This document shows positions 1 through 64,000 of a stretch of DNA of 64,000 bases, one piece after another. Origin of the DNA: an uncultured Prolixibacteraceae bacterium. GTDB lineage: Bacteria > Bacteroidota > Bacteroidia > Bacteroidales > FEN-979. The stretch spans positions 1,534 to 65,533 of the forward strand of contig CAZXQU010000006.1 in assembly GCA_964642545.1 (NCBI GenBank). The letters run 5' to 3'. Numbering within the stretch: position 1 is the first letter of the stretch; the number at the start of each line of letters is the position of its first letter. The notes beneath the pieces were generated by a model. It ran no database searches, was not told the origin of the DNA, and was given only the letters and a program-made list of their open reading frames with translations. Both the position numbers and the translations under genes were made by a program.

Positions 1-1
1 G

Positions 2-334
2 TGGGTGGAAAAATTTATAGCAACAAATCCTTCCAATCCGGAAGCATACTACCTTTCGGGTATGATTCATTATGAGCGGGGAGAATTGCAAGAGGCGGAA
101 CAACAGTTAAAAAAGGCTCTCTACCTTGACCCTGACCACCTCCTTTCACATTTTCAAATGGCTGGTATTTGCAACAATCATGGCAAAGAGAAGCAAGCCA
201 GAAAACACATTCAAAATGTCGGTTATCTTCTTCAACAGTTTAAGGATGAGGACCTCCTGCCTGGCACAGAAGGGATGACAGCCGGTCAGCTTAGAAGCCT
301 TTTAAAACCAATCAACACCTCCGGGGATGCTTGA
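2..334 (+). CDS. TPR-repeat protein, C-terminal fragment (5' end outside window); possibly the TPR tail of a CheR-type methyltransferase
   Basis: The frame is open to the window edge. TPR-like helices are present (AYYLSGMIHYERGELQEAEQQLKKALYLDPDH). The stop overlaps the cheW start (ATGCTTGA). CheR-TPR fusions occur in Wsp/Frz-type clusters. The methyltransferase part is not visible, so the CheR call is inference. Confidence 0.5.
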   Translation, partial: WVEKFIATNPSNPEAYYLSGMIHYERGELQEAEQQLKKALYLDPDHLLSHFQMAGICNNHGKEKQARKHIQNVGYLLQQFKDEDLLPGTEGMTAGQLRSLLKPINTSGDA

Positions 335-848
335 CGAACAGGAATTACTGAAATCCAGGGCCCGCGACCTGGCGACACCCGATCATGACCAGATCTCTGA
401 TACAGGGACCAGGAAAGAGATGCTTATATTTCTTCTTTCAGGAGAGCATTATGCAATTGAGACATCTTTCGTAACTGAAGCCCTAAGTGTTCAGGAGATA
501 ACCCAGATACCAGGAATGCCAGCATACCTGACCGGAGTTATGAATGTAAGGGGAAGAATCGTTCCTGTGGTGAATCTGAAAAAATTGTACTCGCTAAAAG
601 AGGAGGGGATTGTTGCGTCCACTAAGACTCTAATCCTAAGTGAAGATACTTATGAAGTCGCAGTTCTGACAGATGCCATCCTTCCTACCCGATGGATCGC
701 TGAATCTTCCATCAAGCCCGTCCCTTCAAACCTCCGTGGGGTGGGAATTGAACAGTTACTTGGTGCTACAGAGGATGCCCTTATTATCCTCGACGGCAAC
801 AGCCTGATAAACAAGCTTAAAACTTCATTGACAAATCGAAAATCATAA
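327..848 (+). CDS. cheW: Chemotaxis coupling protein CheW
   Basis: 173 aa with a single CheW-like domain (LIFLLSGEHYAIE, VMNVRGRIVPVVNL). Translationally coupled to the upstream ORF. Confidence 0.9.
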   Translation: MLDEQELLKSRARDLATPDHDQISDTGTRKEMLIFLLSGEHYAIETSFVTEALSVQEITQIPGMPAYLTGVMNVRGRIVPVVNLKKLYSLKEEGIVASTKTLILSEDTYEVAVLTDAILPTRWIAESSIKPVPSNLRGVGIEQLLGATEDALIILDGNSLINKLKTSLTNRKS

Positions 849-880
849 CATAATCAACTATTAACTAAGGAGAGACAATT

Positions 881-2374
881 ATGAAATCTGGATTTATCAT
901 CAGTACAAGGGCTCAATTGTATCTTGGAGCAGGGACCATCTTTACATGCGTTGTTATTGTGATTATTGCAGGTATTATTGGGACACAGCGAATCGATGAG
1001 ATTTATACAAAGATTGAGCAATCGCATAAGATCTCAAATTTGCTCACCGAGATGAAATCGGATCAGAACAGCAATCACTCTCTCGCCTTGCAGATGGTGA
1101 TGACGAAAGATCCGATACTGCAGATGGAGCTTGAGACTGAGATCCGTGCCCAGGCCGACAAAATAACAACTCTTCACGGGAACCTGGAACAGCTGCTTCT
1201 GATATACCCTGAGACCCTTGGAACGTATAAAGAAGTTGAAACGCTCTTTGCCGACTATCGAAAAAACAGAGATCGACAGATCATGCTTCTGAAAGAGGGG
1301 AAGCATTTAGAAGCGGAAGCCCTCACTACGACAATTCAGGTACCATTGTTTGAAAAACTTCTTGGTACCATCAATGCAATCCAGGGAGATCTCGCCGGAA
1401 TAACCCAACACTTAACTGCTGAAGCAACCAATGTCAGCAAAAATGCCAGAATATTGATCTGGATTCCTGGGGGTATTTCCATCCTGGTAGTTATACTGAT
1501 GGTTGCCTGGGCTATTTGGGTAATACGCAGCCTGAACCGGGAAATCCTTGATGGGATAAACATCCTTGATATAACAACCAACGAGATTCTCACTACAGCA
1601 ACTGAAGTGTCAACAGGAGCCACAGAAACTGCCACATCGGTTGCGGAGACGACCACTACGATTGAAGAGGTACGTCAAACCTCACAGTTAGCGAATAAAA
1701 AAGCAATCAAAGTTCTTGAAAACTCGCAAAGAGCTTCGGAAGTGGCAGAAAACGGGAAGGTAGCAGTTATGAAGACAATCGAAGGGATGGACAGGATCAA
1801 GTCGCAGATGGACCTGATTGCTGCGAGCATCGTCCAACTGGCAGATCAAAGCAGGGTGATCGGAGATATTACCACAACCGTCACCGACCTGGCGGACCAG
1901 TCTAATCTTTTAGCCGTTAATGCAGCGATCGAAGCAGCAAAGGCAGGGGAACAAGGCAGGGGATTTGCAGTAGTTGCACAAGAGATTCGAAGCCTGGCAG
2001 AGCAATCAAAAAAATCGACATCTCAGGTAAAGGAAATCCTGAACGAAGTGCAAAAATCGGTAAGCCATGCTGTTATGGCAACGGAACAGGGCAGCAAAGC
2101 TGTTGAGAGCGGGAGTGCCCTGGCCAATGAAAGCGGTGAAGTGATTGAGTTGCTCGCCGAGACGGTTGAGGAGGCTGCACAATCGGCACTTCAGATATCA
2201 TCCTCTACCAATGAACAGATGGCCGGAATGGATCAGATCGTACCGGCCATGGAGAATATCAAGCAAGCCAGTGAACAAAATGTGATTGGGACAAGGCAAA
2301 CGCAAACAGTAGCTACAAACCTTTCCAAACTGGGTGAAACGTTCAAGATGACGATCAGGAAGTTTAACGTATAA
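881..2374 (+). CDS. Methyl-accepting chemotaxis protein
   Basis: Two TM segments flank a helical sensor region. The conserved MCP signalling hairpin is present ([40 protein letters not shown]). Confidence 0.9.
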
Positions 2375-2382
2375 CAGGTGTA

Positions 2383-4536
2383 ATGGACAGTAAACAGGAA
2401 GCCTTTCTAAAGGAACTTCTGGTCGACTTCAAAATTGAGGCAGCCGAGCACTATCAGTCCATCATCAACGGACTGATTGATTTGGAACAGCACCCTCAGT
2501 CTGGTGCCAACCAACTCCTGATTGAGACAACATTCCGTGAACTGCATAGTCTCAAAGGGGCGGCACGTGCAGTGAACCTGCTCGATATTGAGAGATTATG
2601 TCAGAGTGCAGAAAGCGTATTTCACCTGCTTAAAGAACAAAATCTCTCTCTCTCACAGGACATATTCGATGTTTTTCACAAGGTTATGGACACGCTCCAG
2701 GTGATGCTGTCGGAGGTTGAGTTGAAAGAGAAGTCGATTCGGTCTGAAGCGATCAAGAATTTACAACGGCGGTTGGAGAAATGCACACTATCGGTCCGAC
2801 CTACATCCTTTGGGCTCCCCTCTCCCCCAATATTCAATTCGGATGAAACGGAGCCTGATATCATGGATGACCCTAAACCGAGTATCCCCACGATGGAGAG
2901 GCATATCGAATCAGGCAGCGTAAGGATTCCAACCAAAAAGCTGAACGACTTGTTAAACCAGACAGAAGAGTTGATTTCGGCAAAAGCAACATTAAACAGT
3001 CACATCAGCGACCTGAGAGATATCCACTCTTCCGATGAAAAGCTGTATAAACTTTATAACAATATTAGTCAATTCCAACGCTCTTTTTCGCGGATGATTG
3101 ACAACCTCCTGGTGAATATCAAAACCACCCTCCTGTACCCTTTTTCGACTGTTCTCGACATGATGCCAAAACTGGTAAGAGATCTCTCCCGGGAACAGAA
3201 CAAAGAGATTGCATTCAATATTCTCGGTAAAGAGACAGAGATCGACAGGAGAATCCTGGAAGAGATCAAGGATCCATTGATCCATCTGATCAGGAATTGC
3301 ATTGATCATGGACTTGAAACCCCGGAAGAGAGAATAAAAAACGGGAAGCCACCCAAAGGCTCGTTATCTATTTTTATCATCCAGGAGACCAACCAGCAGG
3401 TGATGATCCTGGTTAGCGACGATGGTGCCGGGATCCAGAAAGAGAAAGTGCTGGCTTCTGCTATTAAGAACGGGATCATTTCGGAAGAAGCAGCTGAAAG
3501 ACTAACACAGCAAGAGATCTTTGCACTGATCTTCCGTTCAGGGATTTCGACCAGCCAGTTCATCACCGACCTGTCGGGACGTGGGCTGGGGATGGCAATT
3601 GTATCTGAGAAAGTTGTCAAACTTGGTGGTTCCATATCCGTGGATTCTACTCCGGGGAAAGGGACAACATTTACGATCCTGTTGCCTCTCACTCTCTCCA
3701 CTTTTCATGGGATTCCCATCAGGGTGCAGGACCAGCTTTTCATCATACCTACCAGCTCTATTAACCAGGCAATCCGAATAAAACCAAACGATATCAAGAC
3801 TATCGAGGGAACCCCGGCAATCTCTCTGGGCGGACAGATGGTAGGACTAGTATTTATGGCAGACGTCCTTGGAATCCCATACAGGAAAACAAAAATAGAG
3901 GTCGAAGCAACCTATCCGGCATTAGTGATGGGAGATTCATTGAGGCGCATTGCATTTGTGATAGATAAAGTAATGGGCGAGCAGGAAGGGATTGTAAAAG
4001 ACATCACACCGATTCTGGGGAAAGTACAAAACATTGCTGGGGCCACTATCCTGGGGAGTGGAAAGATTGTCCCGGTACTGAACATTCCTGAGCTTTTTGA
4101 ATCAGCATCGCAAACCTCATCCGGCACCTCAGCCAGTATGGTGATTGAGCGCATGGCCCCAGAAGAGACTATAATACAGTCGATCCTGGTAGCGGAAGAT
4201 TCCATCACAGCAAGGTCATTGATACGAAATATCCTTGAAACCGCAGGATACGTAGTTCAAACTGCTGTTGACGGTCAGGAAGCATTACAAATGCTGAAGA
4301 AGGAGTGGTTTGACCTCCTGGTTTCAGACGTAGAGATGCCCCGATTGAATGGGTTTGAACTTACTGCCCGAATCAGGGAAGATAACAAGTTAAGCGAACT
4401 CCCGGTCATTCTTGTCACAGCCCTGGAGTCGGCTGACGACAGACAACGAGGCATGGATGCCGGAGCCAATGCCTACATCAATAAAAGTAGTTTTGAACAG
4501 AGTAACCTGGTTGAAACCATTCACAGGTTAATATAA
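2383..4536 (+). CDS. cheA: Hybrid CheA histidine kinase with C-terminal receiver domain (CheA-CheY)
   Basis: HPt (ELHSLKGAARAV), N box (HLIRNCIDHG), G1 (DDGAGI), G2 (GRGLGM), a CheW-like domain, and a terminal REC (ILVAEDS...DLLVSDVEMPRLNG). Confidence 0.9.
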   Translation: MDSKQEAFLKELLVDFKIEAAEHYQSIINGLIDLEQHPQSGANQLLIETTFRELHSLKGAARAVNLLDIERLCQSAESVFHLLKEQNLSLSQDIFDVFHKVMDTLQVMLSEVELKEKSIRSEAIKNLQRRLEKCTLSVRPTSFGLPSPPIFNSDETEPDIMDDPKPSIPTMERHIESGSVRIPTKKLNDLLNQTEELISAKATLNSHISDLRDIHSSDEKLYKLYNNISQFQRSFSRMIDNLLVNIKTTLLYPFSTVLDMMPKLVRDLSREQNKEIAFNILGKETEIDRRILEEIKDPLIHLIRNCIDHGLETPEERIKNGKPPKGSLSIFIIQETNQQVMILVSDDGAGIQKEKVLASAIKNGIISEEAAERLTQQEIFALIFRSGISTSQFITDLSGRGLGMAIVSEKVVKLGGSISVDSTPGKGTTFTILLPLTLSTFHGIPIRVQDQLFIIPTSSINQAIRIKPNDIKTIEGTPAISLGGQMVGLVFMADVLGIPYRKTKIEVEATYPALVMGDSLRRIAFVIDKVMGEQEGIVKDITPILGKVQNIAGATILGSGKIVPVLNIPELFESASQTSSGTSASMVIERMAPEETIIQSILVAEDSITARSLIRNILETAGYVVQTAVDGQEALQMLKKEWFDLLVSDVEMPRLNGFELTARIREDNKLSELPVILVTALESADDRQRGMDAGANAYINKSSFEQSNLVETIHRLI

Positions 4537-5624
4537 TGATCAATAAAGACAAAATCGGGGTCCTCATAGTGGATGATTCCATTACGGCGAGAAATCTCCT
4601 GAAGATATTACTGAATGAAGACCCTCAGTTTGAAATCATCGGGATCGTTTCCAATGGATCTGAAGCGGTTGCTTTTGTTAAAACCGAGAAGCCCGACGTC
4701 ATCAGCATGGACATCCATATGCCGGTGATGAACGGTTTTGAAGCTACCAGGCAGATCATGTCAACTAATCCCGTTCCAATCGTTATCGTTTCAACTGCAT
4801 ACAATCCCAGTGAGACCCAGCTCGCTTTCAAAGCACTGGAAGCAGGGGCTTTGACGATTCTTCCCAGGCCTATCGGACCCGGGCATCCGGATTTTCTGAA
4901 ACATGGAAAAACCTATCGCACAACATTGAAATCTCTTTCGGAAGTACGGGTCATCCGGCGGCATCAGAGTGGATCAAAACCAGTGGAAGATTCAGACAAG
5001 TACCTGAAATTTGATAAAAACACAGGAACCGAGGAAAGGAAAAGTATTGCCAGCAAGATTGTTGCAATAGGAGCCTCAGCAGGTGGACCAGCCGCCTTGC
5101 AAGCCATCATGAAATCGCTCCCCTCCGACTTTCCCGCTCCGATACTTGTTGTTCAGCATATTGATAAAGGGTTTGCAGAAGGATTTGCACAGTGGCTCGG
5201 GGAAATGTCAAAAATTCCTGTGATCATACCTAAAGATGGGGAACGACTTTTACCGGGACATGTATATCTCCCGAGTGGTGATCATCATCTTGGCGTTAAA
5301 CAAGAGGGAATCGTCTCCATCTCCTCCGCCTCCCCCGAACATGGATTACGTCCTGCAGTTAGCTACCTTTTCCGTTCAGTAGGATCTGTTTATGGGAACA
5401 ACACCACAGCCATTCTTCTCTCGGGAATGGGTCTCGATGGAGCCAGAGAGTTGAAGAAACTGAAAGAGTTAGGAGCTTTTACGATTGTGCAGAATGAAGA
5501 GACATCTCTTGTTTATGGGATGCCGGGAGAAGCAATCAGGCTCCATGCCTCCTGCCGGATACTTCCACCTGAACAAATGATCCAGGCAATATTGAATCAA
5601 TTCACATCGTTAGCTAAACTTTAA
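4536..5624 (+). CDS. cheB: Protein-glutamate methylesterase CheB (REC + methylesterase)
   Basis: REC (VLIVDDS...DVISMDIHMPVMNG). Esterase motifs GASAGGP, VVQHI and GMGLDGA. The start overlaps the cheA stop (TAATG). Confidence 0.9.
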   Translation: MINKDKIGVLIVDDSITARNLLKILLNEDPQFEIIGIVSNGSEAVAFVKTEKPDVISMDIHMPVMNGFEATRQIMSTNPVPIVIVSTAYNPSETQLAFKALEAGALTILPRPIGPGHPDFLKHGKTYRTTLKSLSEVRVIRRHQSGSKPVEDSDKYLKFDKNTGTEERKSIASKIVAIGASAGGPAALQAIMKSLPSDFPAPILVVQHIDKGFAEGFAQWLGEMSKIPVIIPKDGERLLPGHVYLPSGDHHLGVKQEGIVSISSASPEHGLRPAVSYLFRSVGSVYGNNTTAILLSGMGLDGARELKKLKELGAFTIVQNEETSLVYGMPGEAIRLHASCRILPPEQMIQAILNQFTSLAKL

Positions 5625-5630
5625 ATCTAT

Positions 5631-6896
5631 ATGAATAACGGATACAACATCACTTTGGGAGACAGTTACATCATGGCTGTAGAAGATTCTGTGGTTCAGG
5701 CCAAGCGGCTGAAACATTTTCTGGACATGAATAACCTGAACAACAAGGTATTCTACACTGCAACAGAAGCTTATCAGGCTGCATTAACCACTCCCCCGAT
5801 ACTGATTATCAGCGATATCGTGATGCCAGGGATAGATGGTTACGAATTCTGTAAAAAACTGAAAGAGACTCCTGCATTGAAGGATATTCCTATCATCCTG
5901 CTCACCTCTCTCAATGACCCGCTTGATATTATCAAAGGCCTTCAGGCCGGAGCTGATAACTTCATCACGAAACCATATGAAGAGAAATATCTCCTCTCCC
6001 GTATCAATTACCTGCTTGCTAACAGTGAAATAAGGAGATCAGGTGGTGGAGAGATGGTCCTTGAAATCGTTTTCCGCGGAAATAAATACGCCATTAACTC
6101 CGATAAGAAGCAGATCCTCGACCTCCTTCTATCAGTATATGAAGCTGCTGTTCAACGCAATGACGAGCTGATTATAGCACAGGAACAGCTTCAGATGCTG
6201 AATGAGAACCTGATTTCCTCAAATCGCGAGCTGGAAGCCTTCTCCTACACAGTATCCCATGATCTTCGCTCACCCCTCCATACAATTCATGGATATACAC
6301 AATTGATGCTTGAAGACTATACGGAGAGACTGGAACCTGAAGCCCTTGGATTTTTAGAAACGATCTTATCAGCATCTAAAAATATGGCCCAGTTGATTGA
6401 TGATCTGTTGAAATTCTCCAGGTCGGGCCGTGCAGTCTTAACCAAAGTTGATGTCGACTTAAGCAACATGGCCAATCAGGTTATCCAAACTATTCGTCAA
6501 CGTGATCCTTTACGCAATGTACACGTCAAAATTGCAGAAGGAATATCAGGATATGCGGATAAAAATCTCATGGGAGTTATTCTCGACAACTTATTGGGGA
6601 ATGCCTGGAAATATTCTGGGAAGAATAGTGAAGCCGAAATAGAATTCGGACAAACCGAGATTGAAGGAGAGAAAGTTTATTTTATTAAAGACAACGGTGC
6701 CGGGTTTGATATGGAAAAAGCCGATACCATGTTCAGTCCGTTTGAACGTTTCCATACCACTGCTGAATTTCCAGGAACTGGTGTTGGGTTAGCTACCGTA
6801 AGACGGATACTTGAAAAACATGATGGCCGGATCTGGGCCGAGAGTGAGGTTGGGAAAGGATCGATATTCTATTTTACACTTCCCGAAGGCCGTTAA
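5631..6896 (+). CDS. Response regulator / histidine kinase hybrid (REC-HisKA-HATPase), last gene of the chemosensory operon
   Basis: REC (IMAVEDS...ILIISDIVMPGIDG), H box (SYTVSHDLRSPL), N box (DNLLGNAWKY), G boxes (DNGAGFD, GTGVGLA). Confidence 0.85.
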   Translation: MNNGYNITLGDSYIMAVEDSVVQAKRLKHFLDMNNLNNKVFYTATEAYQAALTTPPILIISDIVMPGIDGYEFCKKLKETPALKDIPIILLTSLNDPLDIIKGLQAGADNFITKPYEEKYLLSRINYLLANSEIRRSGGGEMVLEIVFRGNKYAINSDKKQILDLLLSVYEAAVQRNDELIIAQEQLQMLNENLISSNRELEAFSYTVSHDLRSPLHTIHGYTQLMLEDYTERLEPEALGFLETILSASKNMAQLIDDLLKFSRSGRAVLTKVDVDLSNMANQVIQTIRQRDPLRNVHVKIAEGISGYADKNLMGVILDNLLGNAWKYSGKNSEAEIEFGQTEIEGEKVYFIKDNGAGFDMEKADTMFSPFERFHTTAEFPGTGVGLATVRRILEKHDGRIWAESEVGKGSIFYFTLPEGR

Positions 6897-8698
6897 CTCA
6901 CCTTCCTGCTCCTTTTGCGTTCGATTTCATCGAGGATGATCTTTCGCAGCCGGATCGTTTTCGGTGTCACTTCCACGTATTCATCTCCCTGGATATATTC
7001 CATGGCCTCTTCGAGGCTGAATTTGATTGCCGGAATGATGACAGCTTTGTCATCCGATCCTGATGCGCGAACGTTCGAAAGTTTCTTAGTCTTAGTAAGA
7101 TTGATCAGCATATCATCGCCACGGGTATTTTCCCCAACCACCATTCCTGCATAGATGGGATCATTGGGTTCAATGAAAAACTTACCGCGATCCTGAAGCT
7201 TATCAATCGAATAGGTAATAGCCATGCCTTTCTCCATGGCTATCAGGGATCCATTGATACGATTCACCATATCCCCTCTCCAGGGCTCATAACCCTTGAA
7301 CCGGTGAGCCATAATCGCTTCTCCTTCAGTAGCTGTGAGAATTGGATTACGTAGTCCGATCAATCCACGGGCAGAAATAGTAAAATCGATGACAACCCTA
7401 TCACGTTTATTCAATATGTTGACAATTTCTCCACGTCGGCGAGTCACTAATTCTATTACTTTCCCTGAAAATTGATCTGGCACCTGGATCGTCAGGTTTT
7501 CTATCGGCTCCATTAAAGTACCGTTGATCAGTTTCGTAAGTACTTGTGGTTGCCCAAGCTGAAACTCATACCCTTCACGCCGCATTGTCTCTACAAGAAT
7601 AGCAAGGTGAAGTACTCCACGTCCGAAAACCAAAAATTTCTCAGGTGCTTCAGTCTCTTCAACGCGCAATGCAAGATTCTTCTCGGTCTCTTTGAATAAG
7701 CGTTCACGGATGTTTCTTGATGTGACAAACGTCCCATCTTGTCCTGCAAAAGGTGAATTATTAATGGTAAATACCATACTCATCGTAGGCTCATCGACCG
7801 TAATAGGCTTCAGTGCAACAGGATTCAACGTATCGGCGATGGTATCTCCTATATCGAAATTTTCGGGTCCCAATACAGCGCAAATCTCTCCGGCGCCGAC
7901 TTCCCATTTTACCTTCTCTTTGCTGAGTCCTTCAAAAAGGTAGAGCTCTTTGATCACCGATTTGATAATTGTCCCGTCACTCTTGACCAGAGAGACCTGC
8001 ATACCTGCTTTAATCGATCCTCTAGTAATCCGGCCAACGGCAATCCGCCCAACATAAGATGAATAATCCAGAGAGCTGATTTGCAGTTGAAGGGCACCTT
8101 CGCTTCGGGGAGGTTCCGGTATATGTTCCAGAATTGTATCCAGGAGGTAATGAATATCAGTTGTTGGGTTCCGCCAGTCATCCGACATCCAGCCCTGTTT
8201 CGAAGAGCCATATACGGTAGGGAAATTCAGCTGGTCTTCAGTTGCGTCCAAACTGAACATCAACTCAAACATAGCTTCATGCACCTCATCGGGAGAGCAA
8301 TTTGGTTTATCAACCTTGTTGATAACAACAATTGGCTTTTTCCCAAGCTCAATCGCCTTTTGCAATACAAACCTGGTTTGCGGCATCGGTCCTTCGAAAG
8401 CATCAACTAAAATAAGCACGCCATCAGCCATATTGAGAACCCGCTCCACTTCACCGCCGAAGTCAGCGTGTCCTGGAGTATCTATAATATTGATTTTAAC
8501 ACCTTTATAACGAACTGATACATTTTTCGACAAAATAGTAATTCCTCTTTCTCGCTCAAGGTCATTGGAGTCAAGGATCAGATCCCTAACCTCCTGGTTC
8601 TCACGGAAGAGGTGAGTCTGATGTAACATCCTGTCAACCAAGGTTGTTTTTCCATGATCGACATGCGCAATGATTGCGATATTCCGGATATTTTGCAT
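6893..8698 (-). CDS. typA: Translational GTPase TypA/BipA
   Basis: 601 aa with GTPase motifs AHVDHGKTT, DTPGH and NKVD. The EF-G-like domain order is typical of BipA. Confidence 0.95.
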   Translation of the reverse strand: MQNIRNIAIIAHVDHGKTTLVDRMLHQTHLFRENQEVRDLILDSNDLERERGITILSKNVSVRYKGVKINIIDTPGHADFGGEVERVLNMADGVLILVDAFEGPMPQTRFVLQKAIELGKKPIVVINKVDKPNCSPDEVHEAMFELMFSLDATEDQLNFPTVYGSSKQGWMSDDWRNPTTDIHYLLDTILEHIPEPPRSEGALQLQISSLDYSSYVGRIAVGRITRGSIKAGMQVSLVKSDGTIIKSVIKELYLFEGLSKEKVKWEVGAGEICAVLGPENFDIGDTIADTLNPVALKPITVDEPTMSMVFTINNSPFAGQDGTFVTSRNIRERLFKETEKNLALRVEETEAPEKFLVFGRGVLHLAILVETMRREGYEFQLGQPQVLTKLINGTLMEPIENLTIQVPDQFSGKVIELVTRRRGEIVNILNKRDRVVIDFTISARGLIGLRNPILTATEGEAIMAHRFKGYEPWRGDMVNRINGSLIAMEKGMAITYSIDKLQDRGKFFIEPNDPIYAGMVVGENTRGDDMLINLTKTKKLSNVRASGSDDKAVIIPAIKFSLEEAMEYIQGDEYVEVTPKTIRLRKIILDEIERKRSRKVS

Positions 8699-8732
8699 TT
8701 AATATATTTATATATGTTGTTGAAATAATTTG

Positions 8733-8740
8733 CAAAATTA
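8733..8740 (-). promoter_or_regulatory. Candidate Bacteroidota -7 box (TAATTTTG, fits TAnnTTTG) for typA
   Basis: On the minus strand it reads TAATTTTG, 35 nt upstream of the typA ATG. A TTTG lies about 17-20 nt further upstream. Sequence match only. Confidence 0.35.
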
Positions 8741-8823
8741 CGATTTATTTCCATGCAAAACGAAAACAGGCAAAAGGAAAACCCCAAATGGTATGTTGCG
8801 TTGCCAATGTTGTATAGTTTTTT

Positions 8824-8831
8824 TAAGTTTG
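8824..8831 (+). promoter_or_regulatory. Candidate Bacteroidota -7 box (TAAGTTTG) for the 8851 gene
   Basis: TAAGTTTG fits TAnnTTTG and lies 20 nt upstream of the ATG at 8851. Confidence 0.35.
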
Positions 8832-8850
8832 CGCCACTAAAACTAAAACT

Positions 8851-9861
8851 ATGATCAAATACTGGATTGCCCGCCAAATGGTGAAACGCACGAAGAAGAG
8901 ACAGTTTTCCACTGAATACCTTGAACAGAAACATGTTGACCCAAACGAACCATTCCCCAACGACAGCTCCTATTTTTACGGTGGTGACAAGAAAGGTAAT
9001 GCCTTTATCACCCGGATGGCTTTTCGCTGGACAAGCCGTCCGCACGAATACTGGCTGGATTTTTACCTCAAAGGGCTTGGATTTTTCGGCATCCGGGAAG
9101 ATCCTGGTCCCGAAGGAGACGGATTTCAGCAGGGAACGTTGAAATACGAGCCTGTTGAAATCGGTAAAATATGGCGTGTTTCTTATGAAGGAAAAGTTGT
9201 TGACGAACTTGGCAAACCGCACGACTGCAAAATAGACCTGCTCTTTACGGGAGAGCATCCCATTTATGATTTTGCGAAAAGTTCCGATCAGCGGATGATC
9301 GCAAGAGCTATTTCCAAAGAGAAGTGGACCAAAGAGTTCTTTCATCACATGAAAGACACCCACCAGGTTCATTACGAGCAAACCGGTAGGTTTACCGGGA
9401 CCATCACCCTGGATGGAACGGCGCATGAGCTAGACATGATAGCCTCCCGCGACCACTCGTTCGGTTCCCGCACCTGGCTTACATGGGATCGGCATTACTG
9501 GATCACCGGGGTTGCCGACAACGGCTATCGCTGGACCGTTACAACCATCAAATGGCAGTTCCTCGGAAGACTGACTGCCGGATTTGTTTTCGGGCCAGAT
9601 GGCGTTGCCGATGCGATCACCGAATGCACCGACCTGGAGACGATCTCCAAAGAACAGCTCCTTCCCAACCATGGCTTCATTGATATCTATACCAGGAGCG
9701 GAAAGCATCACAAACTTGAGTTCTGGCGCAAGGGCGAATTCCCTTACCTGCACGACGGGAAATACCATATGCGAGAAGGCATCGGCACATACAAGTTCGA
9801 TGGCGTTGATGGATTGGGAATGGTAGAGTTCGGGTTTCACGCGGACAGGTACAAGGTATGA
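8851..9861 (+). CDS. Hypothetical protein (336 aa), family not recognised
   Basis: Long ORF with ordinary amino-acid composition, a clean ATG and a candidate promoter. It ends inside a GTATGAGA array. I cannot name any motif in it with confidence. Confidence 0.6.
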   Translation: MIKYWIARQMVKRTKKRQFSTEYLEQKHVDPNEPFPNDSSYFYGGDKKGNAFITRMAFRWTSRPHEYWLDFYLKGLGFFGIREDPGPEGDGFQQGTLKYEPVEIGKIWRVSYEGKVVDELGKPHDCKIDLLFTGEHPIYDFAKSSDQRMIARAISKEKWTKEFFHHMKDTHQVHYEQTGRFTGTITLDGTAHELDMIASRDHSFGSRTWLTWDRHYWITGVADNGYRWTVTTIKWQFLGRLTAGFVFGPDGVADAITECTDLETISKEQLLPNHGFIDIYTRSGKHHKLEFWRKGEFPYLHDGKYHMREGIGTYKFDGVDGLGMVEFGFHADRYKV

Positions 9862-9942
9862 GAGTATGAGAGTATGAGAGTATGAGGGTTTGAGACTATG
9901 AAAGCGTAAGACATTGAGGTAGCGAGAAGCGAGAAGCGAAAA
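9856..9942 (+). repeat. 8-nt periodic tandem array: (GTATGAGA)x4 degrading through GTTTGAGA/CTATGAAA/GCGTAAGA to (AGCGAGA)x3
   Basis: Read directly. The first unit contains the TGA stop of the upstream CDS. The array fills almost the whole spacer up to the next start at 9957. Confidence 0.9.
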
Positions 9943-9956
9943 TAGAACAACAAATT

Positions 9957-12488
9957 TTGAAAACTAAGATTGAACAAAATATCATTCGGCTCAGCGAGAT
10001 CGGGGATGAGCCGGTAGGTGGGAAAGCCCTTGGGCTGAAACGACTAAAAGAGCTGGGACTTCCTGTACCTGAAGCTTTTGTTATCGTTCATCCTGATCCG
10101 GATAACCTTGACCCGGATTTTCTGAATAAACACATTGATTTACTTGGAGAAGGGCCGAAAGCCGTTCGCTCTTCCGCCGTCAGCGAAGATGGGCACGACG
10201 CCTCATTTGCCGGTCAGTTTGAATCATTTTTGAACGTTAACGGCAAGGATGATATCCTGCATGCGATTCGGAATTGTGTGACCGCTGCCTCTTCCGAACG
10301 GGTGAAACATTACTCTCAAAGCCGTATTACAGAAGCCGATCTGCGAATTTCCGTGATTGTTCAGAATATGGTTCCGGCTACTTGCGCCGGCGTAATTTTT
10401 ACTGCAGATCCTGTTACCCACCGGCGCGACAAGGTGATCATCAATGCAGTTTCCGGACTCGGAGAAGATCTTGTCGCAGGCAAAAAAGATGCACACCATT
10501 ACGAACTATTTAAAAGTGGATCAGACCTTGAGAGTGTAATAAAATCCAACGGGCATCTGCTTACATCCGAACAACTCAGGGAATTGATGTCGGGAGCCAA
10601 AAAAGCTGAAGAGCACTTCCGCCAGCCGATGGACATGGAGTGGGCTATCGACGAATCGGACTCGTTATTCTGGCTTCAGGCCCGGCCGGTCACCACTCTT
10701 GATCACGTTCATTACAACGAACTCGATACTATGAAGGGTTTCAGCGACGACATCTGGACTTTAGGAAATATTGGTGAGATGATGCCCGGTGTAACCACTC
10801 CCCTCACCTACTCGGTAGTAGTGGATGCCATTGACTATGGTATGTGTGTTCTTGCAGATAAAGGCGGAGCATTCAGGTTGAAGAACCGCAATGGATATCA
10901 TTATATCCAGATGTTCTACAACAGGCTGTTCGTGAATATGACCCACATGATGGAATACGCCTCAAATATCTGGCTCAACAAGTCGGAAAATATTCAGATT
11001 GCCTTGAGCGTAAAAGTAAATACCGATATCCGTGAAAAGTACAAGGCCCCATTGCTCAAGCGGGTATTCAACTTCGGCAAGCAAGCTTCAACTGTCATCA
11101 GGGCTAACAGTTACCTCAAAAAACTTAGGGTACTGGCCGGCGGTTTCAGGATCGATACAACACTGCCTGTCAGAGAATTGTGGGAATCTCTGGGTAAAGG
11201 CAAAAGGGATGTCAGTGTTGGTTTTGGCCACCATCTCATCACATCCGGGCAATCAGGGAGTCTCTATTCCGCTTTTATGGGGATCATGACAGACGACAAA
11301 AGGTTGCCCGACGCAAACGATCATCACATTGCAACGATACTGCTCTCTGACATCCCGAATATCGAAAGTGCCGATGCAGTGAAATCACTGGAATCTTTTT
11401 CACAAGAGATCAGGAACCATCAGGAATTTGCAAATCAATTTATATCTGTAACCCCGGAGGAGGCGATTTCATTAATCCAACACGAGTCTCCATCAGAAAT
11501 CAGGGAAAAATACCAGAATTTCATCACCCGACATGGCCACCGTTGCATACGCGAGAGCGAACTGCGTGAGAAACCCTGGGAGGAGAACCAGGAACACCTT
11601 GTCCAGTTACTGCAAACAAAGGTCAGGTTCGGTGACCTTGAGCACCGATCCATCGATGTAAAACAGGAGATCCGTAGGACATTGAAGAAACTACCACTCC
11701 ATAAACGATTGGTATTCAAAATCCTTTTACCCACAGCACGAACGGCCGTTGCTCGTAGGGAGATATCTAAAGCTCTGGCGATAAAGATGGTGAATGAACT
11801 TAGGAAGGGGTACAGGGTATTGGCAGAGAAAATGTTCTGCGATACGGGATCAGCGATACGGGATACGGGATCTGTGATCAACGATTCTTTTTCTCGTATC
11901 GCGAATCACGAATCGCGTATCGGACTATTAGATGATACCGATCAAATATACTTTCTGACCCATGAAGAGATTGGGCAGTTAATAGAAACAGGAGACCGCT
12001 CCCTGCTTGAGAAGGCGAACCGTCGCCGGAAACTTTTACCTGAGACTGACAAACTGCAATTCAATGAAATTTGCTTTGGGATCCCCGAACCCATAGAACA
12101 CCCGGAAACAATTGAAATCAAAGAGGGACAACTTCATGGAACTCCTGTGAGCAGCGGAAAAGTTAAAGCCCGTGTACGAATCATCCATACCCTCGAAGAT
12201 GCCGACAAACTGGAGCGGGGAGAGATTATGGTAGCCTCGTTTACTGATATAGGGTGGACTCCCTATTTCAGTATCATTTCAGGCCTTGTCACCGAGATCG
12301 GGAGCCCTCTTTCTCACGGTGCCGTAGTGGCACGGGAATACGGCATCCCAGCAGTGGTTGGCGTAAAAGGAGCCAGGGCATCCCTTACTGATGGTGAATT
12401 TGTCCTCCTCGACGGGGACCGGGGGATTGTTGAAAGGATGAGGGACGAGGGAAGAGGATTACCCCCCAATCCCCTGAAGGGGGAGTAA
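9957..12488 (+). CDS. PEP-utilizing enzyme with rifampin-phosphotransferase-like architecture (N-terminal PEP/pyruvate-binding ATP-grasp, long middle domain, C-terminal swivel His domain)
   Basis: N-terminus GGKALGLKRLKELGLPVPEAFVI, RSSAVSEDG..SFAGQF and DMEWAI. C-terminus TDIGWTPYFSIISGLVTEIGSPLSHGAVVAREYGIPAVVG. The 843 aa length fits. The apparent start is TTG. The substrate is not inferable. Confidence 0.8.
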   Translation: MKTKIEQNIIRLSEIGDEPVGGKALGLKRLKELGLPVPEAFVIVHPDPDNLDPDFLNKHIDLLGEGPKAVRSSAVSEDGHDASFAGQFESFLNVNGKDDILHAIRNCVTAASSERVKHYSQSRITEADLRISVIVQNMVPATCAGVIFTADPVTHRRDKVIINAVSGLGEDLVAGKKDAHHYELFKSGSDLESVIKSNGHLLTSEQLRELMSGAKKAEEHFRQPMDMEWAIDESDSLFWLQARPVTTLDHVHYNELDTMKGFSDDIWTLGNIGEMMPGVTTPLTYSVVVDAIDYGMCVLADKGGAFRLKNRNGYHYIQMFYNRLFVNMTHMMEYASNIWLNKSENIQIALSVKVNTDIREKYKAPLLKRVFNFGKQASTVIRANSYLKKLRVLAGGFRIDTTLPVRELWESLGKGKRDVSVGFGHHLITSGQSGSLYSAFMGIMTDDKRLPDANDHHIATILLSDIPNIESADAVKSLESFSQEIRNHQEFANQFISVTPEEAISLIQHESPSEIREKYQNFITRHGHRCIRESELREKPWEENQEHLVQLLQTKVRFGDLEHRSIDVKQEIRRTLKKLPLHKRLVFKILLPTARTAVARREISKALAIKMVNELRKGYRVLAEKMFCDTGSAIRDTGSVINDSFSRIANHESRIGLLDDTDQIYFLTHEEIGQLIETGDRSLLEKANRRRKLLPETDKLQFNEICFGIPEPIEHPETIEIKEGQLHGTPVSSGKVKARVRIIHTLEDADKLERGEIMVASFTDIGWTPYFSIISGLVTEIGSPLSHGAVVAREYGIPAVVGVKGARASLTDGEFVLLDGDRGIVERMRDEGRGLPPNPLKGE
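11841..11923 (+). repeat. Intragenic in-frame GAT-heptamer element (GATACGG GATCAGC GATACGG GATACGG GATCTGT GATCAAC ... GTATCGC GAATCAC GAATCGC GTATCGG)
   Basis: Read directly. It encodes DTGSAIRDTGSVINDSFSRIANHESRIG inside the PEP-utilizing enzyme. The two halves are partly reverse-complementary (CGATACG / CGTATCG). Confidence 0.85.
12436..12456 (+). repeat. Heptamer array (GGATGAG GGACGAG GGAAGAG) inside the last codons of the PEP-utilizing enzyme
   Basis: Read directly. It encodes the RDEGRG tail. The same unit family occurs at 56183-56232, 57630-57727 and in the parC tail. Confidence 0.8.
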
Positions 12489-12505
12489 GTCCCCTTCAGG
12501 GGATT
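12468..12505. terminator. 15-bp stem-loop between convergent genes (AATCCCCTGAAGGGG / CCCCTTCAGGGGATT), possible bidirectional terminator
   Basis: Positions 12468-12482 pair perfectly with 12491-12505. The TAA stop (12486-12488) sits in the loop. TTT follows on the plus strand. Confidence 0.6.
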
Positions 12506-12521
12506 TAGGGGCGACTTTACT

Positions 12522-13238
12522 TTACTTCAGAAAATTCTTTGAAACGAATTCCTGAAACTTCACTTTGTACTGCTCACTCACAGGAATGTAGGTTGTAACA
12601 TCGAAGATGATGCGGTTTCGCTCAATGGTTGTGATCCTGTCCAGGTTGACAATATAGGAACGGTGAACCCGCATAAATCGTTCGGATGGAAGTTGCTCTT
12701 CCAGTGACTTCATACTCATCAGCGACATCACAGGTTTACCATTAGAAAGATGGATCCTGACGTATTCCCCTTTTCCTTCAATGTATTTGATATCCTGAAA
12801 AGCGACTCTGACAATCTTATACTCTGATTTGATAAAAAGAAAATCCTCTTTGTTAGACAATAGAACCGGAACCTGGCGATGAAGCTCGAACCAGGATCTG
12901 GCTTTGTTCGCAGCTTTTAAAAATGCTGTATAATCAACCGGTTTCAGCAAATAATCCAAAGCATTGACCTGAAACCCTTCAACAGCATATTGGCTGTATG
13001 CAGTGGTAAATATAACCTGAACTGGCTGATCAAGAGATTTTACAAAATCCATCCCGCTCAGATCGGGCATATGGATGTCGACAAACATTAGATCAATCTC
13101 ATTCTCTTTCAGCAATTCCATTGCCTTAAAAGCACTCTCGCAACTGGCCACAAGTTCCAGGAATGGAGTCTTGTCAATATATGATGCCAATTGTTTCAGC
13201 GCAAGAGGTTCATCATCGATAGTCAGGCAATGGATCAT
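12522..13238 (-). CDS. LytTR-family response regulator
   Basis: REC (CLTIDDEPLAL...DLMFVDIHMPDLSG) plus a LytTR DNA-binding domain (RVHRSYIVNLDRI). Confidence 0.9.
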   Translation of the reverse strand: MIHCLTIDDEPLALKQLASYIDKTPFLELVASCESAFKAMELLKENEIDLMFVDIHMPDLSGMDFVKSLDQPVQVIFTTAYSQYAVEGFQVNALDYLLKPVDYTAFLKAANKARSWFELHRQVPVLLSNKEDFLFIKSEYKIVRVAFQDIKYIEGKGEYVRIHLSNGKPVMSLMSMKSLEEQLPSERFMRVHRSYIVNLDRITTIERNRIIFDVTTYIPVSEQYKVKFQEFVSKNFLK

Positions 13239-14395
13239 ATAGGTATAGATAAGTTAACATTGAACTCAGTTCCATCATTCAGGATATCCAGGTGATACTT
13301 ATCTCCATAAAGAAGATCCAGTCTTTTCCTTGTATTATCAATTCCTATCCCAGAGGGTGAATCCTTGATTCCCTGTGATGCAATGCTGTTTTTAACAGCC
13401 AGGAGAAGCCGGTTGTCATCAATAGCAATGTCGACGATAACGAACGATTTGGCCTTATAACTGATTCCATGCTTAAAGGCATTCTCAATCAAGGATGTGA
13501 AGAGGAATGGGGGGATTTGTTTCTCGGGGATTCTTTCCGGGATATTAAGATTTATAATAACATTCTCTGAATAACGAATTTTCATCAAATCAACGTAACT
13601 TCTCACAAATTCCAGCTCACTGCTTAATGATGTTTTCCCTGATTCCGTTTCATATAAAAGGTAACGCATCATGTTGGAAAGCCTGATGACTGCCTCTTTC
13701 GCCTCCGTAGTATTGATATCAATCAACGCATGGATATTATTCAGAGTATTCATAAAAAAATGAGGACTAACCTGGTTTTTAAGAATCGTTAGCTGGGTCT
13801 CCATTTTCTCCTTTTCCAACTTCACCTTCTCCTGTTCACTGCCTACAAGTTTTACAGACAACCGTAAACCGGTATCAAAACCCACAAGAAGGATAGAGAA
13901 GATAAGGACGTTTACATATAGGGGTATCGGACCTCGTTGTTCGGGGCCCGGAGGTGGAGGATTGATTGAGCTATTTGATGAGGGGCCTAACTGAGGTGGA
14001 GGTGGAGGATGTGGTGATTGTTGTGACTGTCGTTGTTGTGGTGAAGGTTGAAAATTACCCTGAGCAGGTTTGGAAATCAGGATAAATGCGGTTACTACCA
14101 CCAGAATCAATGCCACTGCAGACAAAATATACCTTAAATAGTTAGGGGCTCCTCCCCGAAATAAAATAAAAGGGACCAACAGAAATCTGTTTACAAAGAA
14201 TACAACAGCCAGTGGGATAAGAGATTCAAATGGTTTTGAGATTGATCTCCAGCTAGGGTCATCAGCTGCATCCCCAAACAGGAAGGGCGCGGAAATCAGA
14301 ACAATCCACACTACGGAGATCAGGAGAACCTCGAAGGAACTCATCCTGTTTTTCGTATGCGATGGCATGGGTTTATCCTTCATTGAAATAATCAA
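13235..14395 (-). CDS. Sensor histidine kinase (LytS/YehU-type His_kinase domain) with a Pro/Gln-rich insert
   Basis: Conserved QVSPHFFMNTLNNI H-region and an ATPase part. N-terminal TM helices. 4-nt overlap with the response regulator gene. Confidence 0.85.
   Translation of the reverse strand: MIISMKDKPMPSHTKNRMSSFEVLLISVVWIVLISAPFLFGDAADDPSWRSISKPFESLIPLAVVFFVNRFLLVPFILFRGGAPNYLRYILSAVALILVVVTAFILISKPAQGNFQPSPQQRQSQQSPHPPPPPQLGPSSNSSINPPPPGPEQRGPIPLYVNVLIFSILLVGFDTGLRLSVKLVGSEQEKVKLEKEKMETQLTILKNQVSPHFFMNTLNNIHALIDINTTEAKEAVIRLSNMMRYLLYETESGKTSLSSELEFVRSYVDLMKIRYSENVIINLNIPERIPEKQIPPFLFTSLIENAFKHGISYKAKSFVIVDIAIDDNRLLLAVKNSIASQGIKDSPSGIGIDNTRKRLDLLYGDKYHLDILNDGTEFNVNLSIPI
13928..14050 (-). 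repeat. Low-complexity in-frame segment in the kinase (sense strand CA-rich: CACAACAA CGACAGT CACAACAA ... CCTCCACCTCCACC)
   Basis: It encodes QPSPQQRQSQQSPHPPPPPQLGPSSNSSINPPPPGPEQ between TM helices and the kinase core. The periodicity is only approximate. Confidence 0.5.
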
Positions 14396-14402
14396 ATATA
14401 GT

Positions 14403-16688
14403 TTATTTTTGAATGACCATTTTCTTCACCTGGACCCTGTTTTGTGCCTGAATGGAATAAAAATAAATTCCTGATGGCAAATCTCCGGCTCGAAATGAAT
14501 AGCTATAAGCTCCTGCCGTGAGCTGCTGCGACACAAGGGTTTCAACAAGCATCCCGTAGATGTTAAACACGTTCAGAGTCACTTCCCCTGCCTGCTCAAG
14601 TCTGAATTCAATCGTTGTTTGATCTCTGAATGGATTTGGATAGTTTTGCCTGAGTATGATTGAGTGTATTATATCAGACAAAGGAGTATCGATTGCCAGG
14701 ATTCCGGAAAGGTTGGTAGCGCTAAAAGATGGAAGCATTTCAACAAATTCACCGGTGCCGTTGGGGTAACGGCCCGTGGTTGTGTCGGCCTTCTGTTGCC
14801 CGAAGATGATTTCATCCAATACCAGCAAGTTGTTGTCGGATAAGACAATAGTCTCTCCTGAAGCGGATAGTTTAAAATTGGCATGCAACCCTTCCTGGCC
14901 GCCATCATCATCAGCCCATACAATCAGGAAGTTTCCAGGTGCGATGGTTGTATCAGGGAACATCCATTGATCAGGTTCAGCGGCATCATCCGACAAGAAA
15001 TACCCGCCCAGACTGATATCTTCTGTGCCGTTATTGTAAAACTCGATCCAGTCATCATATTCTCCATCCTGATCAGTGACGGTACTCTTGTTATCGGCCA
15101 TAAACTCATTGATCACCAAATCGCCCGTGATGCTGATCCGGTAAAACTCATATTCGGCTCTTGCAGGTGAAAATGCAACAGCTTCCAGATTTTCAGCATA
15201 TATATAATAATGAAGATCAGTGGCGCCAACAATCAATGAAGCTCCATAAATGCCATCTCCGGCCTGACCATCATGATGATTTCCATCATCATACATGCTA
15301 ACTTTTTCAAACACACCATATTCATTATTTCTACTAGCTAAGAACACAGATGTTGCATTGTCAACTTCGGCGGTAAACCAGACTTCTGAATTTGGAGATA
15401 CCTGCTCGGGCGAATGGGCAACATTGGCAATATCGGGAGCCGCATACTGAAAATCCGGCAGCGAATTAAGATAGGTGATCCTTGCCTCCATCAACTGGGT
15501 GATCCCGATGATTGAATTCGGTCCCATCCCAATAGAATTGTTGACATTGGCTATAAAATTAGCATAAGTGAAGAATTTATTGGGATCCCCCTGCACCTCG
15601 GCATCAATGACCGACTGGATCTCGAGGGCCCTGGTTTCGTACCATCCGTTAGCAAAATTCTCTGCCAACATGGTTTTCATGTGCGCTACATACATTTTCC
15701 GGTAAGTGTCGTTATTCAGGATTTTGCTGATAATGGGATAGTCACTGCTGGTGAGATTTAAAAATGGATTTAGTTGTTGTAACTGGGTTGTATTCTGCGG
15801 ACCACCGTTCTGAAGTGCGGTGAAAACGCCGAAACTCTCATTCAGATCCCAGGGGATGGGGTTAAACCTGCCGTTATCATCCTGATAAAGGTAGTAATTC
15901 TGAGGATTGTTGATAGGCCCGTCAAGATTGACCAGCAGGTTTTGGAAAGCAAGGAACCACAAGTGCCGATCAAGGTTTAAAACCTCGTCAACATAGGCGC
16001 TGTAATTATTTATTGTATCCAGGAACCTTATCAGTTCCTGCCAGCCAAAATCTGATTCCAGGGAATACAGACTCATATAGTCGTTCGAATCGGTGCCGAA
16101 ATATTGCCAAACTCCGCCCATGGAACCTGGTGGAAGGTTATCAGCCAGTTCACCCTTGATTCTTGCATTTTCATCGCTGCCATAATGGGTTCGCATAAAC
16201 AACTTATCCACATCCTGGTCACTGGTATAAAGCCCTAGATAAGTACTGTTTATGTACACTTTGGCATAATTTGACAAACCAGCGGGTATATATTTCCGTG
16301 CAATTTCATAGCTCATGGTTTCACGAATAAAAGATGGATCTTTAAACACATTGGCTAACTTGAGCGTTCCATACCCCTCTATCAGCTGGTCATCGATGAC
16401 ATAATCTAGTTTGATGTTAAGCGGGTTTTTAACCTGGTTGGAATTGTAGGAGCTGTTACCTTTATATCGTACCCCAACACTGTCGAAAATTTGCCCGTTG
16501 AGGGTTGCCGTTCCCAGAAGCCGCTCTTCCTCTCCGTTTGCTACAAGGCTATCAAGCAGATAATCCCAGTTCGTTTGCGTGAAACTGATTTCGATAGTAT
16601 TGATGGTAGTGATGTCGTAAAAATTTTGAGAGGATGAAGTCATCCATATCACCATCAAGATAAAAACGGTTAAGATTTCTTTTTTCAT
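14403..16688 (-). CDS. Secreted CotH-family protein with lamin-tail domain and T9SS C-terminal sorting domain
   Basis: Signal peptide. CotH core (VRYKGNSS..NPLNIKLDY..DPSFIRE..VYINSTYLGLYT). LTD (VINEFMADN..DDWIEFYN). T9SS CTD (NYPNPFRDQTTIEF...GIYFYSIQ). Confidence 0.85.
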   Translation of the reverse strand: MKKEILTVFILMVIWMTSSSQNFYDITTINTIEISFTQTNWDYLLDSLVANGEEERLLGTATLNGQIFDSVGVRYKGNSSYNSNQVKNPLNIKLDYVIDDQLIEGYGTLKLANVFKDPSFIRETMSYEIARKYIPAGLSNYAKVYINSTYLGLYTSDQDVDKLFMRTHYGSDENARIKGELADNLPPGSMGGVWQYFGTDSNDYMSLYSLESDFGWQELIRFLDTINNYSAYVDEVLNLDRHLWFLAFQNLLVNLDGPINNPQNYYLYQDDNGRFNPIPWDLNESFGVFTALQNGGPQNTTQLQQLNPFLNLTSSDYPIISKILNNDTYRKMYVAHMKTMLAENFANGWYETRALEIQSVIDAEVQGDPNKFFTYANFIANVNNSIGMGPNSIIGITQLMEARITYLNSLPDFQYAAPDIANVAHSPEQVSPNSEVWFTAEVDNATSVFLASRNNEYGVFEKVSMYDDGNHHDGQAGDGIYGASLIVGATDLHYYIYAENLEAVAFSPARAEYEFYRISITGDLVINEFMADNKSTVTDQDGEYDDWIEFYNNGTEDISLGGYFLSDDAAEPDQWMFPDTTIAPGNFLIVWADDDGGQEGLHANFKLSASGETIVLSDNNLLVLDEIIFGQQKADTTTGRYPNGTGEFVEMLPSFSATNLSGILAIDTPLSDIIHSIILRQNYPNPFRDQTTIEFRLEQAGEVTLNVFNIYGMLVETLVSQQLTAGAYSYSFRAGDLPSGIYFYSIQAQNRVQVKKMVIQK

Positions 16689-16715
16689 GGGATAAAAATT
16701 TTGGTTAGTTGGTTA

Positions 16716-18218
16716 TTACAGTTTAAAAAATTTACCGATCAGTTGATTGGTGTTCATTGGGAATGTCAGAACATACATACCCGTTGGAAGGCTGCTGACA
16801 TCAAAGGTACAACTGGAAGAGATCAGGATAGTCTTTTGTAGAACCATCTGCCCTGTTGTATTGATTATTTTAATTGTAACCTCGTTAGGAAATTCACCTG
16901 TAAAGTTGATAGTCAGCTTATCTTTCACCGGATTCGGATAGATCTTCAGACTGTTTTCCTGAATACCGGTTTCGTTTATCCCTACTGATGAGTCGGACCG
17001 CACCAATCTCACATAGTTGAATATCCTTACAACATCCCCCTGTGGCCCATTACCATGAGGCCAGTTGGCCGGATCACCGCTTTTCGGGTCGCTCCGTTGT
17101 GCCCCTGCACCATGAACATCCATAAGTGTATAGTTACCCGACATGGGAGGTTGTTCCATCCAGCCAAGGGCTTCCCCGAAACATAAGTACACGCCAAACC
17201 CACCTGTCCCGTTTGAAGAGGCATGCGTTGTTCCTGTCCAGTAGAAGGGATAGTTGGTTCCACCTCCCTCATCGATAATCGTGGATGTGTTAAAAATGGG
17301 ATCAATGGCTGCCGAATTGGTCGTTTGCGGTGACCTGGAATAATCCACAATACTTTGCATCTCTTTGGCATTTGGCAACCTCCAATCATTGGCACCGAGG
17401 TATTGTTCCGCGTTTTTCTGCTCAACCCAGGCCAAACCCTCTTCCCAGTTTAATCCTTCACCACTGTCATTTTTATCCCAAATCAACCCGGTCGCGGCAT
17501 CCCTAATCGTTCCATCACCATTATCCACGAATTCGTTGACTCCATACTGTAAATTTCCCCGTACGTAGCGCACTTCAAATGTTTTGTCCCCCGTTTGTCC
17601 GGGCAAAGGACCGGTTCCGTAACCTTTGATTCTGCCATCAGCGAAATTCACACCGAAATCTGTATGATCTCCGCCCATAGTGGTTCCAACATATTCTGTA
17701 GATGTCGCGTACTGAGCATCGATCATCCGTTCGCCGATCAGGGTATCGCCATACCTGAACTCAAAATAGTTCGTATCCAGGAACGGGGAAAGATTCTCCG
17801 GATTAGGACCACTGATATCAGTCCCGCTGAACAGAATCAGTGAATACATCTCTTTTATCGTTGGAAGTCTCCAGTCGGTATATCCGGCCAGGCTGAGGGT
17901 ATCAGCCCCGGCCACTGCCTGGTTGAACGTAAGTTTGGAAGGGAACAAGCCTTGTTGCCACATCAGCCCGGTAACCAGATCGGTAACCGTACCATCTCCA
18001 TTATCCTGATACGATGGCTGATATCCGTCAAACTGAGCATCCTGACCATAAAATGCTGCTCCCGGTAAAGGTGGGGTTATCTCGTTTAAGGTATTGTAGC
18101 ATTTATCCTGGTTGGTATCAACAATTTTAAAAGAGAGGGTTTGCCCTGAAAGTGTGATGCAAAACAGGAGGGATAGCATCAGGATAGAAGCGGATTTCAC
18201 TAGTGCAGTCATGATCAA
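16716..18218 (-). CDS. Secreted DUF1566 (Lcl C-terminal domain) protein with T9SS C-terminal sorting domain
   Basis: Signal peptide. Two DWRLP(T/N)xKEM motifs typical of DUF1566. C-terminal LKIYPNPVKDKLTINF...GMYVLTF. Confidence 0.8.
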   Translation of the reverse strand: MIMTALVKSASILMLSLLFCITLSGQTLSFKIVDTNQDKCYNTLNEITPPLPGAAFYGQDAQFDGYQPSYQDNGDGTVTDLVTGLMWQQGLFPSKLTFNQAVAGADTLSLAGYTDWRLPTIKEMYSLILFSGTDISGPNPENLSPFLDTNYFEFRYGDTLIGERMIDAQYATSTEYVGTTMGGDHTDFGVNFADGRIKGYGTGPLPGQTGDKTFEVRYVRGNLQYGVNEFVDNGDGTIRDAATGLIWDKNDSGEGLNWEEGLAWVEQKNAEQYLGANDWRLPNAKEMQSIVDYSRSPQTTNSAAIDPIFNTSTIIDEGGGTNYPFYWTGTTHASSNGTGGFGVYLCFGEALGWMEQPPMSGNYTLMDVHGAGAQRSDPKSGDPANWPHGNGPQGDVVRIFNYVRLVRSDSSVGINETGIQENSLKIYPNPVKDKLTINFTGEFPNEVTIKIINTTGQMVLQKTILISSSCTFDVSSLPTGMYVLTFPMNTNQLIGKFFKL

Positions 18219-18404
18219 TGATTTTTTGAGTTTATGATAGCAAAAGTAACCGCTTGTCCTTCGTCGATCAAAATATAATCAACGAAAACGGGAAATATTC
18301 TATTGAATCCGAAGATATTAATACTAAACAAAAGAGTTATAATGATGGGAAATAAGACATGAGGGTCGAGGGCAAATGGAAGAGAGTCGAAACCCACTGC
18401 CAAC

Positions 18405-18868
18405 TCACTTCCCTGATTCCTCGAACAAAGCCGGTTTCTTCTTGTTGAAATTGATGGTGCGGGAAAACCTGAACGAGAAGGTATAATCGTTTGCCAGCTG
18501 TGTTGCATTGACCTTCTCTTTGTTGGCATCGGAAGCAAGGTCACGTACCATTAGACGGAATTGGACTGATGCTGTAAGATGCCTAAAAAAGGTATAGGCG
18601 CCATATTGGGAAGCACAACCGGTCCATTCATCTGGTCAAACTTCCCAACAGGGATCGTGAAATCAAACGAAGAGAAGATATCGATTGCAAGTGGGATGTT
18701 TTGATACACCTTATATTGTACTCCCATGATAAGGTCCCAGAATCCATTTGCCGATCGGTCATAACCGAAATCAAATGTTTGGGCCTTGCTAAAAAAGTAA
18801 CCGATTTCGGCCCGCACTTTCAACCTGTTTGTAATCCCGTAAGAGGCGAATAACTGTGCTGGAAGAAT
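18405..18868 (-). pseudogene. Probable decayed outer-membrane beta-barrel gene (frame-shifted fragments, no N-terminus)
   Basis: The minus strand reads AQLFASYGITNRLKVRAEIGYFFSKAQTFDFGYDRSANGFWDLIMGVQYKVY... to a stop at 18551. A beta-strand-like continuation (RDLASDANKEKVNATQLANDYTFSFRFSRTINF) follows in another frame and ends at 18405. No start or signal peptide is found upstream. Confidence 0.4.
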
Positions 18869-18984
18869 CTAGCAATGCTCCACCATAGACCCCACTACAG
18901 GGTAATGCTAGTTCCATAGGATTCCTCAACACACTCGTTGTGCGACCATGTAGCTCCTTCTGATAAGTGCAAAGGAGTATACAC

Positions 18985-20403
18985 CTATCGAATAATCAGT
19001 TTCTGATTAACCAATTTATCCTTTATTTGAATCCTTAGAATATAGATTCCTGATGGCAGCCCAGTCCAAATACCCAAACCATCAGCAGCAGCATTTTCAA
19101 GAGTGAAATCAAAAAGAATTTGTCCGGATAATGAGACAATCTCAACCTTTTGAACTACCTCGTCATTTGGAAAAACAATCCTAATTCGGCCATCCGATGG
19201 GTTAGGGAATACAGTTATCTCAGAATCGGTTCTGCTGTTGGGAAGTCCAACATTTGGATCGAACAATTCACCCCTGAAGGCGCTATTGGTGTATGTAGCA
19301 GCATAGCAGTACCAGGCCGAACTGCTCACAAAAGGATTTGAAAATCCGGTTATATTGGTAGCAGACAATCCTTCATTGGCAATAGTCCACGTCAAACCTC
19401 CATCTGTTGATATCTGTACTGCATTTTGCGTGGAGGCACAATAGACGACTTCGGGGTAAATAGGATGAATGAGAAGATCCTTAACTTTGGAGTAAGTGCC
19501 CATATTCAGGTTCGTGGTACTCCAACCGACTCCTCCATCATTGGAAATACAGATGGTTCCATTATTTCCGTATCCACCACACCCGGCAATGATTTTATCG
19601 GAGTTATCCGGACTGCAAACTATGGCGCCTCCCCATTTGTATGTAACCGGAATTGTGGTTCCGATCTCCGACCAGGTGAATCCTCCATCAGTGCTTTTCA
19701 AAAATCCACCCTGTACCTCCGATTTATACCCGGCATAGATAATCTGATCGTTTGAGTTCGGATCGATAAAAAGGAACTGTATGCTGTAAAAATCATCGGG
19801 CGAGCCGATGTACGTATTGATCCACTCCTGGCCACCGTTGGAACTTATCCAGATAACCGGGGCCCAGCCGTTTACACCGAAATTATTTCCTCCAATAATA
19901 ACCAGATCAGGATCGTCAGAAGAGGCTGTAAGTGCAAAGACCTGCGTTTCGAAAAGGCTTCCGACAAAAGGGCCTTTATTTATCCACGTATTCCCTCCAT
20001 CAACCGATTTGTACAATCCCTCCTGCGCAACTGTGGTTGGTCCGTTCGACCAGGCATACATGGCACCATCAGATCTGAAGGTTACCTGGGAAAATCGTGT
20101 GGCGGGCAGTCCTGTTGCAAGATCCCATGTATCTCCCCCATCATTGCTAACGAAAGGGAGCCCAGCGGCAGCATAGAGGTTCGTAGTATTTTGCGGGTCG
20201 ACTGCCAGTCCAATGACATCCCCGCCGAAAGGGCCAACCGGAGTCCATAAATTTCCGGCTTCAGGATAGAGATTCCATTCCGCTGGGATTTGGATTGATC
20301 CATGTGGTTTATTCCCGGCATCATCTGTTGTTTGATTATATGATTGGGCAACAATTGCCAGGATCAATACCTGTGATAAAAGTGTGAGGAATACGATTTT
20401 CAT
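18985..20403 (-). CDS. Secreted BNR/Asp-box repeat protein with T9SS C-terminal sorting domain
   Basis: Six SxDxGxTW-type boxes (SNDGGDTW, SVDGGNTW, SSNGGQEW, STDGGFTW, SNDGGVGW, STDGGLTW). Signal peptide. CTD (VFPNPSDGRIRIVF...GIYILRI). Confidence 0.85.
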   Translation of the reverse strand: MKIVFLTLLSQVLILAIVAQSYNQTTDDAGNKPHGSIQIPAEWNLYPEAGNLWTPVGPFGGDVIGLAVDPQNTTNLYAAAGLPFVSNDGGDTWDLATGLPATRFSQVTFRSDGAMYAWSNGPTTVAQEGLYKSVDGGNTWINKGPFVGSLFETQVFALTASSDDPDLVIIGGNNFGVNGWAPVIWISSNGGQEWINTYIGSPDDFYSIQFLFIDPNSNDQIIYAGYKSEVQGGFLKSTDGGFTWSEIGTTIPVTYKWGGAIVCSPDNSDKIIAGCGGYGNNGTICISNDGGVGWSTTNLNMGTYSKVKDLLIHPIYPEVVYCASTQNAVQISTDGGLTWTIANEGLSATNITGFSNPFVSSSAWYCYAATYTNSAFRGELFDPNVGLPNSRTDSEITVFPNPSDGRIRIVFPNDEVVQKVEIVSLSGQILFDFTLENAAADGLGIWTGLPSGIYILRIQIKDKLVNQKLIIR

Positions 20404-20457
20404 ATCAAGGAGTTTATTTGTTGTGAATGGATTATTGTTTTTACATCAAACAGTCAC

Positions 20458-20997
20458 TCAGCTTTTTTGCAATTTAAGTTTGTTGTTTACAATCTTTGCC
20501 CACTTTTCAATTAGGTCAAGTTCACCGTTTAATTGTTGATTGTTTTCCGAAGTATAAAACTCCAACAAGGTTTCCGGCTTGCTTTTATCGACAGGAATGA
20601 AATTAAGCCCAAGTTTGTCAATAACTTGTTGACTGCTTTTCTTGTTCTTAAATGTCCTGTTCAAATTAATGACCGAGCAATGTTGAATTTCAGAAAGGTT
20701 AATATGTTGAACAATCTCTTTGCCATTGACTTTCTTATAGAAGAAAACAAAATTGGCTGATTCGTCAAGTCCTATAATTTGTTCTCTACTAACTTGGTGT
20801 TGGGTTACTTTACAATTGTGTTTTCCTGCAATGGCTGATAATGATTGTAAAAGTTTTTTTTCTTTACTTTTTGTGCTTCCGCTTAAAAATACGAATGGCA
20901 CAATAAAGAGGACTAACATAATAGCCCCAATTATGGTTGTTTCCAGATTCATTTCAAAATAGTTTAATAGTGACGAAATAATTGACGGGTTTTGCAA
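20458..20997 (-). CDS. Hypothetical membrane-anchored protein
   Basis: One N-terminal TM helix (TTIIGAIMLVLFIVPFVFL). The real start may be Met16 (20952). It lies in an AT-rich stretch and I recognise no family. Confidence 0.45.
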   Translation of the reverse strand: MQNPSIISSLLNYFEMNLETTIIGAIMLVLFIVPFVFLSGSTKSKEKKLLQSLSAIAGKHNCKVTQHQVSREQIIGLDESANFVFFYKKVNGKEIVQHINLSEIQHCSVINLNRTFKNKKSSQQVIDKLGLNFIPVDKSKPETLLEFYTSENNQQLNGELDLIEKWAKIVNNKLKLQKS

Positions 20998-21056
20998 GAT
21001 GCAAAACCAGAAAATTCAATTCTTTGCCGAAAACGGCAACTAGTACCTAAAATGAA

Positions 21057-21428
21057 TTACCAGAAATATTGGAATGGGAAAATGATATCTGCTTTCCGAA
21101 GCTTAATCGGAAAGTTTCTTGAGATGGAATTATATTGTGCGAACTCGGTTGTAAATAGTTTTTGTTTGGTTCTTTCGCTTGCCAAAAGTCCGTTTAAGGA
21201 ATTTTTAAAAGTAAAGGGTGGGGTATTATTGGAAGTTTTTACAGAATTTTCAAATTGTGAGGTACAACAAACCCGATTCGAGATGACTGGTGAATGGTAT
21301 TGTTCATTCCATATAGTTGAAATGCTGTTAAACGGTGTATTTACATAATCACTATAAACCACACGTATTGCAAAGCAAAAAAGTAATGCGGGAATAGTTA
21401 TACCTAAAATTCTAAATACATTTTTCAC
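21057..21428 (-). CDS. Hypothetical small protein with N-terminal hydrophobic segment
   Basis: N-terminus ILGITIPALLFCFAI. It competes with the plus-strand ORF 20992..21348. I chose it for co-orientation and the signal-like N-terminus. Weak call. Confidence 0.3.
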   Translation of the reverse strand: MKNVFRILGITIPALLFCFAIRVVYSDYVNTPFNSISTIWNEQYHSPVISNRVCCTSQFENSVKTSNNTPPFTFKNSLNGLLASERTKQKLFTTEFAQYNSISRNFPIKLRKADIIFPFQYFW

Positions 21429-21478
21429 GTTGCAAAGGTAGATTGATTTTGGTTGATTTATTCCTGGATAATTTAATT

Positions 21479-22783
21479 TCAGTTTTTCTCATACCGCCCT
21501 TTGAATAGATCATCCCGTCGATACGACCAGCGCATTAAAGCCATGGCTGCCAAGAGAACGACAAGGGTCAGGAGAAAAGTTCCGGTGAAGCCAAACAACT
21601 CATAAAACCATACACCGAAAAGGGGGGCAAACAGGGAGCGCAGTCCTGTGAGAGAGAGGTGAATGGATTGATAATCGTCGGCTTCTTCGGGTTTGCAGAA
21701 ATAGGCCGAACCGATGTACCATACCAAAGCCATAGTAGCAGCGAAAATACCGTAAAACCCAAAGGAGATGAGCAACATGTAATAAATCTCGATGCCAAAA
21801 ACATCGGTATGCCCTGGGATATATTCGGTCAGAAGAAGAAAGAGGATATAACCGAAAAGAGCGGCAAAAGTGATTGCGGCAAATTTCCGGGGATCAAGTC
21901 TGCTGAGAAGTCTTCCAAAAAAAGGAAGCAAGAGAATAGCCAGAATGTTATAGGCATTCTTGTAAAAAGCTACACTGGAATAATTCAGGTGCAACTGATC
22001 CTGAAAAAAGATATTGATTATGGTTACTGAAATCATAAAGGAGAATCCATATAACATGAAGCCAATCTCAAAATGCCTGTAGGGTTTATTGGTTTTCAAG
22101 ATTGTCACCATGTTTACCCACGACTTTTTCACAGATGCCAGAAAAGGGAGGGATTCAATTTGCTGAGTCACTTTGGAGTAATCAATCTGTGACAATACAA
22201 ATAAGGAAATTACACCAAGCAAGCCAATCAAGGGGAAAATATATGTGAAGGCAAAGTTATCGGCATCAAGAAGTAATCCATATGAAAAGGTGATGATGAG
22301 CATGATTATTTTATTAAAGGAAGTAGCATAGCTGTATAGTTTCCCAAAAAAATCATGCCGGTAATTGGTCTTCAGTAATACATTTATCGCCGGATAGATG
22401 ATGAGGTTCCCAGAGAAATAGACCAGAAAAACAAAAAGGAAAAGGTAATGCCAGCATGATTGCCCGCTCATTGCTGCTTCACTCCGGGGTATAACGATCA
22501 GTAACACCAGTGGCAAACGAGTTGCCAGGCCAGTAATGCGTAACATCATTTTTTTGTTCCTGATCCGTTTCCTGAATTCGTTGAGAACCACCAGAAAAAG
22601 GAATAGGATTGTGCTGAATTGGAAGAGAAGGGCGAGCTGGTAATTGGATCCACGAAGGCTATGAATAAAGACATATTCGTTGAGGGCAAGCACACCGAGG
22701 ATAATTCCCTCGATGCCGGAATAGATCATATGCAGGCGGAATGCCGTCTTTTCACGAAGGTCAAGTTTTTTTAAAATCCCCAT
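21479..22783 (-). CDS. MFS-type transporter
   Basis: 434 aa, about 12 predicted TM helices, and a basic loop after TM2 (RKRIRNKKMMLR). Confidence 0.7.
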   Translation of the reverse strand: MGILKKLDLREKTAFRLHMIYSGIEGIILGVLALNEYVFIHSLRGSNYQLALLFQFSTILFLFLVVLNEFRKRIRNKKMMLRITGLATRLPLVLLIVIPRSEAAMSGQSCWHYLFLFVFLVYFSGNLIIYPAINVLLKTNYRHDFFGKLYSYATSFNKIIMLIITFSYGLLLDADNFAFTYIFPLIGLLGVISLFVLSQIDYSKVTQQIESLPFLASVKKSWVNMVTILKTNKPYRHFEIGFMLYGFSFMISVTIINIFFQDQLHLNYSSVAFYKNAYNILAILLLPFFGRLLSRLDPRKFAAITFAALFGYILFLLLTEYIPGHTDVFGIEIYYMLLISFGFYGIFAATMALVWYIGSAYFCKPEEADDYQSIHLSLTGLRSLFAPLFGVWFYELFGFTGTFLLTLVVLLAAMALMRWSYRRDDLFKGRYEKN

Positions 22784-22794
22784 GGAATCAATCC

Positions 22795-22829
22795 CTAATC
22801 GCTAATCGCTAATCGCTGATGGCTAATCG
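22795..22829 (-). repeat. Heptamer array, sense strand (CGATTAG)x5 with one degenerate unit
   Basis: The plus strand reads CTAATCG CTAATCG CTAATCG CTGATGG CTAATCG. The last unit contains the TAG stop of the carbonic anhydrase gene. Confidence 0.9.
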
Positions 22830-23464
22830 TTGGCACCTAAGTTATAGATCTCCTGGATATCTTTCAGTTTCTCCCGGAAATCGATCTTAAGATCAATAAG
22901 GTTTCCGGTTTTCATGTCAAAAACCCACCCATGAACGAGTGGGTATCCTTCGGAAAGATATGTTTTTTGAACCGCAGCCGTTTTGATCACGTTGAGTGCC
23001 TGCTCTTCCACATTCAGTTCAACAAGTCTCCTATACCGTTGTTCTTCATCTCCAATAGCGTTGAGTTCACGCCTGTGAAGGCGGTAAACATCCCGGATGT
23101 TCCTGAGCCAGGGATTCAGGATGCCAAGGTCGCGGGCCTGCATGGCGGCTTTCACTCCTCCGCAGCCATAATGTCCGCAAACAATAATATGTTTAACCTG
23201 AAGTTGATGAATCGCATAATTGATGATACTCATCACATTGAGGTCGTTGTTGCACACCAAGTTGGCAATATTCCGGTGAACAAAGACCTCTCCTGGCTTA
23301 ACACCCATCAACTCTTCCGTAGCAACGCGACTGTCGCTGCATCCGATGTAAAGGAAATCTGGATTCTGGCCTTCAGCAAGATTCTCAAAGAATTCGTTGT
23401 CACCTGCTTTTTTCTCAGCAACCCATCGTTTGTTGTTCTCGAAGATTTGTTCGTAAGTAGTCAT
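22823..23464 (-). CDS. Beta-class carbonic anhydrase
   Basis: Zinc ligand motifs CSDSR and HYGCGG, in a 213-aa protein. Confidence 0.9.
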   Translation of the reverse strand: MTTYEQIFENNKRWVAEKKAGDNEFFENLAEGQNPDFLYIGCSDSRVATEELMGVKPGEVFVHRNIANLVCNNDLNVMSIINYAIHQLQVKHIIVCGHYGCGGVKAAMQARDLGILNPWLRNIRDVYRLHRRELNAIGDEEQRYRRLVELNVEEQALNVIKTAAVQKTYLSEGYPLVHGWVFDMKTGNLIDLKIDFREKLKDIQEIYNLGAND

Positions 23465-23660
23465 CAGGTAATCCTTTTTGGGGTCAAAGATACAAGAAAA
23501 GGATATTGGATGTTTAATGCTGGGGACAGAGTAAACTAGTGAAATGGGAAATGGTAATTAAAAGATCTCCAGGTCTCTGCCCTACTTCAATAGTAGAGGT
23601 GTGATGGTGCTGATGGTAGATTTTCCAATCCGGAGTCTTCTTCTCCCAGCCTTTCTGAAA

Positions 23661-25448
23661 TTAGACTTCATGGATCAGGATATTGGCATTATAGGCTTTT
23701 ATAATATGTTTTGTCAGCCGATTCAATCCTTTCGGGCCATAAACCTCCAGGGACTCATTCCTGCCCATCACCCATGGGGTGAGGATCAGATCGGGATAAC
23801 CGGTGGTATGATCAGAATGCAGATGGGTGAGGAATGCGTGCTTAGTGTTTTTCGTTGCAAGTCCCTTGATTGGTCCGCCATACCTTTGTGAAAGAGCAGC
23901 TGCCTGCCTGACCAGTCCGGGACCAAAATCGACAATATTAGGGACATCATTTACGACGATCGCGATGGAATATCCCGATTGATGCGGATAGGGGTTGGGG
24001 TTGCCGGAACCCAATATCACAACATGAGTGTTTCCATCGGGAAGTTGTGACGGAATCACATCCGGGAGATGCTTTTCAGGCTGAACAGTGTCTATTTTTC
24101 CCAATTTAAAATCAAGGTAAACCTTTTCCTTTTCAATAGAATGTTTGTTATCTGGATACTGATCTTCATATCTCTTGATCAACCGAAGAGCTTCCAGATA
24201 GTTGCTGTCGGCTTCCAATATATTTATCCGGAACATTAGTGAATCAAACGGGATGATATTGGATACCCTGCCAGCAGCAGTTTCAGATGCTCCCAGAAGC
24301 TGTATGCCAGACCCATCAATCATTTGTCGCGTATCGCTATACGCCTCTTCCGCCATCTTCCGGGAAGTAAGATCCAGCCATGGCAAGGTGGTATCTGAAG
24401 CAGCCCGTTCGGCTGGATAGATGATGTGTTTCTTCATCCTGGGATTTGTTCCACGGTAGACCCAGGTAGGTAAATACCGGATTCCGGATACCCTGATGCC
24501 TGATGCCGGATATTTTGTAAGCTCTACCTGCAGGATCATACCGGCATCAGTGTATCTCCAATACTGGTTGGAATAGAAATTCCCCATCGATGTAGCCACA
24601 AACCCTGAGTCAAGTATACCGCCGGATGTTTTAAAAAAGCGAACCTTTCCGATTATATGCGGATGACTTCCAATCACAATATCAGTACCCGCCGCGATCG
24701 TTTTTTCAATAATGGCTTCCTGCGAGGCAGTTTCATCGCTGTACATCTCCTGACCATAATGGTAAAAGACAATAACGATCTCCGCCCCAGCTTTTCTGGC
24801 GTACAAAATATCCTGCCCGATAGATGCCGTATCTATCAGGTTCAACATGTAGCGATGCTCCTTACATGGATAAAATTCGTTTGATCCATAGGAATAATTC
24901 AGGATTGCAATCGGAATGCCCTTTAAATTGATTACCCTTATTGAATCGTGATCATGTTGTGAATTAAATGTCCCTGAGCGTCCCAATCCGATGGAGTCGA
25001 TCACCCTGATGGTGCGTAATAATCCCTTCTCGCGCATATCCATTGAATGGTTGTTTGCCGTTACCAGAAAGTCGAATCCATTTTTTTTCAATGCCCCAAC
25101 GATCTCATCAGGCGTGTTGAAGGCTGGATATCCGGTATATTCCTTAGTAGCTCCGGCACAAACGGTTTCAAAATTTCCGACGGTGAGGTCATCATCTTCA
25201 AGCCATCTCTTTACCTCAGCGAAAGAGGGATTGAAGTCGAAACCATCTTTCCCAACACGGGCATTTTCAAGTTGCGGTGTGTGGCACATGATGTCACCAA
25301 CGAAAGAGAGGCGGATAGTGATAGTGGAATCGGTATAAGTTGAATCATTCTGGGATCCGGCATGTGCTGCAAGATGAACCCAACAGAGAAATACCAATAA
25401 ACCCGAAAGGTTAAAATTCCTATTCACCACAAAGAGACTAAGACACAA
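23661..25448 (-). CDS. CapA-like metallophosphatase (PGA_cap) fused to a shortened MBL-fold domain; interrupted by an in-frame TAA
   Basis: N-terminus: signal-like peptide plus CapA motifs (SFVGDIMCH, VTANNHSMD, IVIGSHPH). C-terminus: FLTHLHSDHTTG MBL motif ending ILIHEV-stop. The same frame continues for 49 codons down to 23514, with the stop codon at 23511-23513 (FQKGW...HQHHHTSTIEVGQ...). Confidence 0.7.
   Translation of the reverse strand: MCLSLFVVNRNFNLSGLLVFLCWVHLAAHAGSQNDSTYTDSTITIRLSFVGDIMCHTPQLENARVGKDGFDFNPSFAEVKRWLEDDDLTVGNFETVCAGATKEYTGYPAFNTPDEIVGALKKNGFDFLVTANNHSMDMREKGLLRTIRVIDSIGLGRSGTFNSQHDHDSIRVINLKGIPIAILNYSYGSNEFYPCKEHRYMLNLIDTASIGQDILYARKAGAEIVIVFYHYGQEMYSDETASQEAIIEKTIAAGTDIVIGSHPHIIGKVRFFKTSGGILDSGFVATSMGNFYSNQYWRYTDAGMILQVELTKYPASGIRVSGIRYLPTWVYRGTNPRMKKHIIYPAERAASDTTLPWLDLTSRKMAEEAYSDTRQMIDGSGIQLLGASETAAGRVSNIIPFDSLMFRINILEADSNYLEALRLIKRYEDQYPDNKHSIEKEKVYLDFKLGKIDTVQPEKHLPDVIPSQLPDGNTHVVILGSGNPNPYPHQSGYSIAIVVNDVPNIVDFGPGLVRQAAALSQRYGGPIKGLATKNTKHAFLTHLHSDHTTGYPDLILTPWVMGRNESLEVYGPKGLNRLTKHIIKAYNANILIHEV
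24474..24515 (+). repeat. Intragenic in-frame heptamer element (ATACCGG ATTCCGG ATACCCT GATGCCT GATGCCG GATATTT)
   Basis: Six heptamers, 42 nt in total. On the minus strand it encodes YPASGIRVSGIRYL in the CapA-like protein. Confidence 0.75.
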
Positions 25449-25485
25449 AGATCATAAAAAATAGCTATGTCGCAAACAATGGAAT

Positions 25486-26247
25486 TCAGACCAGGTATTT
25501 TTCCTTCAACGCATTGAAATCCACTTCAAGGATATCAGTGAGAAAGGTACTCACCGAGTGGAATTGAAGTTCAATCTCCTCTAGTGCAGCATCAAGGTAT
25601 TCGGCCCGAACTTCCATCAGTGGACGGATGATATCTGCATTGGGATTTCCTGCCGCTTTGACCTCACGTATGATCCTTTCCAAAGCCAGCTTGAGATGGA
25701 TGTTGGATAGAAAGTAATCTTTCCTGGCCTCTTCCACGAAAACACCCAGGGCGATCAGCAAGAGGTATGAGGCAAGGCCTGTCCGATCTTTCCCAGCGGC
25801 ACAATGGTACATCAGAGGGATGTGTTCAGTTGTGGCGAGTATACTGAAAAACTCCCGGAAGTCGTCCTGATGATCTCTTACCATACGACGGTAATCTTTT
25901 ATCAGGATGGTCTCGAGTCCGAAAACATCATTTTCCCTAAGCATCTGCTCAGCCTTATCCCTTGCCGAATCTACGATTGTTATTCGTTTGTTCTCCTGCA
26001 CAGTCTCAATGTGGGGAGTAGGATAATTGATCAATTCCCTATCGGATCGGAAATCAATGATCATCCGGATGCCAATTTCTTCAAGCCGAAGAATGTCCTC
26101 CTCAGAAAGTCGGGAAAGGTCACCACTTCGATAAAGCAACCCTGACTTGACCATTCGCCCGTCTGTTGTTGAAATCCCGCCAATACCACGGAAGTTAGGC
26201 TGGTTTTTGAGGATGGCATGAATCTGCGGAGGAGTTGTATCAAACAT
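25486..26247 (-). CDS. Protein-tyrosine phosphatase (Y_phosphatase3-like)
   Basis: CX5R active site HCAAGKDRTG. Start set at the internal Met (MFDTTPP) to avoid overlapping the divergent gene; the longest ORF reaches 26319. Confidence 0.8.
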   Translation of the reverse strand: MFDTTPPQIHAILKNQPNFRGIGGISTTDGRMVKSGLLYRSGDLSRLSEEDILRLEEIGIRMIIDFRSDRELINYPTPHIETVQENKRITIVDSARDKAEQMLRENDVFGLETILIKDYRRMVRDHQDDFREFFSILATTEHIPLMYHCAAGKDRTGLASYLLLIALGVFVEEARKDYFLSNIHLKLALERIIREVKAAGNPNADIIRPLMEVRAEYLDAALEEIELQFHSVSTFLTDILEVDFNALKEKYLV

Positions 26248-26307
26248 GAGGCAAAGGTACTGATTTGCGAGGAAACCATTATCTTTGACACAAATCAAAG
26301 ATACCAA

Positions 26308-27420
26308 ATGGTTCGTCAAAAATTTCCATTACGTTATTTTCTGCCACTGATAATTTCTTTGTTCTGTTTCCCAATAACTACGCTAAATGCCCAACGAGGC
26401 GGCATCAGGGTCCCCGTCGATACGATTGGTTTTGCTACCCAGGCATGGCAGATGGATTCAATAATGGCAAGAATCAACAGACAATTCGGGGCGCAAATCA
26501 AACAGGCTCTTGCGAAAAAGAAAATTTCTAAAAAGTCCATCTGGAAAATGGCCATTTGTCCGCACGACGATTACGCCTACGCGGGATGGATGTACCCAAT
26601 GGCATTGCAGAACATCAAAGCACCAGTTGTAATTTTACTTGGAGTGGCCCACAAAGCAAGGCAGTTTGGGATCGAAGGAAAAATGGTCTTCGATTCTCAC
26701 GACTCCTGGCAGGCACCCTATGGAACTGTAAGAATTTCGGGGCTTCGTGATAAGATTACAAACCAGCTTCCCAAAAGTGAATATATCGTCCACGACAGCC
26801 TCCAAAACGTGGAGCACAGCCTCGAGGCATTGGTCCCTTTCCTCCAGTATTATAACCCCACTGTGGAGATCGTTCCCATTCTTGTGCCTGCTATGTCGAT
26901 GGAGAAGATGGAGGGGCTTGCGGGTTCCCTGGCATGGGCTATCTCCAAGGTGATGGTTACAGACGACCTGGAGTGGATGAAAGATATTGCCATTGTCATC
27001 TCCAATGATGCCGTCCATTATGGTTGCGAAGATTGGGGTGGGAAAGACCTGGCACCCTATGGCTGTGACCAGGAGGGGTATCAGAAGGCAGTAGCTCATG
27101 AGCATGAGATCATCGACAATTGCCTCACTGGCGGCATCGTGAAGATGCAAATCCGCCGGTTTGCAGATTATACTGTGCAGGATACCAATTTCAGGATCTA
27201 CAAGTGGACATGGTGTGGCAGGTTCTCGGTTCCATTTGGACTTTTAACAGCGTTCTACCTTCAGCAACATACCAGAACCTATCCTCCTTCCGGGACAGTT
27301 ATCGGGTACTCAACATCCATCGACCATCCGATCCTGCCGGTTGAAGACCTGGGAATGGGTGTCACCGCTCCGGCTAATGTCAAGCATTGGGTGGGCTATG
27401 TGGTAGTGGGTTATAGGTAG
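26308..27420 (+). CDS. Memo-like (AmmeMemoRadiSam protein B family) protein with signal peptide
   Basis: CPHDDYAYAG, GVAHK and SNDAVHYG motifs resemble MEMO1. Start chosen at MVRQKFPLRYFLPLIISLFCFPITTLNA; the longest ORF starts at 26218. Confidence 0.65.
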   Translation: MVRQKFPLRYFLPLIISLFCFPITTLNAQRGGIRVPVDTIGFATQAWQMDSIMARINRQFGAQIKQALAKKKISKKSIWKMAICPHDDYAYAGWMYPMALQNIKAPVVILLGVAHKARQFGIEGKMVFDSHDSWQAPYGTVRISGLRDKITNQLPKSEYIVHDSLQNVEHSLEALVPFLQYYNPTVEIVPILVPAMSMEKMEGLAGSLAWAISKVMVTDDLEWMKDIAIVISNDAVHYGCEDWGGKDLAPYGCDQEGYQKAVAHEHEIIDNCLTGGIVKMQIRRFADYTVQDTNFRIYKWTWCGRFSVPFGLLTAFYLQQHTRTYPPSGTVIGYSTSIDHPILPVEDLGMGVTAPANVKHWVGYVVVGYR

Positions 27421-27503
27421 TGAGGTAGTGAGGTAGTGAGGTAGTGAGGTAGTAAAATGGTGAAATGGTGAAATAGCGAAACTGCCAACTGCCAACTGCC
27501 AAC
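27416..27503 (+). repeat. Composite array: (GGTAGTGA)x5, (AATGGTGA)x2, AATAGCGA, (AACTGCC)x3
   Basis: It fills the whole convergent spacer. The first unit contains the TAG stop of 26308..27420. The last units abut the stop of 27503..28516. Confidence 0.9.
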
Positions 27504-28516
27504 TAAAGTCGCTGGTATTCTATTGCTGGATAGCCTTTTTGCCCCAGTTCGTTATAGAAACCGACAAATCTGAGTTTGTAATAAAAGCCACTATGGTTAC
27601 GGATTACATAAGAGACACCAAGTGTAACAGTATAGCTTCCCGCTTCAAAATTGTAGTATTTCCAGTCGTACCCGATGGCATCCAGGTTGGAAGAGTAAAC
27701 CATTTGCTGGGCCATGTCGAAGTTGATCGTTGAAAAATCATTGAGTGTATCCTTAGCTACTTCTACTCCATTCCTGTTAACAAGGACTCCCGTTACAAGA
27801 TATGGATAAGCTTCTCCAAGATCTGTAAACAACAGGGTTGTATACTGAGTGAACAATAGATCCCAGTTGTTTTTCGGAGGTTGCAGGTTACGGATGGCAC
27901 CTCCTTCATCAAAACTGAAATAAAGGTAATTTACAGCAAAGTCTTTGGGAACCACTGCCAGTAACGGCACACCTCCAAGCAATGGAGCGAAGCGAAAATA
28001 GAAGTTGCCATTTTTCAGGCTATCGAAGATGACCTGCATATATCCCAAAGGATTTCCCGCATCATCAATCCCACGATTGATCGCATATACGTGCTGATTT
28101 GAAATGGTATCGCCATCAGAAGTAACGTCAAACCAGATGCCGATAGCCGTGGAATCGGGGTTCCCGTCAGAACGGTCGAACCACCATTTCAAGCCAATAG
28201 TATCCTGCGGTATCCCAAATGGCATGGCACCCAGATCGGCAGCATACATAAAATTTGCTGTATTCAATAAAACATGCCATCCATCCGCACTGCATTCAAA
28301 AGCCAGGTCGCTTTCCCTCTTTGGGTTGGTACTCACAGCGCCTATTGAATCGAGATTAAAGTAAATCTGGTATTTGTAGGTCTGGGTCATGGCGATGGTA
28401 TCGCTTTTAGCATCACCACGCGGGTGGGGTTCAACCATGTCATCTTCCTTGAAACATCCCGTCAGGAGTATCGTCAGGAAAAAAAAGTAAGACCAGACAG
28501 AGTTCAAACGTATCAT
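27503..28516 (-). CDS. Lipoprotein, HmuY-like (putative)
   Basis: Lipobox LLTGCF. It shares the NNWDLLFTQYTT...YPYLVTGVLVN block with the 30767..32032 protein and overlaps the TonB receptor gene by 4 nt. The HmuY assignment rests on context and the WDLxF motif only. Confidence 0.5.
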   Translation of the reverse strand: MIRLNSVWSYFFFLTILLTGCFKEDDMVEPHPRGDAKSDTIAMTQTYKYQIYFNLDSIGAVSTNPKRESDLAFECSADGWHVLLNTANFMYAADLGAMPFGIPQDTIGLKWWFDRSDGNPDSTAIGIWFDVTSDGDTISNQHVYAINRGIDDAGNPLGYMQVIFDSLKNGNFYFRFAPLLGGVPLLAVVPKDFAVNYLYFSFDEGGAIRNLQPPKNNWDLLFTQYTTLLFTDLGEAYPYLVTGVLVNRNGVEVAKDTLNDFSTINFDMAQQMVYSSNLDAIGYDWKYYNFEAGSYTVTLGVSYVIRNHSGFYYKLRFVGFYNELGQKGYPAIEYQRL

Positions 28517-30765
28517 TTGTACTGATTAAAATTGAATGTAAAACGGAAAAACACAGTCCGTCCATAGCCGATAGCAACTCCGTCGCCACCTCCACTTCCA
28601 TGACCTCCCCCACCCAATCCTGTTGAAGGAATGATCTGGTTGTTAAAGATGTTCTTCAATCCGCATGAGAGGCGTATCCGGTTCTTCCAAAACCCCTTGG
28701 TTATCGTGAAGTCCATTGTGTTGTATCCATCTATGTATCCGAAAGAAAGAGTATCGGAGTCGAAATATGGTTGTGGCTTCTTTCCTGTATACTTATAGAG
28801 GAGTGCAAAGGTAAGATCTGGTTTGACAAACCGGTACGATGCATTGGAGTTTACGTCGGTTGAGAATGTAAATCCGCCTGTGGATGTCCCATCTGCCATC
28901 TCCACATTGATGCCCGTAACAGCTAGTCCGGTCGAAATTTTCAGTGAAGGATAAAGCGAAAATGTTGCATTCAGTTGTCCTCCGGTTGTTTTATACCGGT
29001 CGAGATTAACATAGGTGTAAGTGAGGTCGTTTCCTGTTCCCGGGACCTGTGCCAGTGTGATTATATTTTGCAAGGCATTGTAAAATCCACCAATCTCAAT
29101 TTCGTAAGCAATCTTCCTCTTCTCTTCTGCATATTTCAGGGTGAGGTTAACATTGTTGGATGTCTCTGCCTTTAGGTCAGGGTTTCCCTGGATGTTATGG
29201 TTTACATCCTTGAAAAAGAGGTAAAGTTCTTTGATAGAAGGAGCCCGGAAGCCTCGTGAATAGGAAACTCTCAGTGAGAGTGGTTCCAGGATATCCCATT
29301 TGCTACTGAGGGCATAAACCAATGGAGCCTTATACTTGGTATTGTAGATAAAACGGATTCCCGGCTGAAAGGAGAGTACTTTTACAGGATCCCACTTAAG
29401 ACTAAAAAAAACAGCATAATCACCAATTTCCTGTTCGTTATCAAGGATTCGTTTGCCTGTTCCTGTCTCGTAATTAAGATCAATGCCTAACTGGTAGTTG
29501 AATTTCTTATCAGGATTGTTTTTTGCAATGGTCATCCGCCCCATGTATGTTCTCATATTGGTAGTATCCTGCTGCTCCGGATCCTCTGTTTTGACCTCTG
29601 TCAATGTCGTCAGGTCTTTTAGAAAAGTCTCTTTGAACCTGTTATACGCCGAATAGGAGGCAATGAGATTAAACACGTGAGATTTCCAGAGATGCCAGTT
29701 AAGGTCAACTCTTGCATTGTATCGGACAGTTGTGAAATAGGAGTCAAAAGCTTTCTCATAATAGGGTGGCTGAAGGTTTCCTTTATCCTGAAGCAATTCA
29801 TTGAAGTAATCGCCTCCAATTTTCACCTTTATTTTTTTGAAGGTGTAGGCGTAATATCCGTCAGCGAAGTATTGACGCCGTGGTTTAAATACCAATGAAC
29901 GTCCGGTGTCGGAAGAAGGGGAATAGCCCCCGAAGAAGTTGCGGCCGCCATCAACACCGAAGGTATGCCTGTTCAATTTCATGGCAACACTTCCATCGAA
30001 ATTATAGGTACCAACCGACTCAACATATGCATTGGCAACTGTGCTCAGGTTGGCCGATTTATTCTCTTTTGTAATAATATTGACCACCCCGGCAAGGGCA
30101 TTGCTTCCATAAATGACTGACATCGGCCCTTCAATCACCTCAATATGGTCAACGTTATTCAGATTGATCTGGTTAAGGTCAAAATTCCCGTTCATCCTGC
30201 CAATCATGGGTACCCCATCCATCAGAAATTTCACGTTTTCGCCCGAAAGCCCCTGAATATTGAGGCTTGTCCCCAATACACCATCCTGCCTAACATTCAT
30301 GCTCACTTCGTCTTTCAACAAGTCGGCCATGTTTACTGCTGCTTTTAGCTCAATCTGGCGGGCATTGATCACCGACACCTTATAGATTGACTTGTCGGCC
30401 CGCTCTGGTGAATATTGAGCTGTTACCACCAACTCATCCATGTTCAGCACCGTAGGCTGTAGCTGAATTTCCATTGACTCTCCAGGATTGATCGTATCGT
30501 AATAGGTTTTGTACCCAACAAACGAGATCGCAAGTTTCGACTTCTCCTTTACATCATTGAATGCTTTTCCTTCAAGAGAAGTCATACAATATCTTGGACT
30601 TCCGCTATTCAATCCTTCAAAACAAACATGTGCGTAAGCAACCGGCTCCCTGCTTTTTTGATCAAGCACAGTAACAAAAGCCTGCTGACCAAGGGATTGC
30701 TCCCCGGTCAGCAGGCAAACAAACAAAAACCAAAAGACGCCTATACCAAAGTGTCTTTTTGACAT
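28513..30765 (-). CDS. TonB-dependent receptor with N-terminal carboxypeptidase-regulatory-like domain
   Basis: Signal peptide, plug region (DELVVTAQY...), a long beta-barrel, and a C-terminal aromatic terminus (FNFNQYK). Confidence 0.9.
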   Translation of the reverse strand: MSKRHFGIGVFWFLFVCLLTGEQSLGQQAFVTVLDQKSREPVAYAHVCFEGLNSGSPRYCMTSLEGKAFNDVKEKSKLAISFVGYKTYYDTINPGESMEIQLQPTVLNMDELVVTAQYSPERADKSIYKVSVINARQIELKAAVNMADLLKDEVSMNVRQDGVLGTSLNIQGLSGENVKFLMDGVPMIGRMNGNFDLNQINLNNVDHIEVIEGPMSVIYGSNALAGVVNIITKENKSANLSTVANAYVESVGTYNFDGSVAMKLNRHTFGVDGGRNFFGGYSPSSDTGRSLVFKPRRQYFADGYYAYTFKKIKVKIGGDYFNELLQDKGNLQPPYYEKAFDSYFTTVRYNARVDLNWHLWKSHVFNLIASYSAYNRFKETFLKDLTTLTEVKTEDPEQQDTTNMRTYMGRMTIAKNNPDKKFNYQLGIDLNYETGTGKRILDNEQEIGDYAVFFSLKWDPVKVLSFQPGIRFIYNTKYKAPLVYALSSKWDILEPLSLRVSYSRGFRAPSIKELYLFFKDVNHNIQGNPDLKAETSNNVNLTLKYAEEKRKIAYEIEIGGFYNALQNIITLAQVPGTGNDLTYTYVNLDRYKTTGGQLNATFSLYPSLKISTGLAVTGINVEMADGTSTGGFTFSTDVNSNASYRFVKPDLTFALLYKYTGKKPQPYFDSDTLSFGYIDGYNTMDFTITKGFWKNRIRLSCGLKNIFNNQIIPSTGLGGGGHGSGGGDGVAIGYGRTVFFRFTFNFNQYK

Positions 30766-30766
30766 T

Positions 30767-32032
30767 TTACTGTTTGATGAATTTATTGAGAGAGAAATTA
30801 TTACCCGATGTTACCTTTAAAAGATAGACACCGGGAGAGAGAGACTGAATATTCAAGGTAATCTGTTGCTGACTGGAAGAGACGCGCTCTGAACGGATCG
30901 ACTTTCCGGTAAAGTCAAGAAGTGTGATGAGCACCTCTTCATTTAACAGCTTCAGCGCTTCTATGTCGATTTTAATAACATCTGTAGCTGGATTTGGGTA
31001 AAGTGTGATCCGGATCTCCGATTGTTGCTTATCCCCGATGCCGGCGGAGAATACTCTGGCTTTACCGAAGTCGATATTTCCCGTTGAAGAACCTTCAAAA
31101 CCTGTGAATTTAAGACGATAGGCTTCGGCAATCTGATCTTTCACATAAAAGACCATGGAGTCATTGACCTGATATGTCATTGTAGTCATGCTAAATGTTT
31201 TCCAGTCCCAGCCAATATTTGATCGGGAGCTGTCCCAGGGGGCCACTTCCCAATCATTGTACTCGGAATCAACGGGATAATATTTCTTTGTGTAGTTCAC
31301 AGGATTGGTTAGTACCCCTGTAACAGGATATGGTTCGCCATTGGGTTGAACCGACATGTATTTGGTAAACAGGATATCCCAGCTGGTTTTTGCCGGCTGG
31401 TAATCCACAACGAGGTTTGTTTGCATGTTAAATCCAATAAAATCCTTATCGAGATAGAGGCTGCAGTCTAACACCATCTCCTGGAAATCGGATCCGTCGA
31501 GATTGGCATAGCGGAACAGGTAGGTGTTTGCCGGTGAGTCTTTCTCCACAACCCAGAGTTTTTTGAAACTTCCATCCATTAATTGAATTACAAAGAGAGA
31601 GTCGCCGGTAAGGATATGGGTCCCGGTATTGTACTTAGCCCATCCGAAATCGAGTCCCCCGAGTGCATTCCGAGAAAAGGCTCCGTTTTCCCAATCGGTA
31701 GGGTCGTTATACATTGGTGTCCAGGAAGAAAGACCAGTTGTGTCAAGGATTGCCCATCCTGTAGTATCGGCATAGGGATATGACCAGAGGGTGACTCCTG
31801 AACCGTCATTAGTCAAGATGGATGAACTCATGATCATAGTTCTGAATGAAATATCCCATATATTCCTGGCCACTGAGGTTGTATTGCTGGTAGAGAACTG
31901 ATAATAGACTTCATCGGCATACCCTGCTCCCATTGAAACTGTTTCAGGATACATTGGAAACTGTGCAGGACCAGTTGTTGAGAGAAGTGTCAGGATTATT
32001 CCGCTGACAAGAGAGAGTAAACTTTTTTTCAT
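30767..32032 (-). CDS. HmuY-like surface protein with T9SS C-terminal sorting domain (putative)
   Basis: Signal peptide. TSWDILFTKY...YPVTGVLTN block paralogous to 27503..28516. CTD (ITLYPNPATDVIKIDI...GVYLLKV). Confidence 0.55.
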   Translation of the reverse strand: MKKSLLSLVSGIILTLLSTTGPAQFPMYPETVSMGAGYADEVYYQFSTSNTTSVARNIWDISFRTMIMSSSILTNDGSGVTLWSYPYADTTGWAILDTTGLSSWTPMYNDPTDWENGAFSRNALGGLDFGWAKYNTGTHILTGDSLFVIQLMDGSFKKLWVVEKDSPANTYLFRYANLDGSDFQEMVLDCSLYLDKDFIGFNMQTNLVVDYQPAKTSWDILFTKYMSVQPNGEPYPVTGVLTNPVNYTKKYYPVDSEYNDWEVAPWDSSRSNIGWDWKTFSMTTMTYQVNDSMVFYVKDQIAEAYRLKFTGFEGSSTGNIDFGKARVFSAGIGDKQQSEIRITLYPNPATDVIKIDIEALKLLNEEVLITLLDFTGKSIRSERVSSSQQQITLNIQSLSPGVYLLKVTSGNNFSLNKFIKQ

Positions 32033-32139
32033 GATACATAATTTTGAAAGAAATTATTATTGAATTGGATTTCAATCGTGTATTCTTAAATAACAACATA
32101 GCTGTTAGCAAGAAAACAGAGAAAGAAACAGGAAGGAAA

Positions 32140-32475
32140 TTAAGCTACCGGGGGACCCCGGAGGCCAGATGCTATTAAAAACCGGAAACCGGTCTGTTCT
32201 GACAAGAAAAGAGATGTGGTTTGGATTACAGGCAGATAAAGAGCAATCTCATCAAGTGTATCGAATGGGATGAAGTCAGTAATCTGATTTTTTACATCCT
32301 GGATCTTGACGATCTTGGCTTTATCTCTAGGCGTAACGAACGAATAAGGAAGCAATTGCTTGCCCCATATCTTGTTCTGGTGAAAATTGATCAACGACCC
32401 AAACGTAATCAGGAACACGGGAATGATCCAGATTGGCAGAAAAATCAGAAAGTGCCGTTTGCGTTGTTCAATCAT
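32140..32475 (-). CDS. Hypothetical small membrane protein
   Basis: One TM helix (FLIFLPIWIIPVFLITFGSLI). No family recognised. It competes with an antisense ORF. Confidence 0.3.
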   Translation of the reverse strand: MIEQRKRHFLIFLPIWIIPVFLITFGSLINFHQNKIWGKQLLPYSFVTPRDKAKIVKIQDVKNQITDFIPFDTLDEIALYLPVIQTTSLFLSEQTGFRFLIASGLRGPPVA

Positions 32476-32548
32476 TCACAATGGAATTTGAGGCAAAGAT
32501 ATAAATATATTAATGACCAGATCTTTAAAAAAGAGGAAAATATTTTTT

Positions 32549-33412
32549 TTACCCCAGATATGTCTTCAGCAATGTACTCCGGGAAGAGTGTTTCAGTCGC
32601 CGGATAGCCTTCTCTTTGATCTGCCTGACCCGCTCACGGGTAAGATCAAACATTGCGCCAATCTCTTCCAGGGTATAATTGTGGGGGTAACCAATTCCAT
32701 AAAACATATTGATGATCTCACGCTCCTTCTCGGTAAGGGTTGAAAGGGATCGTTGAATCTCGTGTGACAGGGACTCCTGTAATAAAAGATCATCTGTACC
32801 AGGAGAATCGTTGGGCACAAAGAAATCCAGAAACTTCATATCCTCGTCCTGATCAAGAGGGGCATCCATTGAAAGTGTACGTGATCCTATTTTCATTGTT
32901 TCACGAACCTTGTGTTCAGGAATATCCATCTCTCTGGCAATCTCATCAGCCGAAGGAGGACGTTCATAAACCTGCTCCAGGCGGGAGGACATCTTGTTTA
33001 ATTTACTCAGAGAGCCTACCTGATTCAGCGGCAACCGAACGATCCTGGCCTGTTCGGCCAGTGCTTGAAGAATCGATTGACGAATCCACCAAACAGCATA
33101 GGAGATGAATTTAAACCCACGCGTCTCATCAAAGCGTGTTGCAGCTTTAATTAGTCCCAGATTGCCTTCGTTAATCAGATCGGGCAGACTGAGTCCCTGG
33201 TTTTGATATTGCTTGGCTACCGAAACAACAAACCGGAGATTGGCTTTGCAAAGCTTTTCCAATGCGGCCTGGTCCCCCTGCTTGATCCGTTGAGCCAGGA
33301 GTACCTCCTCGTCAGCGGTGATCAGCTCCTCCCTCCCGATATCTTGCAAATACTTATCGAGCGAGGCGGTTTCCCGGTTGGTAATTGATTTCGATATTTT
33401 TAATTGTCTCAT
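32549..33412 (-). CDS. rpoD: Primary sigma-70 factor, Bacteroidota short RpoD type
   Basis: Regions 2-4 are present ([52 protein letters not shown]). 287 aa. Confidence 0.9.
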
Positions 33413-33480
33413 TACACCCTCAAGTTACAACTTTATAACGGAAATTCCAACTATTTATTTAAACTTCTTCTAAATTTTAT

Positions 33481-34920
33481 TCACAACCCAACACCATAGT
33501 ATGCTTTTAACCCATTCGGGTATAATCCTTCCAGCAAAACGCCCCCACTTCGTCCCGACAAAGCATTTTTCAAGGCTGTTAATGAGCGTATTGGCTCCCG
33601 GTCAATCCCTAACAGAATGAAACCTTCACGGATGCCTGCATCCCTAAGTTTGCCGTTGTTCAGCTGTGTAATCTGGAATCCATAATCAATCCCAAACCTG
33701 GTTTTCTCCGCTTCTGGCAGTGGCTCGAAGGTAGCCCCATGAATAATTACTTTATCACCCTGCACAAGAGCCTGTGTTGACTCTTCGCTTTGAAGTGTGA
33801 TATTCATCTCCATCAGCTTGCCATCTCTCCATAGTTTAACTGCAACATTGTCGCCGGGACTATGCTGCCCCATAAACTCGGTGAGTTCCGATTTCCGGTT
33901 CACAGTCGAATTTCCAAGTTGCAGGATGATATCCCCTTTTTTAATTCCTCCTTTGGCTGCAGATCCCCCTTCAACAAGATCTTCAATATAGATACCTTTC
34001 GGACTATCCAGTCCCTGCGCCTTCGCCATCTGGTCATCAATCTCCCTGTAGTATATCCCGAAATATGCACGCTGAATCTTCCCATATTTCATTAAATCAT
34101 CCACCACTTTTCGGGCAATGTTTACCGGGATAGCAAATGAATATCCTTGATAATATCCGGTTCCGCTTGCAATGGCTGCATTGATTCCGATCAGCGCCCC
34201 ACGTGTATTAACCAATGCACCTCCACTGTTTCCTGGGTTAACCGCAGCATCTGTCTGGATAAATGATTCAATCGCTCCCTGTGAACCTAAAATGTTGATG
34301 TTTCTTGCTTTTGCGCTCACTATACCTGCAGTAACAGTTGATGTGAGGTTAAATGGATTCCCAACTGCTAGTACCCACTCCCCTACCTTTACATCATCGG
34401 AATTTCCGTACGAAAGGAATGGGAGGTTAGCCTGGTCAATCTTGATCAGAGCAATATCGGTAGTTGGGTCAGTGCCTACGATAGATGCATTAAAAACTCT
34501 GCGATCATTCAATGTTACCAGGATCTCATTGGCATCCTGTACTACATGATTATTTGTCACAATATACCCCTCCGGAGAGATAATGACTCCCGAGCCCATA
34601 GCCTCATAGGGGAAGACCTGTTCTCTCGGAGTTCCTCTGTGCAAGTCGAAAAACTCAAAGAAGTCGTCATATACCATACTTTTCCGCTGAAACTGTGTTT
34701 TAATGTGGACAACAGCATGGATAGTCAGGTCAGCCGCGGCTTCAAAATCGGGAAGGTTCATCGGGGCGGATGTTGAGAAATTGGCTTGGTTCACAGGAAC
34801 CGTCACCGGGATATCGCTATAGGCCGGAACCTTCTTCTCCAGCATAAAAAACAGGCCCAGGGCTACCGCTCCTCCTGTAAGGGCTACCAGAAACAGTGCT
34901 GCGATCTTCTTCATATCCAA
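33481..34920 (-). CDS. HtrA/DegP-family serine protease with PDZ domains
   Basis: Signal anchor. Catalytic triad context (TNNHVV, DIALIK, GNSGGAL). Two PDZ-like regions. Confidence 0.9.
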   Translation of the reverse strand: MDMKKIAALFLVALTGGAVALGLFFMLEKKVPAYSDIPVTVPVNQANFSTSAPMNLPDFEAAADLTIHAVVHIKTQFQRKSMVYDDFFEFFDLHRGTPREQVFPYEAMGSGVIISPEGYIVTNNHVVQDANEILVTLNDRRVFNASIVGTDPTTDIALIKIDQANLPFLSYGNSDDVKVGEWVLAVGNPFNLTSTVTAGIVSAKARNINILGSQGAIESFIQTDAAVNPGNSGGALVNTRGALIGINAAIASGTGYYQGYSFAIPVNIARKVVDDLMKYGKIQRAYFGIYYREIDDQMAKAQGLDSPKGIYIEDLVEGGSAAKGGIKKGDIILQLGNSTVNRKSELTEFMGQHSPGDNVAVKLWRDGKLMEMNITLQSEESTQALVQGDKVIIHGATFEPLPEAEKTRFGIDYGFQITQLNNGKLRDAGIREGFILLGIDREPIRSLTALKNALSGRSGGVLLEGLYPNGLKAYYGVGL

Positions 34921-34931
34921 AACATTTAATT

Positions 34932-35014
34932 CGTTAGGTTAACGGACATCCCCACTTGAAAGTGCGACCCTACTGTTAAAAACTGTTAACATCATTGTTA
35001 AAGATTCGTTAAAC
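34932..35014. promoter_or_regulatory. Phased GTTAA(A/C) repeats in the divergent htrA-like / EEP spacer
   Basis: CGTTAGGTTAACGG, then CTGTTAAA, CTGTTAAC, TTGTTAAA and TCGTTAAA at 10-12 nt spacing. No function is known. Confidence 0.3.
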
Positions 35015-35091
35015 AATTTTCACAGTGTAACATATAACCTTTTCACTCTATTCCGGATTAAGTAAAAGAGACTTACCAATAATTATTTACC

Positions 35092-36276
35092 ATGAGACAT
35101 TTAAAAAGTTTTCAAGGCAGGCAGCTAATGCTTGGTTTACTTTTATGCCACCTTAATTTGCCACAGTCGCAGATAACCCTCTCCGAAAATTGTGCCATAG
35201 CCGATAGTTGTCAGAATTCGGGTCAAAATGTCAGAATCCTCTTCTGGAATGTCGAAAACCTTTTTGACTATAAGGATGACACACTTACTGCCGACGAAGA
35301 GTTTACCGGCAACGGAGCTATGCATTGGAGTTATACGAAACTTCAGACAAAACTCGCGCATGTAGCCAAAGCCATCCTGGCTGCCGGAGAGTGGGACCCT
35401 CCTGTCATAATAGGCATGTGTGAGATTGAGAACCGATATGTGCTGAATAAACTGATTTACAATTCTCCTCTAAAGTCATCTGGATACCGGATCATTCACC
35501 GCAACTCCCCCGACAGCCGTGGTATCGATGTAGCCATGCTCTACCGTGCAGATGCATTTACCCCAATGTTTACCGAATGGATCACTATCAAATTCCCTTT
35601 CGACACCACTGCTACAACTCGGGATATACTCTATGCCAAAGGGATTCTGTTCGATTCAGATACCATCCATCTATTTGTCAACCACTGGCCATCAAGGCGT
35701 GGAGGAGAGGCGGCTTCTGCGCCGAGAAGGAATTATGTAGCGTCGGTACTGCGTGCGAAAATTGATTCCATTCTGAAAGCAGATACGCATTATACGATGC
35801 GCAATATGCGATACGCGATACACGATCAAAAGATACCTGATGCCAGATCCCTGATGCTGGATACCACATCTCAAATCGCAGATCCTTCACTCCTGATCAT
35901 GGGCGACTTCAACGATGAGCCTGAAAACGAGAGCCTGCAGAATATTCTGAAAGCGCGACTGGATGCAGGAGATCTGAAGCCCGGGGACCTGATTAACATG
36001 ATGCATCTGATGGTAAACAAAGAGGGCAGCCATAAATTCAGGGAACATTGGGGTTTGCTCGACCAGTTTATTGTCTCCGGCTCCCTCCTGGACAAACAAC
36101 ATCCGCTTCAGGTTGATCCCGGCAGTGTCCAGATATTCAAACCAGCTTTTCTTATGGAAGATGACCTGAAGTACCTAGGCACTAAACCCAAACGCACCTA
36201 CCTCGGACCGAGGTATAAGGGAGGGTTTTCGGATCATCTGCCTGTTGTGATGGAAATTAGGAAATTAGGAAATTAG
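35092..36276 (+). CDS. Endonuclease/exonuclease/phosphatase (EEP) family protein
   Basis: FWNVENLFD, MCEIEN, VNHWPSRRGG, GDFNDEP and SDHLPV motifs. The last codons (RKLGN) are encoded by a GGAAATTA array. Confidence 0.85.
   Translation: MRHLKSFQGRQLMLGLLLCHLNLPQSQITLSENCAIADSCQNSGQNVRILFWNVENLFDYKDDTLTADEEFTGNGAMHWSYTKLQTKLAHVAKAILAAGEWDPPVIIGMCEIENRYVLNKLIYNSPLKSSGYRIIHRNSPDSRGIDVAMLYRADAFTPMFTEWITIKFPFDTTATTRDILYAKGILFDSDTIHLFVNHWPSRRGGEAASAPRRNYVASVLRAKIDSILKADTHYTMRNMRYAIHDQKIPDARSLMLDTTSQIADPSLLIMGDFNDEPENESLQNILKARLDAGDLKPGDLINMMHLMVNKEGSHKFREHWGLLDQFIVSGSLLDKQHPLQVDPGSVQIFKPAFLMEDDLKYLGTKPKRTYLGPRYKGGFSDHLPVVMEIRKLGN
35782..35866 (+). repeat. Intragenic in-frame GAT-heptamer element (GATACGC ATTATAC GATGCGC AATATGC GATACGC GATACAC GATCAAAA GATACCT GATGCCA GATCCCT GATGCTG GATACCA)
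   Basis: Read directly. It encodes DTHYTMRNMRYAIHDQKIPDARSLMLDT inside the EEP protein. Confidence 0.8.
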
Positions 36277-36291
36277 GAAATTAGGAAAATA
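36252..36291 (+). repeat. (GGAAATTA)x4 plus GGAAAATA octamer array
   Basis: Read directly. It contains the TAG stop (36274-36276) of the EEP gene. Confidence 0.95.
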
Positions 36292-36314
36292 ATAAATTAA
36301 GGAAGGGGACGAGG

Positions 36315-36677
36315 ATGAAATTGGAAGAGTTGAAGATTTATCAGGTTGCCATGGAGATTGGCGAGGAAATCTGGAGAATAGTCAAGCCACTGGATTATTT
36401 TACAAAAGAAACTATTGGGAAACAAATCGTGAAGTCATCAGACTCAATTGCATCGAATATTAGCGAAGGCTATGGGAGGTTCCATTATCGCGAATCACGT
36501 ATGTTTTATTTTTATGCCAGAGGCTCCGCATTCGAAACCAAAACCTGGATAAAAAAGCTCTACAATCGAAGGAAGCTCAATGAAGAAGAGTATAAAAGAA
36601 TATATAACTTAATTGAATTTGAATGTGCTTCCCTAAACAACTATATAAAAACGGTGGGCCCAAAAGAAGCACATTGA
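36315..36677 (+). CDS. Four-helix-bundle protein (23S rRNA intervening-sequence protein / Avd-like family)
   Basis: 120 aa. Family-typical blocks LKIYQVAMEI, QIVKSSDSIASNISEGYGR, FYARGSAFETKTWI. Confidence 0.8.
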   Translation: MKLEELKIYQVAMEIGEEIWRIVKPLDYFTKETIGKQIVKSSDSIASNISEGYGRFHYRESRMFYFYARGSAFETKTWIKKLYNRRKLNEEEYKRIYNLIEFECASLNNYIKTVGPKEAH

Positions 36678-36695
36678 ATCCTAAGCACCTCCCCT

Positions 36696-36727
36696 TAATT
36701 TCCTATTTTCCTAATTTCCTAACTCCC
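36696..36727 (-). repeat. Octamer array; sense (minus) strand reads GGGAGTTA GGAAATTA GGAAAATA GGAAATTA
   Basis: The plus strand reads TAATTTCC TATTTTCC TAATTTCC TAACTCCC. It abuts the TAG stop of the radical SAM gene and is inverted relative to 36252-36291. Confidence 0.9.
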
Positions 36728-37884
36728 TACCCCCACCTCCCCGCAATCGCATTTCCACAAAACCCACACTTCCCCTCCTTCAGGTTGTTTGTAAGGATCG
36801 TAAACCCCTTTCTTTCCAGGACCACTTTGTTGCATTTCGGACAATAGGTATTTTCGGCTTTGTTGTTTGGGACATTGCCGATGTAGACGTACTTGATGCC
36901 GGCTTTTTTTGCAATATCGTGAGCCTCTTCAAGGATTGCCAGAGGGGTGAACGGTAGATTGGTCAACTGATAGAGGGGGAAGAAGCGGCTAAAATGGAGC
37001 GGACAGTCTTCGAGTCCGTTGTCTACCAGCCATGTACACATCTCTCTGATCATCTCAGGTTTGTCGGTCCAGTTTGGAACAACCAGGTTGGTAATCTCCA
37101 GCCAGACACCCATTTCATGCAATATTTTCAATGTCCTCAGGATCGGCGCAAGATGTCCGCCATTCAGATTCTGATAGATCTCATCGGAAAATGACTTCAG
37201 GTTGATATTGGCGCCATCAATATAGACAGCCATGTCTCTCAACGGTTTTTCATTGATATAACCATTTGATACCAGGACGTTTTTAATCCCTCTCTGTCGG
37301 GCAAGTTTTGCAGAGTCAAACATATACTCATAAAATGCTATCGGTTCGGAATAAGTATATGCGATGGATAGGGCCCCACTGGCAACCGCCTCGTCAACCA
37401 GGACTTCAGGGAAGAGATCGTAGTTTTTGGTCTCACGCGGGCTCACCTGGGAGATCTCCCAGTTCTGGCAATTCAGGCATGCCAGGGTACATCCGGCAAT
37501 GGCCACAGAATATGCCCGCGAAGTAGGATAGAAATGAAAAAGGGGTTTCTTCTCAATCGGATCCACGTGAATGGAGCAGGGATTGCCATAACCAATCGTG
37601 TAAAGCTTCCCGTCCTTGGCAACTTTCGTGCGACAGAGGCTCTCATTCCCCTCGGTGAGGGTGCATTGGTTTGGGCAGATCAGGCACCTCACCCCTTTTG
37701 GGGTCACAATGCTATAGGGTGACTCTTTGCTGAACCGCCCCAATCCGCCATCCGGAATTCCTGTTTCACTATTCATACCTGTTATGTTTGCCAACGACTC
37801 CATTGAATTCAACCCAATAGCTGCTCCTCCTGCACCCAGAAGGCTCCGGCGAAGAAATTCCCGTTTGGATATCTTATGGCTCAT
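36727..37884 (-). CDS. AmmeMemoRadiSam system radical SAM enzyme with twin-arginine-like N-terminus
   Basis: CX3CX2C (GCTLACLNCQNW). N-terminal Cys cluster (CLICPNQC). C-terminal CPKC...CGFC. N-terminus MSHKISKREFLRRSLLGAGGAAIG. The longest ORF starts at 37917. Confidence 0.85.
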   Translation of the reverse strand: MSHKISKREFLRRSLLGAGGAAIGLNSMESLANITGMNSETGIPDGGLGRFSKESPYSIVTPKGVRCLICPNQCTLTEGNESLCRTKVAKDGKLYTIGYGNPCSIHVDPIEKKPLFHFYPTSRAYSVAIAGCTLACLNCQNWEISQVSPRETKNYDLFPEVLVDEAVASGALSIAYTYSEPIAFYEYMFDSAKLARQRGIKNVLVSNGYINEKPLRDMAVYIDGANINLKSFSDEIYQNLNGGHLAPILRTLKILHEMGVWLEITNLVVPNWTDKPEMIREMCTWLVDNGLEDCPLHFSRFFPLYQLTNLPFTPLAILEEAHDIAKKAGIKYVYIGNVPNNKAENTYCPKCNKVVLERKGFTILTNNLKEGKCGFCGNAIAGRWG

Positions 37885-37981
37885 GATGATCTCATCAAAG
37901 TTACTAAAAAAATCCAAAGAATTGGGCTAAAGCCCAGTAATACACAACTTCCCATTGCCTCCCTAACACATGCAATGACAA

Positions 37982-38044
37982 TAATTTCCTAATTTCCTAA
38001 TTTCTCACCTCCAGGCTCCCTGACCTCCTGACTTCCTGACTCTT
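37982..38044 (-). repeat. Composite array; sense strand reads AAGAGTCA GGAAGTCA GGAGGTCA ... AGAAATTA GGAAATTA GGAAATTA
   Basis: The plus strand reads TAATTTCC TAATTTCC TAATTTCT ... TGACCTCC TGACTTCC TGACTCTT. It starts 3 nt after the stop of 38047..40176. Confidence 0.9.
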
Positions 38045-38046
38045 TC

Positions 38047-40176
38047 TCACCTCCTCCCTGTCGCAAAGTACCAAAGCGCTGTAACTGTATTCAATATCGC
38101 CAACATCACGAGTGTCATCTTGATCCCCATCAGGGGAAGCAGGACTATGGTAGTAAGGAGAGCGCCGAGGGCTGAGCCGTAGAGATCGATGGCGTAGTTA
38201 GAGGCTGCTACTTTATCTATTCCTCCTTTTGAGATGAGGGCCGCAAAAGAAAATACAAGTCCGGTGAGAAAAGAGATTCCGAGCACAAAAAAGATAAAGG
38301 CAGCAAAAATAATGGCATCCGGGAGTTCAAGAAAGGGAACAAGTGAGATGAACAAAAGGATCAGGATGACAAATCCTGCCATCAATAACTGAATGAGCAG
38401 GTAACTCCTGGGATGGATGGATTTGAAAAGGATTTTCCGGAAGGCGGCGCCAAGAGCCAGACCCAGCATAAAAACCATTATCAGGACTCCCAGTGCCTGG
38501 TATACATAACCAAATATGACCTGAAATCCCAGCAGGAGGATGATCTCGGTAGATGATGCCGTAAATCCGGCAGCAAATACCCCTGCATTGACACGATCGG
38601 CCACCAGAAAAGAAAAGACAAGAAGCATCAGGATCATCCCGCCGATAAGGGTATAATTTTGCCGGAAATAGCTGAGCCAGTATGCCTGCTGGTAAAAGTA
38701 GGCAACAGGGTGGAAATCATAGTTTATCCCGCTCTCCTCCATGAGTTTTCCCATCACAAACTGACTGCGGTCTTTCAGTAACTGTTCATCAAAATAGTAT
38801 GGATTGACATAATCAGTTTGGATTCCCCTTTGAATAATCATGGAAGGAATTGCCAGGCTCAGGGAATCATCAGAGGCCAGGAAGTAGTTTTGACTGGATG
38901 GCAGAATGACCACATGCCGAAAATGGTTCTTCAGGGTAAAGTAAATCGAGGAGTTTAGTTTACCAGCTTCATCGCTCACATAATCTGATCCGGTAGACAT
39001 TGAAAGAGCCAGAATACCACCGGAATCCATCTTGTTGCTAATCGCATCAAAAAACTCATCGGTATAATAGCGGTTCAACTGGAGGGTGGAAGGTTCAGGC
39101 AGGTTTATCAGTACCACATCGTAGAGGCTGTCACAATGTGTAATGTACCTCCTGGCATCTGCCGTGATATACCTGACAGCAGAATCGGCTACCTGTTCTC
39201 CCAATGTTGATGTTATTTCAATCAATGCCGGGTTGAGTTCCACATAATCAACCCTGATGGGGTGATATTTCAGAATTTCGGGGATGGCGCCGCTCAATCC
39301 CCCTGAAACGAGCAACACCCGCCCCGGATTGTCATGCTGCACCATTGCAAAATGGACCGACTCCTCATCCCGGATCACATTTCCCGAACTGAAAAGCAGA
39401 ACTCCATTCTCATAAACATTGTGCTGTCCGCTCTGATGCGTAACGATTACCCTGCCGTAGGGAGTCTCCCTATCGACAACCACCTCCTGTTCCTCGAAAA
39501 GCAGAGAGAGGCTGAAAGATGTAAAGGATACCGAATAGAGGCCCAGCAGAACGCCTCCTGCGATAAGCGGGACCATGATCTTCGGGATCAGCGTTGGCTG
39601 TGAGAAGGCATAGAGAATGACACTTCCAAGGAAGACAGCAGAAATGATATTCATCGCCGGAAATGAGCCTATCGTCCAAAGGAAAACGAAATTGATCAAC
39701 CCTCCTGCTACCAAACTGCCCAGCGACTCCACCGCATATGCACCCCCCAGCGGATTTTGCCCCGGTTTTCGTGGAAGAATCGCTGTTAGTGCAGTAAACA
39801 GGAAACCACTCAGGAAACAAACAGGTGTTTGAAGCAACAACGATGAGTAAAAAATCTCCCGTAGCCCCACCATGCTTCCTGTTGGAAAGACAACACACCG
39901 CCATATATCCAGCTTCACAATAGTGAGAACAGGGATTACGGCAAGCAGTATCATCAGGAAGAGGAAAAAAGATTCCCGGTCTTTTATCTGCTGAGCAAAC
40001 CGTCCTATAAAAGCGCCAAACCCACTGATCAGCATCCACGTAGTAAGAACAATGCCGAAAACAAGCTCATTGCCCTGGAAAACGTAAAGGAACTCGCGCA
40101 GCAGGTAAATCTGAGTAGCAATAGAGATAAATCCCAGGCCAAACAAGGCAGAGAAGATTGCAAATCTCTTGTACAT
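38047..40176 (-). CDS. Fused polytopic membrane domain / spermidine synthase-like protein
   Basis: N- and C-terminal blocks of TM helices flank a class I methyltransferase/aminopropyltransferase-like core (VLLVSGGLSGAIPEILKY..VDYVELNPALIE..YDVVLINLPEPST). Confidence 0.8.
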   Translation of the reverse strand: MYKRFAIFSALFGLGFISIATQIYLLREFLYVFQGNELVFGIVLTTWMLISGFGAFIGRFAQQIKDRESFFLFLMILLAVIPVLTIVKLDIWRCVVFPTGSMVGLREIFYSSLLLQTPVCFLSGFLFTALTAILPRKPGQNPLGGAYAVESLGSLVAGGLINFVFLWTIGSFPAMNIISAVFLGSVILYAFSQPTLIPKIMVPLIAGGVLLGLYSVSFTSFSLSLLFEEQEVVVDRETPYGRVIVTHQSGQHNVYENGVLLFSSGNVIRDEESVHFAMVQHDNPGRVLLVSGGLSGAIPEILKYHPIRVDYVELNPALIEITSTLGEQVADSAVRYITADARRYITHCDSLYDVVLINLPEPSTLQLNRYYTDEFFDAISNKMDSGGILALSMSTGSDYVSDEAGKLNSSIYFTLKNHFRHVVILPSSQNYFLASDDSLSLAIPSMIIQRGIQTDYVNPYYFDEQLLKDRSQFVMGKLMEESGINYDFHPVAYFYQQAYWLSYFRQNYTLIGGMILMLLVFSFLVADRVNAGVFAAGFTASSTEIILLLGFQVIFGYVYQALGVLIMVFMLGLALGAAFRKILFKSIHPRSYLLIQLLMAGFVILILLFISLVPFLELPDAIIFAAFIFFVLGISFLTGLVFSFAALISKGGIDKVAASNYAIDLYGSALGALLTTIVLLPLMGIKMTLVMLAILNTVTALWYFATGRR

Positions 40177-40209
40177 TTTGTACCTTTACTTTGTTTTATT
40201 TCAAAAATA

Positions 40210-41745
40210 ATGCAAACAACCCGCTTTTCTTTCATTTTGTTAATAAGCTTTATGTTTGGTTCACAACTTGGATGCTCATCCCAGAATCCGGAAGAATCAT
40301 CCCAAAAAAATGACCGGAAGCCGGCAGCGGCAGGTAGGTTCTATTCCGACAATCCTAAAGAACTCCGATCCGTGGTTACGGACTTCTTTGCGAAATCGAT
40401 CCCCCGGGAGGGGGGACATATTGCGGCAATCATCTCACCACATGCCGGTTATGTATTTTCGGGTCAGGTAGCTGCAAATGCATTCAACCAGGTTGATCCC
40501 GATCGTATATTCGATAACGTTTTCGTCATTGCATCCAGCCACCAGGTAACCTTTTCGGGGGCCTCCATCTATAACCTGGGCGATTATGTAACACCACTTG
40601 GGAAGGTACCTGTAAATATCGACCTTGCCAACCAACTTATTGAGAAGAGCCCGCTATTCATGTTTCATCCCGAAGCCGACAAATACGAACACAGTCTGGA
40701 GGTGCAGGTTCCCTTTTTGCAGGTGCATCTGAAACAACCATTTAAATTGGTTCCAATTGTACTGGGGACCCAGTCGGCCGAAACCTGCCAAAAGATTGCT
40801 GAAGCCCTGAAGCCATGGTTCAACAACCGGAACCTTTTCGTGATTAGCAGTGATTTCGCTCATTACCCCGAATATGAAGAAGCCAACGTTGCCGACAAAG
40901 CCACCTGCGATGCCATCGTAACCAATGATCCTGAGATCTTTACCTCGTTTCTCAACGGCTATAAAAAGAAAACGATCCCCAATCTGGCAACCAATTGCTG
41001 TGGGTGGACATCTGTACTCACGCTGCTGAACCTTACTTCCGAAAATCCCGATTACACCTACATGCCACTTTTTTATCAGAATTCGGGGGATTCGAAGTAT
41101 GGAGACAAAAAACAAGTGGTAGGATACTGGGCGATCACAGTAACTCGAAAGAGTGATGAGTATCTGGAGAAATCAGGCTTTTCATTATCTAATGAGGAAA
41201 AAATTCAGTTACTGGAGATTGCGAGGAGTACAGTTAACGGATATGTCAGAAATAAAAAGAAACCCGAAATTGATGCAACGCTGTTCTCCGAAAACCTGAA
41301 ACTTCATGCCGGAGCTTTTGTTACCCTTAAAAAGGGAGGTGAGTTGCGGGGCTGTATCGGACGGTTCACAGCAACGATTCCGTTGTATCAAGTGATTCAG
41401 GAGATGGCGATTGCCAGTGCTACACAGGATTACAGGTTCTCACCGGTACAATCCAATGAGATCGATGCGCTGGAGATTGAAATCTCGGTACTTTCTCCCA
41501 TGAAACGCATTGCCGGAATGGATGAACTCGAACTGGGAAGAGATGGCATCTACATTAAAAAAGGGAGTTCTGCAGGCACATTTTTGCCTCAGGTTGCAAC
41601 TGAAACCGGATGGACAAAAGAGGAGTTCCTTGGACATTGTGCCCGGGATAAGGCTGGCATTGGATGGAATGGGTGGAAAGATGCCGAACTCTATACCTAT
41701 GAAGCCGTTGTGTTTTCAGAATCAGAATTTAGCGGCCACAAATAG
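40210..41745 (+). CDS. Memo-like (protein B) + AMMECR1 (protein A) fusion of the AmmeMemoRadiSam system, with lipoprotein signal
   Basis: Lipobox GSQLGCSS. Memo part (ISPHAGYVFSG, EHSLEVQVPFLQ, SSDFAHY). AMMECR1 part (GAFVTLKKGGELRGCIG, YRFSPV, GTFLPQV). Confidence 0.85.
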   Translation: MQTTRFSFILLISFMFGSQLGCSSQNPEESSQKNDRKPAAAGRFYSDNPKELRSVVTDFFAKSIPREGGHIAAIISPHAGYVFSGQVAANAFNQVDPDRIFDNVFVIASSHQVTFSGASIYNLGDYVTPLGKVPVNIDLANQLIEKSPLFMFHPEADKYEHSLEVQVPFLQVHLKQPFKLVPIVLGTQSAETCQKIAEALKPWFNNRNLFVISSDFAHYPEYEEANVADKATCDAIVTNDPEIFTSFLNGYKKKTIPNLATNCCGWTSVLTLLNLTSENPDYTYMPLFYQNSGDSKYGDKKQVVGYWAITVTRKSDEYLEKSGFSLSNEEKIQLLEIARSTVNGYVRNKKKPEIDATLFSENLKLHAGAFVTLKKGGELRGCIGRFTATIPLYQVIQEMAIASATQDYRFSPVQSNEIDALEIEISVLSPMKRIAGMDELELGRDGIYIKKGSSAGTFLPQVATETGWTKEEFLGHCARDKAGIGWNGWKDAELYTYEAVVFSESEFSGHK

Positions 41746-44599
41746 ATATATAGGGGCAGTAAACACATCTCTCTTCCTCCTGTGTTTGACGAAAAGGTAG
41801 ATTTGGGTCGAAAATATCCACAAGAATCCTTCTCAGGACCTCCTCCATTTTTCCAATCTGGTAATTCCCAATCACCGAAGATTTAGGAGTTCCTTTTTCA
41901 TCGGGCATCGTAACCATTACAAACCCTGGGGCCTGTTTCTTCAGGGAGATGATTCCTGCCTGATAATGGCTGGCCTGATGGCGTCCGGCGAGAAGCCATG
42001 TGTAGGTCAGCAGTTGGAATCCTTTGTCAAGGTCTGGATCTGAGACCAACCCATCCCAGTCGGATATGGCGACCTCTTTGGGGGCAACATTCCCTGTCTT
42101 GTAATCGATCACGCGGGTAATCCCGCCAATTTTGTCAACACGATCCACAAACCCCTTAATCCGGATCTCCATCTCCGATCCGTTCAGAATTACCACTAAA
42201 GGTCTTGAAAGGGGCTGTTCAAGAAGCTTGACAATCAGGGTCTCCCTCTTTGCAGCCAATTGCTCCACATACCGCATTTCTCCGCGGATGAACTTCTTGA
42301 CCATAATTCTGGTAACCTCGACCAATAGAAGGTTTTTCCCGGTTTTTAGGCTGTCACCTTTGAAGACTTCGCTGAATGCAGTTTCAATCTCCCTGTCAAT
42401 CCTCGGTTCCATCGATGCAAGATCATCGCGCGACAGAACTCGTCCTACAAAAGGTTTAAACAGGTTCATCAGGGCATGATGGACAGCCGATCCCAATGTC
42501 CGGGGATCAATCTCCACCTCCTCCTCTTCAGGTTCCTTCAACCCGGCAACTTCCGAAAAGTAGAATCTCAGGGAACACGAGCGGTAAGCATTGAGTGATG
42601 TAGGCGCAAATCCGGTTGAGATTTTTTGTTTCAGTTTTTCGAGAACAGCCACCCCTTTAACGATCTCAATAACCGATGCCTCCGATCCATTCATCAGTGG
42701 GGTAACCAGTACTTCATTAAGAAGGTTGATCGACTTGTTGTATTTTGGCAATTCTGTCTCAATTTGCCTGATAAAACGGCTTGGATCACCTCCACCCATT
42801 TGCCCGGGCTCGGTGCAGTATAGCAGCCACACACTGGAAGAGTGCTGCAATAACCTGTAAAAGTGGTAGGCATAAACGGCATCCTTCTGGCGGTACAAAG
42901 GAAGATCAAAATCCTTCCGTACATCAAACGGGATAAAGGATTGAAGATTCTTCCCTGATGGCAGTATCCCTTCGTTGCAGGAGAGGATGATCACCCGATC
43001 AAAATCGAGCGTACGGGTCTCCAGCATCCCCATGATCTGGAGTCCTTTTAGTGGCTCTCCATAAAATGGAAGCATGGTAGTTTCAAGCAACTGTTTAAAA
43101 AACTTTGTCAGGCTGTCCCACGTGAGAAAACCGGAAGATTCATCAATCAACTGCCTGAGTTGACGAAGTATCCGAGCTACGGCATAGGCGTATTCCAACT
43201 CGATCTTAGGTGCTGGGTCATCAGAAACAGTAGAATTCACAATTGCCTCCACCAGGTTTTGAAGGCCAATCAAGGCGCCATCAAGGGTTTCCCAGGTATC
43301 AAACATCAGGTCGAGAAAATGAAGGCTGATGCTAAAGAGCCCTGTGTGTTCGGTTACAAGATCTTTCCGCTGGAGGAATGTCTTATGCCCTCTTTTGACA
43401 GATTCAACGAGTTCACGAAATGCAAACGGATTCCCATCTGAATTTGCGGAAGCCAGACGGGATACATATGGATGTTGTAGCACCTTCGCGACATCCCGAA
43501 AATAGAATCTTCCAGATTTTTTTGCACCGGGAGTCATCCTGATGGCATGGTGGTGCATCTCATATACCAGTATCAGGAGATCCGCGAGTGGAGTCTGGCT
43601 CAACGGGAGCCCCATAGTAATATTCACTGCATCGAGTTGGGCCGGCAACGAGTTCAGTAATGGAAGAAGAAGCTTTTCATCGGGGAGGATGACAGCTGTT
43701 CGTTCATTCAGAAGTCCTCGCTGATGCCACTCTTCCAATAAGTTACCGCTTAGTTTTACCTGGCCGATGATATCGGGAACCCCGATCACCTTAATCTCTT
43801 TCGTACCAGATCTGAAATCGTCAGATTTCCACCGATTCGACCACTCAGGCCATTTTTTAAACCATTTTCGAAGGTAATCGCCAGCCTCCTGTTTGGGATC
43901 CTCGAAGTAGTAGTTGTCAGCATCCCAAAGCAACTCACCAACACCCTCTTTTACCAGGAAATCGATGATTCGCTCTTCGGAGGTTGTCAGGGCATTGAAT
44001 CCTGCAAAAACAACCTTCTCCCAGGGAATCTTTGCCACCCCACGTTCCATCTTTTGCCAGGCATCCCTGAACATCAATCCCTGATAAGCTTCCCCCCGTG
44101 AAAGCAGTTCCACTGTTAATCCTGAATAGTATGAAAGCAGAAAGTTATAGAACTTCAGGTAGTTCAGCTGAAACTCTGTAAGTGGTGTATTGTCGGGATT
44201 CCAGACCGTTAGTGCCCTAACTTCATCCAGGTAAGTAAAAAGAGTTGTTGGATCAACCAAATAGCGATCTATCTCGTTGAAATCGGAGAGCAGCTGACTC
44301 CCCCAATTCAGAAACTCATCAAACGGTTGCGCTTTTTCCTTCTCAAAACGCTGATGAACTTTGTAGAGTTCAAAAAGACAATGAACCTGCTCCACTTCCC
44401 TCAGCCCCGAGACAGATGCAATGAACTCCTCGATGGAAAAGAGAGCCGGTGACCAGGAAGTTTTCTGAAGCATTCCGGCAAGATATTTACGCAAAAAAAG
44501 GCCTGCACGCCTGTTTGGAAGGACAACAGCCACATTGGCAAGATTATCACCAAAGGTTTCATACAGGTATTTTGCGGTTTGCTGGAGAAAAGGAGGCAT
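41729..44599 (-). CDS. PD-(D/E)XK nuclease family protein, AddB/RexB-like
   Basis: 956 aa. C-terminal RecB-type nuclease (IKGFVDRVD..VIDYKTG) with terminal Cys cluster (CVYCPYISICGR). Paired with a UvrD-type helicase-nuclease two genes upstream. Confidence 0.75.
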   Translation of the reverse strand: MPPFLQQTAKYLYETFGDNLANVAVVLPNRRAGLFLRKYLAGMLQKTSWSPALFSIEEFIASVSGLREVEQVHCLFELYKVHQRFEKEKAQPFDEFLNWGSQLLSDFNEIDRYLVDPTTLFTYLDEVRALTVWNPDNTPLTEFQLNYLKFYNFLLSYYSGLTVELLSRGEAYQGLMFRDAWQKMERGVAKIPWEKVVFAGFNALTTSEERIIDFLVKEGVGELLWDADNYYFEDPKQEAGDYLRKWFKKWPEWSNRWKSDDFRSGTKEIKVIGVPDIIGQVKLSGNLLEEWHQRGLLNERTAVILPDEKLLLPLLNSLPAQLDAVNITMGLPLSQTPLADLLILVYEMHHHAIRMTPGAKKSGRFYFRDVAKVLQHPYVSRLASANSDGNPFAFRELVESVKRGHKTFLQRKDLVTEHTGLFSISLHFLDLMFDTWETLDGALIGLQNLVEAIVNSTVSDDPAPKIELEYAYAVARILRQLRQLIDESSGFLTWDSLTKFFKQLLETTMLPFYGEPLKGLQIMGMLETRTLDFDRVIILSCNEGILPSGKNLQSFIPFDVRKDFDLPLYRQKDAVYAYHFYRLLQHSSSVWLLYCTEPGQMGGGDPSRFIRQIETELPKYNKSINLLNEVLVTPLMNGSEASVIEIVKGVAVLEKLKQKISTGFAPTSLNAYRSCSLRFYFSEVAGLKEPEEEEVEIDPRTLGSAVHHALMNLFKPFVGRVLSRDDLASMEPRIDREIETAFSEVFKGDSLKTGKNLLLVEVTRIMVKKFIRGEMRYVEQLAAKRETLIVKLLEQPLSRPLVVILNGSEMEIRIKGFVDRVDKIGGITRVIDYKTGNVAPKEVAISDWDGLVSDPDLDKGFQLLTYTWLLAGRHQASHYQAGIISLKKQAPGFVMVTMPDEKGTPKSSVIGNYQIGKMEEVLRRILVDIFDPNLPFRQTQEEERCVYCPYISICGR

Positions 44600-44622
44600 T
44601 TGGTTTTATTTACGAATAATTC

Positions 44623-44693
44623 GATTTCCGATTTGGGATTTGAGATTTGAGACTTGGATATTATTTGTTATTTGTGATTTGTTATTTGATTAT
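44623..44693 (+). repeat. Heptamer arrays (GATTTCC GATTTGG GATTTGA GATTTGA GACTTGG) then (TTGTTAT TTGTGAT TTGTTAT)
   Basis: Read directly. It overlaps the last codons and stop of 44682..45386. On that gene's sense strand it is CA-rich, the opposite polarity to most arrays. Confidence 0.85.
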
Positions 44694-45386
44694 TGACCTA
44701 TCTGTATATTTCCCAATGTCTCTCCACTCCAGCGAGTTATCCATGTATCCCTTGATAAGATGATCTGATGCGAGTCTGATGTATAAATCTGTAAGCGAGA
44801 ATCTTCCTGTTTCAATCATCAATGAAAAGATTTCTGGCTGAAGAATTTGTATGCCGCTGAATGCGAGAGGATGCAACTCCTCACACTTCATGCTTATCCT
44901 CTTTTCACCGCTCTTTTTGTTTTCCCATCCGCAAAGCCTGTTCTTGTCATTAAACAGAAAATAACGAGAAGTTTCACGAGTACGGACTGCGAGTGTAGCA
45001 AGGGGCTTAACGAGTGCATGAGCCCTGGCCATCAGGCTGAGATCAAGATCGGAAAGGATATCTGCATTTCTAACGAGAAACGGCTTACCATCATCAAAAA
45101 ACCAGGAAGCCTTTTTCAGTCCACCGCCTGTCTCCAGCAACTCCTCTGATTCGTCGGAGATTGTAATGGACAAACCAAAATTATCATTCGCCCTGAGAAA
45201 ATCCCGAATCTGCGCAGGGAAGTGGTGTACATTGATGATGACATCCCGTATCCCGTATCGCTTAACGTGTTCCAGCGTATACTGCAGCAATGGTTTTCCC
45301 TCCACCACCACAAGTGCTTTGGGGATTGAATTTGTGATTGGCCGCAACCGCGTACCCAATCCCGCTGCAAGTATCATCGCTTTCAT
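44682..45386 (-). CDS. Sugar-1-phosphate nucleotidyltransferase, MurU-like
   Basis: N-terminus MILAAGLGTRLRPIT plus an NTP_transferase fold. Adjacent to an AmgK-like kinase gene. Confidence 0.8.
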   Translation of the reverse strand: MKAMILAAGLGTRLRPITNSIPKALVVVEGKPLLQYTLEHVKRYGIRDVIINVHHFPAQIRDFLRANDNFGLSITISDESEELLETGGGLKKASWFFDDGKPFLVRNADILSDLDLSLMARAHALVKPLATLAVRTRETSRYFLFNDKNRLCGWENKKSGEKRISMKCEELHPLAFSGIQILQPEIFSLMIETGRFSLTDLYIRLASDHLIKGYMDNSLEWRDIGKYTDRSIIK

Positions 45387-45388
45387 TT

Positions 45389-45474
45389 GTTCGCTGTTCG
45401 CTTTCCTAATTTCCTAATTTCTTAATTTCCCACATCCCTACTCTCATACTCTCATACCCTCAACCCTCTTACCC
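45389..45474 (-). repeat. Composite array filling the spacer; sense strand has GGTAAGAG GGTTGAGG (GTATGAGA)x2 ... (GGAAATTA-type)x3 ... (GCGAACA)x2
   Basis: The plus strand reads TGTTCGC TGTTCGC TTTCCTAA TTTCCTAA TTTCTTAA TTTCCCAC ATCCCTAC TCTCATAC TCTCATAC CCTCAACC CTCTTACC. Confidence 0.9.
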
Positions 45475-45476
45475 AT

Positions 45477-46964
<1,488 letters not shown>

Positions 46965-46972
46965 TCTACTTC

Positions 46973-47009
46973 CCTAATTTCCTAATTTCCTAATTTCGAA
47001 TTTCCTACC
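46973..47009 (-). repeat. Octamer array; sense strand reads GGTAGG AAATTCG AAATTAGG AAATTAGG AAATTAGG
   Basis: The plus strand reads CCTAATTT x3, then CGAATTT CCTACC. It abuts the TGA stop of 47010..50213. Confidence 0.9.
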
Positions 47010-50000
47010 TCAAACCTCTTCCACTTCAACAATATTACCAAGATAAACCAATAGTTTCCTTACATTCTGATAGCCGATTTCCTGTAAAAGCCGGCCATAT
47101 CTTTCTATCTGTTCATGGTGGGCCCGGGACTTTCTTCCTGTTTTATAGTCGATCACGATCACCTCATCCCCATCGAATACAACCCTGTCGGGGCGTGAGG
47201 CTTCTCCCTGCATCTCCAGGATCTCAGGCTCGTTTTTAATTGTCACAGCAGCTTCAAAACATCTTGCAAGTTTGGGATGTGATACCACTTTATTCAGAAT
47301 CTTCCTGATATGCTTCTCCTCTTCACGTGACACCGCTCCCGAAAGCAAGGCGCGCTTCAATGCCTCTTCAATCTCGGAAGCTTCCCTGATCTCAGCAAGA
47401 ATTGCATGAATCCTGCTTCCAAAATCAACCCGTCCGGATGGATCCTCCATATCCCAGTATTCAGGTGCTCTCTGTCGGATCTTGATTGCGTTGCGCCAAT
47501 CGGATGATGGCATCGTGGATAAGGTGCGGATAACACCCTGTGGCTTGGAGGATGGGCCATGCTTTGGTGAAAACTGACCAAACTCATAAATTCTCTTTCC
47601 CTCCTCCCAAACTCCCGTCGATTGCAGGTATCCAGTAAAAAATGCCGGTAGTGATTTCATCTCATTCGACGATGAGGGGGGTGGAGTGGTTAGAATATAA
47701 AGTTGTTCTTCGGGCCGCGTTAATGCGACATAAAGTACATTCGTGACATCCAGAAGTGATTTTACCAGTTCGTCCTCGTACATGTCAGCATAGCGTGTCT
47801 CCTGCATCTGCTTTTCAACCGGAAGAAAGGCTGTTTTGAGTTTCAAATTTTCCTCTTCAGGAATCTCAATCCAAAGATAATTTTTACCGGGTTTCTTCAA
47901 CGCTTCATCGGCGAAAGGGTATATAACAACCGGAAATTCAAGACCTTTTGCCTTATGTATCGTCATGATCCGAACAGCATTAACGCCATCAGGTACTACA
48001 ATAGAAAGGCCTCCTTTATGCTGTTCCCACCACTCGAGAAAGCCGGCAGCACTGTGTGTCTCTTTCTCCATATACGCTATCACGGCATCTAAAAAAAATT
48101 GAATGTATGGATCAACACTCTTGTTAATTCCAAAGGTACGGATGACTACTTCGCAAAGGTCATAAATGGGTAAGGCCAGTATGAAATCTCTGTCAAGATT
48201 GAAGCCGTTACGTGCCAGAATTGTGAAAAAATGATCTCCGGGATGCTCGACATTACCAATTCCAGTCAAAAGCGCATGAAAATCCTCACTTTCTAGTGGT
48301 AGTCCTCCGGTGTATAAAAGATAATTCACCACGGAAGCCTGGATGATGGTATTAGACGGCTCAAAGAGTAAACGGATCAATCCCAGGATAAACCGCACCT
48401 CGGGAGAGTATGACAACAGAAGTGACTCGGAGGAGACCACATCAATGCCACGAATTATCAGATCCCGTGCAATCCGGCCTGCCTGCCTGTTTGTTCTGCA
48501 TAAAATGGCGACATCCTGCAGTGCGTATCCTCCTTCAAGCAGCTGGCTGATAATATCTTCTGTACGATTGATCGTTTTTTCGGCATATGTAAGGTCACTC
48601 TCATCAGCTGCAATGATCTCTATCCGAACAAATCCTCCCTCCTTTGAGGAGGTAGATTTTTGCTCCAACTCTTTATAAACACGTTGTAATTCTTTGTCAA
48701 GATGCTGAGAGAGCCATCGAAAGAAGTGATTATTAAAATTCACGATCTCAGGCAATGATCTATAGTTGGAATCCAGTTTAAATTCGTTGAAATATTGAAG
48801 AAACAGCGTCTCCCGCTGGCGGATCAACTGACTCTCTTCACGCCCGGGAAGAGCAGGTAAGGAGGTAAACTGAGCCACATCCCCATTCCTCCATCGATAG
48901 ATAGCCTGCTTGCCATCACCAACCACGAGATTGAAGTATCCTCCTGCCAGGGCATTCTCCATGAGCGGAACGAAATTGAGCCACTGCAATCTCGAGGTAT
49001 CCTGAAACTCATCAATCATAACATGGTGGAATTTCTCTCCAAGGCGTTCATAGATGAAAGGTACAGGTTCTCGCATTACGATCCTTGCAATACGGCTGTT
49101 GAACTCAGAGATGTGAACCAGGTTTTGCTGCCGTTTGAAACCATCCAGCACCCGTCCTATCTCATTCAATACGGCAAGAGGATATATGGTTTTTGACAGC
49201 AGTTTTGCAAGGTGATAACTCCCTGATTGGGTCTGCTTTAACACCTCAGCCTGTTGGTACATATCCTGCAACTCCTCTTTAATCGCTTTGATCGCAGTGA
49301 TATCGTCGGTGGTGGCTTTTGAGCTGAACCATTTATCCTCTTCCAGGGTAGCTTTAACACGTACATTCGCCTCAAGCTTATCCATCCTGGCTTGAGCCAG
49401 GTATCCGAAATACCCCGGGATTCCTGTCTTCCCATAATAGAATGAGGTCTCCGAAATTCCTTTTCTGTCAATCAATTGCTGTGCCTTTTCACCCAGTTTC
49501 TTAAATTGCTGTTCAATAGAACGGATTCGCGCAAAGAGCTGCTTACTGATGGCATGAAAATCCTCCATGGTAAGGGAAGCTAATTTTTTCACCTCTACCT
49601 CTCCCTCCTCATCCAGAAGTATCGTTGCAAAAGAGACTAGCAACCGGTCAATATTCCATCCTTTGTCCTCCTCCATTCGTGATTCAAGAAAACTGACCAG
49701 CAGTCTGGTAAGCTCAACATCACTGCCCGCTTGCTCCAGCAGAAGATCCACTGCAGTTGTCAGAAGCTCTTTTGATTCGAGCTCCACGGCAAAGGAGACC
49801 GGTAAACCAAAATCGTGAGCAAAAGCACGGATAATGCGGTGGGAGAAGCTATCGATGGTTCCAATAGAAAATTCCGAATAGTGGTGAAGGATGAGCGACA
49901 GAGCCTCTCCGGCACGTAGCGCAATTTCCTTCCCATCCAACCCAGTCTCATTGATAAGAGCGGTCTGCATCTGGAGAGAGGAACCTGCAAGGTGGAGATT

Positions 50001-50213
50001 GTTGCTGCCAGAAAGGTCGCGCAATGTATTCATCACCCGCTCCTTCATTTCGTTTGCCGCTTTGTGTGTAAAGGTGATTGCCAGGATATGCCTGAAACCA
50101 GGAGGATTTTTCAATACCATCTTCAAGTATTCCCTGACCAGTGAAAATGTTTTTCCTGATCCGGCTGAACTTCGGTAGACGTTGAAACTCACGTGTTGAA
50201 AATCTTCATCCAT
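47010..50213 (-). CDS. UvrD/PcrA-type helicase with C-terminal PD-(D/E)XK nuclease, AddA/RexA-like
   Basis: Walker A SAGSGKTF. Helicase motifs (DEFQDTS, VGDGKQAIYRWR, TIHKAKGLEF). C-terminal nuclease (RPDRVVF..VIDYKTG). Confidence 0.85.
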   Translation of the reverse strand: MDEDFQHVSFNVYRSSAGSGKTFSLVREYLKMVLKNPPGFRHILAITFTHKAANEMKERVMNTLRDLSGSNNLHLAGSSLQMQTALINETGLDGKEIALRAGEALSLILHHYSEFSIGTIDSFSHRIIRAFAHDFGLPVSFAVELESKELLTTAVDLLLEQAGSDVELTRLLVSFLESRMEEDKGWNIDRLLVSFATILLDEEGEVEVKKLASLTMEDFHAISKQLFARIRSIEQQFKKLGEKAQQLIDRKGISETSFYYGKTGIPGYFGYLAQARMDKLEANVRVKATLEEDKWFSSKATTDDITAIKAIKEELQDMYQQAEVLKQTQSGSYHLAKLLSKTIYPLAVLNEIGRVLDGFKRQQNLVHISEFNSRIARIVMREPVPFIYERLGEKFHHVMIDEFQDTSRLQWLNFVPLMENALAGGYFNLVVGDGKQAIYRWRNGDVAQFTSLPALPGREESQLIRQRETLFLQYFNEFKLDSNYRSLPEIVNFNNHFFRWLSQHLDKELQRVYKELEQKSTSSKEGGFVRIEIIAADESDLTYAEKTINRTEDIISQLLEGGYALQDVAILCRTNRQAGRIARDLIIRGIDVVSSESLLLSYSPEVRFILGLIRLLFEPSNTIIQASVVNYLLYTGGLPLESEDFHALLTGIGNVEHPGDHFFTILARNGFNLDRDFILALPIYDLCEVVIRTFGINKSVDPYIQFFLDAVIAYMEKETHSAAGFLEWWEQHKGGLSIVVPDGVNAVRIMTIHKAKGLEFPVVIYPFADEALKKPGKNYLWIEIPEEENLKLKTAFLPVEKQMQETRYADMYEDELVKSLLDVTNVLYVALTRPEEQLYILTTPPPSSSNEMKSLPAFFTGYLQSTGVWEEGKRIYEFGQFSPKHGPSSKPQGVIRTLSTMPSSDWRNAIKIRQRAPEYWDMEDPSGRVDFGSRIHAILAEIREASEIEEALKRALLSGAVSREEEKHIRKILNKVVSHPKLARCFEAAVTIKNEPEILEMQGEASRPDRVVFDGDEVIVIDYKTGRKSRAHHEQIERYGRLLQEIGYQNVRKLLVYLGNIVEVEEV

Positions 50214-50524
50214 CCATCGACGAAAGAACTACGTGGCCAATGGGTTGAAAAATAAAACATCCCGGGAAACTCAAAACCAAAAGAGGAGGACGAGTCCCAG
50301 CTACCATTTGTATCCACCCGCTGGTTCATTGCCTCCAGCATCGAAAAATCCCATATAAAATTGCTTCCTGTTACAGCGTAATTAACAGGAACGACACTTG
50401 TCATGCTTACCCGAAGTGTATCTCCAGGACCGGGCATGTCAGATTGATCGATAGAGATCTGCGAAAAGAGCACAAGTGGGAGACAAAGCAGGAGACAACG
50501 GAGAGTAAAGATACTGGGTTTCAT
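50189..50524 (-). CDS. Hypothetical small secreted protein (possibly a truncated remnant)
   Basis: Signal peptide (LLLCLPLVLFSQ). 111 aa. Its 3' end overlaps the helicase start by 25 nt. No family recognised. Confidence 0.35.
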   Translation of the reverse strand: MKPSIFTLRCLLLCLPLVLFSQISIDQSDMPGPGDTLRVSMTSVVPVNYAVTGSNFIWDFSMLEAMNQRVDTNGSWDSSSSFGFEFPGMFYFSTHWPRSSFVDGWMKIFNT

Positions 50525-50543
50525 GATTTTCTGGTTTCTGGTA

Positions 50544-50609
50544 GGTTTTTGGTTATTGAGTTATTGGTTTTTGGTTATTGGTTATTGGTTATTGAGTTAT
50601 TGGGATATT
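50544..50609 (+). repeat. Heptamer/octamer array (GGTTTTT GGTTATT GAGTTATT GGTTTTT GGTTATT x3 GAGTTATT GGGATATT)
   Basis: Read directly, just after the tamB stop (50615). On the tamB sense strand it is CA-rich (AATAACC). Confidence 0.9.
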
Positions 50610-50614
50610 GGGCT

Positions 50615-53600
50615 TTATTTGTCAGTTGGAGTTTGTTTCTTGGTGTTTGATTTTTTGATCAGCTCCCTCCACGTGTAGAAATCGCGCTGGTAGGAAATAC
50701 CAACACCTTGTGTGTAAGGAGCGTTATTATTAAGCAGATCGATTGTATTGGTTCGGTTAAACGCCCGGATCCGCCATCGCCTGTTTTTGGTCAGGATGTA
50801 TTCAATATTGATATCGCCAACGATCGTACTAGCCTGGGCGGAAGTTGTATTCTTATAAGATGACATCCCAAAGGTACCATCAATCAGCAATCGGTCATCA
50901 AACAACTGCGTTGATACCGTCATGTCAATGTCCTGACTGGTTGTAGATGATCCTGGGTTATAGTTAACACCAATGTTCAAATTTTGTGTCATTCCCGAAA
51001 GCCAGCTATTGATCTGGTTCGTCACGATAGAAAGAGAAGTGCTACTTACATCCACCGACCCTCCAGCGCCACCTGCAACTGGTTTAAATTGGTTCATTAC
51101 CAGGATGTACAACACCTGTTGTGTCATCTCAGCCGTATTGTTGGTATCTATGGCATTAAACACCAGGTTACGTTCATTTGCCTGGGCATTTGGTAATTCC
51201 AATCCGAACGACATAACCGGATTCATCAGCTTCCCGTTGAGGCGGATGATGCACTCAACAGGAATCCTCCCCTGAACTGATGAGGTCTCTGAGCTAAGTC
51301 CTGTCAAGGGCACTTTTGTTTTATAGATGGCAGATAATGATATCGTTGCATTGGTGGGATCACCTGTCCACGAAATTGAACTCCCCTCTTTGATGGCAAA
51401 CGGTAACCGGATCAGGTTTTTCATCTGGAAGAGAAAAGACCCCTTATAGATATAATAGCTTCCAAAAAGGTTAAAAGGGGTGGTTGGAGTCATTCCCATG
51501 CTGAGATTTCCGGTACCCGTTGCTTTGATATTACCCAGTTGATCCGGGAAGAGCACCTCTACCTGGGCATCGGATTTTACATCAAGGCTTAAAGCCAGTG
51601 TCAGACCCGTTGAAGGATGTATTCGTGACGAACCTTTTACCTCCTCCAAAGAATCCTGAACAGATTGTTTAAAAACAATGTAATCTACCTGTCCTACACC
51701 CTGTGTAAGGCTAATTGGTATGGTTACATGGGTATTATTACCCGTGCTTGCCACTACATCCACAACGATGTTATCCAATGGCCCAGTGATACTCACCTTT
51801 CCGCTTGCTCTGGCATTGCCAAAAAATGTTGAATTCTGTGCATAGGTGTTCTTGAAGGCAGAAAAATCGTCCATGCTGATCGCCAGATTCAGTCGTATGT
51901 CCTTGAAATAATTATGATCGATGGAGCCGTTCAAGTATGCTTTGTTTCCAAGAGAGTCATACAGTACGATATTGTCGAAATCAAACTTGTCAGGTTTAAT
52001 CTGAATGACTTCCGAAAGGGAATAAGGTACATTGAGATAATTGATCTTGAATTCGGTACGCATCAGATTCAATTCTCCTTGCAACGAGGGTTCATTTAAC
52101 GTTCCGGTGATCTTTACCTCCCCGGAAGCCAATCCGGTAAGTTTGGACATGAAGCTTGCAACAAAAGGTTGCAGCATCTTGAGATTTAAATTCTTCAGCT
52201 TCAGGTCGAGATCAAAATGGGCCTCTGGTTTGTTGGTAAAAATACTGCCTTGTAATGAGAATGGGATATTCTGGCCTATATTGCCGGTATATATTATCTC
52301 TGAAAGCACATCAAATTTCCCTTCTGTCTGGTTGTAATTTACCTGAAAAACAGCATCTCCAAGGTGTTGCTTGTTGAAGATGAAATTGTCAAGTTTAAGA
52401 TCTGAATAAATCGAAAGTTCATTGTAAATATCCGTAATCTTCAGACTCCCCGACAAAATGCCGTCAACATCAACATTGGGATTAGACAACAAATAATCAA
52501 GTTGAGAAACATCCACCCCATTGAATTCAAGATCAAGGGTATCCACTTCATGATGGGTAACCCGTCCATTCAAGGAGAGCATTTGATTTCCGCTCGTAAA
52601 GGAGAGATCATGGAATTCCATCAGGGCTGTATCGAGGATCACATAATTTTCTTTTGAAATAGACCAGGAATTTCCGGCTAATTTCAGGTCAAGATCATCC
52701 AATTTAATTTTCACGCTTCCCTCTTCCTGGAATGTGAGAAATCCTTGTAAATAGCTGTAATCCTCCCCTGAATCAGAGCTTACCTTATAGAGGATGCTGT
52801 CATGGCGAATGCTGGAAGTGAGTAAAAGCATGTCAAGTTGAACATATACTGTATCTGTAGGCCTTGACTTATTCATGATCAGCTGGTCACACCCTGTTTG
52901 CAGGGAGAGATCGTCGGTGTGCGCCTCGGCATCGACAAACCAATTCTCCAGATCCATTCCACGAATATGAAGTACGTCGGATCGGCCGGTAAGTGAGAGT
53001 AGTTTCTTATCCTCGTTGTAATTTCCTTCCAGAAATGCTCCCGGGGAAATCTCCAAAAATGGGAGAAAAATGGCTGTGATATCAGCTGTTTTCTTGAACT
53101 CAACACGATAATTCAGCTTCTGTCCTGAATGGTGATATTTTCTGGTTGAGTCGCTCCGCATCTCAAAGCTGGCCATGTATTTCTGGATAAATGTTATTAC
53201 AGAAGGTACCAGCTTACTGAATTCAAACTCACCCGTAAAATCAGCATCAAGAAGATCGGATCTTACCTCATATACTGTCTTTCCAGAAGAGTCAGAAATA
53301 GTCCTTAAAAGCAGGGAATCGATCACTGCGCGGTTCCTTCCTTCCCAATAAGAGATGTCGTGCAAATTTAATGTCCCATCTGCATTATCGATAGTATTTC
53401 CGCTGAAATCAGCCTCAATGAAAGCTGAGAATATCTCGATCGAGTCCCGCTCCAGTAGATGTAAGTTGAAAAGCTGTGCATGAGCAATCCGTGCGTCGAA
53501 ATTAAAGATAGGTAAGGAATCACTAACATTTGCCATTCCGTGGAAAGTGAATTGCAAGTTGGGATCATCCACAGTAACATCTCCGAAGAACTTTTTCCTG

Positions 53601-55051
53601 ATCAGAGAGCCATTGACGGCGATATTTTTATAATTATACCCATTAAGTGCGGCAGAGTCGATATGCCCCTGCATCAGCAGGTCAGCGTTGTCGAATGAAA
53701 TACCCTGTCCATCCAGGTTAGCCCGCAGGGTGACCTTTCCAAAAAGTTCTGTGTCCTCAATCAGTATGCCCAAATTAAACGCGGTGATACTTAGTTCACC
53801 TTTGTAAGCCAGAGGGCCTCCTTTGGTTGGTTGCTTCAACTGAAGGTTTGTTGCTGCGGTTCCGATATCTGTATGAAATTCAGCCCGGGAAATAAAGTCA
53901 TCCATGAAACCCGTAAATTCACCATGGATATTGATTAAGCCAAGATTCGTTATGATTGATGGGATTGGCAAGGTATCAGGATCCCCTGGAATCCTGAATG
54001 AACGTATATCTTGGGCAGTTGACGTAAAATTATTGATTTTCATGTCAACATAAGTGGCCATGACATTGGGCAACCCAACAGCCTTAATATCTCCGTCGAA
54101 GAGGGTATTCTCGCCAAAACCAATTCGTAAGTTATGCGCATTGAACTTACTGACCGTACCTGCGATATCTCCCTCGAGATTGAAACGGTTGGTCATTTTT
54201 TTTACCTCAGGGGCAAAGAATCCGATATCGGTCATGTCAAACTCGGAGGGTTGGATATCAGCCTCAATCCTCACGAGTTTCAGGAAATCTGTAAAAGCGA
54301 CGAAGCCGTTGTACCGGAAAGCAAAATCAAGCTCAAGATTTGAGTTGTCGGTAACCAGTTTCAGCTTCTCCACCTCAATAAACTGGTCACAAACCCTGCA
54401 GTCGCCCTGAAAATCATGCAGATTAATTCCACTTCGTTCCTTTGCCGACAAACTGTTGATTGTCGCACACATTGTGTCACCTTCAATTCTGACGCCAGAG
54501 ATATCGAGGTTGATATTATCCACATCAATATTCGCGTAATCCATCCCTTCAGGTGCTGCAGGCTTGGTTTCATCCTGGTAGTGAAAACGGATTCCTTTCA
54601 GTTCGACATGATTGCAGATAATTGTAAATGGGGTTGTTGGCGCAGTGTCTGGCGGTTTTGGTATCGTGTCTTTGGATGCAAAATAATTGATTATATACTG
54701 AAGATTGAGGATGGAGTCTCCCTGATGCTTCAACAGCTGGAACTCTCCCTCACTGATCATAATCTTTTGCACCATGATATTTCTGCCGGACAGACTGAAC
54801 CAGATTGGCTTGACTCCAAGGATCTGTGCAGCAAATAGGGTTGTATCCAGATTGTCCTTCACCAGGATATCTTCAATGACCAGTCCGTTGTTGAAAGAGA
54901 TGTCGAATTTTCCAATACGAATTTCCGTACCAATTTCTTTTGTAAGATAATCAGCAGCCAGTTTAGCTGAAAGGCTTTGGACCCATGTATCGCGCAATAC
55001 AAGAGTTACAGTCATGATCAGTGAGATCAGGACCGTTAACAGATAGGCCAA
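50615..55051 (-). CDS. tamB: Translocation and assembly module protein TamB
   Basis: 1478 aa, N-terminal TM anchor, long beta-rich body, and a C-terminal DUF490-like end (DINIEYILTKNRRWRIRAFNR). Apparent TTG start. Confidence 0.85.
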   Translation of the reverse strand: MAYLLTVLISLIMTVTLVLRDTWVQSLSAKLAADYLTKEIGTEIRIGKFDISFNNGLVIEDILVKDNLDTTLFAAQILGVKPIWFSLSGRNIMVQKIMISEGEFQLLKHQGDSILNLQYIINYFASKDTIPKPPDTAPTTPFTIICNHVELKGIRFHYQDETKPAAPEGMDYANIDVDNINLDISGVRIEGDTMCATINSLSAKERSGINLHDFQGDCRVCDQFIEVEKLKLVTDNSNLELDFAFRYNGFVAFTDFLKLVRIEADIQPSEFDMTDIGFFAPEVKKMTNRFNLEGDIAGTVSKFNAHNLRIGFGENTLFDGDIKAVGLPNVMATYVDMKINNFTSTAQDIRSFRIPGDPDTLPIPSIITNLGLINIHGEFTGFMDDFISRAEFHTDIGTAATNLQLKQPTKGGPLAYKGELSITAFNLGILIEDTELFGKVTLRANLDGQGISFDNADLLMQGHIDSAALNGYNYKNIAVNGSLIRKKFFGDVTVDDPNLQFTFHGMANVSDSLPIFNFDARIAHAQLFNLHLLERDSIEIFSAFIEADFSGNTIDNADGTLNLHDISYWEGRNRAVIDSLLLRTISDSSGKTVYEVRSDLLDADFTGEFEFSKLVPSVITFIQKYMASFEMRSDSTRKYHHSGQKLNYRVEFKKTADITAIFLPFLEISPGAFLEGNYNEDKKLLSLTGRSDVLHIRGMDLENWFVDAEAHTDDLSLQTGCDQLIMNKSRPTDTVYVQLDMLLLTSSIRHDSILYKVSSDSGEDYSYLQGFLTFQEEGSVKIKLDDLDLKLAGNSWSISKENYVILDTALMEFHDLSFTSGNQMLSLNGRVTHHEVDTLDLEFNGVDVSQLDYLLSNPNVDVDGILSGSLKITDIYNELSIYSDLKLDNFIFNKQHLGDAVFQVNYNQTEGKFDVLSEIIYTGNIGQNIPFSLQGSIFTNKPEAHFDLDLKLKNLNLKMLQPFVASFMSKLTGLASGEVKITGTLNEPSLQGELNLMRTEFKINYLNVPYSLSEVIQIKPDKFDFDNIVLYDSLGNKAYLNGSIDHNYFKDIRLNLAISMDDFSAFKNTYAQNSTFFGNARASGKVSITGPLDNIVVDVVASTGNNTHVTIPISLTQGVGQVDYIVFKQSVQDSLEEVKGSSRIHPSTGLTLALSLDVKSDAQVEVLFPDQLGNIKATGTGNLSMGMTPTTPFNLFGSYYIYKGSFLFQMKNLIRLPFAIKEGSSISWTGDPTNATISLSAIYKTKVPLTGLSSETSSVQGRIPVECIIRLNGKLMNPVMSFGLELPNAQANERNLVFNAIDTNNTAEMTQQVLYILVMNQFKPVAGGAGGSVDVSSTSLSIVTNQINSWLSGMTQNLNIGVNYNPGSSTTSQDIDMTVSTQLFDDRLLIDGTFGMSSYKNTTSAQASTIVGDINIEYILTKNRRWRIRAFNRTNTIDLLNNNAPYTQGVGISYQRDFYTWRELIKKSNTKKQTPTDK

Positions 55052-55074
55052 TATTTTTCCTGCTGTTTTTATCT

Positions 55075-55082
55075 TATTTTTG
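55075..55082 (+). promoter_or_regulatory. Candidate Bacteroidota -7 box (TATTTTTG) for tsaD
   Basis: It fits TAnnTTTG and lies 27 nt upstream of the tsaD ATG. Confidence 0.35.
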
Positions 55083-55108
55083 CTTTTTGCAAACTGATCT
55101 TACTATTT

Positions 55109-56182
55109 ATGTCCCTGCCCTTTATCCTAGGTATTGAATCCTCTTGTGATGACACTTCTGCATCTGTGGTGGAAGGCACCATCGTTCGATCAAATGTGAC
55201 TGCCACCCAGGATATCCACAGGAAATTTGGGGGAGTAGTCCCGGAGCTGGCATCCCGTGCTCATCAGCAAAATATCATACCCGTAATTGAAGCCGCAATC
55301 CAACAAGCAAATATAGATAAAAATCAGCTTGCTGCAGTGGCTTTTACACAGGGTCCGGGGCTACTTGGATCGTTGCTTGTAGGATCATCTTTTGCAAAGA
55401 GTTTTGCCCTCGGAATGGGCATCCCACTCATCGAGATTGACCATATGCAAGCCCATATCCTGGCACACTTTCTGGAAGATCTTGAAAAGCCACGCCCCAT
55501 CCCAGAATTTCCTTTCCTCTGCCTGACTGTCTCAGGTGGACATACACAGATCGTCCTGGTTAAGGACTACTTCGAAATGGAGGTTTTAGGGCAAACGATT
55601 GATGATGCGGCCGGGGAGGCGTTTGATAAAACCGCCAAGATCCTTGGGCTTCCTTATCCAGGAGGGCCAGTTATTGATAAACTTGCAGCTAAAGGTTATC
55701 CCTCCCGTTTTTCATTCGCCCGTCCCAATATCCCGGGCCTTGATTACAGCTTCAGTGGTCTCAAAACTTCAATTCTCTATTTCATTCGGGATGAGCTGAG
55801 AAAGGATCCAGAATTTATTGAGAAAAACAGGAATGACCTTTGCGCTTCGATCCAGACAACGATTGTAGAGATCTTAATGTCGAAGTTAAAGTTGGCAGTT
55901 CAAGCGATACGCGATACACGATACGCGATATACAATGACCAGATGCCTGATCCCGGATCACAAACCATTGATGTTGCAATCGCCGGCGGGGTTTCGGCCA
56001 ACTCGGCTCTGCGTAAAGCGCTTCTGGAGGCAGCGGCTTCGGAGGGTTGGCGTGCCTTTATCCCTCCATTTGAATATACAACCGATAATGCCGCAATGAT
56101 TGCTGTAGCTGGGTATTTCAAGTTTATTAAGGGTGAATTTGCCCTTCAATCAACAACATCTTATGCAAGGAGCAGATGGTGA
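55109..56182 (+). CDS. tsaD: tRNA N6-adenosine threonylcarbamoyltransferase TsaD
   Basis: ILGIESSCDDT, GGVVPELASRAH, SGGHTQ, DDAAGEAFDKTAKILGLPYPGGP, AGGVSAN and TDNAAMIA motifs. It is about 19 aa longer than typical because of a repeat insertion. Confidence 0.95.
   Translation: MSLPFILGIESSCDDTSASVVEGTIVRSNVTATQDIHRKFGGVVPELASRAHQQNIIPVIEAAIQQANIDKNQLAAVAFTQGPGLLGSLLVGSSFAKSFALGMGIPLIEIDHMQAHILAHFLEDLEKPRPIPEFPFLCLTVSGGHTQIVLVKDYFEMEVLGQTIDDAAGEAFDKTAKILGLPYPGGPVIDKLAAKGYPSRFSFARPNIPGLDYSFSGLKTSILYFIRDELRKDPEFIEKNRNDLCASIQTTIVEILMSKLKLAVQAIRDTRYAIYNDQMPDPGSQTIDVAIAGGVSANSALRKALLEAAASEGWRAFIPPFEYTTDNAAMIAVAGYFKFIKGEFALQSTTSYARSRW
55906..55962 (+). repeat. Intragenic in-frame GAT-heptamer element (GATACGC GATACAC GATACGC GATATAC AATGACCA GATGCCT GATCCCG GATCACA)
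   Basis: 57 nt. It encodes IRDTRYAIYNDQMPDPGSQ immediately before the conserved AIAGGVSAN strand of TsaD. Confidence 0.9.
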
Positions 56183-56232
56183 GAACGAAGGACGAGGGAA
56201 GAGGGAATAGGGAATAGGGAGTAAGGAAGTTA
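56183..56232 (+). repeat. Heptamer array (AACGAAG GACGAGG GAAGAGG GAATAGG GAATAGG GAGTAAG GAAGTTAG)
   Basis: It starts directly after the tsaD TGA stop. It contains four GGG tracts with 4-nt loops (56195-56218). Confidence 0.9.
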
Positions 56233-56285
56233 GAAAATTATCATATCAAAAATTAGTTTATCTTTGATGTAATAAAATATCCTTT

Positions 56286-56972
56286 ATGAGAAATCGCATC
56301 TTCACATCCATTCTTTTCTTAGCCGGTATCATGCTGGCAATGACGGGCTGTAAGAAAGATCAATCCCTGGATCAGAATATTCCCACTGACGAACAAATCA
56401 CGATCCTGATTGATCAATCGTGGAACAGGATGGCATCAGAAGGACTTTTCCCTGAAAATCCTTCTCTTGGAATCGAGATGCTGAACGAGGGAATTGCCCC
56501 TGATTTCCTGCTGGATGAAACCTATTTTGAGGATGCCCCACCAGCAACTGAGACAAATCATGCCAACTGGTATTCCATCCGGGATCATTCGTTCATCCAA
56601 TGCCTGCGTGGCATCCAGCTCTCTGAAGAGCAAACTGCAGGAGTTCGTCATAATATCAGAGAGTATGCATCATGTAAAGAAGATGCGCTTCAGCGAGCCC
56701 GTAGCATTTACCGCGAACTTAGAGCTGAGTATCATCAACGTTTTCAGAGGTTAGTCAATGCGTACAGGAATGGCACGCTTACCGAAAGGGAATTCCATCA
56801 GAAAGTAGCCGAACTCAGGAGTGATTTCCGCAATGAGCTACGTCAGTTACATCTTCGCGAAAGTTTGGACGACGCTTTCAAAAATTGTCTTCGAGTATGT
56901 ATGCGTGAACTTCATGGAATACTGACCGAGAGGCACTGGAATGCGTTTGTGGAATGCTATCGGGGTTTGTAA
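56286..56972 (+). CDS. Hypothetical lipoprotein
   Basis: Lipobox LAMTGCKKD. Helical, charged C-terminal half. No family recognised. Confidence 0.6.
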   Translation: MRNRIFTSILFLAGIMLAMTGCKKDQSLDQNIPTDEQITILIDQSWNRMASEGLFPENPSLGIEMLNEGIAPDFLLDETYFEDAPPATETNHANWYSIRDHSFIQCLRGIQLSEEQTAGVRHNIREYASCKEDALQRARSIYRELRAEYHQRFQRLVNAYRNGTLTEREFHQKVAELRSDFRNELRQLHLRESLDDAFKNCLRVCMRELHGILTERHWNAFVECYRGL

Positions 56973-56984
56973 ACCATAATTCTC

Positions 56985-57671
56985 TTGACCTTCATCAACA
57001 TTCCCACCGAACAAACAACAGCAGTTACAGATGTTCTGCTAGCATTGGTCGCCGCCTCTGTTTGCTTACTCACACTGAAAGCCGGGGCCATAAACAACGC
57101 AAAAAAAGGCAAGATATGGGGCTGGGCTTTCGGATTGCTCGCTTTTGCAGCGCTAACAGGAGCTATAGCACACGGGTTCCAGATGTCAAAGGAACTCAAT
57201 TACATCCTGTGGCAACCGTTGAACCTGGCTCTCGGACTTACCGTCTCGTTGTTTGTTGTGGGTGTCATCTTAGATTTAACCACTGGTTCCCTGCCAAAGT
57301 ACCTCCTCCCGCTGATGATCAGTATCGGGACCTTGTTCTATCTGGTCACCCTATTTTTCCCTGGCTCCTTCCTGGTTTTCATTCTATACGAAGCCGTTGC
57401 AATGTTGTTTTCACTGGTGGTTTATATAGTTCTTTCAACCCGGCATCGCTTGCAAGGGGCATCCCTTATGGCAGCCGGGATCCTGATCACCATCATTGCG
57501 GCAGGCATCCAGGCTAGTGAGGCAGTTCACTTCCAGTGCATCTGGGAGTTCGACCACAATGGAATATTTCACCTCGTCCAGATTATCGGTTTACTGGTTT
57601 TATATGCAGGACTTAGGTTGGACCTCAGGGACGAAAGACGAGGGATGAAAGACGAAGGACGTAAAACGTAA
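56985..57671 (+). CDS. Hypothetical polytopic membrane protein
   Basis: About 7 hydrophobic helices. TTG start. The C-terminal tail DLRDERRGMKDEGRKT is encoded by a heptamer array. Confidence 0.6.
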   Translation: MTFINIPTEQTTAVTDVLLALVAASVCLLTLKAGAINNAKKGKIWGWAFGLLAFAALTGAIAHGFQMSKELNYILWQPLNLALGLTVSLFVVGVILDLTTGSLPKYLLPLMISIGTLFYLVTLFFPGSFLVFILYEAVAMLFSLVVYIVLSTRHRLQGASLMAAGILITIIAAGIQASEAVHFQCIWEFDHNGIFHLVQIIGLLVLYAGLRLDLRDERRGMKDEGRKT

Positions 57672-57727
57672 GAGGTGAGACGTGAGAGGTGAGACGTGGG
57701 AAGTGGAATGTGGGATGTGATATTTGG
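57630..57727 (+). repeat. 14-unit heptamer array (GACGAAA GACGAGG GATGAAA GACGAAG GACGTAA AACGTAA GAGGTGA GACGTGA GAGGTGA GACGTGG GAAGTGG AATGTGG GATGTGA TATTTGG)
   Basis: Read directly. It spans the last 14 codons (13 sense codons plus the TAA stop) of 56985..57671 and the convergent spacer beyond. Confidence 0.9.
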
Positions 57728-57738
57728 AAGTTCTTTCA

Positions 57739-58002
57739 TTATATCGTTTTTTCACTGTCTGCGTGACAGCGGCACTCCGCATAGCTCCGTTTCTTTGCTT
57801 TTTCCATTGCTTCCATACCCTCTTTCACTGAGAACCAAATCAGGCCTGCAGCGCCAATGGCATCTATGTAGGCAAAACCAAATAGAGCAAGAGTTTCATC
57901 CGAATAACCCAGCGTTATGGAGATAATTCCCTCCACAAGGTTATATAGAATGGTAAAAAGCGCAAGGTAAAAAGCAAATCGGAACAGTTTTTTAATGCGC
58001 AT
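57739..58002 (-). CDS. Hypothetical small membrane protein (87 aa), possibly a gene remnant
   Basis: Two hydrophobic segments, no recognisable family. It is bracketed by inverted copies of GTGAGACGTGAGA. Confidence 0.3.
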   Translation of the reverse strand: MRIKKLFRFAFYLALFTILYNLVEGIISITLGYSDETLALFGFAYIDAIGAAGLIWFSVKEGMEAMEKAKKRSYAECRCHADSEKTI

Positions 58003-58008
58003 AATTTT

Positions 58009-58064
58009 CAGTCAGCAATCAACAGTCAGCAGTCAAGATTCTCACGTCTCACGTTTCAGGTTTA
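58009..58064 (+). repeat. Heptamer array (CAGTCAG CAATCAA CAGTCAG CAGTCAA GATTCTC ACGTCTC ACGTTTC AGGTTTA)
   Basis: Read directly. The ACGTCTC units are the reverse complement of the GAGACGT units at 57672-57699. Confidence 0.85.
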
Positions 58065-58074
58065 CCACATTAGG

Positions 58075-58094
58075 CACAATAGTTCACAATAGTT
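58075..58094 (+). repeat. Direct 10-nt duplication (CACAATAGTT)x2
   Basis: Read directly. Confidence 0.8.
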
Positions 58095-58126
58095 CTACTG
58101 TGTCCTATGTGCCAGTTGTGGTAACT

Positions 58127-58158
58127 TTCCTAATTTCCTAATTTCCTAATTTCCTAAT
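58127..58158 (-). repeat. Octamer array; plus strand (TTCCTAAT)x4, sense strand (ATTAGGAA)x4
   Basis: It abuts the TAG stop (58159-58161) of the esterase gene. Confidence 0.95.
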
Positions 58159-59127
58159 CTACCTCTTCCCTCTCACGTCCCTCAGCGCTTTACAGCAATC
58201 TGCCAGCGCCTTTTCGGCTTTAGGCATCACCTTGCCAAAAATCACGAAGTCGTGGATCTGGCCTGGATAGATTTTCATACAAGCGTTTACACCAGCTTCC
58301 TGAAGCCGTTTCCCATATGCTTCCGCTTCATCCCGGAGGATGTCAAATTCGGCAATCACAATAAAGGACGGGGGTAGGTCCGACAGGTTGCTGGCAAGCA
58401 GAGGGGATACATAAGGATTTCCAATGTCTGCCAAATTCTCCAGGTAATAACTTGTATACCACTTCATCAACTCCTCAGGGACCCATATCCCAAATCCAAA
58501 TTGCTTGTATGAGAGGGTATTTGTGTCTTTCAGGTTGGTTGCGGGGCAAATCAGGAGCTGAAATTGTATTGAGGGACCTTTTCTGTCGCGGGCCATCATG
58601 GCGATAACAGTGGCCATATTCGCTCCTGCACTATCACCTCCCACAACTATCCTGTCAGGGTCCACGTTCATTGCATCAGACTGGTCAGCAAGCCATTCCA
58701 GCGTGGCATAACCCTCCTCAATAGCAACCGGAAACCGGGCTTCAGGGGAGAGTTGGTAATCAACAGATACGACTAGATAACCCGAGTCAGCACATAAAAT
58801 CGTACATACCGCGTCATAATCATCAAGCGTACCAACTACCCATCCCCCACCATGAAGGTAGAGAAGCACGGGGAAGGGACCCTCGCCTTCTGGAGTGTAA
58901 ACCCGTATGGGGATCTCTCCGAAAGGTCCATCAATCATCATATCCCGCATCGATGCAACAGGGACCGGTTTCAAAGAGAATGCTTTAACAATGTTCTTTT
59001 CCCGAGCCAATTGTGGTGTCAGTTCAGACAAAGGTGGAAGACCTGCAGCCGCAATTGCTGTAAGAAATTGTTCGGCCCTGGGGTCCAGTTCCCCACTCTG
59101 GTAAGAGGGGTAAAAAATATCAGTCAT
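58159..59127 (-). CDS. Alpha/beta hydrolase, hormone-sensitive-lipase-type esterase
   Basis: HGGGW oxyanion motif, GDSAGA nucleophile elbow, and C-terminal DxL...HDF. Confidence 0.85.
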   Translation of the reverse strand: MTDIFYPSYQSGELDPRAEQFLTAIAAAGLPPLSELTPQLAREKNIVKAFSLKPVPVASMRDMMIDGPFGEIPIRVYTPEGEGPFPVLLYLHGGGWVVGTLDDYDAVCTILCADSGYLVVSVDYQLSPEARFPVAIEEGYATLEWLADQSDAMNVDPDRIVVGGDSAGANMATVIAMMARDRKGPSIQFQLLICPATNLKDTNTLSYKQFGFGIWVPEELMKWYTSYYLENLADIGNPYVSPLLASNLSDLPPSFIVIAEFDILRDEAEAYGKRLQEAGVNACMKIYPGQIHDFVIFGKVMPKAEKALADCCKALRDVRGKR

Positions 59128-59141
59128 ACAATCCCTGTTTG

Positions 59142-59990
59142 TTAATTTCCATCAAGTAGTTCAAACCGCTCCTCTTCTACAGGGGTAAAACTATTGCGGT
59201 AGCGATTGTAATGGTAATATACCAGAGGCTGGAACCCCTTTGGGAGATGAAACGCAATGTATTGATTCAGGAAAAAATCGTAGAGGTAACTGGCATGTAC
59301 CCTTCCAAGGAAGAGAGCGATATGGTTTACATCCTCAATTTTCAAGGAGTCTACAGTATATGAATACTTAACATTCTGGCGGAAGGGATCCACAAGGAAT
59401 TCCCCTTCCAGGTTGTCAGAAGCCATATGGGACGAATAGAGAACTGTTTTTAAACCACCTGCCCTACCTAGCTTGCTTAATTCCAGCCACACTGAAAAAT
59501 CGACAGCATCCAGATCAAATTTTTTGTAAAAGAGGGTATCGAAAAAATATTCCTCATCTTCGTACGGGTAGAAATATTCATCCAGTTGGACCTGGGCCAT
59601 CAGAAGTTCATAAGATTGCGGCTGAGCAAGAAGGAAGGAATCCATCTCATGACCGATATAGACTGAGAAATGCAGACTCCGCAGTTCATCAAGAAACCCA
59701 TTCACATAGTTTTCCAGAAAAAGAGAGTCATTAATATACTGTACGAACCCACTGGAATAAAAGAGGGCTGAATCCTGTTGTGCCGGACTCAGTTTATTCA
59801 AATCCTCAACCAACTCACCTTTATGATTGTACTTGAACAACATTGCCGGAGGTGTTACATGAAGGTAAAATTCGGGAGGAGATTCACGAAACTCTTTAGC
59901 CAGCTTATACTCGGGAGTACAGGCAGTTATTCCAGCAATGAGAATGATCAGGAAATAGGAGAGAATTCGATGCATAGTCAAATAACTCAA
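59142..59990 (-). CDS. Hypothetical lipoprotein
   Basis: Lipobox IAGITACTPE. 282 aa. No family recognised. Confidence 0.55.
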   Translation of the reverse strand: MSYLTMHRILSYFLIILIAGITACTPEYKLAKEFRESPPEFYLHVTPPAMLFKYNHKGELVEDLNKLSPAQQDSALFYSSGFVQYINDSLFLENYVNGFLDELRSLHFSVYIGHEMDSFLLAQPQSYELLMAQVQLDEYFYPYEDEEYFFDTLFYKKFDLDAVDFSVWLELSKLGRAGGLKTVLYSSHMASDNLEGEFLVDPFRQNVKYSYTVDSLKIEDVNHIALFLGRVHASYLYDFFLNQYIAFHLPKGFQPLVYYHYNRYRNSFTPVEEERFELLDGN

Positions 59991-60022
59991 TTTTAGTAAT
60001 TTTATTATTACAGAGCGGTGTC

Positions 60023-61240
60023 CTAGTTTTTCTTTTCAGCAAGCATTTTCTCCCCAAACGATCTGCCAAACTCATGACACTCGCTAATGGTGTCTTTGTG
60101 TGGAGTAAACCGGATCATCAGCCCATCAGCCACAACATTCAACCGGAGCATCTTCAATGCAGAATCAATAATTTTTGCAGCTTCTCCACTCCAGCCAAAG
60201 GAGCCGAATGATGCAGCAACTTTGTGACGATCCCTGATAGGATTTATTAACGCAAACACCTGATATATAGGCAATAATACATTTTGATTAAACGTAGGAC
60301 ATCCCAGAATGATGCCGGAAGACTCAATGATCTTCTGTTCAACCTCCTCCATTTTTGTCTGTTCCAGATCGCAAAGATCAATATCAAAGGATCCCGCTAA
60401 CTGGATACCCGCCGCAATTTCTTCGGCAATCATCCGTGTATTCTGGTAGGCTGAAACATAACCGATAAACACTCTATTGGCGTATGGATAAACAAGGGCC
60501 TCTTTCGCATATTTCTCCGAAAGGTCGACGTACTTCTTCCAAAAGGTACGAAGAATAGGGCCATGTCCCGGACACACGATGTCAATTTCAAGTGGCCGGA
60601 TTTTTGCAATTGCCTGGACCATAAACCGGCTGTATGGTTTCATAATGACATCGAAATAATAACGGAAAGCATCATCAAAATCGCCGACAAGGTCGTCAAA
60701 CATCTCTTCCCTGGCAAAGTGACAACCAAATGAGTCGCAGGTAAAAAGAACCTTATCTTCTTCCAGGTAAGTGTACATTGAGTCGGGCCAATGCAAATTC
60801 GGAGCCCCTATGAAACGTAGGGTTTTATTTCCGAGATCAAGGGCGTCACCATCCTTGACAATCAGATGTGGGAAATCCATCCCAAGTTGATCCTTCAAAT
60901 AGCGAATCGCATTTCCACTGCCCACAACTTTCGCCGAAGGGGCTACTTCGAGAAGGAATTTAAGGGTCCCTGAATGATCTGGCTCCGTATGATTCATCAC
61001 AATAAACTCAATATCAGCAGGATCTGTCAGTTGCTTTACTTTCCCCAGGAAGGTGTCCCGGAATCGTTCTTTTGTGGTTTCAATGATGCATTTTTTCTCA
61101 GCCTGGATGAAATAGGAGTTGTATGTTGTTCCATACCTGGTCTCCATCACAACATCAAAGGTGATCAGATCAGGATCAAGGACACCTATCCACGAAACAT
61201 CGTTCGTGACTGCTAATACTTTATTACCATTCATTTCCAT
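60023..61240 (-). CDS. Flavodiiron protein (FprA-type: MBL-like diiron domain + flavodoxin domain)
   Basis: HTEPDHSG diiron motif, an MBL-like N-terminal half, and a flavodoxin-like C-terminal half (IILGCPTFNQN, FGSFGWSGEA). Confidence 0.85.
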   Translation of the reverse strand: MEMNGNKVLAVTNDVSWIGVLDPDLITFDVVMETRYGTTYNSYFIQAEKKCIIETTKERFRDTFLGKVKQLTDPADIEFIVMNHTEPDHSGTLKFLLEVAPSAKVVGSGNAIRYLKDQLGMDFPHLIVKDGDALDLGNKTLRFIGAPNLHWPDSMYTYLEEDKVLFTCDSFGCHFAREEMFDDLVGDFDDAFRYYFDVIMKPYSRFMVQAIAKIRPLEIDIVCPGHGPILRTFWKKYVDLSEKYAKEALVYPYANRVFIGYVSAYQNTRMIAEEIAAGIQLAGSFDIDLCDLEQTKMEEVEQKIIESSGIILGCPTFNQNVLLPIYQVFALINPIRDRHKVAASFGSFGWSGEAAKIIDSALKMLRLNVVADGLMIRFTPHKDTISECHEFGRSFGEKMLAEKKN

Positions 61241-61249
61241 CTACTGCAA

Positions 61250-61315
61250 CTATTTCACTATTTGGCTCCGCCGAGCTCCGCTTCGCTCCGGTTCACTATT
61301 TCGCTATTTCGCTAC
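61250..61315 (-). repeat. Octamer array after the parC stop; sense strand reads AGGTAGCG AAATAGCG AAATAGTG ... CCAAATAG TGAAATAG
   Basis: The plus strand reads CTATTTCA CTATTTGG ... CACTATTT CGCTATTT CGCTACCT. The same unit type occurs at 27456-27479. Confidence 0.8.
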
Positions 61316-64000
61316 CTATAACTCCAACTCCAGTTGCTCGTCGCTCTTCGCTTTTCGCTCTTCGCTGGTTTCGGGTTCGGGGTTCGGGTTTTGAGTTTCG
61401 GGGTTCGGGTTTTGGGTTTCGGGAGCTTTCGGTTTTCGTCCGCGCTTTTTTACGTCTTTCACTTCCTCTTCTACCCTCGTCTCTCTACCCTCGTCCTTCT
61501 TCGCTCTTCCTTCTTCCTTCATCCCTCTTCCCTCGTCCTTCATCCCTCTTCCTTCGTCCCTCGTCCCTCGTCCTTCGTCCCTCGTCTCTCCTCCCTCGTC
61601 CTTCGTCTCTTCCTGCTCACTGTCAACTATTATCGGTTCCAACCAATTCAGTTTCTTTACCGGATAACTTGTGAGCCGTTTCCCTTTTGCCTTGTAACCT
61701 TTAACACCAATGAATTCCTCAACATTGACCTCCTCTTGATCAGCTCCTTTGCTCTTCTGTTTCATGTCAAAAAGAATCTGCAACTGGGGTCGGAAGTCAA
61801 TCGAAAGAGAAAAAAACTGGTCGGCACTGTCAATAAATTCTAGTTTTTTCTCAGTTGGCTCAGGGATAAACCGCTTGATGAAGTACTGTTTTGTTTTGGG
61901 ATCCTGATAGATTATGGTATAAACTCTTTGGGGATCATATTTTTCGATCCGGAGCATATCCTCATCGAAGTGCGAAGAGAGATCAAACGAACTAAATCTA
62001 TAGTGCCCTAACCGACTGAAAATAATGATCCTGTCGGCTCCCGAGAACGCTCCCAACAATGTTCCCCTCTCTTCTGTATTCAGTCTCATCACGGTATCAT
62101 CATACCATATTTTGAGAGACCCCAACGTAGAGACCCCTTCCTGCCGGATCTCGATTTTTTTAATTGCGTATTTTGTGAGTGTATTCCCAATGGAATTGCG
62201 TCCTTTAATTGCAAGATCGGCGAAATTGAAATCGAAGGAATTCTTTTTGATTCTGGGTTTAGGCTTCAGGTCCACTTTCACCACTTCTGCCTCTCCATTT
62301 GGATTCGCTGAAAAATACAGCACTTTGGACCCTGAAGTGCCCTTGGTTACAGTATATTCTTTATCGCGGGTAACTCCGGGAACAGCAAACCGCTTTACCA
62401 TAATTTTACCATTCTTACCATCCCTGTATATCAGGTTATAGATCGTCCGGTTATCATTCTTCATAAAAACCTGAATATGGATCACATCATGGCCAATAAA
62501 CACCTTGTCGGCCACTTTGGTCACCATAAAGGTCCCATCACTTCTGAAAACAATGATATCATCGATATCTGAACAATCACAAACAAACTCGTCGCGACGA
62601 AGGGAGGTGCCTGCAAAACCCTGCTCCCGGTTGATATAGAGTTTCTCATTGGCCGCAGCGACTTTTACGGCTTCGATAGACTCAAAATTCCGAAGTTCGG
62701 TACGTCTGTCGCGCTCTTTCCCATATTTCTTCCGTATCTGGCGAAAATGATCTATGGCATATTCGGTCAGGTAGGCGAGGTGATTTTTCACCACTTCCAT
62801 CTCTTCCCGGATGCCGTTTATAACATCATCGGCTTTGTTGGAGTTGAATTTTGAAATCCGTTCAATCGGTATCTTACGGAGCCGTTTGATATCATCATCG
62901 CTCAAAGGCCGGATAAACTCATGTTCAAATGGTTTCATCCCCTTTCTGATGGCTTTATCTATCTCTTCGTCCGTTTTGCATTTCTTGATTCCTTCGTAAA
63001 CCTCATTCTCGATGAATATCTTTTCGATAGAGGCATAATGCAACTGTTCGTTCAGCTCGTTCAGCCGAATTTCCAGCTCCTTCTTCAGCAGGTGAACCGT
63101 ATGACCGGTCGATATCCGTAAAATTTCGGAGACTCCTACAAAGCGTGGTTTGCCATCCTCAATGATACAGCAATTCGCAGAGATAGGAATCTCGCATTGC
63201 GTAAAGGCATAGAGGGCATCCATGGTTGTATCGGGGGAGACACCGGGGGCAAGGTGAATAAGAATCTCAACATTTCTTGCCGTGTTGTCATCAATCTTCC
63301 GAATCTTGATCTTTCCTTTGTCGTTGGCTGTCAGGATGGACTCGATCACCGACTCCGTGGTGGTTCCATAAGGGATCTCACTGATTACCAGTGTCTTTTT
63401 ATCCAACAAGCTTACCTTTGCTCTCAACCGGATCTTGCCACCCCGCAGGCCTTCGTTGTATTTTGAAACATCAGCCAACCCGCCCGTAGGAAAATCCGGA
63501 AAAAGTTCAAATTCCTTTCCCTGCAATACCTTGATGGATGCCTCAATCAGCTCATTGAAGTTGTGCGGTAGGATCTTGGATGCCAGCCCAACAGCAATTC
63601 CTTCCACTCCCATTGCAAGCAACAGAGGGAACTTGACCGGAAGAGTAATTGGTTCTTTGTTTCTTCCGTCGTAGGAGGCTTTCCAGTTTGTTGTCTTCGG
63701 ATTGAATACTACATCCAGGGAAAATTTTGATGGCCTTGCTTCGATATAACGGGGAGCTGCAGCGCTGTCGCCGGTATGGATATTTCCCCAGTTTCCCTGG
63801 GTGTCGATTAACAGATCTTTTTGTCCAAGTTGCACGAGGGCATCCCCAATGGAGGCATCCCCATGTGGGTGATATTTCATCGTGTGTCCGATGATATTGG
63901 CAACTTTATTGTATCGCCCGTCATCTAGTTCCTTCATGGCATGAAGAAGCCTCCGCTGCACCGGCTTAAGTCCATCGAGAATTTCAGGCACCGCCCGTTC
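61316..64000 (-). CDS. parC: DNA topoisomerase IV subunit A (ParC-type), N-terminus outside window, with repeat-encoded C-terminal tail
   Basis: DGLKPVQRRLLHAM, HPHGDASIGDALV, a type IIA breakage-reunion domain and a beta-pinwheel CTD. The frame is open to the window edge. The ParC rather than GyrA call rests on HPHGDASI and the lack of a GyrA box. Confidence 0.8.
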   Translation of the reverse strand, partial: ERAVPEILDGLKPVQRRLLHAMKELDDGRYNKVANIIGHTMKYHPHGDASIGDALVQLGQKDLLIDTQGNWGNIHTGDSAAAPRYIEARPSKFSLDVVFNPKTTNWKASYDGRNKEPITLPVKFPLLLAMGVEGIAVGLASKILPHNFNELIEASIKVLQGKEFELFPDFPTGGLADVSKYNEGLRGGKIRLRAKVSLLDKKTLVISEIPYGTTTESVIESILTANDKGKIKIRKIDDNTARNVEILIHLAPGVSPDTTMDALYAFTQCEIPISANCCIIEDGKPRFVGVSEILRISTGHTVHLLKKELEIRLNELNEQLHYASIEKIFIENEVYEGIKKCKTDEEIDKAIRKGMKPFEHEFIRPLSDDDIKRLRKIPIERISKFNSNKADDVINGIREEMEVVKNHLAYLTEYAIDHFRQIRKKYGKERDRRTELRNFESIEAVKVAAANEKLYINREQGFAGTSLRRDEFVCDCSDIDDIIVFRSDGTFMVTKVADKVFIGHDVIHIQVFMKNDNRTIYNLIYRDGKNGKIMVKRFAVPGVTRDKEYTVTKGTSGSKVLYFSANPNGEAEVVKVDLKPKPRIKKNSFDFNFADLAIKGRNSIGNTLTKYAIKKIEIRQEGVSTLGSLKIWYDDTVMRLNTEERGTLLGAFSGADRIIIFSRLGHYRFSSFDLSSHFDEDMLRIEKYDPQRVYTIIYQDPKTKQYFIKRFIPEPTEKKLEFIDSADQFFSLSIDFRPQLQILFDMKQKSKGADQEEVNVEEFIGVKGYKAKGKRLTSYPVKKLNWLEPIIVDSEQEETKDEGGETRDEGRGTRDEGRGMKDEGRGMKEEGRAKKDEGRETRVEEEVKDVKKRGRKPKAPETQNPNPETQNPNPEPETSEERKAKSDEQLELEL
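61337..61612 (-). repeat. Intragenic heptamer arrays forming the parC 3' end: sense GACGAGG/GAAGAGG/GATGAAG units, then CCGAAAC/CCAAAAC/CCGAACC units, then CGAAGAG/CGAAAAG units
   Basis: Read directly. It encodes RDEGRGT-type 7-aa repeats, PETQNPN repeats and the EERKAKSDEQ tail. Confidence 0.9.

Follow-up and report, generated by a model that had tools for sequence, protein, structure and literature searches.

Heptamer and octamer arrays at gene ends of an uncultured Bacteroidales bacterium belong to the known class of heptamer simple-sequence repeats

The tandem arrays of 7- and 8-nt units that lie at gene ends in the stretch of DNA analysed here (64,000 nt, hereafter the window) are confirmed as a real feature of this sequence, and they are a new example of the known STRR or heptamer simple-sequence repeat class, not a new kind of element. 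They are probably STRR-type long SSRs, that is, lineage-specific microsatellites generated by slippage and surviving only in unconstrained sequence. The initial annotation had rightly set them apart from CRISPR, as they have no spacers, and from REP/BIME elements, as their units are non-palindromic. Its further statement that they match no described class was mistaken, heptamer arrays being known as STRR, long SSRs and TAACTGA repeats.

Tandem Repeats Finder (TRF) was run over the window, with 30 second-order Markov simulations as the null. At a score of at least 30 there were 26 period-7 and 18 period-8 rows, against simulated means of 1.0 and 1.8 respectively; at a score of at least 40 there were 15 and 10, against none in the simulations. 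Counts for periods 5, 6 and 9-12 were near chance in the window, without excess, and the claim that units are never 3, 6 or 9 nt long is true of everything above noise. At the loci originally listed TRF gave periods of 7 or 8 or the multiples 14, 15, 16, 21, 22 and 24, with the exception of 61250-61291, which yields only a weak period-10 row and adjoins the period-8 row at 61292-61314. By reading, GGAAATTA is found in the window at six loci spread over 22 kb and the GGACGAG/GGAAGAG family at four; the reported recurrence of families in the same order was also seen, with GTATGAGA followed by AGCGA(R)A at two unlinked loci. Along window arrays the unit sequence shifts stepwise (again by reading), a gradient typical of local duplication and point mutation.

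Table 1. Arrays in spacers and at gene ends (first 15 rows) and inside genes (last seven rows) of the window.
Position	Strand	Units	Basis	Site and further observations
9856..9942	+	(GTATGAGA)~5.8 degenerating into (AGCGAGA)2.7	TRF	co-directional spacer; first unit holds stop of gene 8851..9861; sense G 25 / C 4
12436..12457	+	(GGACGAG/GGAAGAG)~3	TRF	codes C-terminal tail ...RMRDEGRG... of gene 9957..12488
22790..22829	-	(AGCGATT)5.7 in sense	TRF	fills 39-nt co-directional spacer after carbonic anhydrase gene 22823..23464
27415..27504	no strand	(AGGTAGTG)4.9, (AAATGGTG)2.5, (AACTGCC)3.6	TRF, fold	all-array convergent spacer; G-rich arm first; ends pair as hairpin, MFE -27.8, z -4.85
36252..36304	+	(GGAAATTA)6.5	TRF	overlaps last 8 codons and stop of gene 35092..36276; orthologous array in L081 and L088
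36696..36729	-	(GGAAATTA)3.4	TRF	convergent spacer, sense of radical-SAM gene 36727..37917; 7 copies in L081 ortholog
37982..38041	-	GTCAGGA-like, then (GGAAATTA)2.9	TRF	after stop of gene 38047..40176; no array at this site in L081, L084, L088
44630..44694	-	CAAATAA, TCAAATC in sense; CA-rich, G-poor	TRF	between NTP-transferase and PDDEXK genes; spacer 3-9 nt in L081 and L088, holds (CAATCAA)5 in L086
45388..45474	-	(GGGTATGA/GTATGAGA), (GGAAATTA)3.6, (AGCGAAC)2, sense order	TRF, fold	all-array spacer, flush with both the stop and the next ATG; RNA unstructured, MFE -1.4
46973..47007	-	(GGAAATTA)4.5 in sense	TRF	fills UvrD-like to APH-RapZ spacer
50528..50612	-	(AATAACC)8.3 in sense, CA-rich	TRF, fold	after TamB, flush with next ATG; MFE 0; orthologous spacers also CA-rich
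56190..56229	+	(GGAAGAG/GGAATAG)4.4	TRF	after TsaD stop; TATCTTTG -7 box in non-array rest of spacer
57627..57719	+	GACGAAA to GACGTGA, then GTGGGAT heptamers	TRF, reading	starts 45 nt inside gene 56985..57671, extends into convergent spacer
58009..58158	-	(GGAAATTA)4.1, non-repeat DNA, (ACGTGAG)~3, (CTGACTG/TTGACTG)~4, sense order	TRF	spacer after esterase gene 58159..59127
61292..61314	-	(TAGCGAAA)2.9	TRF	directly after ParC stop codon
11841..11922	+	inverted heptamer pair GCGATAC/GGGATAC ... GTATCGC, in frame	TRF, translation, fold	PPDK-like gene 9957..12488; hairpin MFE -38 kcal/mol, z -4.7
24492..24511	-	CCTGATG x2.9 on + strand	TRF, weak call (score 33)	PGA_cap gene 23661..25448
35782..35865	+	GATACGC / GATGCCT families, in frame	TRF, translation	splits Exo_endo_phos_3 domain of gene 35092..36276 (Pfam: two stretches)
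45243..45259	-	(GATACGG)2.4, short	TRF	NTP-transferase gene 44682..45386; motif kept in L084 ortholog
45860..45929	-	inverted (GCGATAC)3.6 + (GTATCCC)5.6 in sense, in frame	TRF, translation, fold	APH-RapZ interdomain linker, codes MRYAIRDMQLPYPVSRIPYPVS; hairpin z -6.5
55904..55930	+	(GCGATAC)3.9, in frame	TRF, translation	within ~15-20-residue TsaD insert (around AIRDTRYAIYNDQMPDPGSQ), a gap in the E. coli TsaD alignment
61336..61607	-	(GGACGAG/GGAAGAG)19, (CCCGAAA)8, (AGCGAAG)4, gene order	TRF	ParC C-terminal linker, in frame; followed by conserved terminal EQLELEL motif

The recurrence of unit families is what small mobile elements (MITE- or RPE-like) or their remnants, inserting at gene ends and in frame, might leave behind, and the inverted arrays inside ORFs resemble in-frame palindromic insertions. 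Such an origin is nevertheless very improbable: there is no conserved full-length consensus, copies differ by unit number and are not discrete elements, orthologous arrays change through gain and loss of units, inspection of the array flanks revealed neither terminal inverted repeats nor target-site duplications, and no transposase or RAYT gene was found in the window.

Placement was assessed on a Pfam-supported gene map, counting spacers of at least 15 nt. Arrays occupy 11 of the 23 co-directional spacers of the window (32% of spacer bases), the number first reported, and three of the four convergent ones (70% of bases). All convergent spacers had been said to contain them; those three do, but the 33-nt spacer 12489-12521 had been overlooked and is array-free. 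The five divergent spacers are empty, as claimed, save for a single TRF row, weak and AT-rich (8697-8715; 3.6% of bases). On the window alone this deficit is borderline (Fisher p=0.05), but once independent loci of relatives are added arrays are far from equally common in divergent spacers (3/23 vs 49/110, p=0.005), and, as first stated, the arrays are not scattered at random relative to gene ends and promoter spacers. The Bacteroidetes -7 box TAnnTTTG was present in none of ten array-filled co-directional spacers, and it lies 18-34 nt upstream of starts in four of five divergent spacers and in array-free spacers; no intrinsic terminators were found in the array spacers.

Every gene-end array in the window touches a stop codon, which may point to a stop-linked origin. 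The description of arrays as filling gene 3' ends stands in so far as they abut stops, but about half of all array bases are translated. Arrays begin within the ORF at 36252 and 57627, and that at 12436-12457 lies wholly in one, so that these three code for C-terminal tails or run on into them. Six arrays inside ORFs (from 11841..11922 to 55904..55930 in the last part of Table 1) had gone unlisted, and the block at 61336-61607, taken for filler after a gene, is an in-frame insert. These coding arrays occupy tolerant sites: the TsaD insert, the APH-RapZ linker, which is hypervariable among relatives, and the ParC linker, whose length varies while its terminal motif is conserved.

At 14 of the 16 gene-end loci of the window the sense strand of the upstream gene has more G than C (p=0.004; 6/6 for plus-strand and 8/10 for minus-strand genes), the two CA-rich exceptions being those already noted at 44623-44693 and 50544-50609. 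The reported sense orientation thus holds within the window but not in relatives, whose co-directional sub-arrays divide into 18 with G>C and 20 with C>G. Unlike this bias, a strand-symmetric polarity, with the G-rich arm first, does hold in relatives: inverted array pairs are G-first by 16:0 and skew switches by 34:7, although the ParC block 61292-61423 of the window is C-first. Background composition does not account for it, because in array-poor relatives GC skew is +0.03 downstream of stops and -0.03 upstream of starts. Units of the G type directly adjoin a stop in 27/53 cases against 5/42 in the opposite orientation, and in composite spacers C-type or AGCGAAC units adjoin the start in 8/8.

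This polarity bears on two alternatives to slippage. It is possible, if rather doubtful, that the arrays have a function as RNA, as elements of polycistronic mRNAs in which G-rich sequence after stops and unstructured C/A-rich sequence before starts would tune events in a phylum that makes no use of Shine-Dalgarno pairing. They might act as S1-type standby or enhancer sites, in translational coupling or uncoupling, or by avoiding or creating Rho loading sites, and inverted arrays might be 3' hairpins stabilising transcripts, as proposed for STRR and REP. The contacts of G-type units with stops and of C-type units with starts fit this proposal, as do the location of arrays in co-transcribed, promoter-free spacers and the way in which different lineages keep the compositional class of a given locus (the spacers that follow TamB and the NTP-transferase gene stay CA-rich); as RNA, co-directional arrays have essentially no structure (MFE 0 to -9.5), whereas the convergent one at 27415-27504 folds. 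Comparable roles have been suggested for TAACTGA repeats that precede starts (PMC4679880) and for the hairpins of STRR (PMC2670836). Against it, arrays are dispensable at individual loci (some relatives have a spacer of 3-9 nt there), loci do not keep their unit sequence, and relatives do not maintain the sense orientation. Moreover, stems are almost purely Watson-Crick (e.g. 73 WC to 2 GU) and neither strand folds consistently better, so that nothing hints at selection acting on the transcribed strand, and for the Xanthomonas repeats no expression effect was found (PMC4692102).

The other alternative, an active DNA-level process with built-in polarity, we regard as improbable. A repeat-adding polymerase, reiterative or templated, could extend 3' ends at breaks that are then rejoined, yielding 5'-(G-rich)n(C-rich)m-3' on both strands as in a head-to-head telomere fusion; or template-switch copying could make and homogenise inverted arrays. 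In its favour, the G-first chirality is independent of strand and transcription, and Xanthomonas inverted pairs are 'always convergent' (PMC4692102); in hairpin arrays the two arms match each other almost perfectly by Watson-Crick pairing, units keep to a length of 7-8 nt, and genomes of very different GC content share units. Yet Pfam revealed no reverse transcriptase or other candidate enzyme in the window, unit families are many per genome, arms in the clade are often non-complementary, and the ParC block runs the other way. Selection relative to genes could also yield G-first, since G-first amounts to G-rich after stops and C-rich before starts.

Turnover was followed in relatives ranked by APH-RapZ protein identity, with density compared over the same syntenic 21 kb. 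The window itself has 6.8 arrays per 10 kb; in relatives the density is 4.2, 3.6, 2.3 and 1.9 at 80-70% identity, 1.9 and 1.6 at 66-65%, 0.6 at 60% and 0 at 58%, and relatives farther away mostly have 0 as well (range 0-1.4). Orthologous spacers, whose comparison the initial annotation had proposed, vary in presence or absence of arrays, copy number and units: they range from 3-9 nt without an array to 82-208 nt of arrays, AGCGAAC is present twice in one and 12 times in another, and GGAAATTA in one corresponds to GAAATAC in another. Two divergent spacers, ~93% conserved among relatives, are array-free. Short-read assemblers may collapse or break at repeats, and L001, like several metagenome contigs, terminates within an array, but the suspicion that the arrays are assembly or sequencing artefacts is effectively refuted: they recur at orthologous sites in assemblies made independently (JGI, ENA, NCBI and Logan), agree base for base in three assemblies of one species, and keep the reading frame where they are coding. 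Assemblies 99.98-99.995% identical to one another have the same arrays, and slippage itself was unobserved.

Under the preferred reading, slippage, arrays would arise and turn over by strand slippage in a regime confined to a single uncultured Bacteroidales (Prolixibacteraceae-like) clade, where mismatch repair would probably be poor at recognising a looped-out unit of 7-8 nt. As observed, they persist only in unconstrained sequence, which outside genes is DNA that is transcribed and free of promoters, from a stop to the next start or to a convergent stop; divergent spacers, full of promoter sequence, would exclude them. A deletion bias that cleared other non-functional DNA would leave arrays in direct contact with the stop and, at the far end, with the translation-initiation region or promoter that follows. 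Within genes, in-frame arrays survive in surface loops, interdomain linkers and disordered tails; a heptamer array encodes the same heptapeptide repeat in all three frames, because 7 and 3 share no factor. The preference for G-rich, C-poor units by stops and C/A-rich, G-poor units by starts could be a secondary filter or a mutational polarity, and no dedicated function would be required.

Counted in favour of slippage were the period excess, the clade-specific density, orthologous turnover, unit gradients, the missing -7 boxes and terminators of array spacers, the tolerant coding sites and the published rules. Counted against it were the lack of direct observation, arrays being identical among near-identical assemblies; the strong polarity, left unexplained; the contact of every gene-end array with a stop codon; and the recurrence of unit families, and of one family order, at unlinked loci. 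In addition, (GGAAATTA)3 is found in at least 117 metagenome contigs of 27-60% GC, which pure local slippage does not predict.

Several described systems are comparable. Cyanobacterial STRR are tandem heptamer arrays, and include intercistronic hairpins between hupS and hupL (PMC2670836). TAACTGA repeats occur in Beggiatoaceae, cyanobacteria and five Bacteroidetes (PMC4679880). Among the 'long SSRs' of 5-11 nt, heptamers are the commonest category (Mrazek 2007, as summarised in PMC4679880), and a length of ~7 nt has been suggested to match the DNA segment that contacts the polymerase (Mrazek 2007, as cited in PMC4679880 and PMC4692102). Rehm et al. 2015 described heptamers, GGGAATC in Xanthomonas and GGGGA(C/T)T in Nostoc, for which no function was found (PMC4692102). 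These lie near the stop codon or overlap it, carry their G-rich strand on the coding strand, are rarer than expected between divergent genes and differ in array length between related genomes (PMC4692102); in these two other phyla, the placement rules are the same as in the window.

Tandem Repeats Finder (TRF), run on the window, returned period 7 or 8, or the multiples 14, 15, 16, 21, 22 and 24, at essentially every locus at which the initial annotation had recognised tandem 7- or 8-nt units, so that the arrays are real; of the listed stretches only one is not such an array, and gives a weak period-10 row (Table). At a TRF score of at least 30 there are 26 period-7 and 18 period-8 rows, against means of 1.0 and 1.8 in 30 second-order Markov simulations of the window, which were used as the chance expectation; raising the score to at least 40 leaves 15 and 10 rows, with none in the simulations, and periods 5, 6 and 9-12 are near chance. 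By reading, clean head-to-tail units are seen in (GTATGAGA)n, (AGGTAGTG)n, (GGAAATTA)n, (GGACGAG/GGAAGAG)n and (AATAACC)n. The 64 kb hold 32 array blocks belonging to several unit families, often side by side, and some blocks are composite. G3 tracts are confined to a minority of arrays, and because several families, among them GGAAATTA, GTATGAGA, AGCGAAC and AATAACC, have no such tract, G-quadruplex formation cannot be their common property. No known RNA family or tRNA was found in the window.

The large ORFs of the window are all real genes as judged by Pfam: they comprise the chemotaxis cluster, BipA, T9SS-sorted proteins, an RpoD-like sigma factor, HtrA, TamB and TsaD, together with UvrD-like and PD-(D/E)XK nucleases, an APH-RapZ_C fusion and ParC. 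Among window spacers of at least 15 nt, arrays occur in 11 of 23 co-directional spacers (32% of their bases), in three of four convergent spacers (70% of bases) and, one weak AT-rich TRF row aside, in none of the five divergent spacers. Taken alone, the window gives a borderline contrast between divergent and other spacers (p=0.05); with the relatives included it becomes 3/23 against 49/110 (p=0.005), in agreement with the earlier reading that divergent spacers are avoided, and the relatives' independent genome regions have arrays in 3/18 divergent and 35/83 other spacers. At all 16 gene-end loci of the window the array overlaps the stop codon or begins within 7 nt of it, and spacers filled only in part all have it on the stop side (6/6). 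The Bacteroidetes -7 box TAnnTTTG lies 18-34 nt upstream of starts in four of the five divergent spacers, in array-free co-directional spacers and in the non-array part of 56183-56285; none was found in the ten array-filled co-directional spacers of the window. It follows from this distribution that the arrays occupy promoter-free, presumably co-transcribed DNA. No convincing intrinsic terminator was found in the array-filled spacers of the window. Terminator-like sites number 17 against 19.1+/-4.4 in shuffles for 26-46 kb, and 28 against 19.4+/-3.5 for 44-64 kb, and the only two that touch arrays have low-GC, wobble-rich stems. Sigma-70 promoters and intrinsic terminators were both at shuffle level, and were rejected as an explanation of the array spacers.

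The arrays had been regarded as filler of gene ends only, and those in coding sequence had been overlooked, whereas about half of the array bases in the window lie inside ORFs and are translated. In-frame heptamers of a distinct GATACGC/GATCCCG family are present in a PPDK-like enzyme, an Exo_endo_phos nuclease, an NTP-transferase, the interdomain linker of APH-RapZ, and TsaD, where the insert appears as gaps in the alignment with E. coli TsaD (4ydu). Likewise, the long array formerly listed as a gene-end locus actually lies inside ParC, as an insert in its disordered C-terminal linker, and the terminal EQLELEL motif that follows the array is conserved in relatives. Bacteroidota ParC proteins (the window protein and P0242-P0252) have a variable, charged, disordered linker and then a conserved end, ...EQLELEL or ...QMELPL. 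The ParC linkers of several other lineages have a 7-residue periodicity, which suggests that heptamer arrays have been inserted there repeatedly. Since 7 and 3 have no common factor, a heptamer array encodes one and the same heptapeptide repeat in whichever frame it is read, for example AIRDTRY. Two of the coding arrays are inverted pairs that fold as strong hairpins (z -4.7 and -6.5). Where orthologs have coding inserts at one and the same site, the inserts vary both in unit and in copy number and share no full-length consensus, on which ground in-frame insertion of a MITE or of an element like the Rickettsia palindromic elements was rejected. More generally, it is unlikely that the arrays were spread by mobile elements; no RAYT or transposase domain was found by Pfam in any ORF of the 64-kb window. 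Viral contigs gave only two matches to (GGAAATTA)3, so that nothing points to phage carriage. A metagenome scan found (GGAAATTA)3 in at least 117 contigs of 27-60% GC.

A cyanobacterial origin, first guessed from the heptamers, was abandoned because the genes are those of Bacteroidota (T9SS Por_Secre_tail cargo, the type of ParC, and best relatives among Bacteroidales/Prolixibacteraceae MAGs); among GTDB representatives, which do not include this genome, an uncultured Prolixibacteraceae MAG matches best, with 70% protein identity, and an exact look-up of the window's own protein gave no record. Syntenic loci were found by protein search and contig look-ups at 80, 72, 70, 70, 66, 65, 60 and 58% identity, and the comparison of orthologous spacers proposed in the initial annotation was carried out on them. 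Four relatives (L081, L084, L086 and L088) share array loci with the window, with differences in copy number, unit or presence. Where the relatives' spacers do hold arrays, these are of related families. Across orthologous spacers AGCGAAC is present in 2 or 12 copies and GGAAATTA in 3.4 or 7; elsewhere GGAAATTA corresponds to GAAATAC, and the spacer from the NTP-transferase gene to the PDDEXK gene is 3-9 nt long in two relatives against 82 nt of arrays in the window. No syntenic relative has an array in either of the two divergent spacers, which are about 93% conserved. In one syntenic block, array density declines steadily, being 6.8 per 10 kb in the window and 0 at 58% identity; most of the more distant relatives have no arrays in the block (range 0-1.4 per 10 kb), and 78 other loci of the FCB group (Fibrobacteres-Chlorobi-Bacteroidetes) have mostly 0-2 per 10 kb. 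Among assemblies that are 99.98-99.995% identical (L081/L082/L083, three assemblies of one species, and L084/L085) no copy-number polymorphism was seen, and the arrays are therefore neither hypermutable contingency loci nor assembly artefacts; that they were created by assembly or sequencing is accordingly unlikely.

Several other features were observed at or near these loci (Table). A gene for a 120-aa '23S rRNA intervening-sequence protein' (PF05635, a family to which the Avd proteins of diversity-generating retroelements belong) lies between inverted GGAAATTA arrays, and it is bracketed by inverted GGAAATTA arrays in L081 too. Full bracketing has been shown for the window and L081 only, since in L086 and L088 either the array on the radical-SAM side is the only one visible, or the unit differs (GAAATAC in L086). 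Just upstream of the start of the radical-SAM gene is a small hairpin, which is conserved in L081 though the arrays around it exist in the window alone. In one relative (L210), a fragmented set of restriction-modification genes of MmeI/Eco57I type has been inserted between the spermidine-synthase-like and radical-SAM genes, at the position that arrays occupy in the window. Between TamB and the UvrD-like helicase is a 111-aa ORF whose start context is conserved; at this site relatives have a 428-431-aa T9SS (Por_Secre_tail) gene, or in L086 no gene, and the ORF is probably a deletion remnant.

Coordinates of arrays and accompanying features in the window and in other loci
Sequence	Coordinates	Strand	Feature
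Window	327..6896	+	complete chemotaxis-type cluster: CheW, methyl-accepting protein, CheA-CheW-REC, CheB, hybrid kinase
Window	27415-27504		composite block; hairpin without a U tract
Window	36252-36304		GGAAATTA array beside PF05635 gene
Window	36315..36677		PF05635 gene
Window	36696-36729		GGAAATTA array, inverted relative to 36252-36304
Window	37923-37936		small hairpin GGGCTTTAGCCC
Window	45388-45474		composite block
Window	45468-45486		terminator-like site touching array
Window	50189..50524	-	111-aa ORF
Window	56190-56229		array with G3 tracts
Window	58009-58036		CAGTCAA array
Window	61250-61291		weak period-10 row
Window	61316..64000	-	ParC
Window	61336-61607		array insert in ParC linker
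Window	61396-61424		terminator-like site touching array
Window	61474-61607		array with G3 tracts
L081	18887-18980		spacer with small hairpin GGGCTTCAGCCC
L081	20211-20717		PF05635 gene with bracketing arrays
L210	19459-21177		restriction-modification gene set
L092	10667-10717		AATGACC array (also in L094)
L092	6233-6411		giant octamer hairpin spacer
L172	5948-6157		giant octamer hairpin spacer
L186	1549-1720		giant octamer hairpin spacer
L196	7333-7461		giant octamer hairpin spacer
L202	1290-1416		giant octamer hairpin spacer

The arrays are specific in period, differ in density between clades, and undergo gain, loss and change of copy number at orthologous sites; they are excluded from promoter-bearing DNA, and tolerated in loops, linkers and tails. 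The explanation that we favour, and hold to be rather probable, is that the 7-8-nt arrays are generated by slippage and survive where selection allows. Units of 7-8 nt would be multiplied by strand slippage in a lineage with permissive machinery for replication or repair, while a deletion bias would strip out other non-functional DNA, with the consequence that arrays would end flush with functional boundaries; the sites at which they survive would be set by selection.

The orientation of the arrays bears on the alternatives. In the window, the sense bias described in the initial annotation is borne out, with more G than C on the coding strand of the upstream gene at 14 of 16 gene-end loci (p=0.004); it does not hold as a general rule, since the loci of the relatives do not replicate it, co-directional sub-arrays in their other regions being split between 18 G>C and 20 C>G. 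The bias is seen on both DNA strands of the window, and thus follows transcription and not replication. In the relatives, too, the spacers orthologous to the two CA-rich exceptions already pointed out, which follow TamB and the NTP-transferase gene, are CA-rich. Composite spacers in the relatives' regions have, in eight cases out of eight, G-rich, C-poor units adjoining the stop, and C/A-rich, G-poor or AGCGAAC units adjoining the next start. This stop/start polarity is the same thing as a strand-symmetric chirality in which the G-rich arm comes first, as it does in inverted array pairs (16:0) and in blocks where the skew switches (34:7). Background composition was rejected as the cause of the polarity, because array-poor relatives have no such skew. 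In a 59%-GC lineage (contigs FWPU01*/FWWM01*), whole intergenic spacers are giant near-perfect hairpins, formed by an AT-rich octamer array and its inverted complement. One example is (GGAAATTG)9-loop-(CAATTTCC)11, with an MFE of about -100 kcal/mol; up to 73 Watson-Crick pairs are formed, the G-rich arm is first in all, and several other octamer families are alike.

The main rival to slippage is a function at the RNA level, in polycistronic mRNAs lacking SD sequences, for which the stop/start polarity of the units and the locus-specific composition of the arrays both speak; given that the arrays are dispensable at any given locus and their units are not conserved, we regard it as doubtful. 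When the MFE of the two strands of hairpin arrays was compared, neither strand had a consistent advantage, and selection on the hairpins at the RNA level is thus not indicated; asymmetry of G-U against A-C was tested and gave no signal. A polar mechanism acting on DNA, by addition of repeats or by template switching, would account both for the G-first chirality and for the Watson-Crick-perfect arms, but the window offers no candidate enzyme, and this alternative seems to us very improbable. A strict 7-8-nt unit, anchoring at stops and G-first order recur in unrelated phyla (this Bacteroidales clade, the 59%-GC lineage and Xanthomonas), and this recurrence, with the same units at 27-60% GC, could reflect an active mechanism held in common. 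Such a mechanism might be a polar DNA activity that adds repeats or heals breaks, or a conserved post-transcriptional system that reads G-type units where they follow stops and C/A-type units where they precede starts; that the arrays are in this way not passive microsatellites is, in our judgement, improbable.

For the slippage explanation, as for any other, there are now rules that a mechanism must satisfy: contact with stop codons, the absence of arrays from TAnnTTTG spacers, and G-first polarity. The relatives provide a graded comparative series, one 21-kb syntenic block ranging from array-free to array-saturated, in which gains, losses and unit turnover are directly readable, and which allows array richness to be correlated with the content of replication and repair genes. 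In-frame arrays in the essential TsaD, ParC and PPDK-like proteins would mean that bacterial proteins can acquire disordered linkers and heptapeptide repeats through 7-nt slippage. Even as merely tolerated junk, arrays would still cause contig breaks, mis-called stops and starts, and spurious low-complexity tails in the annotation of MAGs.

[quoted passage not shown] The present arrays have the attributes of long SSRs (5-11-nt unit) and of STRR-type repeats: 7-nt-dominant head-to-tail units above chance, many dispersed loci and families, and sporadic, lineage-specific abundance. The initial annotation's exclusion of two other classes was sound. CRISPR repeats are about 23-50 nt long with unique spacers of similar length, whereas here units of 7-8 nt directly abut. 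Among the REP/BIME extragenic palindromes, REP units are imperfect palindromes of 20-40 nt mobilised by RAYT transposases, while the present units are 7-8 nt, tandem and non-palindromic; the arrays resemble REP/BIME in lying at gene 3' ends and in convergent spacers, within intergenic DNA that is transcribed, in their absence from promoters, and in sometimes forming hairpins. Contingency SSRs lie in the promoters, or in the 5' part of the coding sequence, of genes for surface or restriction functions, and differ in copy number between near-identical strains; phase variation was rejected here, since the arrays are at the 3' ends and linkers of housekeeping genes and do not differ in assemblies 99.98-99.995% identical. 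The Rickettsia palindromic elements are said to have been described by Ogata et al. in 2000 as in-frame selfish insertions in protein genes, discrete, about 100-150 bp long and with a family consensus. The coding arrays are like them in being hairpin-forming repeats in frame at surface-tolerant sites of housekeeping proteins (TsaD, PPDK-like, the APH-RapZ linker), and unlike them in consisting of a variable number of tandem 7-nt units without element boundaries.

The classical STRR units of heterocystous cyanobacteria, reportedly from Mazel in 1990, are CCCCAGT, TTGGTCA and CAACAGT. The window arrays are not STRR in the strict sense, the host being of the Bacteroidota and the units being different save for CAGTCAA, which is a rotation of CAACAGT; AATGACC in two relatives (L092 and L094) is obtained by rotating the reverse complement of TTGGTCA. 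These rotations hint that different phyla share, or have converged upon, a limited repertoire of units. A literature search for STRR unit sequences returned only unrelated papers. Cyanobacterial STRR heptamers lie in intercistronic spacers such as hupS-hupL, can form hairpins, and have been proposed to act in transcript stability or translational coupling (PMC2670836). The present arrays share with them the dispersal of heptamers and the adjacency of different unit families, and differ in phylum, mostly in unit, and in that octamers are common.

The closest parallel is with GGGAATC of Xanthomonas and GGGGA(C/T)T of Nostoc PCC 7120, G-rich heptamer SSRs at very many, mostly intergenic loci (Rehm et al. 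2015, PMC4692102). These lie far nearer the upstream than the downstream ORF, often over the stop codon with the G-rich strand coding, and are under-represented between divergent genes; inverted pairs are always convergent with the G-rich arm first, and among related genomes the locus is kept while length and sequence vary, with no link to gene function (PMC4692102). The window arrays behave alike in their contact with or closeness to stops (16/16, within 7 nt) and in their G>C sense (14/16), an effect weaker in the relatives, as well as in their scarcity between divergent genes and their conserved loci with variable copy number and sequence. They differ in that most lack the G3-4 tract of which four units would give a G-quadruplex, in having many families in place of a single G3-tract unit, in the equal prominence of 8-nt units, in the translation of about half of the array bases, and in their Bacteroidota host. 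Heptamers were the commonest long SSR in the survey of Mrazek, in which polymerase slippage was proposed, according to the summary in PMC4679880. TAACTGA direct repeats are intergenic in Beggiatoaceae, cyanobacteria and a few Bacteroidetes, often preceding a start codon by no more than a few nt and in forward orientation; Gramella, Aequorivita and Elizabethkingia have other heptamer arrays in the same spacers, and close relatives have no such repeats at the same site (MacGregor 2015, PMC4679880). In the window, by contrast, TAACTGA is not prominent and most arrays are anchored at stops, not starts; the start-proximal C/A-rich units (AACCTGA, ACCCTGA, CAATCAA, AATAACC) resemble TAACTGA in kind only. 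The arrays of this Bacteroidales clade belong, then, to a known class of repeat, of which they form an unusually clean comparative series; they differ from known heptamer arrays in that the host is of another phylum, that 8-nt units are prominent, that unit families are many and mostly without G-tracts, and that a large fraction is translated.

Follow-up and report, generated by a model that had tools for sequence, protein, structure and literature searches.

Heptanucleotide repeat arrays within conserved genes of an uncultured Prolixibacteraceae bacterium

Heptamer blocks in five genes

The window analysed here, a stretch of 64,000 nucleotides from the genome of an uncultured Prolixibacteraceae bacterium, carries tandem heptamers of the (GATACGN)n type in genes for a PEP-utilising enzyme, an endonuclease/exonuclease/phosphatase (EEP) protein, a fusion of an APH kinase with a RapZ C-domain, TsaD and a PGA_cap protein. 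An earlier note had reported such heptamers at these five places, where we find them too, and had described the host frames as open, which is so for all five. Its further claim, that all five are in-frame insertions, holds in part: in orthologue alignments the blocks of the PEP enzyme, EEP, APH-RapZ and TsaD genes are clade-specific, whereas conserved, ancestral sequence was found at the PGA_cap site and not at the other four.

In the PPDK_N/PEP-utilizer enzyme (ORF 9957-12488) the block is an in-frame insertion of 78 nt, or 26 codons (11835..11912, + strand), of the hairpin type, with a (GATACGG/GATCAGC)n array followed by a 19-nt spacer and an inverted (CGTATCG/CGAATCA)n array, which extends to 11923. 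The inverted arms, 31 nt long and 77% complementary, give a predicted DNA fold with a z of -3.4 and an RNA fold of -38 kcal/mol (z -4.8). The 26-residue insertion is cleanly bounded and missing from 40 of 40 aligned homologues, the 60%-identical P0361 among them; neither a target-site duplication at the site nor a seed in the homologues aligned can be seen. This clean and seedless block resembles an insertion event and, taken by itself, counts against expansion in place.

The second hairpin lies in the interdomain linker (residues 338-368) of the APH-RapZ fusion (ORF 45477-46964; block at 45861..45953, - strand) and reads, on the sense strand, (GATAYGC)4, a spacer and (CCGTATC)5. Tandem Repeats Finder (TRF) reports 5.6 perfect GGGATAC copies (score 78), and the block is predicted to fold even more markedly relative to its controls (DNA z -5.2; RNA -28 kcal/mol, z -6.2). 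By orthologue alignment, the wider family has a short linker here, and in the clade the linker varies. The reverse-complement partner described in the earlier note is a real inverted array forming strong hairpins in two genes, in both of which a systematic one-base difference per unit separates the arms (GATACGG versus GATACGC). Folding bore out the palindromic character for these two blocks and not for the remaining three, EEP, TsaD and PGA_cap, which are unstructured and in which neither a hairpin nor an inverted arm was found.

The EEP block (ORF 35092-36276; 35782..35886, + strand) is a compound direct array in an expanded loop, residues 231-265, in which GATACGC/GATACAC units drift into GATACCT/GATGCCA/GATCCCT/GATGCTG, with no hairpin on folding. 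The loop precedes ILIMGDFNDEP, measures about 4 residues in the wider family according to the orthologue alignment, is filled by variable heptamer-derived peptides in the close clade only, and breaks the Pfam match into two stretches. The TsaD block (ORF 55109-56182; 55904..55966, + strand) was delimited by orthologue alignment as an expanded surface loop, residues 266-286, and consists of (GCGATAC/ACGATAC)4, an irregular 8-mer and then GATGCCT GATCCCG GATCACA. The protein is 18 residues longer than the 339-residue form, the extra residues lying in the loop before DVAIAGGVSANS. When mapped on the solved structure of E. coli TsaD (4ydu), the insert falls on a turn, and AlphaFold models residues 271-280 as a low-confidence loop (pLDDT 55).

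EEP and TsaD share the unit order RYAI(H/Y)..DQ.(I/M)PD(A/P), which could reflect copying between loci. As regards the peptides said to be common to unrelated hosts, AIRDT is indeed present in the PEP enzyme and TsaD, RYAIHD in EEP and RYAIRD in APH-RapZ; the TsaD peptide is RYAIYND, however, and does not exactly fit RYAI[RHY]D. Nor do the GATGCC/GATCCC units, listed as a partner in the earlier note, constitute a second module; they are drifted units of the same compound array, 1-3 bases away from the GATAC units.

The PGA_cap segment, WRYTDAG...SGIRVSGIRYLPTW (24462..24560, - strand), holds the fifth claimed element (24474-24515). It was considered as an insertion and rejected, the run WRYTDAG...SGIRVSGIRYLPTWVY being gap-free against homologues of 38-46% identity. 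Weakly periodic (TRF score 33) and under the threshold of our periodicity scan, it is ancestral coding sequence whose resemblance to heptamers is slight. A related case is the NTP-transferase gene (ORF 44682-45386), where an unexpanded seed (45240..45263, - strand) lies in a conserved core and involves no insertion: CGA TAC GGG ATA CGG GAT, amounting to 2.4 GATACGG units, belongs to the conserved KRYGIRDV. The RYGIRD is encoded by CGATACGGGATACGGGAT, with codons conserved in relatives L247 and L250.

Repeat arrays across the window

At a threshold of 16/21 matches, the periodicity scan of the window yields 22 segments of period 7 and 12 of period 8, none of periods 6 and 9, and 0 to 0.1 arrays in shuffled sequence; at a stricter threshold, arrays in the window are confined to these two periods among those from 3 to 12. 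Multiples of three would be far better tolerated within genes, yet none occur, and the bias in period is therefore mutational and not selective. Most of the period-7 and period-8 arrays are intergenic, and most intergenic gaps of the window contain one, a feature that the earlier note overlooked. The reading of the blocks as genic elements fares poorly against this census, in which they sit within a mostly intergenic population. A representative of that population is the (GGAAATTA)n octamer array at 36247..36304 (+ strand), from which the EEP gene takes its final codons and stop and which recurs, in sense orientation, 3' of the stops of genes ending at 36727, 38047, 45477, 47010 and 58159.

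The two-unit GATACGN-type 14-mer, with at most 2 mismatches, has 16 matches in the window against 0.11 expected, and all 16 fall within 5 genes. The gene-internal arrays of the window are all of the GATAC type and the intergenic ones never are, an observation that counts against in-place expansion. Avoidance of stop codons is too weak a filter to produce this split: of 2344 heptamer classes, 1612 lack stops. The GATAC family itself has none on either strand.

Heptamers also build the C-terminal tail of a topoisomerase subunit of the DNA_topoisoIV family (ORF 61316-63991; tail at 61319..61624, - strand). Its arrays, given on the + strand, are (CCCTCGT)n, (GGTTTCG)n and (GCTCTTC)n, with a translation reading (DEGRGTR)n and (PETQNPN)n; TRF counts 19 copies (score 128), and relatives have other heptamer units at this site. 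Array-bearing proteins are identical among cluster members from different contigs and different sources. The blocks are not an assembly artefact, and ongoing slippage is, by the same identity, not seen.

Arrays in relatives and other genomes

In relatives of 70-85% identity the orthologous loops contain different heptamer units in different copy numbers, among them CATCACC, CAGTTGG, AATTACG and GATCCCG, which are unrelated to those of the window. The EEP site has CATCACC in L247 and CAGTTGG together with CCACCTC in L248; the APH-RapZ site has GATGCCG and AAACCCN units in L247; and the TsaD site, GCGATAC in the window, retains a 3-unit remnant in L001 and has AATTACG followed by GATCCCG in L002. 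Most TsaD arrays start with xIRD and finish at the conserved GI(R/V)D-VAIAGG. In a separate TsaD lineage (P0116), (GCGATGC)n ends in GCG ATA AGA GAT, the conserved AIRD before VAVAGG, while in the APH-RapZ orthologue P0126 (CGGATCC)n starts inside the conserved CTG ATC CCG GAT of the LIxDPG codons. This continuity of the arrays with 7-periodic conserved codons (GIRD, LIxDPG) points to expansion in place, as opposed to integration.

Further afield, only 38% of GATAC arrays in other genomes lie deep inside long open frames, as against 65% of random positions, a depletion in genes that fits purifying selection acting on a mutational input. In other phyla an inverted array lies no more than 250 nt away from about 20% of the GATAC arrays, compared with about 1% in shuffles, and the pairs have a polarity, with the inverted arm downstream in 18 and upstream in 5, such that the GATAC-strand arm comes first in 18 of 23. 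Of 16 distinct inverted pairs from other genomes, 13, including pairs unrelated to the search pattern, have a purine-rich 5' arm, in a sample that is small and partly seeded by that GATAC pattern. Neither the inverted arms nor this purine-rich polarity is explained by slippage alone, which counts against slippage as a full account. In-frame hairpin-type arrays also occur in Tgt of other phyla (checked against solved structures) and apparently in a P-type ATPase and a glycosyltransferase; according to an open-frame reading, several conserved enzymes of other phyla besides Tgt carry in-frame arrays.

Origin of the blocks

We consider it probable that the blocks are heptanucleotide tandem-repeat arrays of the 'long simple sequence repeat' (SSR) or STRR kind, a kind plentiful in certain prokaryotic genomes, with period 7/8 made at a high rate genome-wide, and that they expanded in place from coding seeds. 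An array would begin in a coding stretch that is already 7-periodic, such as GGn-ATA-CGn-GAT (G-I-R-D) or GAT-CCC-GGA-TCC (D-P-G-S), and would grow when DNA synthesis slips out of alignment or reiterates in a 7-base register; point mutations such as those leading from GATACGG through GATCCGG to GATGCCG would then turn it into a compound array. A one-unit slip shifts the reading frame of an essential gene like tsaD, and growth must therefore have taken 3-unit steps, compensating irregular 6-/8-mers or a single burst; no such route was directly seen, which counts against the scheme. Selection would purge outcomes that are out of frame, contain stops or disturb the fold, such that the survivors would add up to a multiple of 3 in net length, lack stops and occupy surface loops, interdomain linkers or C-terminal tails, where the array would be read as a peptide of 7-residue periodicity, for example RYAIRDT or PDPGSRI. 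In two genes an adjoining second array in inverted orientation gives rise to the strong hairpin.

The principal alternative is a small non-autonomous mobile element of palindromic or foldback type (RPE- or MITE-like), with arms made of heptamer arrays, which integrates into genes and survives where it is in frame. The two strong hairpins with array arms, the precise and seedless 78-nt boundary in the PEP enzyme, the excess and polarity of inverted pairs in other phyla, the hairpin inserts in Tgt and apparently the other two proteins, and the unit order common to EEP and TsaD would all suit such an element. We nevertheless think it unlikely, and the discrete element envisaged by the earlier note did not emerge: the blocks align in the heptamer core only, there is no conserved full-length consensus beyond the 7-nt unit, and spacers (GATCAACGATTCTTTTTCT versus GAGTTGCA), arm and total lengths and ends all differ. 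Moreover, an inverted arm is absent from three of the five blocks, the PEP-enzyme insert shows no visible target-site duplication, the TsaD and APH-RapZ orthologue arrays are continuous with conserved host codons, and unit families at one site switch completely between close relatives. No transposase-like gene was noticed in the window, as covered by Pfam searches of the five host proteins and the Pfam labels of syntenic neighbour genes. The inverted pairs could in principle be accommodated by scars of DNA-break repair, in which reiterative synthesis, slipping or self-templated and keeping a 7-base register, lengthens the 3' ends at a break before these are joined: a direct array would result if one end were lengthened, and 5'-(unit)n-spacer-(reverse-complement unit)n-3' if both were, with the same strand sequence. 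Such a scheme predicts pairs of fixed polarity, as observed in the arm order and purine bias; the spacers are unrelated 'filler', hairpin pairs occur inside genes, where selection for terminators is implausible, and the restriction to period 7/8 suggests an enzyme footprint. We regard it as quite unlikely, since the argument is purely inferential and points to no identified enzyme, the pairs are few and in part seeded by the search pattern, the one-base-per-unit difference between the arms of both window hairpins needs an extra assumption, and host-codon-continuous arrays are equally explained by ordinary replication slippage.

A functional role, the blocks serving as flexible or charged protein linkers or as mRNA hairpins for ribosome pausing or transcript stability, seems improbable. 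It accords with the persistence of inserts at the same loops through the whole clade, their identity among strains, two mRNA hairpins predicted to be very stable and the consistent orientation of intergenic octamer arrays after stop codons; but between relatives of 75-85% protein identity each site changes entirely in sequence, unit family and length, the wider families mostly lack the insert, three of the five blocks are unstructured and the TsaD insert is modelled as a loop of low confidence. A chance or ancestral resemblance, in which conserved coding sequence of an ordinary kind merely looks repetitive, is an adequate description of the PGA_cap segment and the NTP-transferase RYGIRD site, yet as a general explanation it deserves hardly any credence: it is refuted for the four blocks missing from the wider families, and it is at odds with the excess of two-unit matches and with shuffles essentially devoid of period-7 arrays.

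Relation to known repeats

According to Mrazek, Guo and Shah (2007, as cited in PMC4679880) and the SPADE survey (bioRxiv 10.1101/309039), heptamers are the commonest class of prokaryotic long SSR and the commonest intergenic periodic repeat, for which these accounts give no known function; slippage by polymerase is proposed as the origin of long SSRs of 5-11 nt, and in-gene units that are multiples of three are stressed. The arrays described here likewise consist of head-to-tail 7-nt units, with period 7 dominant, and are numerous per genome, mostly intergenic and patchy across phyla. They differ in the sizeable in-frame set in conserved housekeeping genes, the frequency of period 8 and the inverted pairs. 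The STRR heptamers of Cyanobacteria and the TAACTGA repeats of Beggiatoaceae, Cyanobacteria and Bacteroidetes (MacGregor 2015, PMC4679880) are similar in forming intergenic arrays near start and stop codons, compound arrays of related heptamers and occasional in-ORF copies, also in a few Bacteroidetes. The units here are others, however, and whereas TAACTGA has stops in the forward orientation and can therefore overlap gene ends only, the stop-free GATAC family can be read through. The heptanucleotide elements of Geobacter metallireducens, with four tandem GGACCGG repeats in 49 copies and a proposed role as regulatory RNA (PMC2700814), are one conserved, BLAST-alignable multicopy family, of which there is no counterpart here, units differing between sites and relatives.

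Rickettsia palindromic elements (RPE) are described, in the summary of Ogata et al. (2000) given in PMC10969869, as families of about 150 bp with conserved sequence and peptide, treated as MITE-like mobile DNA. The resemblance drawn in the earlier note is apt for the outcome, namely lineage-specific in-frame inserts in unrelated conserved proteins, at loops or linkers and with fold-compatible peptides, two of the blocks here being palindromic; it does not extend to mechanism, as these blocks measure 60-105 nt, are made of 7-nt units with no family consensus and, in the TsaD and APH-RapZ orthologues, grow from host codons. The SDR repeats of Nostoc and related cyanobacteria, reportedly fixed-sequence units of 21-27 nt dispersed as single copies, are likewise very short, tied to heptamer arrays and tolerated inside genes, but the present blocks are tandem arrays of variable units. 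Contingency-locus SSRs, which underlie phase variation in Haemophilus, Neisseria and Moraxella, are perfect, isolate-variable repeats that switch genes on and off by frameshift. They too are short, slippage-born tandem repeats in or beside genes. The repeats here, in contrast, are imperfect, lie in housekeeping genes without ever breaking the frame, and do not vary between assemblies.

The blocks belong, then, among the known prokaryotic heptanucleotide tandem repeats, their likeness to RPE being one of outcome and not of mechanism. The four blocks in housekeeping genes represent that part of a genome-wide surplus of 7- and 8-base repeats which falls within genes, and are most likely not a mobile element.

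Heptamer arrays in the window

The GATnnnn heptamers that the earlier note had described at five sites are present in the sequence at all five, and the host frames, which it had claimed to be open, are open in every case. According to Pfam the hosts are a PPDK_N/PEP-utilizer enzyme (PEP enzyme), a PGA_cap protein with a weak, below-threshold metallo-beta-lactamase-like match, an endonuclease/exonuclease/phosphatase (EEP) protein, an APH kinase fused to a RapZ C-domain (APH-RapZ) and TsaD. At six positions within these genes TRF reports head-to-tail 7-nt units in 3.6-5.6 copies, with which our own period scan agrees: a GATACGG array of 4.4 copies at 11841-11871 and a second period-7 array at 11898-11922 (PEP enzyme), one at 35795-35826 (EEP), a GGGATAC array of 5.6 perfect copies at 45860-45898 and another array at 45905-45929 (APH-RapZ), and one at 55904-55930 (TsaD). 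The units are imperfect, with 75-100% matches in TRF, and the array in the PGA_cap gene (24492-24511) is weak, reaching a TRF score of 33 only. The two-unit pattern GATACGCGATACGC, allowing at most two mismatches, is matched 16 times in the window against an expectation of 0.11.

The array-excess test took in the window together with about 140 kb of relatives' DNA. At a strict threshold our scan of periods 3-12 found 15 period-7 and 10 period-8 arrays in the window and none at other periods, the shuffles giving none; at a threshold of 16/21 matches there are 22 period-7 and 12 period-8 segments in the 64 kb and none of period 6 or 9, with 0 to 0.1 in shuffles. Compound arrays occupy most intergenic gaps, with units such as (GAGTATGA)n, (AGCGAGA)n, (GGTTATT)n and (GACGTGA)n, and with (AGGTAGTG)n drifting into (AACTGCC)n. 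All period-8 arrays of the window are intergenic or overlap gene ends, and the period-7 arrays lying well within genes are those of GATAC type and one encoding a topoisomerase C-terminal tail (61319-61624). That 7-nt arrays occur in genes, and 3-, 6- and 9-nt arrays are absent, shows the strength of the mutational bias. Across the whole window no Rfam covariance model attains its gathering score, and no known structured RNA family was recognised.

Insertions in four host proteins

Alignments with orthologues bear out the claim of in-frame insertions absent from related proteins for the PEP enzyme, EEP, APH-RapZ and TsaD, and not for PGA_cap. Among 120 aligned TsaD orthologues the site is a turn before DVAIAGGVSANS; distant orthologues of 338-340 aa lack the insert, and the closest (at least about 76% identity) carry 7-residue periodic peptides, mutually different, examples of the insert peptides being IRDTRYAIYNDQMPDPGS, IRNVNYELRITNPGSQIPDPRSRIPDG, IRKEGYRIPDAGCRMPDAGYRIPDP and STVYSPQSTVLKHHGTTAPLH. 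The same pattern is found in the interdomain linker of APH-RapZ, and likewise in the EEP loop before ILIMGDFNDEP, which across the wider family is some 4 residues long. Most homologues of the PEP enzyme match it in two stretches with a break at residues 626-655, where one clean 26-residue insertion, FCDTGSAIRDTGSVINDSFSRIANHE, is missing from 40 of 40 aligned homologues. The PGA_cap segment WRYTDAGMILQVELTKYPASGIRVSGIRYLPTWVY aligns without gaps with homologues of 38-46% identity and is, judged by this alignment, ancestral sequence, the outcome that the earlier note had itself named as contrary to an insertion. In the 68%-identical orthologue at locus L122 (PGA_cap match at 6187-7971) a 19-residue insertion, SLSLREAEAARDPKQERRS, stands exactly where the window has none, so that the PGA_cap loop is permissive.

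Cluster members of at least 90% identity, from various contigs and sources, show single-residue differences elsewhere and identical arrays; this excludes an assembly artefact, and no current hypervariability is seen among them. A peptide predicted from the inserts is, for example, AIRDTRYAIYNDQMPDPGSQ.

In alignment with E. coli TsaD (4ydu), the TsaD insert comes to lie at the turn that connects the last long helix with the strand FKRLVMAGGVSAN. In the AlphaFold2 model (mean pLDDT 87.3) the helix is extended to residue 270 and residues 271-287 are coil, with a pLDDT of 55 at 271-280. The PEP enzyme is related to 5fbs, 5hv1 and 5hv2, deposited as phosphoenolpyruvate synthase, and in comparison with these its insert lies in a region of poor alignment ahead of the C-terminal mobile domain.

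Turnover and probable growth in place

The DNA of the sites was compared on relatives' syntenic contigs, where the protein sequence flanking the sites is 70-85% identical. At the TsaD site the window has four copies of GCGATAC and then GATGCCT GATCCCG, L001 (85% protein identity) has GCGATAC ATGAAAC ACGATAC only, and L002 (80%) has (AATTACG)3 drifting into (GATCCCR)6. The GATACGC-type compound array of the window's EEP site has its counterpart in CATCACC-type units in L247 and in (CAGTTGG)n followed by (CCACCTC)-type units in L248; at the APH-RapZ site (GATAYGC)4, a spacer and (CCGTATC)5 in the window correspond to GATGCCG-type and then AAACCCN-type units in L247. Both unit and copy number thus differ between relatives at all three sites, and a single permissive site holds unrelated unit families in close genomes.

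In two orthologues the array is continuous with conserved host codons. In a TsaD orthologue of a separate lineage (P0116) the array GGGATAT GGGATGC (GCGATGC)n ends in GCG ATA AGA GAT GTT, which is the family-conserved A-I-R-D-V, and in an APH-RapZ orthologue (P0126) (CGGATCC)n starts within CTG ATC CCG GAT, the conserved L-I-x-D-P at the linker start. In the clade, most TsaD arrays open with xIRD and run as far as the conserved GI(R/V)D-VAIAGG. The codon strings GGn-ATA-CGn-GAT (G-I-R-D) and GAT-CCC-GGA-TCC (D-P-G-S) each amount to 1.7 heptamer copies and are therefore natural seeds. An unexpanded seed stands at 45240-45263, where CGA TAC GGG ATA CGG GAT encodes the conserved KRYGIRDV of an NTP-transferase, with near-identical codons kept in two relatives (L247 and L250). 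GATACGG and GATCCGG are one base apart, at the third base of the Ile codon, and the GATGCC/GATCCC units, which had been described as a separate partner of the GATAC module, are for this reason best read as drifted units of one compound array; the series gatccgg, gatacgg, gatgcgg, gattcgg is also seen in compound arrays of other phyla.

The best-supported reading is that the blocks are heptanucleotide tandem repeats of a known prokaryotic kind, grown in place and filtered by selection. In the mechanism of array formation that we infer, a strong period-7 (and period-8) mutational process would make heptanucleotide tandem repeats, arrays would grow in place out of 7-periodic coding seeds, and selection would leave those that are in frame and stop-free in loops, linkers and tails. 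The continuity of the arrays with 7-periodic host codons is indirect support for slipped-strand mispairing.

Arrays at gene ends and around small genes

Six genes have one octamer array, reading (GGAAATTA)n on the sense strand, just after or overlapping their stop codons (36247-36304, 36692-36735, 37979-38012, 45398-45435, 46963-47007 and 58119-58166), in constant orientation relative to the upstream gene; it seems possible that the array is a 3'-end signal, for example in termination or RNA stability. The last seven codons and the stop of the EEP gene (…EIRKLGN*) come from this array. Several other genes end in 7- or 8-nt arrays (9850-9861, 12436-12457, 27408-27420 and 56180-56182), which supply C-terminal residues and stops, as in the PEP enzyme tail …RMRDEGRGLPPNPLKGE*. 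In a topoisomerase subunit of the DNA_topoisoIV family the C-terminal ~100 residues are almost wholly encoded by heptamer arrays (61319-61624, minus strand), reading (DEGRGTR)n and (PETQNPN)n, charged and mainly acidic-basic; the same site has other units in L001 (13440-13501) and L002 (19936-20002).

A small gene of PF05635, the 23S rRNA intervening-sequence protein family, lies at 36315-36677 and has on either side (36247-36314 and 36678-36735) inverted repeats of ~40 nt, which are built of the octamer array plus TTAAGG(AA)GGGGA. L247 (11143-11626) has the gene together with its two flanks; L248 (11203-11238) lacks all three, and there the two convergent neighbours are 35 nt apart. The arrangement resembles a cassette that either was inserted into an inverted array pair or is bounded by one. 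Elsewhere (GACGTGA/GAGGTGA)n at 57627-57719 and (TCTCACG)n at 58040-58063 form an inverted pair, purine-rich arm first and ~320 nt apart, flanking an 87-aa ORF on the minus strand that is an internally deleted remnant of a cation-efflux gene; L001 has a 212-aa cation-efflux gene and L002 a similar short gene. The gap at 57518-58158 is not an array-marked deletion junction, as the junction of the remnant carries no array.

Heptamer arrays in other phyla

A scan for (GATACRS)3, with one genome per species, gave at least 118 loci; the matches listed include Planctomycetota, Acidobacteriota, Chloroflexota, Verrucomicrobiota, Nitrospirota, Bacteroidota, Desulfobacterota, Proteobacteria, Cyanobacteria, Actinomycetota and others. 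Other arrays more than 300 nt from the match at the 118 loci listed are predominantly of period 7 (92, against 29, 19 and 13 of periods 8, 6 and 9), and their units are diverse. Among the matches listed, GATAC arrays are depleted in genes: 38% of them, compared with 65% for random positions, lie deep in long open frames; a substantial minority of them are nevertheless in frame within open frames, the hosts of which read, by their sequences, as Tgt, a P-type ATPase, PurL, ArgS, LpxB, UvrA and a family-9 glycosyltransferase. The Nitrospirota Tgt, the sole one of these hosts compared with solved structures, carries an insert of 16 residues that coincides exactly with the array. The open frame read as ArgS (L115) contains two separate GATACAG-derived peptides, EIQDTGYRIQDTE and KQDTGYRLL, so that one gene can hold more than one array.

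Viral contigs contain the GATAC pattern at 19 loci and two permuted heptamers, taken as controls, at 14 and 13; a special standing of GATAC as a cross-phylum unit is therefore not supported, and heptamer arrays of any unit seem about equally common. Avoidance of stop codons is too weak a cause for GATAC units in genes, as 1612 of 2344 heptamer classes are stop-free (69% on one strand, 51% on both).

Inverted arrays and alternative origins

The inverted-array partner that had been noted in the PEP enzyme and APH-RapZ blocks is indeed there, a (GATACGG)n arm being followed by an inverted (GATACGC)n arm, each unit pairing at six positions and mismatching at one. The PEP block folds with a z of -3.4 as DNA and -38 kcal/mol (z -4.8) as RNA, and the APH-RapZ block with a z of -5.2 as DNA and -28 kcal/mol (z -6.2) as RNA; the EEP and TsaD blocks form no structure as DNA or RNA (RNA fold z -0.4 and -0.3). 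Among the matches listed from other genomes, an inverted array lies within 250 nt in 23 of 118 (~1 in shuffles), 18 downstream and 5 upstream of the GATAC-strand arm, and the purine-rich arm is 5' in 13 of the 16 distinct inverted pairs found independently of the search pattern. Two viral GATAC pairs, with arms about 380 nt apart (L201, 4027-4047 minus and 4411-4431 plus; L210, 2475-2495 minus and 2866-2886 plus), have the opposite polarity, pyrimidine-rich arm first.

How far the blocks resemble mobile elements depends on the property compared. Rickettsia palindromic elements (RPE; PMC10969869), the precedent proposed in the earlier note, are matched in outcome, in-frame insertions in unrelated genes, absent from orthologues and tolerated by the fold, by four of the five blocks. 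The comparison fails for a discrete RPE-like element with a family consensus: the five blocks align over the heptamer core alone, their spacers and ends are unrelated and their lengths differ, and unlike RPE and MITEs they have neither a full-length consensus nor a conserved peptide, relatives holding unrelated units. A palindromic fold is found in the PEP and APH-RapZ blocks, not in EEP or TsaD. No direct repeat flanking the PEP block (11835/11912) was seen by eye, and the insert ends are not exactly definable; no partner transposase was recognised among the Pfam labels of the five host proteins and the syntenic neighbour genes. Slippage, for its part, does not account for the inverted arms or for their polarity, nor for the clean PEP insert of 78 nt and the restriction of gene-internal arrays in the window to GATAC type; for the hairpin-type blocks a foldback-type mobile element, or an origin in break repair, may be the source, though with lower probability than the main reading. 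It is conceivable, though improbable, that heptamer arrays, notably inverted pairs with a purine-rich 5' arm, are footprints of one conserved multi-phylum process in which reiterative synthesis in a 7-base register extends 3' ends at DNA breaks, the ends then being joined. Were it true, the blocks read in frame in TsaD and Tgt, and apparently those in PurL, ArgS, UvrA and other genes, would be healed breaks passed by selection, and the 'prime-number periodicity' of bacterial repeats, which has long been noted, would have an enzymatic cause.

Relation to known repeats and significance

On the best-supported reading the blocks belong to the known prokaryotic heptanucleotide repeats. Heptamers are the commonest long SSR class, and slippage has been suggested as their origin (Mrazek 2007, cited in PMC4679880); between prokaryotic genes, tandem heptamers are the most frequent form of periodic DNA, the reason for period 7 being unexplained (bioRxiv 10.1101/309039). 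Five Bacteroidetes, as well as Beggiatoaceae and Cyanobacteria, carry TAACTGA arrays (PMC4679880), and in Geobacter metallireducens 49 elements of four heptamers each lie in genes and in the gaps between them (PMC2700814), with more than one array per gene reported there, as in the ArgS open frame of L115. The window lineage shares with LSSR/STRR repeats the tandem 7-nt units in at least 3 copies, the excess dominated by period 7 and the variation of unit and copy number between relatives. Phase-variable contingency SSRs, in contrast, are perfect, frame-shifting and isolate-variable, whereas the window blocks are imperfect, leave frames open and are identical in cluster members.

The inserts create new surface loops and C-terminal tails, and peptides shared by unrelated proteins (RYAIRDT, PDPGSRI) can mislead homology searches and domain calls. 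The polarity of inverted pairs may be a small lead on why bacterial repeats prefer period 7. The window lineage offers a record of non-triplet repeats invading essential genes and an unusually clean natural experiment, in which arrays are written into essential, well-understood enzymes. Hundreds of orthologues give the ancestral sequence of these enzymes, which makes it possible to follow, one codon after another, how an array was seeded, grew and drifted.

Follow-up and report, generated by a model that had tools for sequence, protein, structure and literature searches.

A family of short tandem octamers in the intergenic spacers of an uncultured Prolixibacteraceae bacterium and its orientation relative to the flanking genes

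Why should tandem arrays of a single octamer, GGAAATTA, follow the stop codons of six different genes and read, in each case, on the sense strand of the gene that they follow? The question was raised by a first-pass annotation of the window, that is, the whole 64,000-nucleotide stretch of DNA from an uncultured Prolixibacteraceae bacterium that was analyzed here. Either a role in RNA or transcription or a directional insertion mechanism had been proposed.

The arrays and their surroundings

All six arrays were found where the annotation had placed them, the first on the plus strand and the other five on the minus strand. A search of the window with GGAAATTAGGAAATTA, a two-unit pattern for GGAAATTA arrays, gave 19 matches with at most two mismatches compared to 0.07 expected from shuffles, and Tandem Repeats Finder identified period-8 arrays at all six loci (36252-36304, 36696-36729, 37982-38004, 45402-45430, 46973-47007 and 58126-58158), with 3-6.5 head-to-tail units per site (Table 1). 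As originally described, each array reads GGAAATTA in the sense direction of the gene whose stop codon it contains, abuts or follows, and the gene identities given earlier agree with Pfam. The arrays are identical among independent assemblies (JGI, ENA and Logan) and are therefore not assembly artefacts.

The array at 36252 contains the stop codon of the EEP gene (TAG, 36274-36276), the last eight codons of which, MEIRKLGN, are array sequence, and it stops 10 nt short of the IVP start. Another octamer array occupies the gap from the stop at 38047 to the array at 37982, downstream of which come a weak hairpin (37923-37936) and, for the radical-SAM gene, a TAACTTTG -7 box (37896-37903). The array at 45403 is located 43-46 nt past the kinase/RapZ_C stop, with another array in the gap, and only 17 nt separate it from the start codon that follows. 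Its neighbours on the sense strand are arrays of GAGGGTAT/GTATGAGA (45439-45474) and of GCGAACA (45388-45402). The array at 46973 begins 0-2 nt past the AddA-like stop and ends 8 nt before the kinase ATG, and 123 nt lie between the array at 58126 and a downstream 87-aa ORF with inverted arrays of its own. Every GGAAATTA locus falls in a spacer, and GTATGAGA, GCGAACA and AGTCAGG arrays are stacked alongside. Five of the six arrays are in co-directional spacers, where "after a stop" and "before a start" are indistinguishable.

Table 1. Arrays and associated gene
Feature	Position	Strand	Evidence or setting
GGAAATTA array, about 6.5 units, the last ones degenerate	36252-36304	+	Pattern search, Tandem Repeats Finder, ORF geometry
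23S_rRNA_IVP / TIGR02436 four-helix-bundle gene, 120 aa	36315-36677	+	Pfam PF05635 E=2.8e-24; NCBIfam TIGR02436 E=1.4e-24
GGAAATTA array, about 3.5 units, abuts radical-SAM stop (36727-36729)	36693-36729	-	Pattern search, Tandem Repeats Finder
Solo GGAAATTA array, 3 units	37982-38005	-	41 nt past stop of spermidine-synthase-like gene (709 aa)
Octamer array AGTCAGG(A/G) (sense strand)	38007-38041	-	Tandem Repeats Finder
Solo GGAAATTA array, about 3.6 units	45402-45434	-	In 90-nt kinase-NTP-transferase spacer
Solo GGAAATTA array, about 4.5 units	46973-47009	-	Nearly entire 45-nt AddA-like/kinase spacer
Degenerate GGAAATTA copy GGAAGTTAGAAAATTA, sense, end of purine-rich array block	56225-56240	+	43 nt past TsaD stop
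Solo GGAAATTA array, about 4 units, abuts esterase stop	58126-58162	-	Pattern search, Tandem Repeats Finder
Out-of-window GGAAATTA array, just past the end of the window, same genome, sense	L177 6060-6088		Between MscL stop and DUF3078 start

Growth in place within a population of short repeats

GGAAATTA is one family among about 45 arrays with 7-8-nt units within the window. The period was 7 or 8 in 44 of 75 Tandem Repeats Finder rows and a multiple thereof in 16 more. Arrays of different units are stacked within single spacers, and several fill spacers of 29-90 nt as far as the following start codon.

Without changing site, the arrays expand and contract one unit at a time. Between 99.9%-identical strains, the sole indel in 20 kb was one 8-nt unit, in the array adjoining 45403. 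The array at the EEP stop has 3, 4.5 and about 12 units in three relatives. The order of the kinase/NTP spacer (GAGGGTAT-type array, GGAAATTA array, GCGAACA array, ATG) is kept in relatives, with 1.5-3.5 units of GGAAATTA and 2-12 of GCGAACA. Over the orthologous spacers, arrays at matching sites range from 1.5 to 12 copies with drifting units, or the array is absent; in L174, L173 and L172 the counterpart spacers have no array and measure 9 nt or 3 nt, or the genes overlap. The variation in copy number and the drift of units at kept sites are consistent with growth by slippage in place. The directional insertion mechanism proposed earlier was not borne out, since orthologous spacers expand in place and the six loci have no common flanks. 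A MITE or transposon was also rejected because no sequence similarity was found among the six loci outside the array.

With three or more GGAAATTA units, every one of the six reading frames is closed, so the arrays can persist only outside ORFs, which explains why they begin at or adjoining a stop codon. Their position past stops, together with stop codons in every frame, excludes phase variation by reading-frame switching; phase variation might act through the distance to the next start, which is 8-23 nt at three loci.

The closest known relatives of the arrays are the cyanobacterial STRR, the TAACTGA repeats and the GGGAATC repeats. STRR are reportedly short tandemly repeated repetitive heptamers. 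The GGAAATTA arrays resemble dispersed repeats of this kind in their short head-to-tail units, in the occurrence of one unit at many intergenic loci without common flanks, in the mixing of several families within one genome and in whole-unit changes in copy number. They differ in that the unit is 8 nt and not 7, that three units close all six frames and that the host is an uncultured member of the Bacteroidales, not a cyanobacterium; heptamer families coexist in the same genome.

In-place slippage leaves several observations unaccounted for. One is the identical octamer at seven dispersed loci. Another is the finding that in the relative L170 the AddA/kinase array and both arms around the IVP gene all consist of GAAATAC(G) in place of GGAAATTA. 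Moreover, relatives with no more than 66-80% identity in the kinase still have arrays at the EEP-stop and radical-SAM-stop sites, which is long-lived for a neutral microsatellite.

Arrays as arms of an IVP cassette

The IVP gene, which encodes a 23S-rRNA-IVS protein, is bracketed by inverted arrays, that at 36252 forming the 5' arm and that at 36696 the 3' arm. The arms are 89-91% complementary over 32-37 nt (36693-36729 vs. 36252-36302), with 390-412 nt between them and 89% complementarity over the full 37 nt of the inverted repeat. Pairing of the arms is predicted by the minimum-free-energy as well as the centroid fold (z=-2.8). Among the genes of the window, IVP had the highest score for flanking inverted repeats, 54 compared to 27 for the runner-up. 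The same architecture was found around independent IVP genes at 7 of 12 loci but at only 10 of 541 control genes, and the unit of the bracketing arrays differs from locus to locus. Furthermore, the arms co-vary in relatives. The two arrays are complementary arms of an IVS-like cassette, a long predicted stem whose loop holds the IVP gene, and their orientation has this separate cause. The first-pass annotation had argued from the convergent position of 36696 that a role as the 5' leader of a downstream gene could not explain every case; that argument fails because the orientation of 36696, as the 3' arm paired with 36252, is set by the cassette.

A 23S rRNA intervening sequence with an S23p/IVP ORF is known, for example, in Coxiella burnetii (Warrier et al. 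2016, PMC4990558). In both cases the element is about 430-480 nt long and its loop holds an ORF of the IVP family, with terminal inverted repeats predicted to pair into a long stem around it. Elements of the rRNA type are further characterized by RNase III excision. However, the arms of the window's cassette are tandem 8-mers and the element is situated between protein-coding genes, EEP and radical SAM, rather than in helix 45 or 25 of 23S rRNA; no rRNA or other Rfam match was found within the window.

The solo arrays could be relics or landing sites if such cassettes, with tandem arrays as terminal inverted repeats, were mobile. The architecture is widespread, the unit is common to solo arrays and arms, and the window has a second cassette, the 87-aa ORF (57739-58002) with inverted array arms of CGTGAGA type. 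Nevertheless, mobility is a very improbable explanation. The IVP cassette is at the same site in every relative sampled, with no presence/absence polymorphism seen among them, the solo arrays have no common flanking sequence, a transposase is absent, and in other genomes 76 of 78 GGAAATTA loci have no nearby IVP gene.

The unit shared by arms and solo arrays was also considered from another side. The arrays may be periodic RNA or DNA binding sites for a trans-acting protein that recognizes the unit and exerts post-transcriptional control over the flanking genes, a reading that follows the proposal made for TAACTGA repeats; the resident IVP four-helix-bundle protein would be one candidate. One unit does occur at seven loci within about 80 kb, and arms and solo arrays share a unit family in the window (GGAAATTA), in L165 (GGAAATTA/GGAAAGTA) and in L170 (GAAATAC), where the IVP protein is only 61% identical, compared to 87-88% for its neighbours. 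The bracketing of independent IVP genes by arrays of varying unit and the conservation of two sites across a long evolutionary distance are likewise in its favour. We nonetheless regard it as unlikely. Elsewhere the arrays are freely gained and lost and their units drift, L174 pairs GGAAATTA-type arms with a solo array of GAAATACG, and dozens of units coexist in one genome, so that many factors would be required. Moreover, IVP identity does not track the unit: by eye, the IVP of L025, which has GGAAATTA arms, looks no closer to that of the window than is the IVP of L170.

The TAACTGA heptamers themselves are direct repeats of Beggiatoaceae, cyanobacteria and five Bacteroidetes (MacGregor 2015, PMC4679880). 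Like the arrays described here, they occur between genes in sets of 2-6 or more copies, with an orientation that relates to the genes, have stop codons in the forward orientation, so that they can overlap ORF ends only briefly, vary by whole-unit indels between strains, are mixed with other heptamer repeats in Bacteroidetes and rarely have a canonical RBS nearby. The unit differs in sequence and length, TAACTGA sets cluster one to a few nt upstream of starts whereas GGAAATTA blocks start at the upstream stop, and a link to IVP cassettes was not reported for them.

Orientation and the transcript

The orientation of GGAAATTA tracks genes and not the chromosome strand, 36252(+) and 36696(-) being opposite although only 400 nt apart. 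When the count was extended beyond the window, the arrays were sense in seven of seven cases, including the out-of-window array, over the approximately 80 kb of this genome that the orientation evidence covers. In co-directional spacers of other genomes, however, 22 arrays were sense and 17 antisense, so a one-orientation rule is not supported as a general property of GGAAATTA. An antisense copy occurs in L063, from a MAG related to the window. With these counts from elsewhere, only five or six independent solo arrays, the two IVP arms being one event, and a one-sided probability of about 0.02-0.03, the uniform orientation might be due to chance sampling of a short genome segment. We give this little credence, as the out-of-sample array was sense again and unrelated array families of the same genome follow the same A>T rule. 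Of the 18 arrays of this genome with 7-8-nt units and unequal A and T in co-directional spacers, 16 had more A than T on the sense strand and 2 more T than A (p=0.001); the ratio was 10 to 2 when GGAAATTA was left out, and 20 of 23 among arrays of relatives. The AT skew of the coding strand is only +0.03. The bias across array families indicates that the orientation rule is general and not peculiar to the GGAAATTA unit, and it points to a transcript-level constraint. The interpretation first suggested is supported in part only; a role in termination or at 3' ends was not supported.

No hairpin or U-tract was found within any array, no array scored as an intrinsic terminator, and the sole hairpin in the vicinity (37923-37936) lies apart from the 37982 array. 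Array-filled spacers of 38-90 nt that reach the next start codon contained no hairpin, U-tract or Bacteroidetes -7 box. These features, and the short or overlapping arrayless counterparts in relatives, speak against termination. A rut site on the sense transcript was rejected as well, since the sense arrays have 0 C and 25% G and the antisense strand alone is rut-like in composition.

The arrays could still be strand-specific 3'-end elements that end or stabilize transcripts or act via Rho; the sense RNA, G-rich and C-free, would be invisible to Rho, while antisense RNA entering the gene would be C-rich, G-free and rut-like. At every locus the array block does begin within 0-5 nt of the stop codon, and for arrays with G>C the median distance is 2 nt to the upstream stop vs. 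32 nt to the start that follows. Of the window's four convergent spacers without overlap, three hold arrays alone, with no hairpin, in two spacers the -7 box of the next gene is downstream of the array, and L165 has a hairpin in place of the arrays after the spermidine-synthase-like gene. Yet this explanation is rather improbable. In the EEP/IVP, AddA/kinase, kinase/NTP and MscL/DUF3078 spacers the arrays reach the start codon and no promoter motif was found, so that efficient termination would silence the downstream gene. Furthermore, C-rich, G-free arrays (AATAACC, TCAAATC and CAACAAT) are also sense inside operons, which contradicts a general rule of Rho avoidance.

G-rich heptamer repeats, GGGAATC in Xanthomonas and GGGGA(T/C)T in Nostoc, show a comparable arrangement (Rehm et al. 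2015, PMC4692102). They are mostly intergenic, most downstream copies are on the coding strand, 0-50 bp past the stop or overlapping it, a preference that would suit 3'-end elements, convergent inverted pairs are frequent, and coding- and non-coding-strand copies are about equally frequent in co-directional spacers. In any ORF orientation, the ORF located 5' of the G-rich strand is the nearer one (28 vs. 160 nt); across genomes, the ORF on the 5' side of the GGAAATTA strand was likewise the nearer in 44 of 59 cases (16 vs. 77 nt), a polarity for which slippage and a filter offer no explanation. Their GGG or GGGG tracts form G-quadruplexes in vitro, whereas GGAAATTA has only GG and, from its sequence, would not be expected to form a stable quadruplex.

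The array RNA between cistrons is predicted to be almost free of structure, with a fold of about 0 kcal/mol. Array spacers with the first 20 nt of the next ORF gave predicted energies of 0 to -8 kcal/mol, compared to -11 to -23 kcal/mol for random genomic windows of the same length. The predicted structure of GGAAATTA is about equal in both orientations, so the lack of structure does not itself account for the orientation.

Taken together, we favour, with a probability of roughly 0.55, the explanation that GGAAATTA is one family of STRR-like 7-8-nt repeats that inflate transcribed spacers in this uncultured Bacteroidales lineage, that its orientation reflects a filter rather than a terminator or insertion, and that two of the arrays are cassette arms. 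Like nearly all arrays of the lineage, those of GGAAATTA are rich in A and poor in T on the sense strand, and they lack C. The uniform orientation would be imposed by a filter on transcribed spacers. Initiation in Bacteroidia is described as tuned by mRNA structure and upstream nucleotides and not by Shine-Dalgarno sequences (PMC6847099). The filter may be selection for A-rich, unstructured leaders in these bacteria, which use no Shine-Dalgarno sequences, and it may also be the amplification of local sequence that was already skewed. No dedicated terminator or insertion mechanism would be needed behind the orientation, and the arrays would be at most neutral to mildly useful, stop-rich, structure-free linkers between cistrons.

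Placement and variation of the octamer arrays

With up to two mismatches allowed, a two-unit GGAAATTA pattern matched the 64-kb window 19 times compared with 0.07 matches expected from shuffles, and Tandem Repeats Finder placed a period-8 array at all six sites, bearing out the six arrays listed in the first-pass annotation. The array sequence was identical across independent JGI, ENA and Logan assemblies and is therefore not an assembly artefact. Pfam agreed with the gene names proposed earlier for all six loci, namely EEP, radical SAM, a spermidine-synthase-like protein of 709 aa, an APH kinase with a RapZ C-domain, a UvrD/PD-(D/E)XK AddA-like protein and an Abhydrolase_3 esterase. As had been claimed, all six arrays are sense for the gene whose stop they contain, abut or follow, GGAAATTA being on the + strand at the first array and on the - strand at the remaining five. 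Five of the six lie between co-directional genes, with a further start codon 8-125 nt downstream, so that for these five a position after a stop is inseparable from a position before a start. The features are collected in the table.

Arrays and related features, by window position unless a contig is named (L numbers are other contigs or loci compared with the window)
Feature	Location	Strand	Remarks
GGAAATTA array	36252	+	EEP stop inside array; last eight EEP codons are array sequence
GGAAATTA arrays	36696, 46973, 58127	-	Each abuts a stop
GGAAATTA arrays	37982, 45403	-	41-46 nt past stop; gap filled by other tandem arrays
EEP-IVP spacer			38 nt; arrays up to next start codon
AddA-kinase spacer			45 nt; arrays up to next start codon
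Kinase-NTP spacer			90 nt; arrays up to next start codon
MscL-DUF3078 spacer			~29 nt; arrays up to next start codon
A/C-rich, G-free arrays	50544-50612, 44630-44694, 16689-16715, 8836-8851		Upstream of start codons
In-ORF heptamer array, EEP	35782-35865		
In-ORF heptamer array, kinase linker	45860-45929		
In-ORF heptamer array	11841-11922		
In-ORF heptamer array, TsaD	55904-55930		
In-ORF heptamer array, ParC/GyrA-like tail	61336-61607		
Indel unit CTCATACC	45450; L159		In TACTCTCA/TACCCTCA array
Contig ends within arrays	L162 start (36262); L161 end (45467); L160 end (45889); L170 end		Window equivalents in brackets
Non-rRNA IVP loci with inverted arrays	36252-36729; L025 6600-7090; L119 14020-14650; L180-L188		
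CGTGAGA-type arms	57658-57698 and 58040-58063		24 nt, 83% complementary; purine-rich arm on 5' side of ORF
87-aa ORF between these arms	57739-58002	-	Hydrophobic; no Pfam match
Restriction-modification gene fragments	L172 8799-10821; L173 18764-21383		MmeI/TaqI-type
Weak hairpin	37923-37936		Between arrays and -7 box
Hairpin element GTCCCCTTCAGGGGATTTAGGGG	12462-12511		Convergent spacer
Chemotaxis-type cluster	327-6896, and upstream in L175		CheW, CheR, MCP, CheA-like, CheB, hybrid kinase

A mobile element with conserved flanks was ruled out. When the 70-nt flanks on both sides of every locus were aligned, no sequence common to the six was found outside the array, and the loci are therefore not copies of such an element. 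A known RNA family was also ruled out, as Rfam returned zero matches at the gathering threshold over the whole window. A literature search found no paper on the exact GGAAATTA sequence.

Among the Tandem Repeats Finder rows of the window, 44 of 75 have a period of 7 or 8 and 16 more are multiples of 7 or 8. Dozens of distinct units are present, several of them at more than one locus, and arrays of unlike units are stacked end to end, often making up the entire spacer. The spacer between the kinase and NTP-transferase genes, for example, reads (GAGGGTAT/GTATGAGA)n-(GGAAATTA)3.6-(GCGAACA)2-ATG on the sense strand and contains four C residues. Two compositional classes were distinguished on the sense strand. 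The G-rich, C-free arrays (GGAAATTA, GTATGAGA, AGGTAGTG and others) begin at a median distance of 2 nt from the stop before them, while the A/C-rich, G-free arrays (AATAACC, TCAAATC, TAACCAA, ACTAAA) are found in the window directly ahead of start codons, and their sense RNA is far less structured than the antisense (0 vs. -9.7 and -2.2 vs. -18.6 kcal/mol). Both classes lack one partner of the G-C pair.

In-frame heptamer arrays within ORFs encode low-complexity loops, linkers and tails, such as (DEGRGTR)n and SRIPYPV x2, and relatives have wholly different units at the same protein positions in the EEP loop and the kinase linker. GATACGG x2.4 in the NTP-transferase ORF (45243-45264) is kept in the relatives L170 and L174, and is the inverted complement of the kinase GGGATAC linker array (45864-45898), 600 nt apart.

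The window is part of an uncultured Bacteroidales genome, with Bacteroidales and Bacteroidota MAGs as its closest named relatives; the complete chemotaxis-type cluster of the window is unexpected for a Bacteroidales genome. Contigs of the same strain (99.9-100% identical) differ by one indel in 20 kb, a single 8-nt unit in the octamer array adjoining 45403. The same gene order was then compared in seven further relatives whose kinase proteins are 66-80% identical to that of the window. At the EEP-stop and radical-SAM-stop sites, arrays of 3 to ~12 units are kept in every relative for which the region is available. The AddA-kinase spacer holds GGAAATTA x3.5 in the window, GGAAAGTA x3 in L165, GAAATAC x3.7 in L170, TCATGCCC x2 in L168 and other units in L173, and in L174 it is 9 nt long, without an array. 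The kinase-NTP spacer keeps a three-block architecture, with 1.5-3.5 units of GGAAATTA and 2-12 of GCGAACA; in L173 the two genes overlap, leaving no spacer. The arrays thus expand, contract, drift in unit and vanish in place, a behavior that fits slipped-strand mispairing but neither insertion nor an indispensable element. The directional insertion mechanism offered in the first-pass annotation is thus unlikely, given that the arrays change in place among relatives and have no flanking sequence in common.

Short-read contigs from other samples stop inside arrays, the repeats breaking the assemblies. Two relatives have insertions of restriction-modification gene fragments at the position, between the spermidine-synthase-like and radical-SAM genes, where the window has arrays.

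No GGAAATTA array was found in 772 kb from 80 other Bacteroidota metagenome contigs with the orthologous kinase locus, indicating that the family is limited to certain lineages. Among species-representative genomes, 78 stretches contain exact (GGAAATTA)3. Most are from Bacteroidota (Saprospiraceae, Capnocytophaga, Prevotella, Flavobacterium), one comes from a Verrucomicrobiales MAG and some belong to Patescibacteria.

Orientation and the transcript

Beyond the window, the analysis covered 10 kb at each end. An out-of-sample array 10 kb past the end of the window, between the - strand genes MscL and DUF3078, is likewise sense for GGAAATTA, and the gene that follows takes its start codon from the last unit. 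The orientation tally took in the 19 arrays of this genome that lie in co-directional spacers and have units of 6-9 nt. The sense strand has A>T in 16 of 19 arrays and T>A in 2 (p = 0.001), or 10 vs. 2 with GGAAATTA left out, and the corresponding numbers in relatives are 20 vs. 3. The AT skew of the whole coding strand is only +0.03. Sense orientation is thus meaningful within this genome, though not in the manner suggested earlier; the rule is general and not specific to GGAAATTA.

In other genomes, GGAAATTA arrays are sense in 22 and antisense in 17 co-directional spacers, with 7 in convergent and 13 in divergent spacers. In L063, a MAG related to the window, the copy that separates a T9SS-tail gene from mnmA is antisense. 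The sense bias of GGAAATTA disappears outside this genome, and the strong form of the claim fails across genomes by the criterion set in the first-pass annotation itself, though it may still hold within this one. The array was nearer the ORF on the 5' side of the GGAAATTA strand in 44 of 59 cases, whatever the orientation of the ORF, with a median distance of 16 nt compared with 77 nt on the other side; distances to start codons are approximate because genes were called simply as longest ORFs. The GGAAATTA arrays resemble in this the GGGAATC and GGGGAYT repeats, for which Rehm et al. described the same polarity (PMC4692102). Replication-strand bias was ruled out, since + and - arrays alternate within 400 nt and track the genes. 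RNA structure was also ruled out as the cause of orientation, as GGAAATTA spacers have equally little structure in either orientation.

The possibility was considered that the arrays act at transcript 3' ends as terminators. No array has a hairpin or U-tract, and no intrinsic terminators, sigma-70 promoters or Bacteroidetes -7 boxes were found inside arrays. In the EEP-IVP, AddA-kinase, kinase-NTP and MscL-DUF3078 spacers, the arrays reach the next start codon and the Bacteroidetes TAnnTTTG -7 motif is absent, so that efficient termination at these sites would switch off the gene that follows. Two longer spacers, the one between the spermidine-synthase-like and radical-SAM genes and the one after TsaD, run from stop to arrays, -7 box and start codon. 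The arrays in these fall within the 3' untranslated part of the upstream unit, and in the former they are separate from the sole terminator-like hairpin, which is weak. A Rho-based version, in which the sense RNA is C-free and the antisense RNA rut-like, matches the G-rich class, but is contradicted by C-rich, G-free arrays that are also sense-oriented inside operons. A terminator role is thus unlikely. The hairpin element GTCCCCTTCAGGGGATTTAGGGG has a near-identical copy at an unrelated site, the Lact-NTP spacer of L174, and may be a dispersed palindromic element or a terminator.

The predicted folding energy of array spacers with the first 20 nt of the next ORF was 0 to -8 kcal/mol, compared with -11 to -23 kcal/mol for random genomic windows of the same length, at most 1% of which were less stable than the array spacers. 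Bacteroidia ribosomes are reported to ignore Shine-Dalgarno sequences, with mRNA structure and upstream nucleotides tuning initiation (PMC6847099, PMC7797042). This mode of initiation is a plausible reason for tolerating or favouring array sequence between cistrons. As these ribosomes do not rely on such sequences, a Shine-Dalgarno-like role of GGA was set aside. G-quadruplex formation by GGAAATTA arrays is not expected, since they have only GG runs; some neighbouring arrays (GGGACGA, GGGAATA) have G3N4 periodicity.

Inverted arrays around the IVP gene

The arrays at 36252 and 36696 flank a 120-aa gene of the 23S-rRNA-intervening-sequence-protein family (PF05635/TIGR02436), here termed IVP. 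They are separated by 390-412 nt and are 89-91% complementary over 32-37 nt, the complementarity reaching past the arrays, and both the minimum-free-energy and the centroid fold of the + strand RNA pair the two arms (z = -2.8). The arms vary jointly in relatives. Those of L165, L008 and L062 have GGAAATTA like the window, those of L174 a 9-mer version and those of L170 GAAATAC(G) on both sides. The first-pass annotation had taken the convergent position of 36696 as evidence against a 5' leader role; that argument loses its force, as the array is one arm of an inverted pair. Given the purine-rich 5' arm and the convergent outer genes, both arms are automatically sense for their outer neighbours and count as one event in the orientation tally.

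The locus has the classical build of an rRNA intervening sequence (IVS), and two of the six GGAAATTA arrays are the stem arms of an IVS-like cassette. The Coxiella IVS, which RNase III cleaves, is 428-444 nt long and combines an S23p ORF with a terminal stem of 28 bp (PMC4990558). In contrast, the window element lies between protein-coding genes and not in rRNA.

The array-flanked IVP architecture is a general one. In Saprospiraceae, an IVP gene is preceded by (GGAAATTA)11 and followed by a degenerate inverted copy, a further IVP gene from Bacteroidota lies between GTTCTCA and GAGAACY arrays, and inverted 7-8-nt arrays are visible at 9 of 10 IVP relatives in IMG/VR contigs. At a fixed score threshold, flanking inverted arrays were found at 7 of 12 independent IVP loci compared with 10 of 541 control genes, and IVP is the highest-scoring gene of the window. 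The unit differs between non-rRNA IVP loci; the window clade and the IMG/VR loci have the purine-rich arm 5' of the gene, and L119 has it 3'. No description linking repeat arrays to IVS-like IVP cassettes was found in the searchable literature. A second cassette in the window, alike in build, consists of the 87-aa ORF and its inverted CGTGAGA-type arrays.

Mechanism and significance

Cyanobacteria, Beggiatoaceae and Xanthomonas are known to carry dispersed hepta- and octamer repeats that are oriented and, to our knowledge, have no accepted origin or function. The GGAAATTA arrays are an octamer member of this class of dispersed, oriented short tandem repeats, akin to cyanobacterial STRR, the TAACTGA repeats (PMC4679880) and the GGGAATC repeats (PMC4692102).

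Among mechanisms, expansion by slippage within transcribed spacers has the best support, with two filters acting on the products. The arrays are kept out of ORFs, since three units close all six reading frames, and a transcript-strand constraint would favour A-rich, structure-free sense RNA.

In-place slippage leaves unaccounted for both the occurrence of the same octamer at seven dispersed loci and the common unit of L170, in which the solo AddA-kinase array and both IVP arms have the derived unit GAAATAC. The IVP protein of L170 is unusually diverged (61% identity vs. 87-88% for its neighbours). This sharing hints at a unit-specific trans factor, with IVP itself as a candidate, or at homogenisation between loci, but it is a lead only, since L174 does not conform and no more than two independent events are represented. 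It is conceivable, albeit improbable, that the dispersed 7-8-nt arrays and the cassettes of IVP, an Avd-like four-helix-bundle protein, form one system. IVP genes outside rRNA would then retain the IVS stem-plus-ORF build with tandem repeats as arms, and the solo arrays would be putative IVP-binding sites or products of arm-driven homogenisation.

The lineage provides an unusually clean comparative series of one operon in eight relatives, in which arrays occur, are missing, have expanded or differ in unit, and this series shows in-place slippage together with a strong transcript-strand constraint. Annotators should beware that such arrays break short-read assemblies and create apparent gene fusions and variable protein linkers. 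If the arrays and IVP cassettes did prove to be one system, a large orphan protein family would gain a function and STRR-like repeats an origin.
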